Source of the DNA: Botryllus schlosseri
Taxonomy: Eukaryota
Assembly (NCBI GenBank): GCA_051294905.1
Contig: CM119371.1
Location: forward strand, 39,992,001-40,056,000
Length of the DNA stretch: 64,000 bases
Direction of reading: 5' to 3'
Part shown: positions 1 to 64,000 of the stretch, piece after piece
Numbering within the stretch: the first letter of the stretch is position 1
How the letters are laid out: the number at the start of each line of letters is the position of its first letter
Notes under the pieces: model-generated
Databases searched by the model: none
Told to the model about the DNA's origin: nothing
What the model saw: only the letters and a program-made list of their open reading frames with translations
Position numbers and translations under genes: made by a program

Positions 1-19
1 CTGACAAAATACTTTTCCA

Positions 20-1817
20 CAGTGTTGGGATGACTCGACTCGAATCAATCTGTGTATTGACTTGGCTTGGACTCGAGTCATTGCGCACAGAGGTGGTCAA
101 AGTAGTCAAGAAAGCTACTTAAGTAGAAGTAGAAGTAGCGACGAAAAAATCTACAAGTACAAGTAGAAGTACTTCTTTCATGAGCAACCTAAAACGACTT
201 GAAGTAGAAGTAGAATTGACTGACTTTAAAAGTACTCAAGTAAGTAAGTAGTTGTGAAAACGATCCTGATTGGATGGATTATAAAAAGGTGCAAATTGAG
301 CTATGTGATTGGTGGCGATCTTGATTCATATTGATGCATACCAGCAGGTATCCAATTTTCGATAGCATAAGCATTCGTTCACATCATGAGATGAAAATGA
401 TAGTATTGATAAGGAAATGCGATACTAATCGTCTGTTTTCTCGAACAACACGTTTTGGAAAATAGCATGGTATGGCGCCATCCCCCATATTATAAGGCCC
501 GTATAGTTAAGTCGAACAGCAATATGGAGAAGTTGTATAGGATACGGTGTAAACACTTTGCGCGATTAGTAAATGTTAATAAAGAATATGGTGGACCGTA
601 AAATGCCATATTGTGTAGCTTTATTTCCAGAAATTAAAGGCATTACTGCACTTGCTTTTATACTTCAACATGTATGTTATTCGTACGACAGAACTGATAT
701 TAATTATAACTCAAGGTATATGATACTGGGAATTGAAAGTGAAATATAAATACTACTTCTAAAAGCAGAATATGTATTTCATGTTTTTAGTCCAGAAAGT
801 TTCAAAGGTGGTATGCTAAAAAACCTCTAAAACTAAAAAAAGTCAAAGTCCACTCTTCCAGATTAAGACACGTCAAGGACATATATGCTAGATCACGATC
901 TGACAAGAAAATGCTAGATTTCGAAACATCAGTTTCAAACGTTATGATGAGCCATATATACTGTGATGAATTATTTCATATGGGTGAAGGGCGACAATGT
1001 GGTGTGAACGGTACCACGCCAACCCTCCACCTAAATTATATTCACCGATACTTTCATGAAATCAGACTGGTCACTCCGTATCCACTGCGCGCGAAGCGCG
1101 ACGAAAATTCTGTGCTTTACTAAACTTTAGTGAAAATTAAATGTTAATACTCCGTGAAAACAGCTCCAAAATTCCTCAGACTATCTTCCTAATTGGAAGA
1201 TTGAACTACTTCTACTTGACAAACTGAAAATAGCGAAAAGTAAGTAAGTAGATCACAAAATATTAAGAAGTAGAAGTAGAAGTAGCGAAAATCAGATCTA
1301 CTTGAGTAAGTACCAGAAGTAGAGGAAAAATACTTGAGTACTTCGAAAAAGTAGAAGTACTTCGTTACTGACCACCTCTGCGCATGACTCGAAACAAGTC
1401 AATATGACTCGAGACACGGACGGCCAAGACCGATATTTCATTGTAATTTCGAAGAATATTAAAGTAAGCGCCCTATTGAGATTTTGTCTATTAGTACTAG
1501 TACTTGAAAATGCGATCAGAAACTGCTAGAAGTGAGGAAAACTACTGTATTATAAATGCGAACCATTCAATATCACCACACAGAGTTATAGAAAGTCAGT
1601 TTAACAAGATTTTAGCTGAAAACTGAGCAGTCAAGACTTTGACTTGGACTCGGACTCGAGTCATAATACCATGACTCGGACTCGACCCTCTGATCAATGA
1701 CTTGGACTCGGACTTGACTCGGTGGTGAGTTGAATATGACTCGACTTGACTCAAGTCAAATTTATAAAAGTGACATTGAGTTGTAACTCGGAGCCTTGTG
1801 ACTTGGTGACAACCCTG
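20..1817. mobile_element. GACTCGAG/GACTT-rich MITE (host of nested element 88-1380)
   Basis: Starts CAGTGTTGGGATGACTC and ends GACAACCCTG. Body is homologous (inverted) to 57619-58095 and 61803-62971. No TSD found. Confidence 0.65.
88..1380. mobile_element. Non-autonomous TIR element with AAGTAG subterminal arrays
   Basis: 12-bp TIR CAGAGGTGGTCA / TGACCACCTCTG. CGCA is duplicated at 84-87 and 1381-1384. The empty site is visible in the paralog near 62240. Confidence 0.8.
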
Positions 1818-1824
1818 GTTGAAG

Positions 1825-3538
1825 GCGACAAGTACAAAACAGATACGAGCTGACTCATCGCTAAACAGCGCAGTTTGCGCGACAATTCGTTTTCGATTCA
1901 TTCATTTTGAGCAGGTACGTGACTGGGGCACCTCAAACCACCCAACTAGAGAGGGCCGAGCTTGAAAAAAGCTTCAAATTATTTTGCAAGTGAACATTAA
2001 TGATAGTGTATTTTTTTTTGAAACTTTTTTCGACATTTTCAATTTCTTTTTGCGCTTTCCGCGATTTGGTGTCACTAAATGCCGTGCTTATAGGTGCCCT
2101 TCTCCAAGAAATACGCATGGTTTATAGCAGGGGTGTTAAACTCAAATTGTGTCGCGGGCCGGATTCGAGCCTTAAAATAGCTCGCGGGCCGGACCAGTCA
2201 ACTAATTCCAAAATGTTAGCTCGTGCTGCTGCTTTTCACTATAATGCTTTATTGTCAAGTATATTATATATACACGGTCATAGGGGTTGTATTCCAGCAA
2301 GTCGTAACACCTTTATTCGCGAGCAATGGAACTGGCAAAAATACGATGATTGTCCGGTTGAATACAACTACCAACCGACAGAACAGTGGGTCCAACGACG
2401 ATTAAGTTTGCGTATTTATATGCTCCCTTTACTTTAGTCATAATCTGGCGGTAGCCCTGCGTGTGCATTGTGAAGAATACAAGATATTAAAGTGTAAACG
2501 CGGACGTCGGGGTATGGTTTTATAATTATTAAACCGCGATCCGGGGACCTATTGGGTCGGAAATGACGCTGCATGTAACGGTTTCGAATTGGCGTCTTCG
2601 CTTCTGTGAATAGCTACTTTTGGGCCCAATTTCCCATAAACATCTGAACTCAGTGTGCAGTGTGCACTTTTGTCCTTCTCGAAATTGGGTGTCAATTTCC
2701 AGGCTTGTACCTGGTGTGGTAACTAGAGCGGAACTACAGCGCAGTATAGTCGGGTGGTTATAATGTGACCTATATAAACGAGGAACATGCCCAAAATTTG
2801 CTGTCTTGCAAAATTTGCTGTCCTGATCATTTGTTACAAATGTGCTGGATAATATAAGAATATTTCAACATACTCAGAATTGTTTCGCGGGCAGGATGAA
2901 ATCGTCTGGCGGGCCGGATGCGGCCCGCGGGCCGTATGTTTGACACCCCTGGTTTATAGAGATAGGCTTTTCGGCGTCAGCCATTACCACGCCACGACGT
3001 ACCAAGACCAACACATAATGAAGTTTAGGCTAACATGGGACTCCAAAAGTTGAGCCAAAAATTTGGCAGCGAGAAAACACATTCAGGTATCAATGATCGA
3101 AAATTTTCGCCATTGGCGCGATTAAGCTACATAAACTCTCTGCTTACACTGAGTAGAATGAATGTGCTCACAAGTAGGCCGACATGTGAAATCATCCACC
3201 TAGCTTTATGGTTTAGGGGCGAAGCCCCGGAAGTTTGGCTTATCGCACTGTGAGGGCCCGAGACCAAGGTTTTGTTTTTGGGTGGGCTGACGAAGTAATT
3301 TTTCCGCCCGGATATTCCCATGGTCAGCATATAGCTGCTGTTAAGTGTTTTCTTGGGGCACGCATTCTATTCGTAGTTACCAGAGTAGCCTTCGTCTGGT
3401 GGCAGTGGGCAATGAGCAAGGTAACACGACAAGGTGCTTGGTTCTACTCCGTCATGCTTGTTCTCTCGATATTGTCAAATACAAGAATAATATTCGTGTC
3501 GGTTGAACCCACGACCTTCGGCGCGAAAGATTGTAAAG
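1825..3538. repeat. Dispersed ~900-bp repeat, copy 1 (paralog at about 57445-58767)
   Basis: Colinear similarity from GCGACAAGTAC...GAGCTGACTCATCGCTAAACAGCGCAG to GAAAGA(T/C)TGTAAA. Each copy carries a different MITE insertion. Confidence 0.8.
2128..2951. mobile_element. hAT-type MITE
   Basis: TIR CAGGGGTG(T/TC)AAAC, perfect 8-bp TSD GTTTATAG, GGCCCGCGGGCC subterminal motif. Left arm is repeated at about 9091-9460. Empty site near 58225. Confidence 0.9.
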
Positions 3539-3903
3539 TAGAGGTTGTATGAACGTGAGGTTCACGTTCGCGTTCCGTGTGTGAACCTCGGACATTTAGA
3601 GGATCACGTTCACAAACGAACCTTGGTAGGTACTGCACTGTGAACCTTTTTCATGTATTACAATTTTCCACATTATTATAACATCTTTGGTTGAAATTCT
3701 TTGCATTTCAACTGCGTGCCACTCTTTGCATGACATGGCAACATAAAAAATCAACAGTAAATGAGGATCGAGCATGCATCCTGACAATCTCAAAAATTTT
3801 ACTTGGTTTGTAACAAAGGTTTGTTCTAAATATCCAGTTTTCCTTTTGTGAATGTTTAGGGACTCAGCTGTGAGCCTGACCCGCAAGCACCCAATATCTA
3901 GAG

Positions 3904-5025
3904 CAGTGGTTCCCAACTTTTTTCGACTCATCGCCCCCTTTTGAAGCTCCACACCGATCATCGCCACTCAAATATTGGGAACCGAAAAACAGCACTTCGT
4001 GACCCCCCTCCCCCGAAAAAAACGTTGGTCTTTGGCCCCATAGTTTAATAAACCAAACCCCTGTCCCCCTCAGTTAGTGGGCTTTTTTCGCTACATATCA
4101 GTTTTACCCTATTTCATGTACTGTTTGGTGAGTCACCGTATTTCGCCTAAACTGCGCTAAGCGCGACAAATTGATATAATTCATTTTTTAATCGGTCAAT
4201 ATAGTCGATGTGGTATGTTGGAAAAGGTAGGACCCCTTGATAATAAATGTAACATCTTCGGGCGGAATCGTTGTTATATTGACTTCTTTACATGATGCTA
4301 TTTCGTGACCTCCTATATCTGCTATGTCAGAAGATATGGAAACCGTCAAAACGTACCAAACTAAAAGACGCACATGATTTCATATTGGTATTTCTTTACT
4401 GGCAAATAATATTTTCCTTGCGAGATGGCATTTGTGCTGTAAGGTTAAAGTCGCCATGACAGGAACATTCAACATTCGACTCCCGCCGTTGAGGCGCCTA
4501 TGGGCAATTAAACATATATGTATATATATCGAAGTTTTCGGTCAGCGCAAGGGCATTCCCTTTCAGCCAATTTCTTCTCGATGATGATCGTTCTGGCACA
4601 CTTCTCGGAGTGGCATGTTACATGGCCTCTAACTTCATATATCTCGGTGCGTCGTGGTGCAGTAATGGCTGACGCCGAAGTCTCCCATTTCCATGAATCA
4701 TGCGTATTTTTGTTGGGTGACGGGGACCCCAACAACAAGATACATGAAAAAATTAAATTTTTAGAAAAAGTCGCATGAATTTATAAAACATGACTCTATC
4801 ATTCATGTTGATTCACGAAATAATTTTGGGCTTCCTTCGATTTCGCCCTCCCCCCACCCCCAATTGGGGGTTTAGGGTGCGATAGTTACGGTCCCAACTC
4901 CAATATAGCCGTTTTAGCGCGCCCTCGCCCCCTATCGCCCCTTCGTCCGTTTTCGCCCCCCTATCGCTCCCTTCGGTATTTTCGCCCGCCTAGACCGCCA
5001 AATTGCCGGCCCCAGGGAGCCACTG
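3904..5025. mobile_element. hAT-type MITE with TCGCCCC repeats
   Basis: CAGTGGTTCCC...GGGAGCCACTG; TSD ATCTAGAG/ATATAGAG (7/8). It interrupts a repeat whose paralog lies at about 20620-23330. Confidence 0.8.
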
Positions 5026-5496
5026 ATATAGAGCAAAATACGCTACCTCAGTTGTTTTCAAACTGTGGGTGGTGAAGCTGCGGTCAACTGAAAATTTTGT
5101 ACGCGCTAGGTGTAATTTACCTCCAATTTATGATTATCACTGCTCTGCGTGTAGTCATAACCTTCTAAAACTATCCGTTGGGATTGCTGGCATTCTGTGA
5201 TATGACTATTTTGCTAGCATTCTGATGATATGACGATTTTTGAAGCTTCGAGACAAGTCAAGTCCTTTTTCCGAAGTGACTCGAGTCAAATCAAGTCATA
5301 GGAAAAAGTTGACTCGAGTCTGATTCGATTCAAGTCATGACTCGAGTCATCCCAACACTGGTATGGAGGAACAATTTGCCGATATGAATGTGTATATTGC
5401 CTTGGCGTGCAATGGCCCACCACTGCTAAGACCAAGACGCTTAGAAAACGACTTCGGGCTCCCCCAATGCCTAACCCCAATATCCATTCTTTAGTC

Positions 5497-6635
5497 CAGG
5501 GGTAGCCAATCTGCGAAAGTACAAGGTATATAATGCAACCGTCGACACTTATTTCGATTTCGATGTGTTGGTGGCCGTCAATATCTAAATTGAATTAACG
5601 AATTGCCTCCCTAATTAATGAGAGATTTCATATTTTTGAAATTTACTTCGGCCTAGGCCAGTTCAATGCGTGTTGATTTTCGATTTTAATATAGTAGTGT
5701 CCTTTGTAATTTGAGCCCCCCAGTATAGAGGCGAACAGCAGATGAAATTGATGCGCACCATAAAGAAATGCCAACTTGTAATCGTGTTCTCTTCATCACG
5801 AAGGAAATTTGTTTCTAGTAGGCGTACATTTCAGTGAGTCCAATATATTTCAACTATAATGACAATGATGATGGGATGTCTATAAATAACAGAATGCATC
5901 GAAGGGGAATACTAACAATTGGCCCACTCAAAGATGCAGCACAGCGTTGATAACTTTCCTAAATTTTCGAGGACACCCCTTGCATAAACTCTACCGGTGA
6001 AGGTGATCACATGGACTGACAAATGATAAATATTTGACAGTAATTGAGTATTATGTGAAAATATGATTGCATTAATGACAAAATTCGCTCACGAATATAA
6101 ACAATTTTCGCGCTCCGCGCGACTACACAACGGGTACATGCGCTTATGCATAACATGACTTTGACTACTCACGATTTGGTACGCATAGTAAGCCATGGAC
6201 ATGGGCAGTTAAACGTGGGTATTTGGCATCCAGTTAGTTCATTACGGCTACGCAGTAGTATGCGGCCGTAGCCAACATAAGAAATCGAGATGAAACCGTG
6301 AATAGCAAAAGGGTTGGCCACATCTAATTTAGATGCTGAAGATTGTTGTCAGGTATCGTGCGCAGCTTATAGTTCAAAATAGAATGAAAGTGATGATCAG
6401 GTTTTTTTTTTGTGTTGTATTTCTATTGTTTTCAATAAAATATTATTTCTTTCGCGGTAACTATATGCCCGTCGCTCATGTTAGAGAGAACAGCGTCGTG
6501 CTGGCGTAGGGTTATCAAAACGTGGCTATTACACTATGTATTTCCTATTTTATCCCGACATTGAAGTCATGCGGTCCACAGCCTCTACGAATTTTGAAAA
6601 GTGGCCCGCGACCCGCTTTGAGTTGGCAACTCCTG
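5497..6635. mobile_element. Probable old hAT-type MITE
   Basis: CAGGGGTAGCCAA...TTGGCAACTCCTG imperfect TIR with GGCCCGCG subterminal motif. No TSD. Confidence 0.5.
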
Positions 6636-7093
6636 CTCCACGACATATGCTCAAAATATGCAAATTTACCAATATTATTTTCACACCATATAAAAATCCA
6701 TACCTTTATCATGTAAGAAGTTTTATAGCAAAGGGGTCAATTGAATTAGTATGAAAAAGGGTAATGGTATCGATGCAGTGTAGGGCCTAGCCGCTGCAGC
6801 AGGAGCGTGAAGGTCATGTGGAAATTTCAATAAATTGCTGCTCTATTACGGTGGCGTTCTGAAGATAATGGCTGCGGCTATTTTTTCTCGTTTTGCCCTT
6901 TAATTTTAGACCACATCAATTTTAGAGTGCAGTGCCCCTTTAAATGAACACGCGATGGAGGGTGATGGATTCACAAGCTAGACTTTGATAAATATTTTGT
7001 TATAGTAAACGAGTTGAGCGCATCTCAGTATATAAGTTGAATGTCGTAGACGACCGAGTATTCATTGTATTTAAATCCTAACGCCGACGCTGT

Positions 7094-7370
7094 GGCGAGA
7101 TAGCGCAGTGGTAGGTCTATAATACACAACTGCGACTCCAATGCGTCGCTGGTTCGAGTCCGACCGAGTTCGACTTCAGAATTCCTACCTAACTGTTGGA
7201 GGTTTATCTAGATTCTTCTTCACCACCTCATCCGCGTAAGCGGTCTCTTACAAAAAGCCTAGAAGTGGGCCGTGCTGTTGATCGGCAGTTACGGAAAAAA
7301 AATGAAGAATATCGTCCTTGTGTAAATGACCATAGTGGTCGATAAACACCGTGAACATAACAGAAAACAA
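7094..7370 (+). mobile_element. tRNA-derived SINE
   Basis: Pol III A box TAGCGCAGTGG (7101-7111) and B box GGTTCGAGTCC (7151-7161), but no full cloverleaf. The 3' body is repeated at about 8050-8160 with an A-rich tail. Decayed flanking repeat TAACGCCGACGC/TAATGCCGACAC. Confidence 0.7.
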
Positions 7371-7632
7371 TAATGCCGACACGTGAAGTATCATCAGCCG
7401 ATGAATGGGACCTCAACGAAGTCCATGCTATGATTTATAGGTATGCTAATCAGAGTAGCTTTTTAGTTCTGTCCTAACCCAATTACTATACAGTATATCA
7501 GTCCGTTGACACCGACGTGCTCATTGTGGCACATAGCCTACGCCTACATACAGATCTGATGCAGTGTATAAATACAGCCAACAATTGATGATACACGAAA
7601 TGAGCAATGGATGGCTACACCTACATATTTAC

Positions 7633-8919
7633 CATTTTGATGATTTGCTGTTGATGCTGAGAACCACATGAAAATATCGCTAACGTTTCGTCGGATATAT
7701 TCCCACCAACCTTCTTTTTCTCTTTTCCTCTCATCTGTCACAAAATGATTCGATAAATAACTAGAAACATGACATATCTCACCCGAGAAATCTCAACTGC
7801 ATTCGAAATTATGATCTAAAAATGCAGTAAGCGGAGGAAATGCAGCAATCGTCAACTGTGGGATGTTCAAAAATTTGAAATTCGATCTCTGATCGATTAA
7901 GTTTGGCTTACCCTTGTTCAACTAGCTTTACTTTATGCAGACATTTCATTCAGAAATCAAGTATAATTGATCACTCGACAAGAAAATGTCATTTAATTTC
8001 TTGAACGCAAACGCGAGTAATTGATCGTAGATGGATTTTCCACGCTGATTTCGTGCTATAAGTCGGCAGTTACGGAAAATAAGAAGAATATCGCCCTGGT
8101 GTAAATATCCATAGTACCGTAGTCGACAAACACCATGAATACTACATAAAAAAAAACACGCTGATTTCGAATGTGACAGATTTCTACTGGCACATAAAAT
8201 TTCCAAGATATAATATTGCATGTGGGTCGATATTTGGGTTAGGTTACTTTGATATATGGGGTTCGGTTTGGGTTACCGTTACGAGTGTAGTCAGTTTAAT
8301 TGAAGGTTCGATTTTAAGTTACAAAGTCCCATGCCTAAGTTTCGCCTACTAGACGGTGCATTTTTATTGCGCTGCATGCTCAAATATCAGGCAAACTGTA
8401 CTTGAGTGAACAGCAGGCAAAACATTTTTAAGTTCATCCAGTCTTCCACTAAATCGACACCACATTGCGCATTGGATACGTAATATATGACAAACACCTA
8501 AAATTGACCAAAATAATTCTTCTCAGGGTGTCCAGAATGTGTGCATGTGCAGATGCTCAGGTATCGGACAACCGTTACTAGAATGAATAGCAGGAAGATC
8601 CTTGAAAGTTCATCCAGACCACGCTTGTGGCTTCCATTACGCATAGTTTATGTGTCAACACTTTGATACCTCACTATGAGTAACTTTTCACATGTTTTTC
8701 TGGTAATTGAAAATCCGTTCGGACTCTTATTAACACAACGAGCAAAATGCTCAATATTTGAATTTCTTAGGAGCTATTTTATATGGATAGTAGTAATATA
8801 AAGTTCAAGTCATCTGAGCTTAAATACTTTAGACATTACTTACCGCGTGTACCTGATGATAATGATGTAGGAATGACGTCATCAGCACCAGAATTGTGAT
8901 CTTGACCCCCTTCTGCCAT
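7633..8919 (-). other. Candidate host-gene exons (8844-8919 MAEGGQDHNS...; 7633-7734 ...GWWEYIRRNVSDIFMWF...)
   Basis: ACCATGG start context, GTAAGT donor, and a phase-compatible 102-nt open exon with CAG/GTAAAT boundaries. Product not recognised; the intervening sequence has stops in all frames. Confidence 0.35.
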
Positions 8920-9720
8920 GGTATTGATCAGGTGATACTAATTAGCTAGCGTTTATAACAATACTGAAAACACATATGATAATTATATGCTATGATGTAT
9001 CTATGCTGAACAACAGGCTGAGACGAATCAATCCGATATACTGAACTATTTGCTAGATCCGATAGTTATATTCGAACAATACGACCTACAACAGGGGTAA
9101 AAAACTCAAATTGCGTCGGGGGCGGGACCGGTCAAAATATTCCAAAATGCTACGTCATGCTGGTGTCCTTCGTTTGACTTCTTTGTTATCATGCATATAT
9201 TTATATAGATAAATATGTGGATCATGGATGACAGTATACTATAGTATTATTCTAGCAAGTATAGCAACACCTTTATTCGCGTAAAATGGATTTGGCACCA
9301 ATTCGGTGATTGACCGGTTGAATATAATTTTGAACCGCCAAATCAGTAATGTTAACGACGATATGCGTTGGTATATTTCAATGCTCCTTTCGCTTTAGTC
9401 GTAATAGGGCCTCATCTCTGTGTCTGCATCGTGAGAGAATCAAGTGCAAACGCGGACGATGAAATTTCCTGGACAGTGACCACAAAGGAAATGATACATA
9501 AACTTGACAATTTCTAGTTTCCACATGTTTTTTATGTTTAGGACACCGTGTCTTTTTAGCCGTGATTTATTGGACGCACCACCTGGCCTTAATTGGGGCC
9601 CTGGCTATGAGGCTATCAGAAGACACCAATTCAGTCAGCTCTGTCAGTAAATATTATCACGTGAATATCTGTAATGATGAGTCCTATTTTTAATTCATAT
9701 ATGCCTCTGCAGCCCGCGCC

Positions 9721-9849
9721 TGTTTCTTGAATTTTCTTGAGTGCCCTTTTCTTGAATTTTTCCTGATCTTATTTGCGTCCGTGGCACACAAGACCTTAAC
9801 AGGTGATAAGTGCCACTGAAAACCTTTAATAATAATAATAATAATAATA
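9721..9849 (+). mobile_element. 3' end fragment of a non-LTR element with hairpin and (TAA)7 tail
   Basis: GTGGCAC...GTGCCAC stem followed by (TAA)7 at 9827-9847. AGCCCGCGCC is duplicated at 9711-9720 and 11571-11580. Confidence 0.55.
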
Positions 9850-11570
9850 CGACGTCGAAGAGCCACCAGCACTGGCGACATGAACTTCAAAATGGGTGAA
9901 ACCATAACAGAATTGAATGCCGAAGATCACTATAAATATCTAGGGATCTGTGAAAGCGACAACATTAAACATGCTGCAATGAAATCGAGTCTAAAAAAAG
10001 AATACATCAGCAGGCTCAAGTCAATTCTCAAAACTGAACTCAATTCCAAAAACAAAATCAATGCCATAAACAGTCTTGCAGTGCCTGTCTTGAGATATAG
10101 CTTTGGTGTGGTGAACTGGCGCAAAGATGAAATTAAAAAATTGGACACGAAGACGAGAAAACTGATGACAATGCACCACATGAATCACCCAAAATCTGAT
10201 ACACAAAGACTGTACATCCCCAGAAAAAAAAGGTGGTCGAGGACTACAAGAAATTGAACAAACTTTCAAAACAGAAATCATCGGCTTGTCACAGTAGGCA
10301 ACATCAACAACAGCGATAACATTCACTGCAAACTCATTGCACAGGAAGACAAACAGCGCAAAACAAAATCTCTGAGCTATCGTCACGACAAGTACGTCAG
10401 AGAAGTCAACATGGAAAAAGCTAACCTGTACACTGCAGAAAACACTGTTGCTAAGCCCACAACAATAGCAAAAGCAGCACGAGTCCAATACAAAAATGCA
10501 ACGCTCAAAATGAGAGAAACAATATGGGAGTCGATGCCTCTTCATGGACAGCACAAGAAGTTAACTTCACAGCCCCATGTAGACGAGCTTTCATGGACCT
10601 GGCTATCCAGCTCTGGCCTGAAACTGGCAAGCGAAGGATTCATTTTCGCAGCACAAGACCAATCGCTTCCTACAAAATACTATCGCAAAAGAATTCTGAA
10701 GCAAAACACGGACGGCAAATGCAGAATGTGCCACAAACAAAATGAAACTGTAGCACATCTCATGTCCAGCTGTGGTGCACTTGCAGCTACCGAATACACA
10801 TGCAGACACAATAGGATTGGTCACTACATTCATCTTGAATTATGCAAACATTTTAACATCACCACTTCGACAAAAAATTGGTACGACTACAGCCCAGCAC
10901 CAGTGACAGAAAACGAACAAGTAAAAATTCTGTGGGATGTACCAGTTATAACTGACCGCGAAATCAGGAGCAACCGCCCGGATATAATCGTCAAACTAAA
11001 AAAGAAAAGAGAATGCTTATTCATTGAACTGGCTGTCCCAGCTGATCACAACCTACTGCAAAAAGAATCAGAAAAAGAGTCCAAATACGCAGATCTCAAA
11101 ATGGAATGTGAAAAAATGTGGCGATGCAAAATAAACATTGTACCGATAGTCATTGGCGCTACAGGGGTTGTGAGCAAAAAACTCATGAGACATATCCAAC
11201 AAATTCCGGGTAACGTTCGATTTGACGTGATCCAAAAGATCACATTATTGGGCACTGTGCACATTCTTCGGAAGGCCTTGAATGCACCACTGGACTAAAA
11301 TTACACTTGTGAATCACAGCATGATTTCTGTAATTTCGATTCTTCATCTTCAATCATCTCTACCTCTGCTCTGTAACCCTTGCCAATTCTTCATCTGCTG
11401 CAATTCTGTAAACTTCTCCATGTATTGCATAGGAATAACAATTTTAATGTATTACTGACATTTTAAAAATTTACTCCATTCTCGCCATTTTCCTTTGGGG
11501 GCAGGTTGCTCCCCGGATTATGTGTGTATTTACCAGTTTTACTGTGAATAGAGAAAATAATAATAATAAT
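9850..11570 (+). mobile_element. 5'-truncated R4/Dong-like non-LTR retrotransposon (RT C-terminus, CCHC knuckle, restriction-like endonuclease), disabled
   Basis: YKYLG, RLYIPRKKGGRGL (frameshift in the A-run near 10224-10231), in-frame TAG near 10296, CRMC..ETVAHLMSSC, RHN, RPDI, FIELAVP, KESKY. Stop at 11298; 3' UTR ends in (TAA)4. Confidence 0.9.
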
Positions 11571-11664
11571 AGCCCGCGCCAGTTCTTCACCTAACACGGT
11601 GCGGTTATTTGACGCCTGATTCGATGTATTGGTTAAGAATATCAATTTGATTCCATTTCTGAAG

Positions 11665-11745
11665 TCCTAAAAGTTTACTTCAATCTCGCCATTTTCCTAG
11701 GGAGCAGGATACTACTCGGATTATGTGTGCATTTACCAGTTTTAA
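11665..11745 (+). repeat. Older diverged copy of the same LINE 3' UTR
   Basis: Aligns to 11462-11541 (TCTCGCCATTTTCCT...CGGATTATGTGTG.ATTTACCAGTTTTA). Confidence 0.75.
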
Positions 11746-11808
11746 CAAGCCATTTGTGGTACAGAACTTCAGAATAACACAAAACAATAACTTGATGTTG
11801 TTAATTTA

Positions 11809-11855
11809 TTCGCTAAAAGCTTTTCGACTGACCCACATCAGTAGCGAACGTCAGT
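11809..11855 (-). ncRNA. Minimal type I hammerhead ribozyme motif (degenerate: A9>U, UUU site)
   Basis: ACTGAC-G-TTCGCTA-CTGATGT-GGGTCAGTC-GAAA-AGCT-TT-TAGCGAA: 7-bp stem I and a palindromic stem III loop. Confidence 0.7.
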
Positions 11856-12016
11856 AATAGGGTGGATCAAATTCGAAATGTAAGAACTATTTTGCGTCTA
11901 TGACGTAATAATAACAGAAACAAACAACTAGTAGACGGGCTAGATACGGTAGTAACGGTACAAAACAAACGGTAACGAGTACATATGCAGTTATAAATAA
12001 TCGACAACACAGCACA

Positions 12017-13336
12017 CAGGCGCGTATCCAGAGCGCGAAAAAGGGAGGGGGTTTGCGTTACGAAATTGGCTATTGTGACGTCATCATTGCGATCACTCGA
12101 CTCCACGCCGTGGCGAATATTTATACTTTATTAATAAACAGAGATTTGCGGTGAGTGGGAGATGTACGAATACGATACAGACATTGCCTGAAAATCGCGT
12201 TTCTTTTACGGCACGATTGAAAGAAATTCGTAAATGCTCACATTTAGTCATGAGCCGGCAAACGCCGCCTGTCTTCAAGCGCCTAGCTCCGGCCAGAGAT
12301 GCGCGATTTTGTTGGGTTTTGACGATATTATGCGCACGGTCGGTAGTATCGCAGCGGACGAACAAGCGCGGAATAAGGCGGTAGCATAAACGAGGGCGAT
12401 CGCGATCGCCACAGAGAGGTGTGGTGTGAATAGTGTACGTCGTACACGAATGCGTGCTTTTCGATGGCTTTACTAGCCATACGGCTGAGCGTGTAGTACG
12501 CTCGAAGATAATTAGACTTTAATTGCAAGCACGCAAGTCAGTCAATTAATACAGAGTACACCCTGGGATAATAACTAGATCGACAGAGAAACTTGTCAGC
12601 AAATATAATTAGGTTAACTTTACTACTAGGCCTACTCAATTCTCCCGTTCAGCGACAACATAGGCCTGTATTTGGACGACAGCAAGCCACCTAACAATCG
12701 AGAACGTGGATTGCTAGGCTTGTATTTTGAAATGTGAATGTCAATCGTAGGCCATTTCTCGCCAAAAATCGCGAATACAATGTGGATTTGAGAATGGCAT
12801 TGTCGTAATGGTGCCGTCGTGTCTGCGTCTCGCTGATCAATCAACACGCCGTGCAATTCTTAATTACGATTTCAAGGCGAGCAGGTGGAGCGAATTCGCG
12901 AGCGATGTTGATTGCCGACAACTTCGTCTTTGCAATTACGTATCGCGTCGGCCAATTAGATTAGATTTTCCTAAAATGCATCTCTCGTTTTAGCAAGGCG
13001 AGAGAGAAATCGAGGGAAGAAAGTTGAGAACGTCAGCAACCGCCACAACTGAAATGTAGCTGACCATGACCAAGCGCAGAATTCGTATGGAATTAGCGAA
13101 TTATAATGAACTATTTTATCCTTTCGAGGCGCATAATTCCAATATTTTGTAGGGGTGTTAGTCCTTAAATAGCCCTTAAATAACATTAAGACGCCATATT
13201 CGCCTTCTCATACGTAAAAACGAGTATGTTAAACTGATAAATTAGCAAATATTAGAGGCTATATTTGACATTAAATTTTAGAATTTTGAAAAGGGGGGGT
13301 TCCGACCCCCTGAAACCCCCCCTGGATACGCCACTG
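12017..13336. mobile_element. hAT-type MITE inside Penelope 3' UTR
   Basis: CAGGCGCGTATCCAG...CTGGATACGCCACTG; perfect TSD ACAGCACA. Confidence 0.9.
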
Positions 13337-13349
13337 ACAGCACACAACA

Positions 13350-13784
13350 TTAATGAAATATTCCAAGGGTGTAGAGGCGTTCTTTCTGGCGACAGGGAAT
13401 CCACTTTCGCAGCTTTATGATCGTAGATTCTAGGACCTTAAAATGAAAAAGAGAACGGCCACGAGCAACTATAGAAAATTGACTGTCATTGTAATGATCA
13501 AGACATTCTGGATGGGATAAGAGATGCTGTCCAACAGCCGAATTACAAGCAGTAACTTGATCATAATCACGCAGTCTGTCAATAGACTGCGATGATGGAG
13601 TTGGAGAAACATTACTTATTCTAATTGGCCGTGGGATATGCTGGCGAATTCTTTGCTGCAAGCGCTGAGACGTGTGTCCTACATACCGACAGTCAAATCG
13701 GCACGTGTATTCATATATAATGTTGCTTTGATTTGTCGCAGGTAGCACATCCTTTCGCGTTGCAGGCATCAGAGATTTCGCCAT
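13350..13784 (-). pseudogene. GIY-YIG endonuclease fragment of Penelope-like element
   Basis: Motif match as above; strongly similar to the 26477-26968 protein. Confidence 0.85.
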
Positions 13785-14032
13785 GAAAATTGAACAGCAT
13801 CTCTTATCCCATTCAGAATGTGCTGATCATTACAATGACAGTCAATCATCTAAAGTTGCTCGTGGCCGTTCTCTTTTTCAAGGTCCTGGAATCTACGATC
13901 ATAAAACTGCGAAAGTCGATTCTCTGTCGCCAGAAGGGACGCCTTTACACCCTTGGAATATTTCATTAATCTTGTGTGCTGTGTTCTCGGTTATTTATAA
14001 CCGAATATGTGCTCGTTAACATTTGTTTTGTG

Positions 14033-14733
14033 CAGGGCTGGCCAACCTTTTCAGCCAAAGGGCCACATTTGATTGATGAATTTCTGCGCGGGCCATTATC
14101 CGCGCGAAGCGCGAATTCTTTTTAGAGTTCATATGTCAATAATATTGTCACTTGACTATATTGTGGGCCTGCTGTATATCGCTGGGCTAAGTTTCCGAGG
14201 ACTGGGCTATTCGGCGCATGGACATATCGATATCGAAAGCTGCGACCAACATGCGTCAATCATTTCGTGCCTAGGTTTCATAGTCGACGGTCTTACTGCG
14301 AGCTCAAACGCAAGGTCGCATATGTTGAAAGACACTTGTTCTCGTAATCGTGAATATAGTTAGACTGAATCTGATACATTGCGTGTTCTTCAATTTTCAC
14401 AAAAGGGCAACAATATTAAAAACAAGAAATCGAGTGACAACATATGGCGCTAAGCTTGTAAAAAATGTTTACCTCTGATAAATCTATCGCAAATTATTCT
14501 GCTTTATTGTAGTGTACGAAGATATACCAATATGTGAATGGTTGATGGATCTGTCAATGAGTCGAAACTGATATTTTAGTCATCACATCTCAGTGTTGCG
14601 GCCAGACCAATCAAATTTTTGGTTGTCCTTGCAAGTTCACAATCTGTGCAATCCAGTTTTGATGAGATTATAAATTTCGGAAATTACCTCGCGGGCCACA
14701 TGTGGCCCGCGGGCCACGGGTTGGCCGCCTCTG
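14033..14733. mobile_element. hAT-type MITE
   Basis: CAGGGCTGGCCAACC...GGTTGGCCGCCTCTG; TSD GTTTTGTG/GTTTTGTA. Confidence 0.85.
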
Positions 14734-14851
14734 GTTTTGTATCTTGCCTGTCTACTAGTTGTTTGTTTTTGTTATTATTACGCCATAGACATAAAATAGT
14801 TCTTACATTTCGAATTTGATTCACCCTATCACTAACGTTCGCTACTGATGG

Positions 14852-14990
14852 GCCGGGCATGGTATGGTATGGTATGGAACGAGAATTTTCCATACTCCAT
14901 ACTTGCCTTACTCGCTCCATACCATATTTGCAATTTTCCATACCATACCAACATTGTTCCATACCATACTTGATACATATTCCATACTTT
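14852..14990. repeat. CCATAC/TATGG subterminal-type array, probable MITE end
   Basis: (ATGGT)n followed by repeated CCATAC. It truncates the Penelope pLTR inside its ribozyme motif. Confidence 0.5.
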
Positions 14991-15369
14991 CAAATACTAA
15001 AATATCGTAAGTATATTTCCTATTCTAGGATGTCAATATTGCTTAAACTAGCCATGGTGCGAATCTAATTCCTGGTAATAGTTTTACAGAGTCTGTTTTG
15101 GTGAGGTTTAGTCCACGGTGGTGTGGTGCCGTGTAAGTCTACTCTATAGCTTCCGCGAGCAAAATGAGATAGTCAGCAGATTGTTATCTAGGACCGTCCG
15201 TAAAATGGACAGGTAACAACCCTTATGAATTGATATATCTTGGTGAATTTTGGGTACCGGACTTATGAAACGCTTTGAAATCTTAATTAAGGATTGCACC
15301 GTGAGTTAGTTGATCAGAGAGAAGCAAACATGGCTACGCCTGTATGACAATGCTGTTTTCAAATCCACA

Positions 15370-16790
15370 TGTCAGGAAATTTCGATGCTTGTGACCCAAA
15401 TGATGGTTCAGTACATAAAAACACTTATATGAGCAATTTTGGTCATCTTCGTCGTGATCTTCTATCCCCGAAAAGCCCCCAAAGATGCACGGGGCAATTC
15501 TCCTTACCGCTTGATCTGTAGTGTTGACGATGTCACCGGTTTATAGCTTTTGTGACGTTATCATTCGAAAACGGCCATGTAGAGACGAGATATTGCAATG
15601 AAATAGATATGTTTTCAAAATGTTATTCAAATGCAGTCCTGTAAAGGCCACATGCATCTCAGTTTTGCTCAGCAAAACCTCTCTGTCATGCTCATGGGAA
15701 TCATGTAGTAGTTGCACCATTGACATCGGCTTGATTTGGATCGTACATTGAAGAAGCACCATTGGGTTGCAATTCGTGAACAAATACTCTTATTCCCAGC
15801 TAGTTTTCAGCCATAAGGTATTATTCAAAGGTATGTAATGTCAGTAATACTTTTCCCAACTTCAAATCATCTGTAAAATACCGAGTTATCTTATTTTATG
15901 GTAGACTGCAATTTAGTTGAAGAAAAATGCCTGAAACAATGCATCAACACAATGTTCAGCGCTTGCCTTATAGATATTCTTGTCATATTCCATACGTTGG
16001 CAACCTCTTCAACAGTTAAAAGGACACAGTCCTGCGTTGTGGTAGTTTCGGGGCAATTTTCTTTTAGATATGGCAGATGAAGTAGAACCTCATCTAGAGT
16101 CGGTAACTTGGAGTGACTAATACACTCAGATAAATATCCGACGGAACAGGGACCAAAAAATCAGACCAAATAGTGGGCAGACCTGAATCTTGTTCATGGT
16201 TGGTCCGCAAAACCCATATCCGCTTTATTTAAGACATTTTTCTGCAACTAAATTGCAGTCTACCATAAAATAAGATAACTCGGTATTTTACAGATGATTT
16301 GAAGTTGTGAAAAGTAGTACTGACATTACATACCTTTGAATAATACCTTATGGCTGAAAACTAGCTGGGAATATCAGTATTTGTTCACGAATTGCAACCC
16401 AACGGCGCTTCTTCAATGTACGATCCAAAGCAAGCCGATGTCAATGGTGCAACCAATACATGATTCTCATGAGCATGATAGACAGGTTGTGCAGAGTGAA
16501 ATCGATATGCATGTGGCCTTAATAGGACTGCATTCAAGTACAATTTTGAAAACATGGCTATTTTATTGCAATATATTATATCGACACGGTCGTTTTCAAC
16601 TGATAACGTCACAAAGCTATAAACCGGTGTCGTGGTCAACATTACATATGCAGTAGTAAGGAGAACCCGTGGATCTTTTGGGGGTTCTCGGAGATAGAAG
16701 ATCACGATGAAGATGACTAAAATTGCCCATAAAAGTGTTTTTATGTTCTAAACCATCATTTTGGTCACAAGCATCGAAGTTTCCTGACAA
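15370..16790. repeat. Long inverted duplication (arms about 15370-15930 and 16232-16790)
   Basis: Arms are reverse-complementary with scattered substitutions, separated by a ~300-bp spacer. Confidence 0.9.
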
Positions 16791-17031
16791 TTTTTCAAAT
16801 CTGAACAACCCTTATGCACATGCAAGTTTGAAGTAAATACTCGCAAAATAATTAATAATATAGGCGCACACATAAAATATCCCAGCTACAGGCGATCAAT
16901 ACTGCAGCGATCTGCGTGATTATTATTACAACATGTGGTTGGTGTTATAGTGGCGAGAATTTCGAACTATGTCTATACCCCACTCCCTAATTTATAATCC
17001 TAATGGGAGAGCGTTTGAAATAGGCTATGAC

Positions 17032-17225
17032 CAATGTTCCCTCTAAGCTGCGCACGTGCGCAAATGCGCAGTGCTTTCACGGTATCTGCGCACAGAAAAT
17101 CTAAGTTGCGCACAAAAAATCCGAATTGATGACCGTTTCTTTAGTCGTCACGCACTGTTTTCCTAGGGTCTGCGCAGTGAGTTGGTTAGTGTGCGCAGAC
17201 TCATCAAAAATTAGAGGGAATATTG
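17032..17225. mobile_element. 194-bp hAT-type MITE (TGCGCA motifs)
   Basis: CAATGTTCCCTCTAA...TTAGAGGGAATATTG; perfect TSD GCTATGAC. Confidence 0.9.
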
Positions 17226-17350
17226 GCTATGACCAATAAGATATCTCGGTATGCAAATTGTATAAACGTGCGGAGCGGACAATGTTTCAGAAGAAATGTA
17301 ATTATCAATCGCATTGAGCAATTAGTACGTTGCATCATGATTGCTTGTGA

Positions 17351-17377
17351 CAGGGATATCTAGTCTAGATATCCCTG
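17351..17377. mobile_element. 27-bp TIR-only element
   Basis: CAGGGATATCTAG-T-CTAGATATCCCTG flanked by perfect 8-bp TSD GCTTGTGA. Confidence 0.85.
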
Positions 17378-17683
17378 GCTTGTGAGCTGTCGTCACTAAA
17401 GGAATGAGGTATAGTTGGAGTTGTCTAAACTGCCAATTATTGCGTCACATGATATAGACTATGCTCGGAGACGTCGTGTCTAGACTCAATAGAATATCAG
17501 ATCAACATTACTGTTGTCATTATTATATCAAAAAAATCATGTCATTTCAAGTGCTCCTAAAACCGTTGCACAAGCGCGTATTTGTACCTATATATCGTTC
17601 AATAGTTCATGTTCACACATAGCAAAAGCGGTCGTATTGAGTGAGCAGCGATCAACGTACGATTCATGAAGCTTGCACAGATC

Positions 17684-19703
17684 CAGACATGGGGTGATTA
17701 CTTCATGAATGTAATCGATTGCGATTACGATTACTTCGGAATCACGCGATTACGATTACGATTACGATTACAGCAAAATCAGGAAGTAGTCGATTACGAT
17801 TACGATTACATTGGAAAAGTAATCACGATTACTCACGATTACATTTATTTTGCATCTTAGTAGTTATATTTGAAGACAATACATGGATTGCGCTGAAAAG
17901 GCCTAACGAGATAACATATTTCTTAAAAACAGCCGCGACATTTGCTTGTTACGTCACAATGCACATATTGCCCATTTTATAAAGGACGATTTATCGCACC
18001 CAATGATTTGCATTATTGCCAGGTCCACAACTGCTGCACCTTAAATTCTCCAATAGGGTGGGGAGCGTGCTCGGAGGCGACTCAAGAGTATTTCGTGAAC
18101 CAACATAAATTATAGCGTATCCTCGACAGATTTCATTAACTTGAAAATTCTCTTTGAGCTTTGCCATTTAAATGTCTCTAGATAGCTTGATTTCGAAATG
18201 CAAACGTCTCCCCTCAAGAAATAAAGGATGCATAACTCATAGTAATAGGCATTATGGTGCCAGTCAATACCGCGCCCCGACACACCAAAATACATATGCA
18301 GTTTAGGCCAACATGCGACTCTACGAAGTGTGCTATCAAAGAAAGACGTTGGTGGAAATTTGGGGTATGTGTCCATTGTCGATAGCCGCGCTGGGTGGGC
18401 GTGACTAACAGTCCGGTCCTTCCAATCTGAGCCCACGATGCAAATGCCACGCAGGCACCCACAGAGCATTAGTCATGACAATTTGTGTGTGCGTCTCACG
18501 AAAGTTTTTCTTCTAGTCTGCTAAGTTTGGGCCACTACAATATCTTTTGTCTATATAACAGACCGGAGGTCACGAATTAACAACATGCACTACAGTAATT
18601 ATTGCAAGATACCAGATGTTATAATTATGGATTACGCGCCCCCTGCTCTTCAGGTAAGTCTGACCATCGGAGGCTGAGATAGGAATAAAAATGTAATATA
18701 ATGCAATTACCGATGTTACTGACGAAATTAAATCTTCAAGTTACAAATTGACTACCCTTTGGGGGCCCAAGACCAACGTTTGGAGAGGAGGACGATTTTG
18801 CTGTTTTGATCCTGATTCTAGCTACAACCCACGCTAACATGGTATATAAGCCGATGGCTATGGCGGCAGGTCCAAATCTTCAGTAAAGAATTGTGAAATA
18901 GCAATTGACGCCCGTTTTGAGTAGAATAATATGAGAATAAGAGCAGGTGAAAATAAAATTCTGCCTTCAACTTAATACAGATAATGTAATGCAAGCTGTC
19001 ATTACGAGAAACGGCAAGAAAACGGCGTGGTTATGATATGTATCAGCAACTGTTGATTTTTAATGCTTTGTTGTGGAAACCGTAATATTTTATTTGATGA
19101 GTACAAAATTTCAAATCTTTGTCTGGTGTACGTTCGTACCAGCACATAGGCCTACTGCTCGCCAAGCAGCAACGGTCAAATTGCGTTCAACTAAGCATAA
19201 CCAAACATCAATACAAAAGTTGCTATTTTAAACTAGGCAGAGAAGTGACTAATTATCCTGCAGCGAGGTAGTGGCGTCTGAAATATATTGATAACCCGAT
19301 ATACTGAACGGTGGGTGTTTTACAATCACACTAATGTACATCGACTATCTATTTACTATAAGTGTGGAATGTGGATACTTCTTACGCAAAGACGAGCACA
19401 GCTAATAAGCTACTTCTGACGTAATAATGAGCAATGGCATTTGAAAATCAGACGTTTGTGACTCAATAACTGGTATAATATCTCTTGCTTGTTAACGAAT
19501 GTTCAGTTTATGTCACAGTCGTCGTACAAATAAAAAGTAATCGTTCTTTCACAAAGAAATCGATTAAATATGCGAAGTAGTCGATTACGATTACGATTAC
19601 TTCGACATTTTTTCAAATGTAATCGATTGCGATTACGATTACTTGAAAATGCTGTAATCGTCGTAATCGATTACGATTACTAATCGCGATTACCCCATGT
19701 CTG
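17684..19703. mobile_element. TIR element with GATTAC subterminal arrays
   Basis: CAGACATGGGGT...ACCCCATGTCTG with (GATTAC)n at both ends. TSD not evident. Confidence 0.8.
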
Positions 19704-20774
19704 GTGTCAATCATCATCAAATCTCTGCATTTATTGGAAAAGTCCCGTATCCCGATAATCATCACGTCTCTGCATGCGGTATAATTACTCAGTTTTGATG
19801 TAGTCTATCCGCGCACACATGTAATAATCGACATGGCCGAATCAAGCACCTGACCGAATCTTACCGTAAGATAGATAAGAATAAGAGATGCTAAGAGATG
19901 CTCCCAGACGTCATTGCACCATCACAATACCAAACTCACATACAATGCAACATTCGAAGCTTATTTTGGGGAGTTCCAGGACCACGAACAGAATGAATTT
20001 ATATTTTCGCAATCAGTACCGCGGTAACTTTCGATTGATACTCGTTTTATAAAATTTAGGCTGATGCAGGACAAGCCGGGCAAAAATTACCGTCAAATTG
20101 CCTTCGACCGAATGGAAAGTGTGACGTACACCAATTTCACTAAGCCGTGAGATTTGCCTGTGACCACACCATATAGGACACCATGGTTTGTTGCGTCCAT
20201 GGTTGTACCAAGTCACGGCATTCCGAATCACAAAAGCCCTTCTCTGTTTGTAACGTTTGACGTGACGAGTACGAGTAATTCTACAGAGGGTCGCGCTCAA
20301 GTCCAAATCACAATTTTCAGTCATGAATCATCAACGGGTCATGTTTTACCATATTAAGCAAGTAATCTCACGTAATAGTTGATCTTCCACTGAGTGGTAA
20401 CTGAGTGGAAACTGATGTATTAGTGTGAAGTTTGATGAGTAGTTTCAGGCTTCTGGAGTAGTTTAAGAGCGAATTTTAAGGTCTCAAAAATTGGTAGTAA
20501 ATATTGTCGAATACTTCGAAATCCAAAATGACGTCGTGGGCTGCGCAAAATGGTCTCGCGGGCCGCGTGTTTGAGACCTCTGACTTAAAGTCTATTGACA
20601 AACGGGGATTATTTAACACAGGGATGGTGTGAACGTGAGGTACAGGTTCGCTTTATTTGTAAGAACCTTGTATATTTGGAGGTTGACCTTGGCAAACGCA
20701 CATTTGGTAGGTTCTGCACTGTGAGCCATTCCCATATGCTACAATGTTTAATTGAAATTCTTCGCATTTTAACG

Positions 20775-22913
20775 CAATGTTGGGATCAAGTCATTACCTT
20801 CGAGTCACGAGTCATTTCGAGTCATTGCACATTTTGACTCAAGTCAAGTCAAGTCATTCGATTTTTAGAGGTGTCAAGTCACGAGTCAAGTCGAGTCAAG
20901 TGAAGTCACGAGTCAAGTCGCAATTCAAGTCAAGTTGCCTTTTTGAAGAATAAGGCATGATTACGTCATTGCATTTTGCTAGCTGTCTGAATAATGCAGA
21001 TTAAGTGGTCATTGATTTTGAACCAGTGAACGAATATATACTTAAATTTACATGCATGAAGGCGCGGTATCGCTGCTGTATTGCTTACATATACGTAGCA
21101 CTGCTAAACTACGAAAGTAATTGCACAGCTTCAGTTTATAGCTACCGGCCAAAATAGAGAAACGAATTGATAAGATGCACTACATTACCCATTTACAAAT
21201 TGATATGATACAATGCGAGCCTACGCCAATGTTTGAGGACCATATAAGCCAGAGGTCTAAAACACGCGGCCCGCGGGCCGCATGCGGCCCGCGACGACAT
21301 TTTGGATTTTTATTAATTTGACAATATATAAGTGTCACATATATCTTTTCAGGTTATAAAGTGAATATTCCCTCTTAAATTACCCCGAAAGCCTGAAACT
21401 ATTCATCAAACATCACATCAGTATCACATCAATTGCAAACGGTGCCGCAGTGGAAGATTCACTATTTCGCCACATTTCCAATTCATTTTGACAAAACCTG
21501 ACCCTTAGACGATTCGTGACTGAAATTTGTGATTTGGACTTGGACGCGACCTTTTTTAGAATTACTCGGATTCGGGCTAACTCGATGGCGAAATGAAAAT
21601 GACTCGAGTGGACTCGAAATACCGTGAATTTGTTAGAACCATGGACGCAACAAACTAGTCGCGTCAAGGGGAATAGCAATAGATCAGAAGGTCACAGATT
21701 GGTATTTTGCTAACTAAGCAAGTAGTTTTGGCAACCATTGGCAATCTGTTAGTTACATCTTTGGTCGCTAAACCATATTATTAGGGTCACTCAAAGGTTC
21801 CGATAGTACCGTAGTGGTACGCTCCAACGATGTAACAACAATGGGTGTTCGACGTTCCGACATTTCAATCACAGCAATATATTTATATCATATTTATATT
21901 TTTCCTGCTCCTATTATGGAAGATATTTGGCCATGAGATTAATAGCCTACTTATCAGAAGTATACCCGAATCCTGGATTGGAATTACAATGATCAACCCA
22001 AAAATGTTTTGATATCAGATCAGTCTCTATTATCAATCTGTTAAATTCAAAATATTCACAGTTATAGCTGCAAAATTATAACCCGGTAGCTTTTATGATG
22101 GCATCATACGTTTGTCCGTTCATATGGTGTCTATATCTTATAATTAATATATATTATGTTTAATCATTGAGTTGAGTACAGCAACAATTCTATTCAAATA
22201 GTTTTAAATGTGATGATTCTTTTCGTGTCATGCCTAAATTGATACATTTTGACGATGTGTGTTTACTGTCAGTCTGGTGGATCGGCTCACTTTCAATAGG
22301 ACAATTCATTCCCGCCAAATAAGGCCTACTTGGAAAGACATAGAATACCCCTATAAATGATGCGGCCCGCGGCGTCGTCAGAACTGGAAAACTGGCCCGC
22401 GAGCACATTTGAGTTTGAGACCTCTGATATAAACTATATTCGAACTCGATTTCAATAAAACAAGAGGTTTGGTTAAGGTAAGAATAGAAAATATACATAG
22501 ACATTTTGTTATTGAAATACTTCACTATACTATAGTTTACAACAACGTATGCTGTAAGTCTGGATTACTTCGTTTGCGGTCAATTTATTTGTGAGAGAAC
22601 AGTGAAGGCTTAGTAAAACGCATGATCACTGAATGATTGGTTGCTCTCACGGGTTATACCAGCGGTTCGCAAACAATCCGAACATATGCAAGATACAATG
22701 ATTTTTATCGACATCGATTACTTGATGACTTGAAATTGAATCGTGAATTTTGCTCCGAGTCACGATGAGTCAATCCACGTTTCTGATACGCATAGTGAAG
22801 TCAAGTCAAGTCAAGTCATTTTAGCCAAGTGACTCGAGTCAAGTCTAGTCATATGAAAAAGATGACTCACGTCTGACTCGAGTCAAGTCATGACTCGAGT
22901 CATCCCAACACTG
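20775..22913. mobile_element. GACTCGAG-family hAT MITE with nested MITE
   Basis: CAATGTTGGGATC...ATCCCAACACTG; decayed TSD TTTTAACG/TGTCAACG. Homologous to 55469-56308. Confidence 0.85.
21250..22426. mobile_element. hAT-type MITE (nested)
   Basis: CAGAGGTCT...AGACCTCTG; TSD ATATAAGC/ATATAAAC. A related end lies at about 20410-20582. Confidence 0.85.
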
Positions 22914-23625
22914 TGTCAACGCCGGACCACTCTATGCGAGGCGCTAGCAGCTTATAAAAATCATCACTAATCGAGCATGCACCCTTGCTAATCTCAAAAA
23001 TTTTGCATGCGCCCTCACAGAATTTTAATTGAAAAAATCAGATTTCCGTTCGTGAATACTTAATGCTGTGAGCCTGGTCCGCAATCACACAACATCATGG
23101 AAAAATACACTAGGCTACTATATCAGTAATCAGCGAATGATACTTATTTAACCAATCAATGAAACTGAAATAAAATCAAGCAGACGTACGTGATCCATCT
23201 TGATTTGACATATTCGATTTGAAATACAGGGTTGAATTAGCAATATGATGTCGCGTGACGTCATATCCACACATTCGCGTTCACACAGAACCTAACGAAA
23301 ATTTTCGCGTACACATCAACCTCAACTTTCCAGGGGTACGCGCCATCCTGGAAAGTACGCATCAAAATAATCTGGACTTTTAACGTAACTGATTGCTATA
23401 ATCTATTCGTATCTTTACAATAAACGGTGTAGGTGTACCTAGATAAACTATACTTATATCTATAGCACATATGCAATGCGCTAGTTAATAGCCCTTTCAC
23501 GAAATGCGAATACGACAATAGTAGACGCCGGCTATTGAATGAATGGTGACACCTGACACGCGAGAAATACAACAATGGATGCACGCTTAGGTGACGCTGC
23601 CAACTATTGTTCATTCCGTCGCTAT

Positions 23626-24052
23626 CAGAGATGAGCGGATTTGAAATTTCTATGTCTTAATCCAATCCAAATCCGAACCTTCAAATCCAAATCCAAATCC
23701 TAATCCATAATTTTTTCATATTAAAGTCCATGTCCAATCCTAATCCGATTCCAACTGGAAATTCAGAAAAAATACTAATTTATGCAATGGAGTGATTCGA
23801 AAATTTTCTTTCACAACCAACGATTCACTTGATTCAAGATAACTTAGTAACCATAAGTACATTAATAACTGATCTGAATAAAGTTTGTCGCCATTCGCCA
23901 CACGACATTTCAATCTCCCTGAAGATAGGTAAATCCAATCCAAATCCTAATCCGTTCCAAAAAAAATGTCTAATCCAAATCCAATCCAAATCCGACAAAA
24001 TTTCACAAATCCTGTTTTTTCAAAACCTAATCCTAATCCATGCTCATCTCTG
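23626..24052. mobile_element. hAT-type MITE with AATCC arrays
   Basis: CAGAGATGAGC...GCTCATCTCTG; perfect TSD GTCGCTAT. Confidence 0.9.
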
Positions 24053-24330
24053 GTCGCTATCGGAGATTGAGAGAGAAATGAACAACTAAACATTATCGAG
24101 TCACATACGCAATGAGATACACTTACACTATTAGTATCAATATCAAAATATAATATGGCGATATTGTGGCATTGGATCAGTACAAACAAATCCTTGCACT
24201 CTTAACTTCGTGAGATACAATTTTACAGTACAGTATTCGTCAAAGACTTTCACATACTTGAAGAGACTCTGTGGGGTACAGAACTTTAATATACATTTTA
24301 ATAATATATTCATAGTGAAAATATATTAAA

Positions 24331-24375
24331 ACCCGAAGCTTTTCGAGCTGACACTTTTCAAGGGCAATCGTCAGC
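24331..24375 (-). ncRNA. Minimal type I hammerhead ribozyme (U3:A8 core variant)
   Basis: Exact reverse complement of 27071-27115. Confidence 0.8.
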
Positions 24376-24477
24376 AAATGAAGAATTTCAAAAACATGCA
24401 TCTAGCTACATTGCATACAACCAATTATGACGTCATAGAAACAAACAACATGAAATACAGGCAAACCGCGAGCGCAG

Positions 24478-25986
24478 CTATTGGCCAATTTTCAGATTCA
24501 CTAAAAATTCCTTCTGCTGACACAAGCGCGGTCGGTGGATTTTAATATAAGTCGATTCCAGTGCGGACAGATGGAAATTAGTGCGGCCTCTGCCTAATAT
24601 AGAAAATCTTTCATCGCAATAGTTTTTAGCGCAAGTTGCATTCTCAGCCAAATGCTTGCCGATGGCAGAGTTCATAGCCATGGCCTGATTACGTTCTAGT
24701 AATCGCAGATCAGTTACGGCTGCGTCTTCGCGAGAGTCCAGTGTGCGTGATCTAATAACGCTCGGAACATGTTGTTAGATGCGTTCCTGCAAACGCTGAG
24801 TTGTTCTTCCCACGTACCGACAATCACAGTGGCACTTGAAATCATAGACTATATTGCTTTGTTGAGAAGCAGGAAGAACATCTTTGCGCGTTGCGGGAAG
24901 CAATTGTTTGGTGGTAAACACAACATTAGTTTTTACGTTATCGTAACAACGATTTACAGCAGAAATCAATTGCTTTTCAAACCGGGAAGAGATGGGGCCC
25001 AGCCACGGTAAATGTATATATACATTTTCCTCAGACCGTGTGTTCGTGTTTTGTGATTTGTTGGGATTGAAATTCCTGAGTTTTCTGTCAACAGAACTCT
25101 TGATGATGTGTTCGGGGTACCCGTTATCCATTAGAATTTTGCGGATATATTCTAGCTCCGCGTTTAATTTTTCCTCCGAACAAATCATCAAGGCTCTGTG
25201 CACCAACGTGCCAATCAAATTTAGTTTACGGCGATTTAGGCTAAAAGAATTCCAGCGTATATAATGCCCTGTAAACGTTGGCTTTTTGTAAATCGAAGTG
25301 ACAAAGCTAATACCCCGTTTTTCCACTAGAACGTCTAAGAATGGTAACGAGTTAGCACGCTCTTTTTCAAATGTGAATTTTAAAGACGAGTGTAGAGAAT
25401 TCAAGTTATCAAAAAAGTCATCGAACTCCGTCTCATTTTGACGGATAACGAAAGTGTCGTCGACATAGCGACGGTACATGAATGGAGGCTTGGTTTCATC
25501 TGCCGCGAAAAGTCTGTTTTCATGGAATCCCACAAATATATTGGCTAAAATCGGGCCAAGAGGGCTACCCATAGCTACACCGTCGGTTTGCATGTAGATG
25601 GTATCGTTAAAACTCAACTCAACAGAGCAAGTAGCCGTATTAAGAAGTTCAACGAACACTTTACGCGAGAAGGAAGGTGGTGCTAAATCACCACCACCAT
25701 ATAGCGCGTCCGCACAGATATCAATGGTCTCCTTCAGCGGCACGTTCGTGAAGAGGCTAACGATCTCATATGAACCGAGAAACATATTCGAGTTTGGAAG
25801 GTCGGTTGTTTTCATCTCGTGCGCGAATGTAAACGAATCAGCGACGCAATGCGAATCATACATGGAACGCACTGGCTCCAAAATACCGATAAGCTACTTC
25901 GCGAGCTTGTGCTGCACCGATCCAATCATAGAAAGAATTGGTCGAACGGGCACGTTGGTTTTATGAGTTTTCGGCAGTCCGTACAT
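24478..25986 (-). pseudogene. Penelope RT-GIY-YIG ORF, 5'-truncated, two nonsense mutations
   Basis: YGLPKTHK, SLFTNVP, GVAMGSPLGP, RYVDD, LPFLDV, IYKKPT, NIVY..C.C..YVGRT. Stops TAG (25894-25896) and TAA (24775-24777) read TGG and AAA in the other arm. Confidence 0.95.
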
Positions 25987-26054
25987 AAGACTCTTTGGGG
26001 TACAGAACTTTAATATACATTTTAATAATATATTCATAGTGAAAATATATTAAA

Positions 26055-26099
26055 ACCCGAAGCTTTTCGAGCTGACACTTTTCGAGGGCAATCGTCAGC
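26055..26099 (-). ncRNA. Hammerhead motif copy with U4>C core change
   Basis: As 24331-24375, but the core reads TCGAAAA. Confidence 0.7.
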
Positions 26100-26109
26100 A
26101 AATGAAGAG

Positions 26110-26968
26110 CTGTACGGACTGCCGAAAACTCATAAAACCAACGTGCCCGTTCGACCAATTCTTTCTATGATTGGATCGGCGCAGCACAAGCTCGCGAAGT
26201 GGCTTATCGGTATTTTGGAGCCAGTGCGTTCCATGTATGATTCGCATTGCGTCGCTGATTCGTTTACATTCTCGCACGAGATGAAAACAACCGACCTTCC
26301 AAACTCGAATACGTTTCTCGGTTCATATGATATCGTTAGCCTCTTCACGAACGTGCCGCTGAAGGAGACCATTGATATCTGTGCGGACGCGCTGTATGGT
26401 GGTGGTGATTTAGCACCACCTTCCTTCTCGCGTAAAGTGTTACGCTGGCCCCATCTCTTCCTGGTTTGAAAAGCAATTGATTTTTGCTGTAAATCGTTGT
26501 TACGATAACGTAAAAACTAATGTTGTGTTTACCACCAAACAATTGCTTCCCGCAACGCGCAAAGATGTTCTTCCTGCTTCTCAACAAAGCAATATAGTCT
26601 ATGATTTCAAGTGCCACTGTGATTGTCGGTACGTGGGAAGAACAACTCAGCGCTTGCAGGAACGCATCAAACAACATGTTCCGAGCGTTATTAGATCACG
26701 CACACTGGACTCTCGCGAAGACGCAGCCGTAACTGATCTGCGATTACTAGAACGTAATCAGGCCATGGCTATGAACTCTGCCATCGGCAAGCATTTGGCT
26801 GAGAATGCAACTTGCGCTAAAAACTATTGCGATGAAAGATTTTCTATATTAGGCAGAGGCCGCACTAATTTCCATCAGTCCGCACTGGAATCGACTTATA
26901 TTAAAATCCACCGACCGCGCTTGTGTCAGCAGAAGGAATTTTTAGTGAATCTGAAAATTGGCCACTAG
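26110..26968 (+). pseudogene. Penelope RT N-fragment joined to GIY-YIG by ~650-bp internal deletion
   Basis: Near-identical to the minus arm. It jumps from FSRKV (about 26440) to the sequence matching about 25000, removing YVDD. Confidence 0.92.
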
Positions 26969-27070
26969 CTGCGCTCGCGGTTTGCCTGTATTTCATGTTG
27001 TTTGTTTCTATGACGTCATAATTGGTTGTATGCAATGTAGCTAGATGCATGTTTTTGAAATTCTTCATTT

Positions 27071-27115
27071 GCTGACGATTGCCCTTGAAAAGTGTCAGCT
27101 CGAAAAGCTTCGGGT
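27071..27115 (+). ncRNA. Minimal type I hammerhead ribozyme (U3:A8 core variant)
   Basis: GCTGAC-GATT-GCCC-TTGAAAA-GTGTCAGCTC-GAAA-AGCT-TC-GGGT; predicted cleavage after UUC at 27111. Confidence 0.8.
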
Positions 27116-27268
27116 TTTAATATATTTTCACTATGAATATATTATTAAAATGTATATTAAACTTTCACATACTTGATATCATCCGATATATTCTACTAAG
27201 AAACAGAAGCACTAAGCAGCATCCACGTGACTCAATATGAATGCAATGGATTATAGTTGTGAAGTGCA

Positions 27269-28050
27269 CAGGGCCGTAACTGCGGCAGCCCATGCCCCTA
27301 GTTAGGAGGGGCAAGCTCAATGGGGCCTAAAATAAGATCGTCTATTAGCATTAGGTATAAAATATTTTTTCGGAAATTCGTGCAACTTAAAAAAAAAATT
27401 CGCGCCAATAGAGATTCAAAGCTGCCAAATATCGTTTTATTGGATGCTTCTCTAAGAAAAAATACGCGCGATTAATATAAATTGGTATTTCTGCGTCGGT
27501 CATTACCGAAACACAACTCACCAAGACACAAGTTTTTATGCCATGCAACATGCGAGCTCAAAAAGTGTGCCAGATTGAACATCAGCGAGAAAAACTGGGC
27601 CGAAAAGGGCTGCCCTTAATGCTGACCGAAAACTTCGATGTATTTACATATACATACAGGACCGTAACTGCTGCACCCCAAACCTCCAAATTAGGGGGGT
27701 GGACGAGTTCAAGGGAGCCCAAAATTATTTCGTGAATTAGCATAAATTATGGACTATATTATTTGAAAATTTAGGCAACTTTCTAAAATCTTCTCGCGCT
27801 TTGCGCTATTTCCAATTACGAAATGTCTTTATTATTTGGGACTCTTTCCCAATCAAAAAACGCGCAACATTTATATAAATGGCCATTACCGCAACACGAC
27901 GCCCAAGACATATAAATATTTAGGACATATTCGATGCAACTCCAAGAAGTGTGCCAGAGCGATCGGCAGCGCTAAAACCTTGGCCGAAAAGGACTGCTCA
28001 GTGCCCATACGCTGACCGAAAACTTCGTTATATAGGCCCATACAAAATAA
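27269..28050. repeat. Two diverged tandem copies (~390 bp) of a MITE left end
   Basis: CAGG(G/A)CCGTAACTGC at 27269 and 27657; each copy runs to GCTGACCGAAAACTTCG. Confidence 0.7.
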
Positions 28051-28153
28051 TATAGGTTTAATTTTCCATAGGCGCCTAAACGACTGGCGCCGAATGTTAC
28101 TGTCTTGTCAATCTGAATCTAGGAAGACGAATACCATCTCGGAGGGGAAAATT

Positions 28154-28181
28154 CAGGGATATCTAGAACTAGATATCCCTG
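28154..28181. mobile_element. 28-bp TIR-only element
   Basis: CAGGGATATCTAG-AA-CTAGATATCCCTG; perfect TSD GGAAAATT. Empty site in the inverted paralog near 4400-4430. Confidence 0.85.
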
Positions 28182-29389
28182 GGAAAATTATATGCCAGTA
28201 AAGAAATACCAATTTGAAATAGTGTGCTGTGTCTTTTAGTTTGGTACGTTTGAGCGATTCTCTATTTTTTGCTATAGCATATACCAGTGTTGGGATGACT
28301 CGAGTCATGACTTGACTCGAGTCAGACTCGAGTCACCTTTTTCGTATGACTTGACTTGACTCGAGTCACTTTGCTAAAATGACTTGACTTGACTTGACTC
28401 GTCGTATCAGAAATATGGATTGACTCGTGACTCGGAGCAAAATTCACGAGTCAATTTCAAGTCATCGAATAATCAATGTCGATAGAAATCACTGTATCTT
28501 GCATATGTTCGGATTGTTCGCGAAACACTGATGTAATCCTTGAGAGAGACCAATCATTCAATAATCGTGCGTTTTACTGAGCCTCCATTGTTCTCTCACA
28601 AATAAATTGACCACAAACGAATTGATCGAAGCTTTCAGCTTACTTTGTCGAAAACTAGTAGTAAAGTGATTTAATAAAAAATTTCTATTTCTACTCCACG
28701 TTCTTACCTCACCCAAACCTGTTGTTTTATTAAAATTGAAATCGAATATAGTTTACACTCCTCAACCATTGGCGCAGACTCGAAGTGTATCATATCAATA
28801 TGTATAAATGGGTAATGTATTGCATCTCATCAATTCGTTTCTCAGTGGCGGCTCGTCCTATAGGGCAACTGGGGCATTGCCCCACCTAAAATTCTGTTCA
28901 ATAACAATTCAACCATTTATAGACGCACAGCAATCAATATATACCGAGATCACAGCGAAACCCGCGTTCTTCATGTGCTTTCGCTTGCAAACGCCCATAC
29001 ATAGCGAAGTCTCTGCGAAAATCGAATTCTCTTCTGTGTTTTCGCTTTGTGAATGCCTAGCCGGGGCTTGCCCCGGTAGCGCTCATAACAAGCTTTCACT
29101 ATCTATTCTCTCAAAGCCGCGCACAATAAAGAAACGGTGATTTACTCTCTCCTATTCGTAAAATGGCCGAGCAACCGGGGCAAATATGCCTACTCGCCCT
29201 TAAGGTGTGATGTAACAATCGTATCTATATCTGAACTCGGTTACCGTAATATGCGTAGAGTCGACCTTTGCTGGTATAGGTCGATTTTGACGGTGTTTCG
29301 CACCATGATAATTCTTGAAACTTGGTATGATATGTCGTGAAGGTAGTATTTAACACTGCTCCAAGTTTCAGGCTTGCTACTTAAAGATA

Positions 29390-30240
29390 ATTGTAGTAAT
29401 TCCGTTTCGGAAGTTCAGTGTGTGCTGATCTATCATGTACATAGTACAGCAAACAGATTTTACTCAAAAGCCGGTATTGGTCTCCATTGATTTTGACGAT
29501 GTTCCATACCGAGATCGGTCATGACATTTGGCACGGTAAGTGTTAGTATCGACCGCTGTAACAAGTTTTAAGTTTGTCACTGAACTATGTGGGTGGTAAT
29601 TTCGTTTCCAAAGTCGAGTAAGAGCTGACTCTTCATTTATCGCCAACAAATTTACGCAAAAGCCGTTATTGGTCTCTATTGATTTTAACGATGTTCCATA
29701 CCTAGATCTGTCATGAGCTTTCACACGGTATGTCTTGATTTTAGTATCGAACGCGGTGCCAAGTCTTAAAGTTGACACTCAATGATTGAGGCAGTTATTT
29801 CGTTTTCGAGGTCGAGTATGGTAGAGATGCGCGCTGATCTGATACTTAGCCTACCTACGTCATTGCGGATCTCACGCAAAAGCCGGTGTCGGTCTGTGCT
29901 AATCTGTAGTCTGCGTTCCATAACGAGATCGGTGATGATATTTCCAATGGTATATCTCGATGATCGCATGAAACAGCTAACCAAGATTCTCGGTTTGCAT
30001 TCAAATATTCATATAATTTCATGTTCGCCAATGTCCATTTCACTGTGAAATTGTGGCCTTCAAACCATTTGCTTACAATCCCCTGTCAATTGCGATAGCT
30101 ATTTCATTTTCGATGTCGGCTAACAGCTGATCATTCGATCAGCCTATTCCTCGATCTATTTTACTCAAAGTTCGGTGTTCGTCTGTTTGCATTGATTTTG
30201 ACAGTGTACCATACCGGAATGGGTTATGAGATTGCGTATG
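29390..30240. repeat. Degenerate tandem repeat, ~4 units of 190-290 bp
   Basis: CAAAAGCCG..ATTGGTCT...CCATACC.AGATC near 29461, 29655, 29875 and 30162. Confidence 0.7.
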
Positions 30241-30749
30241 CTACTTCTCGATGATTTCTTGTAACAGTATACTAAGTTACGGCTTTTATTCATGTATTTA
30301 TATATTAGTATATTTTCCAACGGCGATTTCGCAGCAGACTTATAGACAGTAAGCCGTATGTGTTGTGTCACAGTCTCCAGTTTCAAGGCCAAAATGTCCT
30401 ACGTTGTTCCGAGACCGAAGTTCCGAGGCTGCTGTCCTTAGTTCTTCAAAGACCATTCAAATTGATGTTCTGGATTCAATATGACAGGCCCAATCTATGA
30501 GATAACAATTGCGTATGTGTCCGAACTCGTTGACCTTTCCAGTTAGGCTTACGCAATCTCTCGAGTTCTAGTCATTGGAATTAGTAAGGTCAAGTCAAGT
30601 GCGAACATGAATCGTATTGAATCTTTATTCCGTACGTAGTTTACGCAGTTGCCTTTAGAGCGAAAATGAGAGGTCTAGAAGTTGTCCAGTCTATTGATCC
30701 AATCGTACGCCGGGTGCCTCCGCTTTGGTTGCCTATTATCACCTGGTCG

Positions 30750-31767
30750 TAACCAGAGATGGCCAAAGTCCGGTTCAGGAGCCGGAGCAGGATTTCAATG
30801 TTTTTTTACCTGGCCGGACTGGATCCGGATTTCGAATTTGGGGTGACGGTCGGATTTTAGGGTCTATCGATTTGCGTAATCTATAACTCTACCATGAAAT
30901 CAAAACGCATGCTACTAAGGATGACCTGATACTTGATTCGTGGCATAGGGACGATTCTTAGTTCACGTACATTTTGTAAAATAATCCTTTGATTAAAAAT
31001 AAATGAATAAAACATTTGTTACCACACTTCAAGTCACGGCGGTCGCTGCAACGGCTTGTTGCAAGACACGCTGGTATAGTGCTTGATTGGAGTCGACGCT
31101 ACAGCTTACAGTTCCTGTTGTACGCACTAGTCACTGACTAATGACCGCTCTGAGTATACTCTTGCAATCCTGATCACACACGCAGATCCAAGGAGCTTTC
31201 TTTACTAGCACAGAACAGCCAAATAGTAGTAATTAGTGGTCAGAAACTTGTAGATTTACCAGGTTCAATGATACTGCGGTTCAATAAGAAATAGAAAGAA
31301 TAAATGAAGCGAAATGGAGCCAATTGTCTATCTTACGTCTGCCGCGCCAGCGCGCCCACCTCCATATGCGGGCTCTGAGAACACGTGCCTCGCAGATTGC
31401 CTGTACCCGTGTGTGCCGTCACGGTTTTGGTTTGCGTGCGGCCTACTTATGCTTTCGCGCATGACAGGCGTTTACATAACCAGAGATGGCCAAAGTCCGG
31501 TTCAGGAGCCGGAGCAGGATTTCAATGTTTTTTTACCTGGCCGGACTGGATCCGGATTTCGAATTTGGGGTGACGGTCGGATTTTAGGGTCTATCGATTT
31601 GCGTAATCTATAACTCTACCATGAAATCAAAACGCATGCTACTAAGGATGACCTGATACTTGATTCGTGGCATAGGGACGATTCTTAGTTCACGTACATT
31701 TTGTAAAATAATCCTTTGATTAAAAATAAATGAATAAAACATTTGTTACCACACTTCAAGTCACGGC
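30750..31767. repeat. 291-bp direct repeat pair (30750-31040, 31477-31767)
   Basis: Copies look identical by eye, offset 727 bp. Each begins TAAC-CAGAGATGGCC and carries CCGGA motifs. Confidence 0.92.
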
Positions 31768-33555
31768 TCACCGGCAAACCTCTCGCGGCACCTACGTTAA
31801 AATCACTGTTGTCGGGAAATTCATGTGACCATCATAAAGTTACTTTTTTACGTTGGAAAACGCCATTGTGACGTAATGTGGATAAAAGTCGCTCGCAGCC
31901 CTTGCCCCACCACCCGATATTGTCACGAGCCGCCACTGTCGTTTCTCTATTAACGCTGGCAACTATAAACTGATGGTATGCAATTACTTGCGCAGTTTAA
32001 CAGTTCTACGTATATGCGAGCGATACAGCGTCTTATTTCGTATATTTAACTTTACATTCGTTCATCGGTGCAATGACCCCTCAATCTGTAATTCAGACAG
32101 CTAGCAATATGCAATGAGGTAATCATGCCACATACTTCGAAAATGCAACTTGACTTGAAATGTGACTTGACTCGTGACTTGACTTGACTTGACTCGACTT
32201 GACTCGAGTCACCTCCAAAAATCGAGTGACTTGACTTGACTCGAGTCACCTTCGAAAATCGATTGACTTGACTTGACTCGAGTCAAAATGTGCAATGACT
32301 CGAAATGACTCGTGACTCGAAGGTAGTGACTTGATCCCAACACTGGCATATACAAGAGGTCCCAAAATAACATCATATAACGAAGTCATACTAAGGGGTG
32401 CGCCCGCTCGAAGATGTTCAATTATTATTTACAGGACCTGCAGTTTCCAAGACAACCCGCTCAACTCTACCGGTGAATATGATTGCGTGAGCACAGAACA
32501 CAAGACATTGATAGCAATATATATATGCAATCCCCGATCTTATTGACCGATTTCATCATGAATTATCGAAAACTTTTGCGCTCCGCCTGAACGAATGGTA
32601 CAGCTAATTTCATGGCAAGAGGGAGTAACGTCATTGGGGAGGTCGGTTTATCACCCTATGGGAGCCCAAGGCCTAAGATTTTTGGGGTTTGACGAACTGC
32701 TGTTTCATTCCTGCCAACGCGTATACGCCTGAAGATGTTCAATTATTATTATCGAAGGGTCCTACCTTCTCAAACGCACATCACTCAGCTCTACTTGGTA
32801 AATCTCATCAGCTGAGCAGAGAGAGGATACAAATTGATAGCAATATATATGCAATTCCCGATGATATTGGCCGATTCAAGATTTAATTATTGAAATTTTT
32901 CGCGCTTGGCGCGTCTAGGCTAGAATAGCCGGCTCACTCAACGTAGATGACAAGTAGTGACAAAAAGCGGATACTCGAATGGTGTCTGGACGTCCAAATG
33001 TTCTCGTTTCTTAAGAATTTGTCCTCTTTTTTCCAAACTAAGTAATGAAATGCGATCAAAAATCGGACTCAGACGCATCAAACGGTAGAGTTGGCAAAAT
33101 AATAAACGAAAGATATGACCCGTTGGGAGTATATTTGCGAGAGAGAGAAATCTGACAAAATGAACTTACTAATCAACACCGATATTGCAAGGCAAAAGCG
33201 GGTATTTCGGGAGTCGAATGGGGAAGCACAATACTACTATTCGAAGAAATTCCAAATCACCAGTTAACTTTTCCACTATGATAGCTTTAGGAATTATTGA
33301 TTCTAGATTCACTTAGAAACTGGGCGAAGAAGCCGATATGTTACAGCAAATGACTTTAATTTAGAAATACCGCCTATTTCGAGTGTCAAAAATCTGCTTT
33401 AGTGCCTATTCGGAACAGTTACGCTCAAACAACTATACTCAAAATATGCCACTCCTCGACTAAATATAACATTCCAAACAACTTACTCCAAAACTTTCCA
33501 GGCGCTACTTTCTTCTTTTTCGCGTGTCTTTGACATCGTTATAGCTATTTGTAGA

Positions 33556-33964
33556 TAGGCTTACCATACGTCCTCTATTAAGAGGATTTGTCCTCTTTTT
33601 TGACTTTTTTGAAAGTGTCCTCGGAGGACGCCCTTTTGTCCTCTTTTTTGAAAATTTATGTCAGATTTAGAGCAAATAGCGAGTGATAGAACGCAAATTA
33701 GCACAGAAGTGAAGCTCCGGCAGGTATTTCGGAGTGAAAAACGGTGAATTTAGCTTTGAGCGAAAAGATGACCTTTTTTTTAGTCATCCACCTGGCAATG
33801 TGGAAAGAAAAATGGTACTTTGAGCTCTGAGCGGAAGAGATGACCTTTTTTTTTTAGTCGACCAATCACAAAGTGGGAGAAATTTGAGAATTCTACTCCG
33901 GTTTTGCAAGTTGCAAATTTCTGAAAAAGTGTCCCGTTTAGATTTCCAAAATATGGTAAGCCTA
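33556..33964. mobile_element. MITE with TAGGCTTACCATA TIR
   Basis: 13-bp perfect TIR and TGTCC motifs. TSD weak. Confidence 0.7.
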
Positions 33965-34186
33965 CTTATAGTGGACTCGAAACTAAAGACGTTATGCTTA
34001 TTCTCGTCTACTAACGATGCATCATAGGTTGCACTCTAAACTAACGTAAGTTTCACACTAATGAATAGCAGCGGGGTCTGTGTTGCACCAAATCCACAAG
34101 TTTTATTTGTGATGATCGCGTTAAAATAATAAGATATCAGGCAGCGGTTCTAGTTTTCGAGTTCGGTTCAAATCAGATTTAACCAT

Positions 34187-36408
34187 TCACACACTTTCCC
34201 AGTCAGAGTCACCATACGGACTGAACGATCTGTCGGAATCAACTTGTGAAAAGACGCCAGGCGTGATTTCATCATCAGAGTGGAAGCTGCTATCGTCCGT
34301 GCTGTTCACCTTTACCTAACCTTCACCTTCATCATCTTCGATCATCATGCTGAATTCATAGATCTGACACTCATGCACGGACGATTCTCCGGCATTCGGC
34401 GTTTCGATAACGGCACGTTACGGTCCCAATCGTCCAAAGCGAGAGCGCACACTTGTTGTTTCACAGAGATAGAACCCAACGGTTCGTAATTCGACGAGTC
34501 GAAAGTGCGGATAGATGACGTCAAACCTGGCCGCTCTTCGATGTCAATCTCCGTGGCGCACATAACACTCCAGTTACGATTGAATATCGATAGGCATTGA
34601 TCGACAGCAGGCACCGACTAACTCAATTTAAAATCTCTCGTACCCAAACTTCAGTATTTATGATCACTTCAAAACCGTTCGGGTGGACCACTCCGATTAC
34701 GGCATGGTTGAACATTATCAAATCTTTGTATAGGCAACGTCTGGAGCTTTCGGACATCCCAGAAACACCCGTCGCTTAGGACTAACCGGTCGTGGTACGA
34801 AAACGTGGCGCGATTTTTTTTGGTAGCAACACGACTGGTTGTCTTCTATATAGGTATCATCCCTCACGTCATTTCCGTAGGTGTTGATAGCAGTGCCGGT
34901 GTCGAGGTCGTAGATAATTGCTTGGGTTGAAACACTCGTGGCGACTAGTTTGTCTTGCACGGTCTTGGAAAATTCGACTTAATCAATACTGTCAAAAGTT
35001 ACCTTTATGTTGAAAGTATTGTCCATTGCTAATAGAACGCAGTTGTGGGAGCACCAGTTGGATGATAGCGTCAGCACTACGTCTCCGTCGTACGAGGGTG
35101 CGGTGCTGATAACGGCCAAATCGAAAACTCCTGTCATGAAGTGATCTTCAAAGTTTGGCGCATTGGGGAATTGAGGATTTCCAGCACTGTCTCCGAGAAT
35201 GAGCCCGCAATCGTCGTTGTGACTGAACGGTCCACAGACATGAAGCGCGAATTTCGATCCCTGGTTGGCCGAATCTCCCTGGCAGGTCTGAATTGCCGGT
35301 AAATCATTCTACATCTGCGCCGCATACCGCCCCATTCAGGATAAACCCCTGTCGACAGTTTCGTTTTTGGATGTTGATCGATGCTTCCATTTTGTTCATA
35401 GGCTTGGAGCAACGGCGGTGAGCGAATAGAGAAAACGGAGGTATAGGCACTACCAGTTTCCTACACTCGAATTGTTCGTGATTGCTGCATTCCTCGATGA
35501 GAGAACTGAGAGTAACACATCGCGCTACATGATTACTTTCACTGAATTCCTACTTTTCCGCAATAAAAACTTTTGCTTGTTTCCAATTTTCTCACATATT
35601 GATGCGTGCCAAAAAAGTTATCATCTTTATCTGGAAAAGTCCCAACCTCCAGTGTCCTGTATGGATCCGTCAAAAACAGACAAATCTAAATAATCAAGAG
35701 AAAGTCCGCATTATTATACCGCGTGCGAGTCTTCTGGCCAACATTACTTGTCATTATTGCCTTCCAGTCAGCGTCGAGTGTAATTGCTTTTCTCGTTACG
35801 ATTCTTTTTCAAGAGTAACTTCACATTGTTGCAAAACTTGACGTGTAGCTGTTTCTTGTCTTTGCGGATGGACTTCAGGATAACTTCATGTAATTTGCTG
35901 CTCGAGACGTGAAGCTTTGGTAAGATTTCACGCACTAGACGGTTTTCGGCAGGCCCTACGAGCGCTTTACAAGCAAAGTAACGGGTTTTGTCTGCTGTAC
36001 TTGCCGGCTTCGTGACACTTAACAAAGATAGCAGGGTGTGCATGCCGTGCGCCTGCCGAACGAGTTTCCACAATGTTTCTTTAACTTCACGTTTCTTGTT
36101 GTTATACCATGGTGCAGAGTGCATTTTCAAAGGTTCAGTGTCATCCCTGCTTTCAGTACCAGTAAATTCAGTACAATTTGCGATAACAGCAATGGTTGAA
36201 TTTACAGAAACCCATCCGTGTAGGTGGCGTCGTTAATGTTAAGAAAAGTTTCAATCAAGTTTAGTACGACATTGAGTCCGATCACATCCACCCCAAAATC
36301 AGGGTAACATTCCGCATGTGTGATTTGACAACATCTCAGATTGCTGTCGAATTGTTTGCTTCCGTGTACGCTTAATTTTGTCTCATCTGCCGCCATCTCT
36401 TTCGCTAT
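34187..36408 (-). pseudogene. DCAF1: DCAF1/VprBP-like pseudogene, 2.2-kb terminal exon (ARM end, LisH remnant, WD40, acidic tail)
   Basis: Across frames: LWKLVRQAHGMHTLLSLLSV..P...AD..R..ACKALVG, HVKFC, PPFSLF, IY.QFRP, VEFSKTVQDK, IYDLDTG, NRATF, WDVR, HPNGFEVIINTEVW, VPAVDQC, SSIRTFDSSNYEPLGSISVK, in the order recalled for DCAF1. Many frameshifts and stops. Acceptor TTTTTCAG ends at 36409. Confidence 0.9.
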
Positions 36409-36525
36409 CTGAAAAACAAATGCTTCTGAATAAATAAATATCCTAGTTAATCAAACACGCCCGTAAACTATCCAGACTGTGAGCCGGACATAAACCGTTT
36501 GTGCATGTACATCAATAAAACTTAC

Positions 36526-39500
36526 AAATGGAATTCGAATTTTTGCAGACAACTCAAAGTCTGATGCATTGAAGGGATTTATTCAAAAGTTGGACTATGG
36601 ATTTATATTTCGCCAAGACAATTCTCCAATATCTTCAGTACACAATCTAATGTACGGCCACATATTAATTCAGAACACGAGTATTTAGGGGAATACTTGT
36701 ATACACGATTGAAGTTTAGTTATGTATATGAAATCCGAGGAAGTGTCTAATTGTGATCAATCTAATACCCCGAAATATGATTCTGTTGATGTATTTTGAT
36801 TTAAAATAGTCTTCAGCGTGTCGAGATAACAAGTAGATTGACTTTCTGCACTTTAAATACGACTGTTCCGATTTTTATCCAGCCCATAGAGCGAAAATAT
36901 GAGATTTTAGTCGAAATAGCCGCATGGAATATCTCCAAAAATAGAGCCAATTTGAAAAAAACTAAACATTCTTACTTTGTCTGCCAAAAAACTATTTGTT
37001 GAATAGTGTAATTAATCTATATCACTGTGTATGAAAATGGATCGAGCATGGGATGACAGGATTATTCGCAACCCTCATTTTTAAAACGCTCACCCATTGC
37101 GACATCTACTTACCTGTCATGAAAGTCGGCGTCGAGTAGCTGCCAGGCATCTGTTTCTCGATACACTGAAATGAGAAATAATTTACAAAATATAAAATTC
37201 TTGTTAGTAAAAAATATATGCGCCGGCACAAAATCCAAATACTGTTACTAATTAGGATTTTAAATCCAAATCCAGAATTAATTTCGTATTAGAGGTTAGT
37301 AACTAATTACTTCTACTTTTTCATAGACTCAGGTAATATTGTCTACTTGCGCCGATTAATCAAGCGGTTTTAACTTTAGAACACTTCCATTCTTGCTTGT
37401 TGTAACAGTTGTTAGACTAAACCAGTGCTCTTCAACCTTTTTCGACGTGGTACACCCTTTTAACGTTTGCTCAAAACTCGTACACCCCTGTTCATTAGGG
37501 GTCTTCAAAAATGACTTTTTTCCTCAAATCGTACTGGCTACTTGATAAAATTGTTAGGTTACCTAACTTAAGCCTACACACCAAATTTGGTTCAATTCCA
37601 ACCAGTAGCCGCATGGCTACGGAAGAAGAAAGTTTCTATTTATAATATAAAAATATATAACAAAAAATGTGAAATTTTTCTGTTCACCCCATGAAAGTAT
37701 TTGGTTGTCTATAAAAATGATGTTTTTCAAATTTGGCTCAATTCCAACCAGTAGAAGCGGAGTTATTGCCGTCAAAAAATTTGGATTTGAATAAAATAGT
37801 CTTTGGTCACAGAGTCTATTCGCAGCCAGTTAGGTCGCCCGCCACGCAAATTGGAATTCATTTCGTGTCAGCCCCAAAACAGCATGACATTACGAACGAT
37901 AATCAACCTAAATGTAACAGTATTGGGGAGAGAGTAGGTAAAGCTACTGCTGCAGAAGCGGTAATTCTGATCAGCGATGATAGCAGGCGCACCAGCCTAC
38001 TGCGTACCTGGCCTGCCTCACACCACACACACACACACAGTCGATAGTAGCACATGGGCTGCAAGAGATGTCAGTAACCTCAGATCGTATGTCGCTATAC
38101 ACAGTCTATTGTCGCTAATTTGCACACTAATAACAAAATACTAAATTGCAAATGTATGGTGAAATATTGGACATAAAATCGGCATTTTAAAACAAAAGGA
38201 TTTCGATTTCAACATGGAAGCTGTTTCGACCCTGGCTGGCTACGTCACTTCATTTATGTGCATTGCGGTATTTATTAACTTCGGGTAGGAAGTACCGATT
38301 CAAGAAGTCTGAGCTATCGCGGCGGTTTCCTCAAAAATCACTAAAAGACAAATGACTAGCTGTTCAGTGAACACATGTTTGTTAACTGCATACTTTCCAA
38401 CACTAAACGGAAACATTGGTCTATCGCCGACGGCTAAATGAATACGAGAAATATTTGCTTATGACATCACAATCAAGCGGTGTACAGTATTACACTTGAG
38501 GTTGAGATAACATCGTACCATATTGCTCATTAACCTGTGCGTCAACCTGTACTGACCCATAAACCGGTCTTTGTGATAGCTAGCCATCGGCTCATTGTAA
38601 TTCGGATCTGGTACACCCCTGTACACCCCATCCGAGTGGTACACCCTTTGCAAATCCTGGTACACCCTAGGGTGTACGACAACCCCGGTTGAAGAGCACT
38701 GGACTAAACTAATTACTTTGTACATTTTGGATTTTAAAAAGTAGTTTCGAGACGGGTGTTCTGCACTTTCCCTCAGTGAAAGTTTCATAGGAGTCACGTG
38801 AAGTCGTGAAATAGTCCATGTATTGCGGTAACTGAATCTATTTTATAAGATTTTGCTCACTTGCGGTGTATTTAGTCATTTTTCATTACCCTCAACTAAA
38901 TGTACTTTTTGTAACTGCTCACGTGAATACACCTCTGATCATCCACGAATTCGTGTTAGCAACTTTCAGAACCAATGAGTGTCAGTATGCTCATCCGGTG
39001 TCGCAAAAGATCCACGAAGTGTTTTCTCCTATGGTTACGAAAATATACGAATCCCCAAACTTTTTTGACTCATCGCCCTCTCAGTAAGATCTATATATCT
39101 TCACCACAGCCCGAAAAGCTGGGGTGTCATCAGCTGCGAAGTACTTCTACTTTTCTCTTGTGCTCAACTAGTTTATAGCGACTCGTTCACATACTTAAGT
39201 AGTTTTCATTTGAATATTACTTCTACGCCAGTTTTCTAATCTGAAACACTGATTTTGCATTTATGATTCGAAATTGATAGAATTCATAAACAAGTTCACA
39301 ACCAGCAACGTATGGGAAATAATGCGTTGAACAATGACTCGCATTAAATATAGAATCTTGAATCACACGACTATTCATTACTACCGTTCGTTATCAGGTA
39401 GCCGTGGTAATGACGCTACGTCTTGCCATGTCATAGCCACAAAATTTCTAGTTGCGTTAGTAACGCATTTGGCATGTTACGTGAGATGAACATTTCATGC

Positions 39501-39792
39501 AAAAGGATCACACATATTTTTTATACCCAATATTTTAACACCTAGGCCTATACCTAATAATATACGTAAATATGTAACCAAACAACAACAACTCACATTC
39601 TAAAGCTTCCAACTCAGTATCGATATCATTTGCAATCTTCTGGGCTTTCTTTCATTCGTCTCCTTTCAACATGTCATCTTCATGGCCATATATCAATGTT
39701 ACTTTCTTCGAAGTAGAATTGTTGACGAGAGACGAAATGTCATTGAGTGAAGCATAACATTCATCTTCGAATGAGCATCTGATATATTCGAT
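36526..39792 (-). pseudogene. DCAF1: DCAF1-like exons 39597-39792, 37114-37165, 36526-36646
   Basis: AG/GT boundaries with consistent phases (0-1, 1-2, 2-0) into the terminal exon; three in-frame stops. IEYIRCSFE resembles ALRKYFE and GELSW resembles the LYW segment. Confidence 0.7.
37423..38701. mobile_element. hAT-type MITE in DCAF1 intron (GTACACCC motifs)
   Basis: 15-bp perfect TIR CAGTGCTCTTCAACC; perfect TSD GACTAAAC. Confidence 0.93.
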
Positions 39793-41758
39793 CTGTTGCG
39801 GGATAAAATTACTATTAATATTGTGTATTATGCTTCTTGCTATTCGCAGCCTTTTCACCAGGGGCTATGATTTTTTACAAGGTACTTTAGATCAGGGGTG
39901 GCCAACCTTTTTGCTATTCACGACCACATCTCGATTACTCATGTCGCCTATACGGCCACATTCCAGGACATAGTCGCAATGGACTAAGTGGGTGACAAAT
40001 ATCCGGCCCAAGTCCAAATATCCGGCCCAAGTCCATTTCCGGTCAACTCCGGACTACTATATACACCGAAATCACGAATGCTAATGTTGTGAGTAATTTC
40101 TGGGACCTGTTATAGTCGCACAAATCGCAAAACTTTTTCAGATGCTGGATTGAATTTTGTAATTAATATTAGTTGTTTCGCAAATCGCAAAAATTGAATC
40201 AAGTTTTCAGCTATACGGTCAATTCTTGCATAAAGAAAAACAAGAACATTTGTATTCATGCATATTGCCACAGTGTAAAGACCAGGCCCGCACAAGCTAC
40301 CAATGTAGTTCAGTTGAAGGATAACTAAATACTGTTTTTAATGGTTCTAGTTCTAGTTGCTTATTTTCAAAGCGATGAATTCTAGTTCTTGTTCTTTAAA
40401 AAAGGATTAGTTGCAGAACAATTAGAAAACGCGAGGAATCGTTAGGTGTAATCAGTAGGGATTCTTTTTCACTACTCAAAATTATGTCAAAATTATAGCG
40501 TTATATCAAAAAATGAACTTTCTTTCTCTATTCTTGACAAGCTACTTAGTGAGGCATACACTTTCCACCCGATAATGTAGGAAAGTATCTTTCGTCGTAG
40601 TACAAATTATTTTAATTATTTCTACCATGATGCGTAACGTAACTACTGGAATTCTGCATAGAGCTAGATTTTGTTACAATTAAATTTTTACTAGTGAAAA
40701 TTTGCCAGTTTTTGAGCGAAAAAGGTTTTTTTTCAGGTCAAACTACTTCGAAATGACAGACAGTTCCAACCCGAAATGAAGATAAGTAGTACAATTCTAA
40801 CATTATGTGGAAAACGCCTAATTTGCGTACGATAGGTCAAATTTGGTCAAGATTAAAAAAGTGAAAATTCTGATTTTTAAGCTCAAAATCTTCCGTTTTT
40901 GAGGTAAAAAAATCGCCCTACTATCATACAGTTAACAAGTGCACCTACCTAGTACGATACGCTTCCAGTACCAAGGACATAAAATAGTCTCCGCGTATGT
41001 TAATAACCTTTCCAAATAAACCTGAAAAGAGGAAGAACCACGTTACTAATGACACCAATAATCTATCCAATAATCATTGGCAGCGTGCCAAGAAGCAAAT
41101 AATACAATAAGGAACTGATTTGAAGTTGAAAATATATTAATAAAAACTGGGAATGGATTGGGATATCGACGCATTTATATTGATATATAGTTTTTCCGCC
41201 GATGACAATATTCGATGGTTAACTGGATCTTGACTGAGGAATATAAATAGAAGAATATTAGAGAAACTCATTCTAATATACTGGCGTGTCACTCATTCTT
41301 CATGAAGTAGCGGTGTGCTCATAATTTTACGGCCTGCTTGATAAAACTTTTAGGGGTTGCCCAAGAAAACGCTGCACAGCACACGGATTTTGGCTTAATC
41401 CAAACCTATAGAACCATTGCTATATAAGACAAAGTATTTATTAGAGATATTTAAAAAAAATCAATATGAAAATGTTTCAAATTTGGCTGACTACAATATG
41501 AAATTTGAAGGTTGTATGAAGAAACGATGCACAAAATAATTTGGCTCAATTTCAACCAGTAGAAGCAAAGTTATTTGAGTATGAAATTTTTGGATTTGTA
41601 AAAATTAATTATTTACTATGGATCTAGTCATCGTGAATACTACGTTTTGGAATCCAAAATTTTGACCATGAATAACTTCGCTCCTACTGGTTGGAATCGA
41701 GCCAAATTTGTTGTGTTCCGTTTTTTCAGACTACCTGACAATGTTGTGAGGCAGCCAG

Positions 41759-42071
41759 CAGGGTTGTAATGACTCAAGTCGTCACGATTTTCTGATGACT
41801 CGACTCGAGTCATATTCTCAAAACACGGAAATGACTCGATTTGGAATCGAGTAAATGCGCATCACTTTAACCAAGTCATATGGCTCGAGACTCACTGATC
41901 AGTCAACACAATGACTTGAACTCATAATACCATGACTCGGACTCGACCCAAAGCTAGCTGATTTGGAGTAGACTCGGTGTGAATTGAAAATGACTCGGCT
42001 TGACTCGAGTCCAAACTATAAAAGTGAGATTGACTTACGACTCGGAGCCTTGTGACTTGGTTACAACCCTG
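41759..42071. mobile_element. Short GACTC-family MITE
   Basis: CAGGGTTGTAA...TTACAACCCTG; TSD GCAGCCAG/GTAGCCAG. Confidence 0.88.
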
Positions 42072-42658
42072 GTAGCCAGTAAAATATGAAAAAAATTTGG
42101 GGTTGTTTTCCCACAGCTTTCTTCTTATATAGCAATGCTTCCTGGGTTGAAATAGAGCCGAAATTGGATCTCAATTTCCATCAAGCAGCCAGTAAAATTG
42201 AAAAAAAAAATTGAACAGCCAAATCGCAGCATGTCTTAGAAATCAATACTACAAGAAATCGAGTAAAAATGGACGTCATTACTTCTACTTTTACTGCAGA
42301 AACGATTTTAATCACTTTTACGTGTTTCATAGTTTTACGAATGCAATTTTACCGGAAATCGATGACAAAACGAACCAACTTGATAACGTGTTCTGTCATG
42401 GGGAACGGGAAGTAAGGTAGAACAAACAAAGCAGTCTCCCGGGAATTACAGCTATTAGATCTGCTGTCGCATGATCAGAGGGCTGATAGAAACTTGAATA
42501 ATATATTCATATCTAAATAAAACTGACACTCGCCAGGGGTGATCCTTATGATCTAGTAAAGATTTCAAAAGCAATTTGTAGCTTATATCATCAATCGTGG
42601 CGTCATATTTTGTGATACGATTGTTGATATCGAATTTTCCTTCTAATTCCTGCTAGTT

Positions 42659-42703
42659 GCTGACGATCACCCCTGATGAGTGTCAGCCGAAAACGTTTAG
42701 GTT
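42659..42703 (+). ncRNA. Minimal hammerhead motif in small foldback element
   Basis: GCTGAC-GATC-ACCC-CTGATGA-GTGTCAGCC-GAAA-ACGT-TT-AGGT. Confidence 0.7.
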
Positions 42704-43758
42704 CGTTTCAATATGATTATATTATTCAAGAAAAGAAATTCCTTACCAAATTAACTATTGCACATTACGCAGTCGATTGCACCGCGCTACGTAACGTCCT
42801 GATGAAGCGATAAATATGCCGATGCTCCGTCTCTCGCCTGTCGTAATCCGACGGCACACGATCGCGCTGCAATGGAGATTGAAAAAAATCGCGTGTTAAG
42901 TCTTGTTATCGTATTGATAAATCGAACCTTGGCAGGTTACTCGCAAACATTGTCTGTCGGGCATCAAAACACAGCGCAGACTTGGGGGCAACAAATTTTC
43001 AGATTTTCTAAATTAGATAGAATTATTGCTATACAGGAAAGTCTTTATCCGTATTTGACTCGAATTAGAATTATAGCCACACGTTTTTTCCCGAATTAGA
43101 TCAGAATTATAGGTAATATCTTTTTCAAATCAGATTAGAATTACGATTGTAACTAGTTTTTTCTTCAAGTCACGTTAAAATTAAAATTGCATCTACAGTG
43201 AATTCCAAATTAGATTAAAATTAGAATTAGAATAATAGCTACATTTTTCCAAGTTGGATTAGTATTAGAATTATAGCTATTATATTTTTCTTCAAATCAG
43301 ATTAGAATTAGGTTTAAAACTAGTTTATTTCCAAATAATGTTGGAATTATATTGCAGCTACAGTTTATTCCAAATTAGAATAAAATTAGAATAATAGCTA
43401 TAGTTTTTTCAAATTAGACCGGAATTTCATTTTATAACTAGTTTTTTCTTCAAATTGAGTCCATTGAAATCAGAGTCCATTCTCATAAGTACGAGAATTG
43501 CAAATGTCAGTGCACAGAAAAATGGGCTCAATTTGCAGTGTATAGTTCTCTGTAAACCAGAAATTAGGCCAATATCACAATTAGATCATTGAAACCTCTT
43601 ACATATCAGATTAGAATCAGATTGACGGTATCCGGCTTTAGAATTAAGTAGCTGTCCGAGTTTGCTGTTAACGATCTTGATGTGATGCAAAAAATTGTAT
43701 CGTGATTACAGTTTGGCGGTGCTGGACCTAGCACAAGTCCTCAAATAATATTATGAAC

Positions 43759-44738
43759 CAGGCACGTAGCCGGCCAAATAATAAGGAGGGCGTTTCGAAG
43801 CCAAAGGGAGGGGTGTCGAGTTTTTTCGGACTTACTAATATAGCATACTATATATCAACTCATTAGGGTTAAGTAGGTGCGTAAATGACGATTATACAAT
43901 CTCCTCGTGTTGATGAATATACACGTATGATAAGCTTGTCGAGGAAACCGGAAGTGCTGTTAATTAGCGACTACCTGAAGCAATAAATACGTGCGCTTAT
44001 TAATGAGTCGAACAGTTAGACACGTCTTTACGTAGCCTAGGTGACGAGTTGCGGAAGTCAAAATGTCCGAGCTTTTACGCAACATGTGCTACAACGACGC
44101 TAATTTCAGTTGCTTCAAACCTCTCCTCTTTTATAACTCAAGCCTTGACACACATTTTCTTATGGTTATGTTCAGGTATTAGCGGAAATCAATTACGCAT
44201 GTACATGTTTGCGGAAGTTTGTTGTCATTCAGTTTTGGATGACTTTCTTTAATCACGGTTCCAAATCAGCATATACTTATAGCCATTGTCACCAAGCCAT
44301 CGGGAGATAGGAGCCAAACCATACTAGGCCCGAGACGCAGTAGTTAGGCCAGCGATGGTATCTTCCGTACTAGGGCTATTGCAGATGCGACCGTGTAGGC
44401 CAGCGATAGTATAGTGCGCACCGGGCTTATTGCAGACGCGATTCTTCAACCCAGCGGAACTAGGCTGGTTGAAGACGCTATAAATCAGGCCAGCAACGAT
44501 TGCCAAGCGCGTGGCGATCAAAGAGCTAATTTTGCAATCATCTCAGTGGGAGATAGCTTCACGTTACATTTGGCATGGACGAATCTCGCTAATTGGCCGC
44601 GCGCAACACTGATAATAAGATTTATTAAACTGCAACTGAATATTAGCGTCAGAACGGTTATCCCAAAAGGACGGCGCTTCATAACTAAGGGGTTTCGAGG
44701 TTTTCACCCCCGAAACCCTTACTCGGGCTACGGGCCGG
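43759..44738. mobile_element. hAT-type MITE
   Basis: CAGGCACGTAGCC...GGCTACGGGCCGG; TSD TTATGAAC/CTATGAAC. Internal AGGCCAGC.A repeats at about 44320-44500. Confidence 0.78.
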
Positions 44739-45353
44739 CTATGAACTATTAAAAATCGAAATAATCTCACTGTCAAAGGATGCTTTTTTTCATCAAAAAT
44801 TTCCATAGTCTTCTTTTCACTGTCCCATTTTTCGATGAGGTGATAAACAGCTAATGCCATGCTGTATAGACAGAAAATATGAATGGCAACATTATTGGGT
44901 AACGGAATTAGTTTCAACTCGTGCCTGATATTGCAAATTGACTATGGTTCACTTGAATCAAAATCTAGTGTTAATTCCAATTATTGGAGTCGCATAGCGA
45001 GAGATGAGTTTTGAGAGAACTGAATTATCGAGTCACAGTGTTGACAATCGGAAATCGATGACAAAACGAATCAGCTTGACAACGTGTCCTGTCATGGGGA
45101 TCGGGAAGTAAGGTAGGGCAAACAAAGTAGTCTCCCGGGAATTACAACTATTATCATGTTATCGCATGATAAGCAGGCCAACAGAAATTTGAATATTATA
45201 TTCATACTGAAATAAAACTGACACTCACCAGGGGTGATCCTTACGAACTAGTAGATTTTTCAAAACAAGTTTGTAGCATATATCAGCAATCGTGGTGTCA
45301 TATTTAGCGATACAATTGTTGATGCACATGTTCTTTCCAATTCTCCGCTAGTT

Positions 45354-45398
45354 GCTGACGATTACCCCTGACGAGTGTCAGCCGAAAATGTTCAGGTT
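45354..45398 (+). ncRNA. Minimal hammerhead motif, duplicate copy
   Basis: GCTGAC-GATT-ACCC-CTGACGA-GTGTCAGCC-GAAA-ATGT-TC-AGGT. Confidence 0.7.
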
Positions 45399-45758
45399 CA
45401 TTTTAATATCAATATACTGTCAAAGAAATGAAAATCCTCACCAAAGTAACTACTGCACATTCCGCACCGCTCTAAATAACGTCCTGATGAAGCGAAAATA
45501 TGACGATGCTCTGGCTCTCGCTTGTCGTATAATCTGACGGCACACGATCGCGCTGAAATGGAGATCGGAAAAAACACTGGTCGTAAGTCTTGTTATCGTA
45601 TTAATGAATCAAACCTTGGCAGGTTATTCACAAAAATTGTCAGTCATCAAAATACAGCACAAACTTGGACAACATATATTCAGATTTTCTAAATTAAATA
45701 GAAATATTGCTGTACAGTGTTTATCCAAATTAGACTTGAATTAGAATTATGCCACACA

Positions 45759-45928
45759 CAGGAGCGTAGCCAGGGAGTGGTTTCAGGGTTCGTCAACACA
45801 AGCAGATTCTATAATCGTCATTTACGCATGTACTTAACCCAAATGAATTGACGCTATATTAGTAAATTCGAAACAACTCCCTTTCATTTCAAAACCATCT
45901 TATTATTTATCGACTGGCTAAGCGCCTG
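45759..45928. mobile_element. 170-bp hAT-type MITE
   Basis: CAGGAGCGTAGCCAG...CTGGCTAAGCGCCTG; perfect TSD GCCACACA. Empty site near 43076. Confidence 0.88.
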
Positions 45929-46689
45929 GCCACACAGTTTATTGCAAATTAGATTGAAATTAGAATAATAGGTACACGGGTTTTTCCGAATTAGAATTAT
46001 AGCAACAGGTTTTACAAATTATAGCAAACCACTAATTATGGCTGACAGTATTTTTTTTTAATTAGACTAGGATTAGGTGGTAGGGTTAGAAAAAATTAGG
46101 TTTATGAGCGCGCGGGAATGTTTTTTATGCTTGTACAACTCAAATACCCATCGGTCTGCTTACTACATTTTAAAGATTCTCTCCGCTATTGTGTATACAA
46201 GAATATACTTCTCTTAGTAACCAATTTCTCGTGAATTCCGAACCACATTGACGTGTGTTAACTTCTGGTATTAGGTGATAATATCATTTTCATGTCTGAT
46301 AATGCCACTTGTCAAGGTGATACAAACGTAAGTTCAAGCTACTTTAATGTTAATTCATTCAATAAGCTTGTGTTTATCATGAAATTACTTGGATTATGCT
46401 GAGTTTCGCTATTAAAAAACACTGTAACATGATTGAATTAATCAAACACAGCGCAAATAATTACAAATCGCCTGCAGTAGGTATTCTTTTATGATATACG
46501 AAGGAGGATGACACGATTATCTTATAATACTCTAGTAATTCATTTATTTATCTTGTGTTAATTATGAAATCACTTGGCTCGCGCTGTAAATTACACTGCA
46601 ACGTAAAAAGTTATTATATTTAATCTCATAAGTTAGAGCTAAATTTGAATTCGTTGGAAAAATAAGATTCAGTAGGCCTACTTGATTAT

Positions 46690-49600
46690 CAAATTAGATT
46701 TACTTGAGTAAACGTGAGGAGTTATAAGTTATTCTACTGAAGTTTCTACGAGGTGAGGTCCTGTCAAAAACCACTAACTTGATTATTTCGGAATAGAATA
46801 GACGATCAACTTCATTCGTCAAGCGGCATAAGACCCCTCATACATACATACACAGTACACACTTACATTAGCTGATTGGGGCTGTCTATTCTTACGAGGA
46901 TGCTTGGTAAAACGAGGAAAAAGCCTTGAACAGTAGTTGCGGACTTACTTGCACTAATTACTAGCTACATAATACAACAAGTTACCACTCGTTGATGTAA
47001 CTGTCCTCATTTGTATGCATAGCCTACGAGAAATTGCTTACTGAGGGAGGTACTTTTTTGAAGATTGCAACAACATAGCCATATATGTATTTATCCCGTA
47101 TACACAATATTTGTATAACACGATATTTGAAGGTGGAGATGAACTAACGAAATTTGGTGTCGTGGTAGATAATTTTAAACTGTCGTAACTTCGTATCGCT
47201 ATGATGTCATATAACACTGTCCCAAGTCCCAGGACTATGACTGAAGAGCTCGTCGAATGAATATCGTTAGTCAAGATGATCAAACAGAACGAATAGAAGC
47301 TCACCGTAACATATACTGCTATTTGACAGACTTCAAATACAGCGAAAAGTAATTATGTAAGTCATACTACATGGGCAAGTGTACAAGTACATGTAGAATT
47401 AATAATAAATGAGATTTACTTGCTACACTCAAGTACAGGTTAAAGAAAAGATTTCCGAATGGGTGAATGAGCTAGTTTTTTATTCCAAATTTTGTCTAAA
47501 ACTGAAACTGTCAAGAACTGATAAAGTACTCTAAAACCAAGTCACTTTTTACGTGGAGTGAGTCGATAGCGAAGTACTTGCACATTTTGGAGTACTCAAG
47601 TATAGGTTTGGCCTGCTTGCGCTATACTTAATCAAGTGATTAACTGTTTACACTGCATCTACTTCTATTTCAGAGTTGTCGGTTTTTCGAGCAAACTATA
47701 CCTTCAATACTTACTTTTTACCTCACTCGGAAATCATCACTTCTTGTCCTTTACTAGGAATTTACTGCTACTAAAATGTTGAAATGTACTTCTTTTCAGT
47801 GGCCTTGGTGAGCGGTGTCAGTTTCATCTATATCCTACGATGCATTATCGCGCTGCAGAATGACTTACCGCAATAAAAATACCAAAAATACATCGAGAGT
47901 TTGCGAACTCTCACTGTGCAATATTTGAGTTTTACGAAGTAGGCTACCCTTCAAAGTGAGCCTATATGTTGGATATTATTCAAAACCTCATAAAATTACG
48001 CGTCGAGCGAGGAATCCTTCAAAATAAGATAGAAGTAGTCATTTCCGAGTAAGTAAAACGTTAGTACTCCAGATATATTTCTGCTTAATACTATAACTAT
48101 CATGAAGTTGAAGCACTCCGATATCATAAGGACTTGAGAGTATTTGGTTCATGTAGGCAAAAAACCTACTTGGTATACTCTGAAAAAGTACGAGTACTTC
48201 TTTACTTAACAACTCCAAAGGTTAGCACAGTTTGTGGTATTTCGATTACCTGCTAATAAAATGTTGAAATGTAATGTACTTTTTTTCAGGGGTCTCGATG
48301 AATTGTACCAGTTTCATCTATTTCCTACAATGCATTTCGCTGTCCTGAATGACTTATCATCACCGTAAAAAAATAGTAAAAATATACCGAAAATTTGGGA
48401 AGTCCTACTATGCGATATTTGAGTTTTTCAATTTACATTTCGAAATTAGCCCAGTTGGATATCAACGAAAACCACGTAAAATTTCACTCCAAACGTTATG
48501 GCTTTAACTCGAGCAAATACGTATTCCGAATTTTATGAGTGAAATAACCTTCCTTATGTCAAATCTACATAGGGCAGAATAAATCGAAAAAACAATAAAT
48601 GCGGAAGCCTATAGGCATCGAGATATAGCTCGGCGTCACACCGCGGTCCAATAGCGAGAGTGGAATAATATAGAAATCATACCGAACCATTGTAAAAGTG
48701 ACGTTTCTTAGTTTACGCATATAAAATTTCACATTGTAAAAGTTAATATTGAAGGTCCATTTTTGTTTAATACTGAAACTGTCTTGAATTTGAAACAGGC
48801 CTATATCATAAACACTCGAGTAGTTGGTGCATGTAGGCAAAAAACCACTTGAGTATACTTTGAACTCACTTACTTACTTACTTTGAAATCTGTACTTTTA
48901 CTTGTATTCGAGCGGAATTGCGCGATGTTGAGTGCCATCTGACGGCGTTTATCACACTGCTGGAAAATTAATGTTCAGTACTCGAGTATCAAATTAGATT
49001 TACTTGAGTGAACGTGAGGAGTTATAATAAGTGATTCTACTAAAGTTTCTATGTGGCGCGGTGCTGGTAAAACCACCAGTTTGATTATTTCGGAATATGG
49101 AATAGAAGACCAGCTTCTATCATCAAGCACCATAAGACCCATCATTCATACATACATACTTACATTATCTGCTTGGGGCTGTCTATCCTTATTAAGGTAC
49201 TTGGTAAGAACGCGGTAAAGCCATTGAACAGCAGCAGTTGCGGGATTACTCGCACCAATTACTAGGTACATAATAACGCAAGTTAACACAAGTTGGTTCG
49301 ATCCTTGGCTTACGTGCACCAATTACCAGCTACATAATACAACAACTTAACACTTGTAGAGCACGATATTTGCTCTTGGAGAACTAACGATAGTTTCGAA
49401 GTCTCACTTCGGGATATTAAAATATACGGTTTAATCAACATAACGACTTGACACTGGAAAAACGCTTTCACGTTATTCAATAACTCGATTCTCGAAACTT
49501 GTTGCTTGTGTGATTTACCACTGGTGTGCAAAGGGTTAGAAATGTTAGCAATATAGTTTCACATTCTATTTGTTTTGACGGAAGGGAAAATCATTCGATA

Positions 49601-51960
49601 ACTCGACACTTCTCGTTAGTAAAGTAAATTGTTGTATAATATTTTCTAAAATACAAACTCGGACGAAATCATGAATTGTATAGGACTTACCTTAAACATA
49701 TATTGTGCACATACAACTTTGTTACAAGAACTACGATATTCCTGTAAGTACGAGATCTGTGTTGGGTTATTTGAATATTAGGATACGTGAGCATTCATGT
49801 AAAAAGTTATCTTGATATCAAAACATTTTGTAGAGACTATATCATTCTTTAGTTTGAAAACGCGTCTATTCATTCTTCAGTTTCATAGTACGCGAATATC
49901 GAGTAAAGTCGATTACTCATTTATCAGCAGTAAATTTCTATTAAAGTACAAGAAGTGACGATGTCCGAGCGGCTAAACAAGTAAGTATTGACTTCTTCCG
50001 AGTACTCAAGTACGTTATTTGCGTACATGCAACAAATACTCTCAACTGTTTATGATATTGTACTGCTTCAAATCCGTTATAGTTGCAGAATTGAGCAGAA
50101 ATAGACCTAGAATACTGACGTTTTACTTAGTCGGAAATAGGTACTTCCACCTTAATTCAAAGGATTTGTCGCTCGGAGCAAAATTCTACGAGGTTTTGGA
50201 TAATACCCAACATGTAGGTTCACTTTGACGGGTAATTTGTAAAACTCAATTATCGTATAGTGATGGTTCGCGAATTCTCGATGTATTTGTGCTATTTTTC
50301 ATTGCGATAAGTCATTCTGAAGTGTGAAAATGCATTGTACAATATAGATGAAACTGGGCCCGCTCATCAAGGCCAATGGAAAAGTACATTTCAACATTCT
50401 ATTACCAGTAAATTTCTTCTGAAGTACATGAAGTGCTGATTTCCGAGCGAATAAAAAAGTAAGTATTGAATGTATTATTTGTCTGATAACTGAAAACTCT
50501 GAAATATAAATAGAAGTAGATGAAGTCTAAATAGATAATCACTTGATTAAGTATAGCGCAAGCAGGCGAAACCTATACTTGAGTACTCCAAATGTACAAT
50601 TATTTCGATATGGAGAGGGTTTTGATAATATCCAATATGTAAGCTCACTTTGATGGATAATTCGCAAAAGTCAAATATTTCGCAGTGAGAGTTTGCAGAT
50701 TCTCGATGTATTTTTGCTATTTTTCGTTGCGATAAGTCATTCTGCAGCGCGAAAATGCATGATAGGATATAGTTGAAACTGGCGCTGCTCATCGAGGGCA
50801 TTGAAAAAGTACATTTTAACATTTTAGTATCAGTAAATTTTTAGTGCGCTGTAAATAGATAATCACTTGATTGAGTATATTGCTACCAAGGCCAAACCAA
50901 TACTTGAGTACTCTAATATTAGGTCCATATACGCAATAAGCTACTTTAGTATTCTGATGGTTTGGGATGAAATGTAATTTTTCGTGCTTTTTTATTTTTT
51001 AATAAAATCAGTATTCGTTTTACAGAAACGTCGTGTAAAGGTAAAGTACTTGTACATTTCGGAGTACTCAAGTATAAGTTCTGGTTAGCTAAATTTCGAT
51101 GTCATAGAAATACCACAAACTGTGCTACTTGCACTTCTTCAGGGTACTCAATTAGGTTTTTAGCTATATGCAACAAATACTTTCGGGTGTTTTTGATATT
51201 GGACTGCTCCAACTCCATGATAATTATAGTATTAGGCAGAAATGAACCTACAATACGAACGTTTTACTTACTCGGAAATGACTACTTTTACGTTAATTTA
51301 TAAAACTCAAGTAAAGCTCACGAAATCCATAGTGTAAACGTCTCTAATGCGCTGAAAAAGGCAGAAAAAGTACTCAATACGCTAAATTTGAATCTAAAAA
51401 TATTAAATTATTTTTTCATTAAAATTGGAGCTACTGTATATTATTTATCGCCTATATTTAAATTCGGTGTGCTAATGCGTTGAGGTTGAAGCTAAAACAT
51501 CCTATTTCATGCGGTCAAGAAGACTAGCACCGCGTAGCCGAATTTAGCATACCGAAAAATATCTACTTTACAAAATTTTCATTTCTTTATGTCCATTAGA
51601 GTCGTGTTCATCCGACGAATTTGTCCGACTTACTTGCATGAATTACAAGCTACATAATACAACTAGTTAACACGCGTTGATGTAACGTTCCTCATTTGTA
51701 TGCATAGCCTACGCGAAATTGGTTACCGAATTTTTCGATTAGTTTATATTCTGAATTTTATTTAAAACTGAAACTGTTAAGTACTACTAAAAGTGTTATA
51801 AAATGTGAAAAAGTGTACAAGTAGAATTAATATTATGTCATGAATAAGTAGTTTACAAATTCATACGATTTTTCTTGTTGCGTTCCGGGATAAAATGTAA
51901 TTTTTCGCTCTTTTTTTCTTATTTTTTATTAAAATTAGTATTCATTTTACAAAAAACGTC
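46690..51960. repeat. Patchwork of local direct and inverted duplications (AAGTA/TACTT-rich)
   Basis: 46690-47000 is repeated at 48990-49350. A ~230-bp unit occurs at about 47760 and 48250 (+) and about 50180 and 50615 (-). Confidence 0.75.
47042..47330 (-). pseudogene. DCAF1: Probable DCAF1-like exon
   Basis: VCQIAVYVTVSFYSFCL...RSYDSLKL...FVS/FISTF resembles VCMHP...YTLWL...DRYDGLRRLVNLISTL. GTAAGC donor; one frameshift. Confidence 0.5.
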
Positions 51961-52654
51961 GTGTTTTGACTTTTGAAAATGGAAGATGCGTGGGCTGGAC
52001 TAACTTTTTACGTAGTTTGAAATCGCCACTTCTATACATTAATTATAAGTATTTGTCAGTCATCGCAGCACCGCTCATATTGCGCACCATCTATTTATTT
52101 CACGGATAACAAATTACTCCTGCTTTTATCAGAGGATACTTTCCTAGGGTTTGCCTACTAACAGTACTTATAGTTTTGATTAATGAAAAATATAGTGATT
52201 GAAAATAGATCACTGGATTATAGTTTACAGAAAACTCCACAATTCTATGTGACGTCCTTGCATGCCAACAACCTTCGAACTATTCGCCACATCATAAACA
52301 CTTGAGTAGGCCTACATTTGATGCGTGTGGGGAAAACCTAGGTAAATTTTCATATGCATTTAGTTTCCGGCTCTGAAAGCAAGCTTGGTCTATGATCAAT
52401 AGCAACTTTTGCGTAAACTCCGTTCTATTTCACTTCATACCTACACAATGTAGATAGTCTATTCGAATAATTCGATGTATAATTGAACTTTCCTCTGCAT
52501 GATCATTAGGGCTTCTATTTTTTGTTGCAGGGCAACTTTGTTGTAGCCGAAAGCGGTATTATCTAGCAACAAGGTTTAAATGACTCGCCTCCGGCGTTTA
52601 TTGACCGTATTACCCGTATTCTCGTCATGCAAAAATTATGCATGTATTAGTATG

Positions 52655-53030
52655 AAGCTCAGATGCAGCAAAGTGTGTGTGACTGCCTGTAAAAATGCTG
52701 CGAAGCAGCGACTCTAATTTCCCGGCTTATAGCAAACAACGACGCTGAAATTTTACTTCAGACGCAGCAAAGGGTGTGAGACCGCCTGTAAAAATTGCGC
52801 GAAGGTACATTTCTCGGCTTATAACAAATAACGACGCTGAAATTCTACTTCAGATGCAGTAAAGTTAATGCGTTTGGCTATATAAATTGCGCGAAGGTGC
52901 ATTTCTCGGCTTATAGCGAATAACGACGCTGAAACTCTACTTCAGATACAGCAAATGCGGCAAAGTCTGCGCGAATAGCTGCATAAATTGCGAAAAGGTG
53001 CGACTCTAATTTTTCGGCTTTATTGCAAAT
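52655..53030. repeat. Minisatellite, ~92-bp unit, ~4 copies
   Basis: GACGCTGAAA at about 52741, 52833 and 52925. Confidence 0.85.
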
Positions 53031-53334
53031 ACCGATGGGGCAGAATTGACGTCGGATCAACTCTTTGTACATTCCACAAGCGGGACCATTCAGAAATATC
53101 GAGCCACTCTGAAGCATGAAGGAGGTTTGGTCGTTACGTATACTCGCGACGGGATCGAGCATTATCAACCTCTGAATCCAGCTATTCACCCAGCGTAGTT
53201 GTTCCTAATCCCAACCTTCCGCTCGTATCGTATATACTACAAGTCAGTGATCGCTACATCAAACAAAACGGTCAGATCGAACGCAAGAACTCGGATCGCA
53301 GCGTCGGATGGTCAAAATCGCATTTTATATTAAG

Positions 53335-54072
53335 TAATTAGTGATGATGTGTAGAATTTTGATATATCATCATATAAAACCACACCTAGTTCAGCGTTGC
53401 TCATATTATCCGTGAAAATACAAAGTCCTAAATACACATAATAATAATATCTGGCGAATATAGCCTTGCATATACATCATAGTTTTTGGTTATCATGACA
53501 ATAACTGGTTTCCGTTAGCGAAGTGTTATTGCAGATATAAATACGCACATAAACCAAATGAATTCAAATTCACATTCACAGAAATGTGTTATCTGAGAGC
53601 TCATATTATCCGCGAAAATATAAAGTCCTAAATACACATATTAAAAGGACTGAATCGTATGAAATGAGTGGACTTTTTACTATATTTGCTCCTAACATTA
53701 TAGCAGCACCCGACGCAGCTTACATTATTATGTTATAAGACAAAATTATCGCCGAGCAATACCGATTTTGCGTAAGTTCCGTTATGCGTTTGACTACTTT
53801 ACTACGGATTAATATTATGTTGATCGCGCGACATGTGCGTAGAATTTTAATACATCAGAAAAAAACCACGCATAGTTCAACGTGGATGAGTGTTGTCTGA
53901 GAGCTCATATTATCCGCGAAAATACACAGTCCTAAATACACATAATAGAATATCTTGCGAATATAGTCTTGCATAGACATCATAGTTTTCTGAATTTGCT
54001 CATAAATACACGAGGCAATAGTCTAGCGGTGAGCGATGAACATACAGTCCTAAATACACATAATAGAATATC
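53335..54072. repeat. Irregular tandem duplications
   Basis: GCTCATATTATCCG.GAAAATA..AGTCCTAAATACACATA near 53399, 53599 and 53903; partial copy at 54045. Confidence 0.75.
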
Positions 54073-55468
54073 TAAGGAAAGTATCATCTAACGTATAATG
54101 AATGTTATTTATTTCTCGGAAGCATGGACCGGGCATAGTCCAACGTTAATTATATTATGAGAGTGTTTACATTCTAAATAGCCTGAGGGGCGGGGCGCCA
54201 AACGATTCAACCTTCACTACTCATGTCCACCTTGTCACGATGGACGCAATTTTTAATAGAATATTGATTGTTTTTGCATCGTTTGTGGAATAGGATTTGC
54301 TAGTGGACAACTAAAATCACACAACTTCATTTGAAGAAATCGCTTTTCATTTTCGTAAATCAACTAGCTGCTTTTTCTGCGGGATTATTGCTCGATTTGT
54401 TAGGATGCCATATCTGATTTTCATTGTCACTAGTGCATATTGATCAGCTGTTAAAGAAGTTAAAACGTCTGTAAGTCGCGTATATTAGTCTTCAGGCCTT
54501 TTTCAAAATATTTATGAAGTTCTTCTTTTGCAACACCTTAAAAATTGTTCGCGGCACACCTGAGAATCTGTGGTGGCACACAGGAATTACTGGGCTACAG
54601 ACTCAATACAAACTACTGTATTTTCAAAATGCGCAACTAGGACTAGACTACTCGCTTTACAAAACTCACAAACATAGAACACAAACTAGAACCCACAACC
54701 TTTGAAAATCCGCAACTAACCAAGTAAGTAGACTCAAGTCTAAAGCAACTCCTTAATTTTCATAATAGCCTAACGGTTTTGCACGCGAGTACTAGTTTAA
54801 AATGAGAGTTTCGACCCCCGAAAGCTATACCCAGTTATGCCACCGTTAGTAGTGATGACTCTGAGCTAGAAATGGCTGCAAGAACATCACGCAACAGAAC
54901 AATGGTTGCGCAAAATAACAGCAGCTAGTTCACCGTCAAAGAACTAGATTGATAGTTTGTACAAGTCTGGTCGAGTCCAAGTCTACATGGATTGAATGTA
55001 TGTTTGGCATCGGACAGAGTTTTATCGAGATGGCATTGATACATAAACAAGGAATCTGACGACCCACGACTGTGTTTGCGACTTTCTTCTTTTCAAAATC
55101 TGGAAAAAGAAATCATTTCCGCACGCCGATAACTAAAAAATATCGTTCTGCACTTACCTTTCACTTTGAACATGTGCAAAAAGATGGTTTCTGTTTGCAG
55201 GTGGTCGGAAGGGGGATGGTAAAAATCTTGCAAAAATATAAAGATAAATTCAATAACAATTTAAACAACAGCGAACGTACCACTTTACTATGTCACTACC
55301 TTCGAGTCAAAAGTCATTGCACATTTTGAATCGAGTCAAGTCACTAGTTTTTGGAGTTGACTCAAGTCAAGTCCAGTCAAGTCACCAGTCAAGTCAAGAT
55401 TCAAGTTAAGTTGAATTTTAGAAGTATGAGTGATGATGCTAAGTGATTACATTTTGTTAACTGGTTGA

Positions 55469-56308
55469 CAGTGTTGGGATGACTCGAGTCATGACTTGAC
55501 TCGAGTCACCTTTTTCGTATGACTTGACTTGACTCGAGTCACTTTGCTAAAATGACCTGACTTGACTCGGCGTCTCATAAATGTGGATTGACTCGTGACT
55601 CGGAGCAAAATTCACGAGTCAATTTCGAGTCATCAAGAAATCGATATCGATAAAAATCATTGTATCTTGCTTCTTGCATATGTTCGGATTGTACGCGAAA
55701 CGGTGGTGCAACCCATGAGAGCAACCAATCATTAAATGATCGTGCGTTTTACTGAGCCTCCGTTGTTCTCTCACAAATATATTGATCGCAAACTAAGGTT
55801 ATATAGTCCTCAACCACAGGCGCAGGCTGGAATTGTATCATATCAATTTGTAAATAGGTAATGTATTGCATCATATCAATTTGTTTCTCTATTCTCTATT
55901 TTGGCTGGTAGGCCTAACTATAATGCGAGGTCATGCAATTACTTACGTAGTTAAGCATTTCTACGTATATGTGAGCAATAAAGCCCCTTCTTGCGTTTAT
56001 ATTCAACTCTATATTCGTTCATAGGGTCAGAATCAATAATCACTCAATCTGTATCTCAGAAAGCTAGCAAAATGCAATGTCGTAATCATGCCTCATACTT
56101 TGAAAAGGCAACTTGACTTGAATTGTGACTTGACTCGTGACTTGACTTGACTTGACTCGACTTGACTCAAGTCACCTCCAAAATTCGAGTGACTTGACTT
56201 GACTCGAGTCACCTTCGAAAATCGATTGACTTGACTTGACTCGAGTCAAAATGTGCAATGACTCGAAATGACTCGTGACTCGAAGGTAGTGACTTGATCC
56301 CAACACTG
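55469..56308. mobile_element. Young 840-bp GACTCGAG-family hAT MITE (self-nested)
   Basis: TIR CAGTGTTGGGAT; perfect TSD CTGGTTGA. Confidence 0.95.
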
Positions 56309-56413
56309 CTGGTTGAAGGGTAGATTTAATTGACCAATTATCTTGAATCAAATAACGAATACGGTATATATAAATTTAAATAGCCTATACAAGCAAAATG
56401 ACGTTGTATAGAT

Positions 56414-59038
56414 CAGTGGTTCTCAACCGCCGGTCCGCGGACCGGTGCCGGTCTGCGACGACATTCCTGCCGGTCCGCCAGGTAAATTACGACATTGCAT
56501 TTTGCTAGCTGTCTGAGATACAGATTGAGTGGTTATTGATTCTGACCCTATGAACGAATATAGAGTTGAATATAAACGCAAGAAGGGGATTTATTGCTCA
56601 CGTATCCGTAGAAATGCTTAACTACGTAAGTAATTGCATGACCTCGGATTATAGTTAGGCCTACCAGCCAAAATAGAGAACAGAGAAACGAATTGATATG
56701 ATGCAATACATTACCTATTTACAAATTGATATGATACAATTCCAGCCTGCGCCTGTGGTTGAGGACTATATAACCTTAGTTTGCGATCAATATATTTGTG
56801 AGAGAACAACGGAGGCTCAGTAAAACGCACGATCATTTAATGATTGGTTGCTCTCATGGGTTGCACCACCGTTTCGCGTACAATCCGAACATATGCAAGA
56901 AGCAAGATACAATGATTTTTATCGATATCGATTTCTTGATGACTCGAAATTGACTCGTGAATTTTGCTCCGAGTCACGAGTCAATCCACATTTATGAGAC
57001 GCCAAGTCAAGTCAGGTCATTTTAGCAAAGTGACTCGAGTCAAGTCAAGTCATACGAAAAAGGTGACTCGAGTCAAGTCATGACTCGAGTCATCCCAACA
57101 CAGTCAACCAGTTGACTCGAAATGACTCGTGACTCGAAGGTAGTGACTTGATCCCAACACTGCTGGTTGAAGGGTAGATTTAATTGACCAATTATCTTGA
57201 ATCAAATAACGAATACGGTATATATAAATTTAAATAGCCTATACAAGCAAAATGACGTTGTATAGATCAGTGAATTACAATTTTATACCTTAAATTCAAG
57301 ATGCACTGTAAAAGGCTGGTCCATTGATCAAATATATAAAACATTAAATTTTAAACTGATTCAGAACTTCTTGAGGTAACACTAGGGCCGAAAACATGTT
57401 CGATTTGACATAAAGTTCAAGACGTGCCATTTGACGACATGCGAGCGACAAGTACTGAACAGGTACGAGCTGACTCATCGCTAAACAGCGCAGTTTGCGC
57501 GAGCATTCGTCTTCGATTCATTCATTCTGTGCAGGACCGTAACCGGGGCACCCCAAACCGCCTAATAGGAGAAGGGCCGAGCTTGAAAAGAACCCGAAAT
57601 TATTTTGGAAATGAACATCAGGGTTGTATCCAAGTCATAAGGTTCCGGGTCACAAGTCAATCTCACTTTTTTAGTTTTGACTCGAGTCAATTCGAGTCAT
57701 TTTCAATTCACCACCGAGTCAAGTCCGAGTCCAAGTCACTGAGTAGACTGTCGAGTCCGAGTCATAGTGTTTTGACTGCAGTCCGAGTCCAAGTCATTGT
57801 GTGCGGACTTTCCAGTTTCGAGTTAATGTCATGTGAGACCCAGTTTTCACAACTCTACCCGGTGATATCAAATGCTTCTCATTCATAATATCTTCATTTT
57901 CGTCACTTTTAACAGTTTCAGGTAGCATTTTCAAGTGCCAGTATGGACAGACGAAATAATATCAGCGTGATAACTTTACTATTCTTCGAAATTGCAATGA
58001 AATGCCCGTCTTGGTAGACCCAGTCTCGAGTCATATCACTCGGTCCGAGTCATGTGCAATGACTCGAGTACAAGTCGAGTCAATACACAACCATGATGAA
58101 CATAAATCATAACGTATTTATTTGAAACTTTTCCCAACATTTTTCAATTTGTTTTCGCTCTTTGCGCGATTTAGTGACACTAAATGTTTTGCATCTTAAG
58201 TGCCCGTCTCCGAGAAATACGCATGATTTATAGAAATAGGCATTTGGGCGTCAGCCATTACCGCGCCATGACGTACCAATACAAAATAATGAAGATTAGG
58301 CTAACATGCGACTCCGAAAGGCGTGCCAAAAATACGGCAGCGAGAAAACCGATTCAGTCATGAATGGTGGTAAATTTGCGCTATTGACGCAATTGAGCTA
58401 CTTAAACTCTTTGCTTACACTGAGTAGAATGAATGTGCCCAGAAAGGTGAAAACATCCTCCCAACTGTGGCTTTATCGCCCTGTGGAGCACAAGATCAAC
58501 GCTTTTGGGGGTGGGCTTACGAAGTGCTTTTTCGGCACGGATTGCCGGTATAGTTACTGTAAGGTGTTTTCTTGGGTCACGCATTGTATTCGTAGTTGCC
58601 AGAGTAGCCTATGCGTCCAGTGCCAGTGGGCAATGAGCAAGGTAGCACGACAAGGTGCTTGGTTCGACTCCGAAACGCTTCTTGTATCGATATTGTCAAA
58701 GAGATGAATATTATTCGAGTTGGCGTGGTCCGTTAAACCCACGGCCTTCGGCACGAAAGACTGTAAACGACTCTCGATGGTAGCACTTTTAACTGGATAA
58801 GGCAATTTTACATCGACTCAGCAGACTGACTACCATAAAATCACATGGATGCCATCGTGAAGATAATTAATCACGATCAAAACCCTCTAAATGTCACTCT
58901 CTATCATCATATAACTGCAAAAAACGGTTGCATGCTTTACATTTTGGCTTAAATTTCAATTTTGAAAGTTCACCGGTCCGCCAGTCATTTTTTTGAAATT
59001 TTACCGGTCCGCGAGGTGAAAAAGGTTGAGAACCACTG
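56414..59038. mobile_element. hAT-type MITE (CCGGTCCG motifs) with internal insertions
   Basis: 15-bp TIR CAGTGGTTCTCAACC; perfect TSD GTATAGAT. Confidence 0.92.
57619..58095. mobile_element. GACTC-family MITE
   Basis: CAGGGTTGT...ACAACCATG; perfect TSD ATGAACAT. Empty site near 1990. Confidence 0.85.
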
Positions 59039-60305
59039 GTATAGATCACGCACCCCAAGAACTGATGATAAAATACATGAATAACTGTATGTATACCTAC
59101 ATGCTAGAGTCTGTTATTATCAGTCGATATATAGGACCGAATACGAAGCCACGAGAAGTTGATCAGATTAGTTTGATTAGTCTGATTAGTGTTGTTAAAG
59201 GTGAGCACTGCGCAATGTAAGCACTGAGCCGTCTAAGAAACAGAGATACGTTTCTATTAGAATAATATATTGCTACTACGACAAAGTATACTGTGATTGT
59301 TTCGTTTGTGGTCAATTTATTTGTGATGTAACAATGGATGATCAGCAAGACGTACAATCAGTGAATGACTGGTTGCTCTCACAAGTGACACCGGCATATT
59401 GCAAACAACTCGAACATACATAAGATTAAGTGATTTAATCGACACCGTTTACTTAATGACTTGAAATTGACTCGTACATCTTGCTCAAGTCACGAGTCAA
59501 TCCACATGTTTGAAGCGCACGAGTCAAGTCTAGTAATCTCATTTTAGCAAAGTGACTCGAGTCAAGTCATACGAAAAATTTCACTCGAGTCAAGGCATGA
59601 CTCGAGTCATCCCAACACTGATATGATCCTACTCTACACCAGCCAATTTGTGAGTTAGGAGCATCGAATTTAAACTCGGTATACTTTACGAATAACGCCA
59701 TAAGATAAAAATTTGTTAATCAAATTATGGAAGATCTACACGCAGCTATGTTTGATCTTGACATTGACTTTGTGGACTTGACTTGAGCCTATTCAAAAAT
59801 GAGAAATTTATTAAATGCATTTTGAATACAGATATTTTCGACTGACACTCGGCCCTGGTAATCGTCAGGATCTAGTGGAGAATCGGGGGGGGGGGGGGGG
59901 TATTGTATATCAGCATTGTATCATAAAATATGACGTCGCTAGCATGAAAATTCAAATGATCCAGCCAAATGGCTGGCCCAAGCTCAATCTCAATGTACTA
60001 TTTTTTAGACTATGGTATACACTGCATTGAATCTCAGCCCTTTGTTGAAATAGGCACATATCTTGCATGATGGGAACCATTCTCAAGTGACAACTAAGAT
60101 TATTGATTTAAAATGTCTTTGCTCACTGTTAACAAGTGACACAGTGCAAGTGCTTTACCAACAGACTATCAGTCAACAAGTCCCGGTAAAAACATGAGGT
60201 CAAAACATTATACACTGCACACCAATTACAATATAGTGACTAGTGACGTCATATTTTGTGATACGATTGTCGGTATACGATGTTCTTCCCAATTATCTAC
60301 TAGTT

Positions 60306-60349
60306 GCTGACGATTAAATCTGACGAGTGTCTGCCGAAAATATCAGGTT
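60306..60349 (+). ncRNA. Degenerate minimal hammerhead motif in pLTR-like fragment (60240-60365)
   Basis: GCTGAC-GATT-AAAT-CTGACGA-GTGTCTGCC-GAAA-ATA-TC-AGGT; homologous to 42595-42720. Confidence 0.6.
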
Positions 60350-61802
60350 TCAGTTCAATATATGAATAAACACTACAGTGTTCAATAGAATGCTAATATT
60401 ATTATGAACCTTCAATTCGGTACAATGTAAATAGAATAAGTTCTAAAATCAATCTTACCATCAAGAGCCTCTCTTTCGCTAACATGCGGAAGAACTGACA
60501 CCGAAGGTAGTCCGTCATCATCATTGTGATTTACGTTCGATTTTATGAGCCTGATACCACGTTTCGATACAGGCGGTGCCATTGGTGATTTAGGACTGTA
60601 ATTATGTCTTGATACAAGTTTTTTCACCGGAGTCTTGATAGGCTATCGTGTGCTTATAACTTTAAAGACTCGTTCATGTCGTCACGGAAACATTCATGAC
60701 AAACGTTGCGACGTAATTTCTTGATTATTTCACCGTGCAGAAAGGCACTGTCGCATGTTAAGCCTAGATAAGCTCCATGCATGTGGAATCGCGAACAGAT
60801 ATCAGTTCAGGATCTGGACTAGAATTACCGTATTCTCTGTAATGATAAATAAATCATTAGTGGCGAGGAGCGTCTAATTTCAATTCTCGAAACCATATTT
60901 CTCACTAATCGATTGGAATGGGCAATAATTGTGCTTGGGCCCATTTCCAACCACATGATGGTACTCGTGCAGTGCCGTCGGAGTCGGCCAGGCGGTTGCA
61001 GATAAACTCGCCACTCATGAGTCACAATGAAAATAGTGGTTGTTTTCGGCAATGAGTTGAGCTTGACAGAAGGATTTCTTACACAGAATAATTAAATATT
61101 TAAACAAAAAGTTGCGGGTGACGTTGCCATCAATCCCACTCTGGCTCATCAATCCTTATCGAACAATGATATCGCATAGTATCAATTGTACAGCTGACAG
61201 ATACAGTTCTGCACTAGAAGATCACGAATTGTATCTACGGAATGAACAAAAGCAAATAGAACGAAAACTGAAATTTTGATTATAGGAAGGTTAACGCGAA
61301 GAGACAACGCTACCAATTTGAAGAAAGTGTGAGAATAAAAGTGGGATATCGGATCAGAAGCAAATGAAAAATGACATCGATTATTCGGCCATGGCTATAT
61401 ATAACAATCAGGCATTTAATCATATTACCCAATATATATCAAGAAGTAATAGTAGCTAGCTGGTTACTATGGAATTGTACAATTAAGAGATACGGTAGTC
61501 AATATTACATCATCCGCGTTTTGCCCACAAATGCTGGAAGACGTGAAGGCCCTTTCAGTAATAGCTTGCTGATGCTTATATTACCTTTGGTCAATCGGTT
61601 CAAAGCTTGAAGAGCGACGCTTATGGTCGAGTCGCACAAAATGTCAATAATAGCACGATCCTGAATTTATGTCTCTTAGTTGTCCAAATTTCCTCTCCAT
61701 TCTTGCCGACTTGTTTATTGGACAAGAAAAAATTTATTCAAACTGTGCTGTATCCTTGGCCTTTCGGATATGGTTTGTAAGGTGCATTGTACCACTTGAA
61801 CA

Positions 61803-62971
61803 TTGGGTTGTAATCAAGTCAAAAGGCTCTGAGTCACAATTTAATCTTAATTTTATAGACTGTTTGACTCGAGTCAAGTCGAGTCATATTCAATTCACCA
61901 CATAGTCAAGTCCGAGTTCAAGTCGGTGAGAAAAAGGTCGAATCCGAGTCATGGTATTATGACTAGAGTCGAGTCCAAGTCATTGTGTTGGCTGACCAGC
62001 TTCCAGTCAAAGTCTTGATAAATCAATTTTTATAACTCTGTTTGGTGATATCGAATGGTTCGCTTTCATAATATACTAATATTACTCATTTTAAGCAGTT
62101 TCTGGTCACACTTTCAAGTACCAGTACCACGAAATCCCAATAGTGTGGTTAGGCTACAGTACTTTACTATTCTTCAACATTACAATGAAATGTCTGTCTT
62201 GGCCGGCTGAGTCTCGATTCATATGACTTGGTTCGAGTGATGCGCAATGACTCGAGTTCAAGTCGAATCAATACACTACCAAAAATAAGACAAATTTGGT
62301 CTTATGGTCTCAAAGTGACTTTTTATGACAAATGTCTTAAAGACAAATCTGTCTCAATAAGAATCTTTCGTCTCAAAATTAAGACCATTTTCGCTTGAAA
62401 CCAAGAGACAAATTGCATGTCTTATAAAGCAGAATCAGTATTAATTTCAAGACCAAATAATCTTGACAATTCAATATGGCCTTGAAAAGTTTGATCAGTC
62501 CTAATTTTAAGATCGAATAATCTTGACAATTTAGTAGGGCCTATGTCATACAAAGCTGGAACAGTCTCAATTTCAAGACCTAATAATCTTGACAATTCAA
62601 TATGGCCCTAATTTCAAGACCGAATAATCTTGATATGATTGAATATGGTACCGTATCAAATAGCTGAATCAGTCTTCATTTTAAGACCAACTAATCTTGA
62701 CGATTCAATATGTTCTTGAAAAGCTGAATCAGTCTCGATTTCAAGACCTCACTTCATCAGTAAGACTGAATTTGCTGAAAATGAGACCAAATCCGGTAGT
62801 GTCCTAAATTTGAGCCCAAAATTGTAAATTATTTTTTGTAGTGATACCGGTACACAGATTGACCTCAGTCTAGTCATTTCCGTATTTTGAGAAAAAAATA
62901 CTCTCCAGTCACGTCGAGTCATCATAAAATCGTGACTCGAGTCGAGCCATGACTCGAGTCATTACAACCCT
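61803..62971. mobile_element. GACTC-family MITE with nested CACTA-type element
   Basis: GGGTTGTAAT...ATTACAACCCTG; homologous to 57619-58095. Confidence 0.8.
62274..62843. mobile_element. CACTA/EnSpm-type non-autonomous element
   Basis: CACTACCAAAAATAA...TTATTTTTTGTAGTG (14/15), 3-bp TSD ATA, AAGAC/GTCTT internal repeats. Confidence 0.8.
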
Positions 62972-63221
62972 GATTGAAAACTTGTGCTGTTTAATTTGCA
63001 TTTGAACATAGCAATTATTGCAGTCACCAATCACCATTCAGCAGAGCCAGTGTCCCATAAATCAGGTTGCAACCACTCTATACTTCACTCTTTCTGTACT
63101 ATCTCTCATGACGTCAATCCATTACAATGGACAAACGAAACTCAGACAACGGAATCACAGTTGAAATCGACACTCAGACTATAGGTTAGTAATCTGCTCA
63201 CACCTCAGAGCTCAGACTATA

Positions 63222-63789
63222 GATTACTAACCTACGGATAGATACGCAGGTCCCGCCGTTACGCTCCGGCAAGCAGTTACACTTGTTGCTGAGCAATCTA
63301 AAAGCAGCATAATCGATGGTGTTATAGTTCGCGACCTGAGGGCTGAAATTTAATGAAACTGGTCTTAATCGAGAGCTACTGCCGCACTGATTCCAAAAAT
63401 ACAAATTAAAATCTTGACGGGGATACGGAACCACCTCAAAACAACCCTCAAAATCCGAAAATCGGCATTGTTGTAACAATGGCACCTACCGCAACACGAT
63501 AAACGTAACAATTGCAATTTCATCAAGCGATTGTTCAGAACAATGCCGATTTTCATATTTCAAGGGATGTTTTGACGTGGTTCCCTTTCCCCGACAAGAT
63601 TTTAATTTGTATTCTCAGAATCAGTTTGACAGTAGCTCTCAATTAAGACCAGTTTCATTAAATTTCAGCGCTCGGGTCGCAAGTTATAACACCACCAAAT
63701 ATGCTGCTTTTAGATTGCTCAGCAACAAGTGTAACTGCTTGCCGGAGCGTAACGGCGGGACCTGCGTATCTATCCGTAGGTTAGTAATC
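63222..63789. repeat. Foldback with ~260-bp arms
   Basis: 63222-63480 is the reverse complement of 63530-63789; the outer ~90 bp appear identical. Confidence 0.9.
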
Positions 63790-64000
63790 AGCCCCACACA
63801 AGAGCATCACTAACGCACTGATCAACACTCCTAGGCGTTGACTTTCAAATTGTTTAATGGTCTCTCGTTTAAATAATATAGAAAAGCACCATAATTAGTG
63901 CTGGTCAAAATCGTGTACCTGAGTGATTTGATTCTGAATCACGTATTATGCTTCGAGTCGAGTCGAGTATTCGAGTATCGAATGTAACATTCGATAATTC

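Follow-up and report, generated by a model that had tools for sequence, protein, structure and literature searches.

The motifs described here are probably type I hammerheads lying in the terminal repeats of a single clade of Penelope-like elements: stem II is reduced to one base pair, a pseudoknot between an upstream hexamer and loop II likely braces the core, and the predicted cut, gated by dimer formation, falls before the start codon. The window, that is the whole stretch of DNA analysed, comprises 64,000 nucleotides of the Botryllus schlosseri genome (GCA_051294905.1, CM119371.1, 39,992,001 to 40,056,000).

All seven motifs of the original prediction were found, in three families named A, B and C (Table 1), and their layout had been read correctly in outline. 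In the copy at 27071, the hexamer (27071-27076) precedes stem I (27081-27084, pairing with 27112-27115), the core (27085-27091), G10.1 (27092), loop II (27093-27100), C11.1 (27101) and the palindrome (27105-27110); the base after which cleavage had been foreseen is indeed position 17, the predicted site. The hexamer was thought to lie directly next to stem I; a spacer intervenes, and the hexamer ends 8 nt 5' of C3 in all seven motifs. Its pairing with loop II is Watson-Crick at all six positions in six copies, and at five of six in the one at 60306.

Only two of the seven, however, 24331 and 27071, pass a strict descriptor, the others being decayed copies. The motif at 11809 has a U at position 9 and that at 26055 a U4>C change, both single departures in the core; 42659 and 45354 carry a C.A mismatch at 2.1-1.1, while 60306 departs from the core at more positions and lacks U16.1 and most of stem I. 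Two motifs combining the strict descriptor with a 6-bp pseudoknot compare with a mean of 0.01, and a maximum of 1, in 100 dinucleotide shuffles. The core at positions 3-9, G12-A13-A14, A15.1-U16.1, H17 and a paired 3-8 are all present in 24331, in 27071 and in the majority letters of family C; in each of two contig sets, these majority letters repair stem I, with G at 45394 (70% and 86%), and make the palindrome perfect, with A at 45390 (97-99%). Four additional partial copies, missing from the original prediction, were also identified. Most genomic copies, including five of the seven window motifs, are decayed passengers.

Table 1. Hammerhead motifs and associated element parts in the window.
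Feature	Positions	Strand	Remarks
Family A hammerhead	11809..11855	-	begins with the hexamer strand at 11855; core 11841 onward; stem I of 7 bp; position 9 is U
Family A hammerhead, predicted cut	after 11816	-	followed at 19 nt by an ORF start remnant
Family A element, GIY-YIG endonuclease end	13350..13826	-	89% identical to P0004
Family A 3' end, inverted partial copy	13789..14850	+	MITE inside; stops within hammerhead core, 14831-14850(+)
Family B insertion, left 16-bp target-site duplication	24246..24261	+	
Family B hammerhead, U3:A8, intact	24331..24375	-	predicted cut after 24335; ATG at 24313
Penelope RT + GIY-YIG coding remnant, 5'-truncated	24481..25986	-	flanked by two same-strand family B hammerheads
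Family B hammerhead, U4>C core change	26055..26099	-	likeness to other B copies begins 9 nt before hexamer
Family B endonuclease end, inverted copy	26414..26968	+	
Family B hammerhead, intact	27071..27115	+	predicted cut after C27111; ATG at 27133
Family B insertion, right target-site duplication	27161..27176	+	
Family C hammerhead, decayed at 1.1	42659..42702	+	inverted partial copy 42523-42571(-)
Family C hammerhead, decayed at 1.1 and stem III	45354..45397	+	inverted partial copy 45218-45268(-)
Family C hammerhead, heavily decayed	60306..60349	+	pseudoknot 5/6, U16.1 lost; inverted partial copy 59834-59886(-)

The assignment to Penelope-like elements, already proposed from the motifs, is borne out by the remnants of reverse transcriptase (RT) and GIY-YIG endonuclease adjoining families A and B; no ORF was found near the family C motifs of the window, and this family was assigned through its homology to B. 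The elements feature a tandem-plus-inverted arrangement with a target-site duplication. In the family A element whose endonuclease end lies at 13350..13826, the 3' UTR has been separated from the hammerhead by a later insertion. The division into three families was confirmed, but the copies are not independent, the seven motifs deriving from only about four insertions: the three B copies belong to one insertion, 42659 and 45354 sit in a duplicated segment (82% identical), and families B and C are 76% identical over 84 nt and have one hexamer in common. The covariation between hexamer and loop II, although the pairing itself is present, therefore amounts within the window to one base-pair change, A versus B and C. 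The window alone is thus too thin to sustain the idea of a selected structural subtype, which is instead backed by families from outside it and by their confinement to one RT clade.

These outside families were obtained from loci fetched by protein similarity, blind to RNA shape, which yielded four further families (D-G) with the same layout and other hexamer and loop sequences. Across the seven families, each of the six hexamer:loop pairs shows at least two Watson-Crick pair types, and the chance probability of the paired sequence is 0.006-0.014 per family. Family F pairs at five of six positions, family G alters pseudoknot position 3 on both strands, and the two G copies feature one wobble and one mismatch. 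Since MAFFT misaligned E and F, pairs were counted by anchoring on the core, with no covariance model, and this anchoring also fixed the E/F pairing register; because E and F are sister lineages, each change at pseudoknot positions 4-6 may have arisen only once. Stem I, correctly described as different in sequence yet paired, is 4-7 bp long and covaries in unchanged register among the seven families, the mismatched C copies of the window apart. Stem II consists of 1 bp, at most 2, with no unpaired base after position 9 and with A10.1-U11.1 in place of G10.1-C11.1 in family E. All families retain G5, A6, G12, A13 and A14 and have a base other than G at position 17; the 3-8 pair is weakened in B (U3:A8) and D (U3.G8). 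The U3:A8 replacement, rightly noticed in one family, is already on record in Penelope hammerheads (PMC4209133).

When the window and 85 loci fetched by protein similarity were scanned blind to the pseudoknot, at least 5 contiguous Watson-Crick pairs at a spacing of 8-9 were found in 11 of 17 matches with a short domain II, versus none of 48 with a long one. This last figure is hard to reconcile with an accidental complementarity, or with an inherited relic of, for example, a duplicated core, an explanation that we regard as highly improbable. It would fit the single pair change seen within the window, the resemblance of the hexamer and the next two letters to CUGANGA in families B-D, and the placement by MAFFT of the E/F cores onto the A-D hexamer; but E and F retain the pairing with sequences unlike the core, the A-D hexamers pair with the E and F loops at just 2-3 of 6 positions, and G has changed both sides of position 3. 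The upstream CUGACGA was also considered as a hammerhead core, but this reading leaves the motif without a stem I and was rejected.

One branch of the RT tree (SH-aLRT 100) splits 9 rows with the pseudoknot from 28 long-stem rows, the tree being built by a quick method, with SH-aLRT support rather than bootstrap and without named Penelope reference elements. The family G motif at locus L028 was found only later, and falls within the pseudoknot clade. Penelope elements outside the clade, where a motif was labelled, have the usual long stem II and no hexamer:loop pairing. A genome collection contributed five loci, three of them with a motif, always with a long stem II, and a protein-based scan of viral contigs found relatives in none of 42 stretches. 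As judged by eye, six homologues carry a C-terminal endonuclease and no CX2-5CxxC linker finger, two features that bear on a placement in Penelope/Poseidon as against Neptune or Nematis.

The motifs share with published Penelope-like element hammerheads the type I topology, the location in a terminal repeat, the palindromic stem III, a short stem I, U3-A8 variants and G10.1-C11.1. They differ by lacking both the long helix II and the extra unpaired base after position 9; no 1-bp stem II occurs among the rows of the 56-motif alignment that were compared, and no pseudoknot is described in the published material covered. The original prediction that consensus searches would partly miss this subtype holds in that Rfam gives no hammerhead match (E<=5) for any of the seven motifs in the window; the miss is not subtype-specific, because none was obtained in 10 loci either, canonical Penelope hammerheads included.

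Closer counterparts are found elsewhere. A pseudoknot between stems I and II occurs in about 40% of hammerheads, and one tested metagenomic example has, like the present motifs, a 1-bp stem II and a 6-bp pseudoknot, in which a compensatory mutation rescues, but is of type II (Perreault et al. 2011, PMC3088659). The PK hammerhead (Zhan et al. 2024, PMC11300833, PDB 8YDC) shares the single G10.1-C11.1, the 6-bp pseudoknot acting as helix II and the partner strand 5' of helix I, and has in addition a 5-bp helix IV, an AUA4 triplex linker, a stable stem III and non-canonical end pairs. The spacer, stem I included, is just 8-11 nt in the Penelope families versus 16-18 nt in phage examples, and thus leaves no room for helix IV or the triplex linker. 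A helix IV around the hexamer, sought by eye, is not claimed: B, C and F could form 3-5 pairs there, mostly wobbles, and A, E and G none. Compact type I pseudoknot forms were detected in three phage contigs (L095, L185 and L200); their stem III is a 6-7-bp hairpin, which would therefore need no partner, whereas that of the Penelope motifs is palindromic. U3:A8, the 1-bp stem II and the 6-bp pseudoknot have each been published singly. Their combination is present in phage contigs, and no description of it for Penelope elements was found in the literature covered, which did not extend to Lünse et al. 2017.

A self-complementary stem III of 6-11 nt, differing in sequence, is present in all seven families, with two central U.U in F. 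Nested monomer junctions without the pseudoknot have predicted energies of +1.7 to +8.6 kcal/mol (seven rows; G_L028, parsed with a stem III one base too long, left out), and hexamer:loop duplexes of -2.1 to -9.3 kcal/mol. Penelope hammerheads are reported to cleave only as dimers (PMC4209133), and self-cleavage of the present motifs is likewise predicted only when two copies pair via the palindromic stem III. At minimum energy, the B and C1 monomers fold into a hexamer-loop hairpin that lacks stem I, and pairing of loop II with the core is possible in A, C and G (-3.4 to -5.4 kcal/mol). The hexamer-loop helix might, accordingly, act as a switch rather than a brace, either as an early co-transcriptional hairpin that keeps the core inactive, or by guarding loop II from mispairing with the core. 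We consider this improbable: as a pseudoknot, the helix can coexist with stem I, its length and its position beside G10.1-C11.1 match the PK hammerhead structure (PMC11300833), no mispairing of core and loop turned up in B, D, E or F, and the compact phage versions, with their stable stem III, share the geometry.

In the preferred reading, the pseudoknot would form and take over from the long stem II as well as from the loop-loop contact, the transcript would begin near the hexamer, and a probably slow cleavage, possibly aided by the element protein, would strip a short capped leader from the downstream tandem copy. The ORF start follows the predicted cut by 3-21 nt. Four of the seven families have a TATA box some 45 nt 5' of the core, in a position window chosen after inspection of the data, and none of the three window representatives does; at this distance, the box would place the hexamer at the 5' end of the transcript.

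Three raw RNA runs, selected by species label, show no pile-up of molecule starts or ends at any place, the cut site included. RNA depth is continuous across the family B cut site, and in some reads an A-tail begins about 55 nt past a family B motif that seems uncleaved; family B reads carry unequal shares of C3 and G8 variants (10% and 35%, relative to contig depth). The depth of the family C contig, about 2 million versus less than 100 in the flank, does not give the real number of copies. Loose ends at 45393, 104 in all, were rejected as a sign of cleavage, because the window copy departs from its family at 45394 and alignments stop there. Standard short-read libraries capture ribozyme ends poorly, and most expressed copies are dead, which tempers what the missing ends can say of a fold that is selected but stays mostly uncut, serving translation initiation as a 5' leader structure or binding the element protein, cleavage being incidental or rare. 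Such a role, which we judge unlikely, would suit the missing ends, the A-tailed reads and the deviant 3-8 pairs of families B and D.

The Anolis Poseidon hammerhead (Frangieh et al. 2024, PMC11167929) also lies at the junction of terminal repeat and ORF start; its mutants left insertion in vitro unaffected, cleavage thus being dispensable there, and no RNA-seq reads ended at the cut. It differs in its long stem II, in a start codon within the ribozyme and in the protein-assisted cleavage shown for it. Type I hammerheads of chryso- and fusariviruses (PMC13725137), with a 0-2-bp helix II, lie just before ORFs and aid translation, but a catalytic point mutation abolished this effect; they differ in their RNA virus hosts and long helix III, and no tertiary contact is reported in the parts of the paper covered. 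The catalytic letters retained in all families, and the palindrome retained with differing sequences, also argue against a mostly uncleaved role.

This motif is very abundant in the B. schlosseri genome, where Rfam misses it. Published Penelope hammerheads are described as slow, and in one study insertion in vitro proceeded without need of them. A clade-specific tertiary brace that paired changes maintain points to selection on the active fold, and the hexamer/loop pairing offers clean disrupt-and-rescue mutants for cleavage, dimer dependence and effect on translation. A bolder reading, possible though on balance doubtful, is that an upstream shift of the transcription start, by about 10 nt, lets the first six RNA bases clamp loop II and create a fast, dimer-gated ribozyme, which would remove the capped leader only from tandem copies and thereby control translation of the element protein, one animal Penelope clade having gained a microbial-style brace. 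If true, this would be a ribozyme undescribed in print, and would give a better handle on the role of Penelope hammerheads than the slow ones tested so far.

The seven minimal hammerhead motifs read from the sequence were all found at the predicted places within the window, which has a GC content of 39.6% and many repeats. In each, the hexamer is followed in order by stem I, core, G10.1, a loop of 7-8 nt, C11.1 and GAA; next come a short stretch that is complementary to itself, position 17 and the second (3') strand of stem I. The layout originally predicted had to be amended for the hexamer, whose end lies 8 nt upstream of core position 3 in all seven. Two motifs (24331 and 27071) match a strict descriptor requiring the 6-bp pseudoknot between hexamer and loop II, for which a mean of 0.01 matches per shuffled sequence was obtained (100 shuffles); the other five are decayed, at one or several positions each. 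The seven represent about four insertions: the common 16-bp target-site duplication places the three family B copies within one insertion, and two family C copies sit in a duplicated segment. Since B and C are related and have the same hexamer, the window alone yields one compensatory change. The core-like sites 3' of both duplicated C copies may be chance occurrences or a deleted motif.

Features of the window, and predicted pseudoknots of the families found outside it
Feature	Position (strand)	Remarks
Hammerhead, family A	11809 (-)	
Hammerheads, family B	24331 (-), 26055 (-), 27071 (+)	
Hammerheads, family C	42659 (+), 45354 (+), 60306 (+)	
Start of upstream family B repeat	26108 (-)	only 9 nt before hexamer, after two unmatched letters
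Core-like CTGATGA	42799 (+), 45484 (+)	closely before CG(A/AA); no domain II; about 100 nt 3' of C copies
Non-LTR retrotransposon remnant	9820-11298 (+)	zf-RVT match, C-terminal nuclease-like region; presumably R4/Dong-like class; unrelated to hammerhead at 11809
Two elements	12019-13332, 14032-14735	short terminal inverted repeats, short flanking duplications
Abundant MITE-like family	5248-5360, 22533-22913, 28281-28657, 55456-57116, 59300-59626	TGACTCGAGTCA-rich inverted ends
Pseudoknot, family D		TCTGAC:GTCAGA
Pseudoknot, family E		ACAATT:AATTGT
Pseudoknot, family F		GCATT:AATGC
Pseudoknot, family G		two copies, each one letter off a form with C-G at position 3

Together with the window, 85 loci fetched purely by protein alignment were scanned, the pseudoknot not being required. 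At least five contiguous Watson-Crick pairs at spacing 8-9 were present in 11 of 17 short-domain-II matches, while none of 48 long-domain matches, which take in chance matches and two misparses, reached five. Of the remaining six short-domain matches, two are family D copies in which the loop has a single change, one has had the sequence upstream of it replaced, one is a family G copy whose spacing is 11, and two probably arose by chance. Four new families, D to G, were found in this way, and each of the six pseudoknot positions shows at least two Watson-Crick pair types. E and F being sisters, several pair changes may be single events; the chance probability of pairing is 0.006-0.014 per family, and accidental complementarity appears very improbable. 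The outside families keep the pairing with different sequences and fall in one RT clade, which supports the selected structural subtype originally proposed. The first base 3' of the pseudoknot strand is G in all seven families (A in one of two G copies), which could form an additional G.U pair in families B, C, D and G and lacks such a partner in A, E and F.

In the RT tree (92 rows, 55 unlabelled; quick method, no bootstrap), one branch with SH-aLRT 100 parts 9 pseudoknot rows, where family A is represented by a protein (P0004) 89% identical to the endonuclease end of its element, from 28 long-stem rows. The motif of the family G locus L028, discovered after the tree, lies inside the pseudoknot clade.

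The suggested link to Penelope-like elements was confirmed by RT and GIY-YIG remnants adjoining A and B (Pfam scores under curated cut-offs); the coding remnants have 833 longer homologues (best identity 63%). The family B insertion combines a same-strand tandem and an inverted truncated copy, a layout reported for these elements in PMC8557442. An ORF N-terminus is encoded 3' of the motif, the predicted cut lying 21 nt before the ATG in B and F, 14 nt in C1, 3 nt in D and the G copy L004, and 19 nt upstream of the decayed ORF start in A. No family C ORF was found within the window; this family is very abundant in public contigs, and taking the majority letter at each position brings back a paired stem I and a perfect palindrome. 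Two elements with terminal inverted repeats split both family A UTR copies, leaving a 1.5-kb gap from ORF end to hammerhead.

A TATA-like box 43-48 nt 5' of C3 occurs in four of seven family representatives (D, E, F, G), being absent from all three window representatives (A, B, C), and in a single one of 24 canonical motifs, whereas five of these 24 have one at 33-38 nt; this position was picked after looking, which makes the computed p-value too favourable. Such a box is also present, at about -46, in the consensus of the family C reads. TATA boxes usually lie about 30 nt before the transcription start, which would thus fall about at the hexamer and account for the absence of helix IV. In a single case, the upstream B repeat at 26108 starts close to this predicted point.

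Energy calculations indicate unstable nested monomer junctions, a favourable hexamer-loop duplex and, in most cases, favourable stem III self-duplexes. A role of the pseudoknot helix as a folding switch seems improbable; rather, it would stack against the lone base pair of stem II and hold stem I steady, as seen in the structure of the PK hammerhead (PMC11300833), with stem III forming between two copies, as in other Penelope hammerheads (PMC4209133). On cleavage, a capped leader some 40 nt long would be set free, the remaining RNA having a 5'-OH and beginning just upstream of the AUG. Both sides of the cut site are kept in genomic copies, so the template for reverse transcription would have to be uncleaved at its 3' repeat or re-ligated.

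In one single-cell run, depth across the family B motif is 100-186 in one mate orientation, which, from the library chemistry, we take to be the sense strand, versus 14-29 in the other. Neither family B reads nor family C reads, the latter in both orientations, revealed a site where many molecules end, and cleavage is neither shown nor excluded by them; that the fold is an uncleaved leader or a protein-binding structure is considered rather unlikely, and a ribozyme remains the preferred reading. On family B, 11 and 44 reads carry A-rich loose ends beyond the ORF-start tail; the DNA contigs have five As there. From 27161 onward, A-tailed reads of the raw RNA runs X22 and X24 stop about 55 nt past the predicted cut, behind ATTAAA and near the ends of genomic copies, possibly because polyadenylation takes place within the first part of the following ORF. 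Six X24 reads diverge from the reference exactly after position 17 (27111) and continue in family-like sequence about 18 nt further on, possibly from one genomic copy deleted from the cut site onward.

Single features have precedents: U3-A8 is already published for Penelope hammerheads (PMC4209133), and the combination of a 1-bp stem II and a 6-bp pseudoknot has been published and tested in a type II ribozyme (PMC3088659). Among 121 viral loci matching the short-loop core pattern, 28 distinct ones were parsed as type I, 11 with a pseudoknot of at least 5 pairs. Six of these have helix IV together with a spacer of 16-18 nt, three are compact and have a stem III of 6-7 bp, and the spacers of the other two are longer. 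The three compact type I forms, from the phage contigs L095, L185 and L200, have a 1-bp stem II, a stable stem III and, 7-11 nt upstream, a pseudoknot of 5-6 bp, without helix IV; being monomeric, they provide natural controls for the motif of the Penelope elements. Given these forms and the published precedent, the compact brace itself is not new. Its combination with a palindromic stem III in an animal retroelement was not found described in the literature searched, whose scope excluded the likeliest source, Lünse et al. 2017, nor in the covered parts of a published 56-motif alignment, of PMC6765202, PMC10085705, PMC7936874 and PMC11722881, or of preprint 10.64898/2026.07.22.740005. The motif is a genuine structural variant under selection, with self-cleavage predicted from its sequence; the ribozyme it derives from and the class of element that carries it are both known.

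Follow-up and report, generated by a model that had tools for sequence, protein, structure and literature searches.

The 64,000-nucleotide stretch of Botryllus schlosseri DNA analyzed here (the window) contains two short palindromes that are built from one common 13-bp arm but are bounded by different perfect 8-bp duplications (Table 1). When up to 2 mismatches were tolerated, the arm was found four times in the window, all four occurrences being exact and lying inside copies 1 and 2, whereas shuffled windows contained a mean of 0.87 and none of 100 reached four. Hairpins with an arm of at least 8 nt and a spacer of at most 12 nt number 53 in the window, and a flanking duplication of at least 6 bp accompanies only the two palindromes, which are near-perfect hairpins (z of -6.75 and -4.80). 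By chance, such a hairpin with a duplication arose 0.13 times on average per Markov simulation (n = 15). The coordinates, arm counts, and hairpin simulations thus bear out the preliminary description of this DNA, which had reported 27- and 28-bp palindromes of a 13-bp arm with perfect 8-bp duplications, and the evidence supports the view that both copies descend from transposon insertions, each with a true 8-bp target duplication. One reading of copy 1 is that two terminal repeats, trimmed to their outermost 13 and 14 nt, meet head to head. A permissive scan of the window for other scar families returned one weak AT-rich 7-bp case as the sole candidate.

Table 1. Positions of the palindromes, their duplications, and the surrounding repeats in the window
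Feature	Position	Strand	Remarks
Copy 1, left target-site duplication	17343-17350	.	GCTTGTGA
Copy 1, 27-bp palindrome	17351-17377	.	13-nt arm (17351-17363), 1-nt centre T (17364), inverted arm (17365-17377)
Copy 1, right target-site duplication	17378-17385	.	GCTTGTGA
Copy 2, left target-site duplication	28146-28153	.	GGAAAATT
Copy 2, 28-bp palindrome	28154-28181	.	arm (28154-28166), centre AA, inverted arm (28169-28181)
Copy 2, right target-site duplication	28182-28189	.	GGAAAATT
Empty target site in paralog of the copy 2 host repeat	4410-4417	-	7/8 identical to the copy 2 duplication
Old interspersed repeat hosting copy 2	27500-28283	.	approximate bounds; paralog at 4316-4894, ~65-75% identical
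Multi-copy repeat DNA around copy 1	16850-17690	.	stretch compared with read contigs; repeat limits may differ

Empty versions of both sites were recovered. The minus strand of positions 4316 to 4894 aligns across the copy 2 site with a 34-nt gap, so the empty-site paralog previously placed near 4400-4430 is real. For copy 1, an exact empty site is provided by read-derived contigs from three of four runs (X1, X3, and X19), which omit exactly 35 nt (17343 to 17377). The four runs, representing three samples and three studies, also yielded contigs of the copy 1 stretch that hold both arms around a 2- to 3-nt centre. At position 17363, the centre TT/AA accounts for 67-97% of the summed contig depth in all four runs and TTT/AAA for 13-16% in three of them. 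The commonest form among contigs matched to copy 1 is the 28-bp form with centre AA, as in copy 2; this tally counts near-identical forms only, the comparison covered the copy 1 stretch, and the 27-bp allele was not seen separately among the contigs listed. No loose end at the arm appears among the 24 contigs listed, beyond which there are 1027 further ones, an observation that speaks neither way.

Related sites in a second animal

The window's arm marks 120 loci in a second animal, which group into 56 flank clusters representing independent sites, in agreement with the high copy number suspected from the window. An 8-bp duplication with at most 2 mismatches was detected at 45 of the 56 clusters, whereas none of six shifted offsets gave more than 1 of 56. 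A duplication length of 8 suits 37 clusters, while lengths of 7, 9, and 10 suit 2, 1, and 0. The palindromes are 30 to 56 bp long, with 31-32 bp at 26 of the 56 sites. Their centres extend the arm into a longer terminal repeat with an abrupt limit at 19-20 nt: on the longer side, 27 clusters retain exactly 20 nt and 12 retain 19 nt (39/56 in all), although longer sides were permitted in the search, and 18-20 nt are kept on both sides at 7 of the 56 sites. This 19- to 20-nt tail is an estimate, as the full tail is followed in 27 of 43 cases by TAGA, which we assign to the other arm but which could instead continue the terminal repeat. Centres of 0-3 nt occur at none of the 120 loci, and the 1- to 2-nt centres of the window fall outside the range of the second animal.

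Centres other than the dominant form were observed at 30 of the 56 sites and are mostly unique. Some joints overlap by one base, some are blunt, and others contain templated inserts, part of which copy the flank of the site itself. A third, internal arm is present at 15 of the 56 sites, and at three of these the next 4 nt or more match the flank of the same site (mean of 0.09 after shuffling; 0 of 5000 shuffles reached 3), so those forms were made in place. A broader test of flank copying was not significant (9 of 29 against a mean of 6.2; 90 of 1000 shuffles).

Multiplication of the palindromes is partly passive, with 36 of the 120 loci being copies within one 2.1-kb carrier. Outside this carrier, 25 clusters have several members, and one identical element is shared in 22 of them; at least five contig-name series stand behind the 120-locus set among the 80 matches listed. 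The occurrence of different scars at the same site was considered as proof of independent excisions and rejected, as only 3 of the 25 clusters differ and all are otherwise explicable. The L069 difference is a mere substitution, and the L013/L073 and L048/L096 differences could be later slippage deletions. A later slippage deletion could also explain the 32- and 51-bp forms found in the carrier, and no clearly independent second scar at one site was found among these 25 clusters and the carrier.

Origin of the palindromes

Taken together, these data indicate that the palindromes are probably scars left by the excision of a cut-and-paste DNA transposon whose most likely superfamily is P. That they are scars of a staggered cut is, in our judgment, very likely, and if they are, the P superfamily is a likely source. 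A longer element with the 13-nt arm at both ends would have inserted and generated the 8-bp duplication, in line with the duplications and empty sites observed. Its transposase would then have excised it by a staggered cut that opened one strand at the element's tip and the other deep in the terminal repeat, leaving on each chromosome end a 3' single-stranded tail of outer terminal-repeat bases. End joining may have paired these tails, mostly through the final C of either tail and G13 of its partner, and fill-in and sealing would give the product suggested by the centre sequences, namely duplication, arm, short asymmetric centre, inverted arm, and duplication. From the centres AA and AAA, tails of about 16-17 nt are predicted for the window's species, and from AACTC and AAACTC, tails of 19-20 nt for the second animal; the 27-bp copy would have lost one additional base. 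In this tail-pairing model, tails of 20, 19, 17, and 16 nt produce palindromes of 32, 31, 29, and 28 bp with exactly the modal centres observed; the model is post hoc, it presupposes a C at position 16/17 of the tails in the window's species, and the mechanistic evidence comes mostly from the second animal rather than from the window's species. Such scars would be immobile, yet they could be multiplied passively inside larger mobile repeats, as was seen in the second animal.

The preliminary description had called for a search for longer elements or a transposase with the same terminal repeats. None was found in the window, at the 120 loci, or at 52 viral and bacterial loci matching a single arm, and no lone arm opens a long element in the ~460 kb of loci plus window. 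The single-arm matches (3, 48, and 1 loci) were treated as chance, since 0 of 52 have a partner arm and duplication, and the palindrome pattern had no match in viral contigs or in bacterial and archaeal genomes. A Pfam search covering 144 of the 204 longest ORFs and 6 shorter ORFs of the window (150 in all) revealed no P or THAP domain; the matches were to reverse transcriptase, GIY-YIG, fibrinogen, and one hAT dimerisation domain (L045). A real hAT element starting with CAGGG exists in the second animal. P membership is therefore inferred, the sequences searched having yielded neither a parent element nor a transposase with such ends. The 8-bp duplications of both window copies and of the related sites fall within the 7-8 bp of the P superfamily, and the layout of P donor sites (outer repeats kept, intact duplications, and microhomology, blunt, or templated joints) was recognized mainly in the second animal. 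P-type transposases make their long staggered cut in a GTP-dependent manner, which the scar anatomy may reflect, and the internal binding sites and subterminal repeats of a P element would have left with the excised DNA (PMC7776569).

Scars made by another superfamily that has 8-bp duplications and likewise cuts far inside its terminal repeat, such as Merlin, which is characterized by an IS1595-type transposase and its terminal motif, or an unusual enzyme related to hAT, are an unlikely alternative. The termini of hAT elements are CA/TA, and both such termini and 8-bp duplications are present here; the beginning of maize Ac is similar to the arm as well. A CAG end combined with an 8-bp duplication is shared with hAT, the CAGGG-starting element of the second animal belongs to this superfamily, and no transposase was found in the sequences searched. 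However, neither window duplication fits the hAT target rule nTnnnnAn (Hermes type) or nnnTAnnn (Buster type), and in the second animal T2 and A7 are both present at only 9 of 45 sites and T4 and A5 at 3 of 45. Counted by position, T2/A7 reach 28/77 and T4/A5 29/77 against a background of 0.30 (p = 0.14 and 0.09). A weak T3/A6 bias was detected (48/83 positions; p = 1e-7), for which no family motif exists for comparison, and P target conservation is called low (PMC3698922). Moreover, staggered cutting over such a length is described as a peculiarity of P (PMC7776569), and hAT excision footprints derive from hairpins on flanking DNA (PMC3499496). Together with the ~100-200 bp of each end that hAT mobility needs (PMC10368747), these points argue against the original hAT assignment.

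In vivo collapse of long palindromic (foldback) elements through hairpin or cruciform deletion, with no transposase cutting, would also leave near-perfect hairpins such as those in the window, but we regard this as quite improbable. Foldback collapse predicts a spread of arm lengths, whereas the arms stop at 19-20 nt at 39 of the 56 sites and none are consistently longer, though up to 56 bp could be searched; the modal centre is fixed and asymmetric, and the ~460 kb lack a lone arm opening a long element. The recurrent precise collapse of a longer element proposed earlier is supported in so far as it makes the palindromes a recurrent remnant of one, but a staggered cut in the terminal repeat, followed by end joining, accounts for this remnant better than palindrome collapse does. 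The same description had envisaged a mobile 27- or 28-bp unit. A genuine nano-transposon of 27-32 bp, moved in trans by some transposase, would fit the dominance of the 28-bp form (67-97% of depth) in the window's species and of 31-32 bp in the second animal, as well as the many independent sites with true duplications and the lack of a visible parent; it is nonetheless poorly supported and very unlikely. The other, mostly unique centres at 30 of 56 sites, some holding the site's own flank, tell against it, as do the 36 of 120 loci that are passive copies. The dominant forms are those that tail pairing predicts, fly P excision also has a dominant palindrome (PMC2895639), and the read tally was restricted to near-identical forms. 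Furthermore, P requires internal binding sites beyond its 31-bp repeat (PMC7776569) and hAT 100-200 bp (PMC10368747). Because one form dominates and no parent element was found, we leave an equally small chance that a 28-bp palindrome, first made as a scar, was itself recognised and moved by transposase. If mobile, this 28-bp unit would to our knowledge be the smallest mobile DNA unit. Finally, collapse of a long hairpin insert by the assembler, which had been raised as an objection, is extremely improbable. The 27-bp allele is not separately visible among the contigs listed, which cover copy 1 only, but contigs of four runs from three studies hold both arms around a 2- to 3-nt centre, with the 28-bp form at high depth, and 22 of the 25 multi-member clusters outside the carrier in the second animal agree on one element, with the same five or more contig-name series among the 80 matches.

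The reading as staggered-cut excision scars, if correct, has several implications. Natural scars, probably hundreds per genome, could reveal the cut depth of a transposase without biochemistry, an estimate that for one and the same terminal 13-mer comes to ~16-17 nt in the present DNA and 19-20 nt in the second animal. They would also show how invertebrate germline end joining treats long 3' tails and would tally past excision events that repeat annotation normally misses. Pipelines based on "TIR plus TSD" can mislabel such scars as tiny hAT elements. The structure is one already known from laboratory P-element excision in flies; in the mainly open-access literature searched, we found no paper on this arm family or on natural genome-wide P scars.

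Comparison with known systems

Non-autonomous hAT elements (Hermes, TcBuster, Tol2, and Ac) share the CAG start and the 8-bp duplication with the palindromes (PMC10368747, PMC3499496). However, the window units of 27-28 bp are far below the hAT end requirement (PMC10368747), and the palindromes present one common terminal sequence instead of each site's flank, unlike hAT footprints (PMC3499496). The two-TIR copies of Galileo are P-superfamily remnants consisting, like the palindromes as read here, of two terminal repeats and a short middle, but their repeats span hundreds of bp, their duplications are 7 bp, and they are thought to be mobile (PMC3573991, PMC3698922), whereas the units described here are 27-56 bp with 8-bp duplications. 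Zebrafish Pdre, a P-like element of a chordate, also combines 13-bp terminal repeats with 8-bp duplications (PMC10983969); its terminal sequence is different, and as the text consulted states no cut depth, the agreement in the number 13 is no evidence.

Of 66 isolates from excision of Drosophila P{wa} in Rad51-mutant flies, 14 carried a palindrome of 30 bp with an 8-bp duplication on either side (PMC2895639 Table 1; Chan et al. 2010), and the products at P donor sites also include blunt joins and templated inserts (PMC2895639). The Drosophila P element makes a 17-nt staggered cut and an 8-bp duplication (PMC7776569). The palindromes resemble Drosophila P products in their 8-bp duplications, in outer terminal repeats lying head to head, in a dominant short palindrome, and in blunt or templated joints. 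They differ in terminal sequence, in the predicted tails (16-17 or 19-20 nt, against 17 nt in Drosophila), and in a dominant joint that appears to be a one-base overlap with an asymmetric centre. Whereas the Drosophila products were induced in the laboratory, the putative scars described here are natural, inherited, and numerous.

Palindromes in the window and in sequencing reads

Re-inspection of the window sequence bore out the preliminary description of copies 1 and 2 exactly: each consists of a 13-nt arm and its inverted counterpart around a short centre, between 8-bp direct duplications. The paralog of the copy 2 host repeat lacking the insert, also claimed there, was likewise located. 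All four occurrences of the arm in the window lie inside these two copies, a count that 0 of 100 shuffles reached. Copies 1 and 2 are also the only 2 of 53 short hairpins in the window with a flanking duplication, versus 0.13 expected per simulation (15 simulations). The composition of the window is that of animal DNA, with about 40% GC and many Penelope-like, non-LTR and hAT-like repeats.

Coordinates of the palindromes, neighboring repeats and second-animal features (window positions unless a locus is named)
Feature	Position	Remarks
Copy 1	17351-17377	27 bp; duplications 17343-17350/17378-17385
Copy 2	28154-28181	28 bp; duplications 28146-28153/28182-28189
Paralog of copy 2 host repeat	4316-4894	No insert
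Very high-copy ~200-bp element	17021-17227	Within repeat upstream of copy 1; 207 nt skipped in contigs of 3 runs
AT-rich palindrome	9194-9219	26 bp; imperfect 7-bp flanking duplication; probably of chance origin
hAT-like repeat end	2910-2956	Matches the carrier's end at 91-94% identity (46-47 bp)
Penelope-like RT/GIY-YIG element	24282-27164	Forms a large inverted duplication with 99% complementarity between its 718-nt arms
hAT-like MITE family	55312-57116, 28285-28400, 22568-22913, 5248-5364	GACTCGAGTC subterminal repeats
Nested hAT-like MITE copy	55456-57116	631-nt inverted arms
Non-LTR retrotransposon, 3' part	9820-11298	Zinc-binding region (Pfam zf-RVT, under curated cut-off)
Perfect direct repeat, 291 nt	30750-31040 + 31477-31767	
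Perfect direct repeat, 160 nt	56259-56418 + 57113-57272	
Carrier, second animal	L016:2454-4567 (also L023, L075, L078, L071, L003)	CAGGGGTGTC ends; TA-centred 8-bp duplication (L016); scar inside
Repeated arm-plus-flank units	L101:301-399, L048:776-850, L001 near 3001	Several rounds in L101

Contigs assembled from 4 of 23 sequencing runs of the species (X1, X3, X19 and X20; 3 samples, 3 studies) were aligned to 16850-17690; X1 and X3 possibly derive from the same sample as the assembly itself. The copy 1 flanks are multi-copy in these contigs, and contigs of X1, X3 and X19 skip 17343-17377, giving the exact empty site in paralogs, with 8 ambiguous letters. One extra T at the centre, which equals the 28-bp form of copy 2, accounts for 77, 67, 80 and 97% of summed contig depth in X1, X3, X19 and X20, respectively, and two extra T (29 bp) for 13, 16, 14 and 0%. 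The preliminary description had raised a longer insert collapsed during assembly; since run contigs carry the centres of the 28- and 29-bp forms, the short palindrome exists in reads over the copy 1 stretch, where the 27-bp allele has no separate entry. The depth of the 28-bp form, about 20 to 430 times that of low-depth long contigs, suggests roughly 100 or more copies, summed depth being no copy number and some copies possibly being passive within host repeats.

The same arm in a second animal

Scanning for arm-N(0-30)-arm returned at least 120 loci in host-rich metagenome assemblies and no match in viral contigs or bacterial genomes. These second-animal loci have almost nothing else in common with the window (6 blast hits). 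Clustered by their flanks, the 120 listed loci fall into 56 sites, including a 2.1-kb carrier repeat with 36 loci, whose scar measures 32, 50, 51, 54 or 69 bp depending on the copy. One representative was taken per cluster, picked for the best duplication. Among these listed matches, insertion is accompanied by an 8-bp duplication (up to 2 mismatches) at 45 of 56 sites; with the offset shifted, no more than 1 of 56 qualifies, and no duplication length other than 8 fits. Mismatches in the duplication are common, with only 16 of the 56 sites perfect, though both arms are perfect by selection; the arms may perhaps have been corrected against each other.

The centres vary and extend the arm into two variants of a longer terminal repeat, with AAACTCC (20 nt) or AACTCC (19 nt) added. 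Across the 56 sites among the matches listed, the longer side ends precisely at 19/20 nt in 39, the shorter side is 13 nt long at 25 and 16 nt long at 12, and 18-20 nt are retained on both sides in 7. Full-length sides in the same set are followed by TAGA in 27 of 43 cases, which we interpret as the opposite arm with an overlap of one C, and the remaining 16 continue in 14 different ways. Palindromes at the listed sites span 30-56 bp (31-32 bp in 26 of 56), and none of the matches listed has a centre of 0-3 nt.

Proposed tail pairing and probable in-place repair

If two identical 3' tails met antiparallel, the first register pairing both terminal bases would match the C that ends either tail with G13 of its partner. 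In this post hoc model, a 32-bp palindrome with centre AAACTC would result from 20-nt tails, 31 bp (AACTC) from 19 nt, 29 bp (AAA) from 17 nt and 28 bp (AA) from 16 nt. These same forms predominate in the second animal and in the window's species. Model tails for the latter are the second animal's two variants minus 3 nt, with a presumed last C, and the 27-bp copy 1 would require one further base loss. Whereas insertion with duplication, the range of centres and the copying of flanks are observed directly, we infer that the cut was staggered, how deep it lay, how the ends were joined and which enzyme acted.

A third arm lies inside the palindrome at 15 of the 56 sites among the matches listed. 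At three (L001, L069 and L048) a copy of the flank of that very site follows it, a result that 0 of 5,000 shuffles of the flanks equalled; L101 and L066 look similar by eye and fall outside the rule of this test. Searching more loosely, for any 5-mer of the flank within the centre, gave no significant result (9/29; 90 of 1,000 shuffles). L001, L069 and L066 read in the order modal joint, arm, flank stretch, right arm retaining 16-20 nt of its own. At these three, a later tandem duplication would leave the additional repeat bases unaccounted for. They would be provided if synthesis started on one tail, ran along the other, was aborted and the ends then rejoined. Sites bearing two different forms were left uncounted, as later slippage could explain them. 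Repeated arm-plus-flank units resemble iterative templated synthesis at a break.

Comparison with hAT and P elements

The preliminary description had proposed tiny mobile hAT-type units as one of two options. According to PMC10368747 and PMC3499496, hAT elements require about 100-200 bp of sequence at their ends, show a target preference for nTnnnnAn or nnnTAnnn, and leave footprints arising from flank hairpins. At the 45 duplication-bearing second-animal sites among the matches listed, T2/A7 occupy 28 of 77 positions (background, 0.30; p 0.14), T4/A5 29 of 77 (background, 0.30; p 0.09) and T3/A6 48 of 83. We consider a truly mobile 28-bp unit very improbable. The carrier, with its TA-centred duplication at L016, does look like a real hAT element; its end, recognizable in the window, and the 13-nt arm are two transposon termini common to otherwise dissimilar genomes.

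The palindromes are a real feature, and the family is new while the kind of footprint is already known. The exact arm has no mention in the literature searched, whose coverage leaves out most subscription papers and repeat databases, and a 10-mer from it searched with "transposon" returned unrelated titles only. Among matches to a search for natural P footprints, the accessible parts of PMC3698922 and PMC3573991 describe no such scars; Figs S6-S7 of PMC10983969 may be relevant to chordate P junctions. Neither the window, the 120 listed second-animal loci nor 52 viral and bacterial single-arm loci contained an element combining these ends with a transposase, and a domain scan of 150 ORFs showed no P/THAP domain, so P superfamily membership is not established.

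PMC7776569 describes cleavage by P transposase at the 3' tip and 17 bp into the repeat, and the generation of 8-bp duplications. In Rad51-mutant flies, repaired donor sites consist of two partial repeats meeting at a joint, with a duplication on either side; a 30-bp palindrome makes up 14 of 66 isolates (summed over Table 1) besides blunt and templated joints (PMC2895639). By analogy, the palindromic units appear to work like P donor-site scars: in the window and in the second animal, as in the fly, what are probably the outer parts of a terminal repeat lie head to head between 8-bp duplications.
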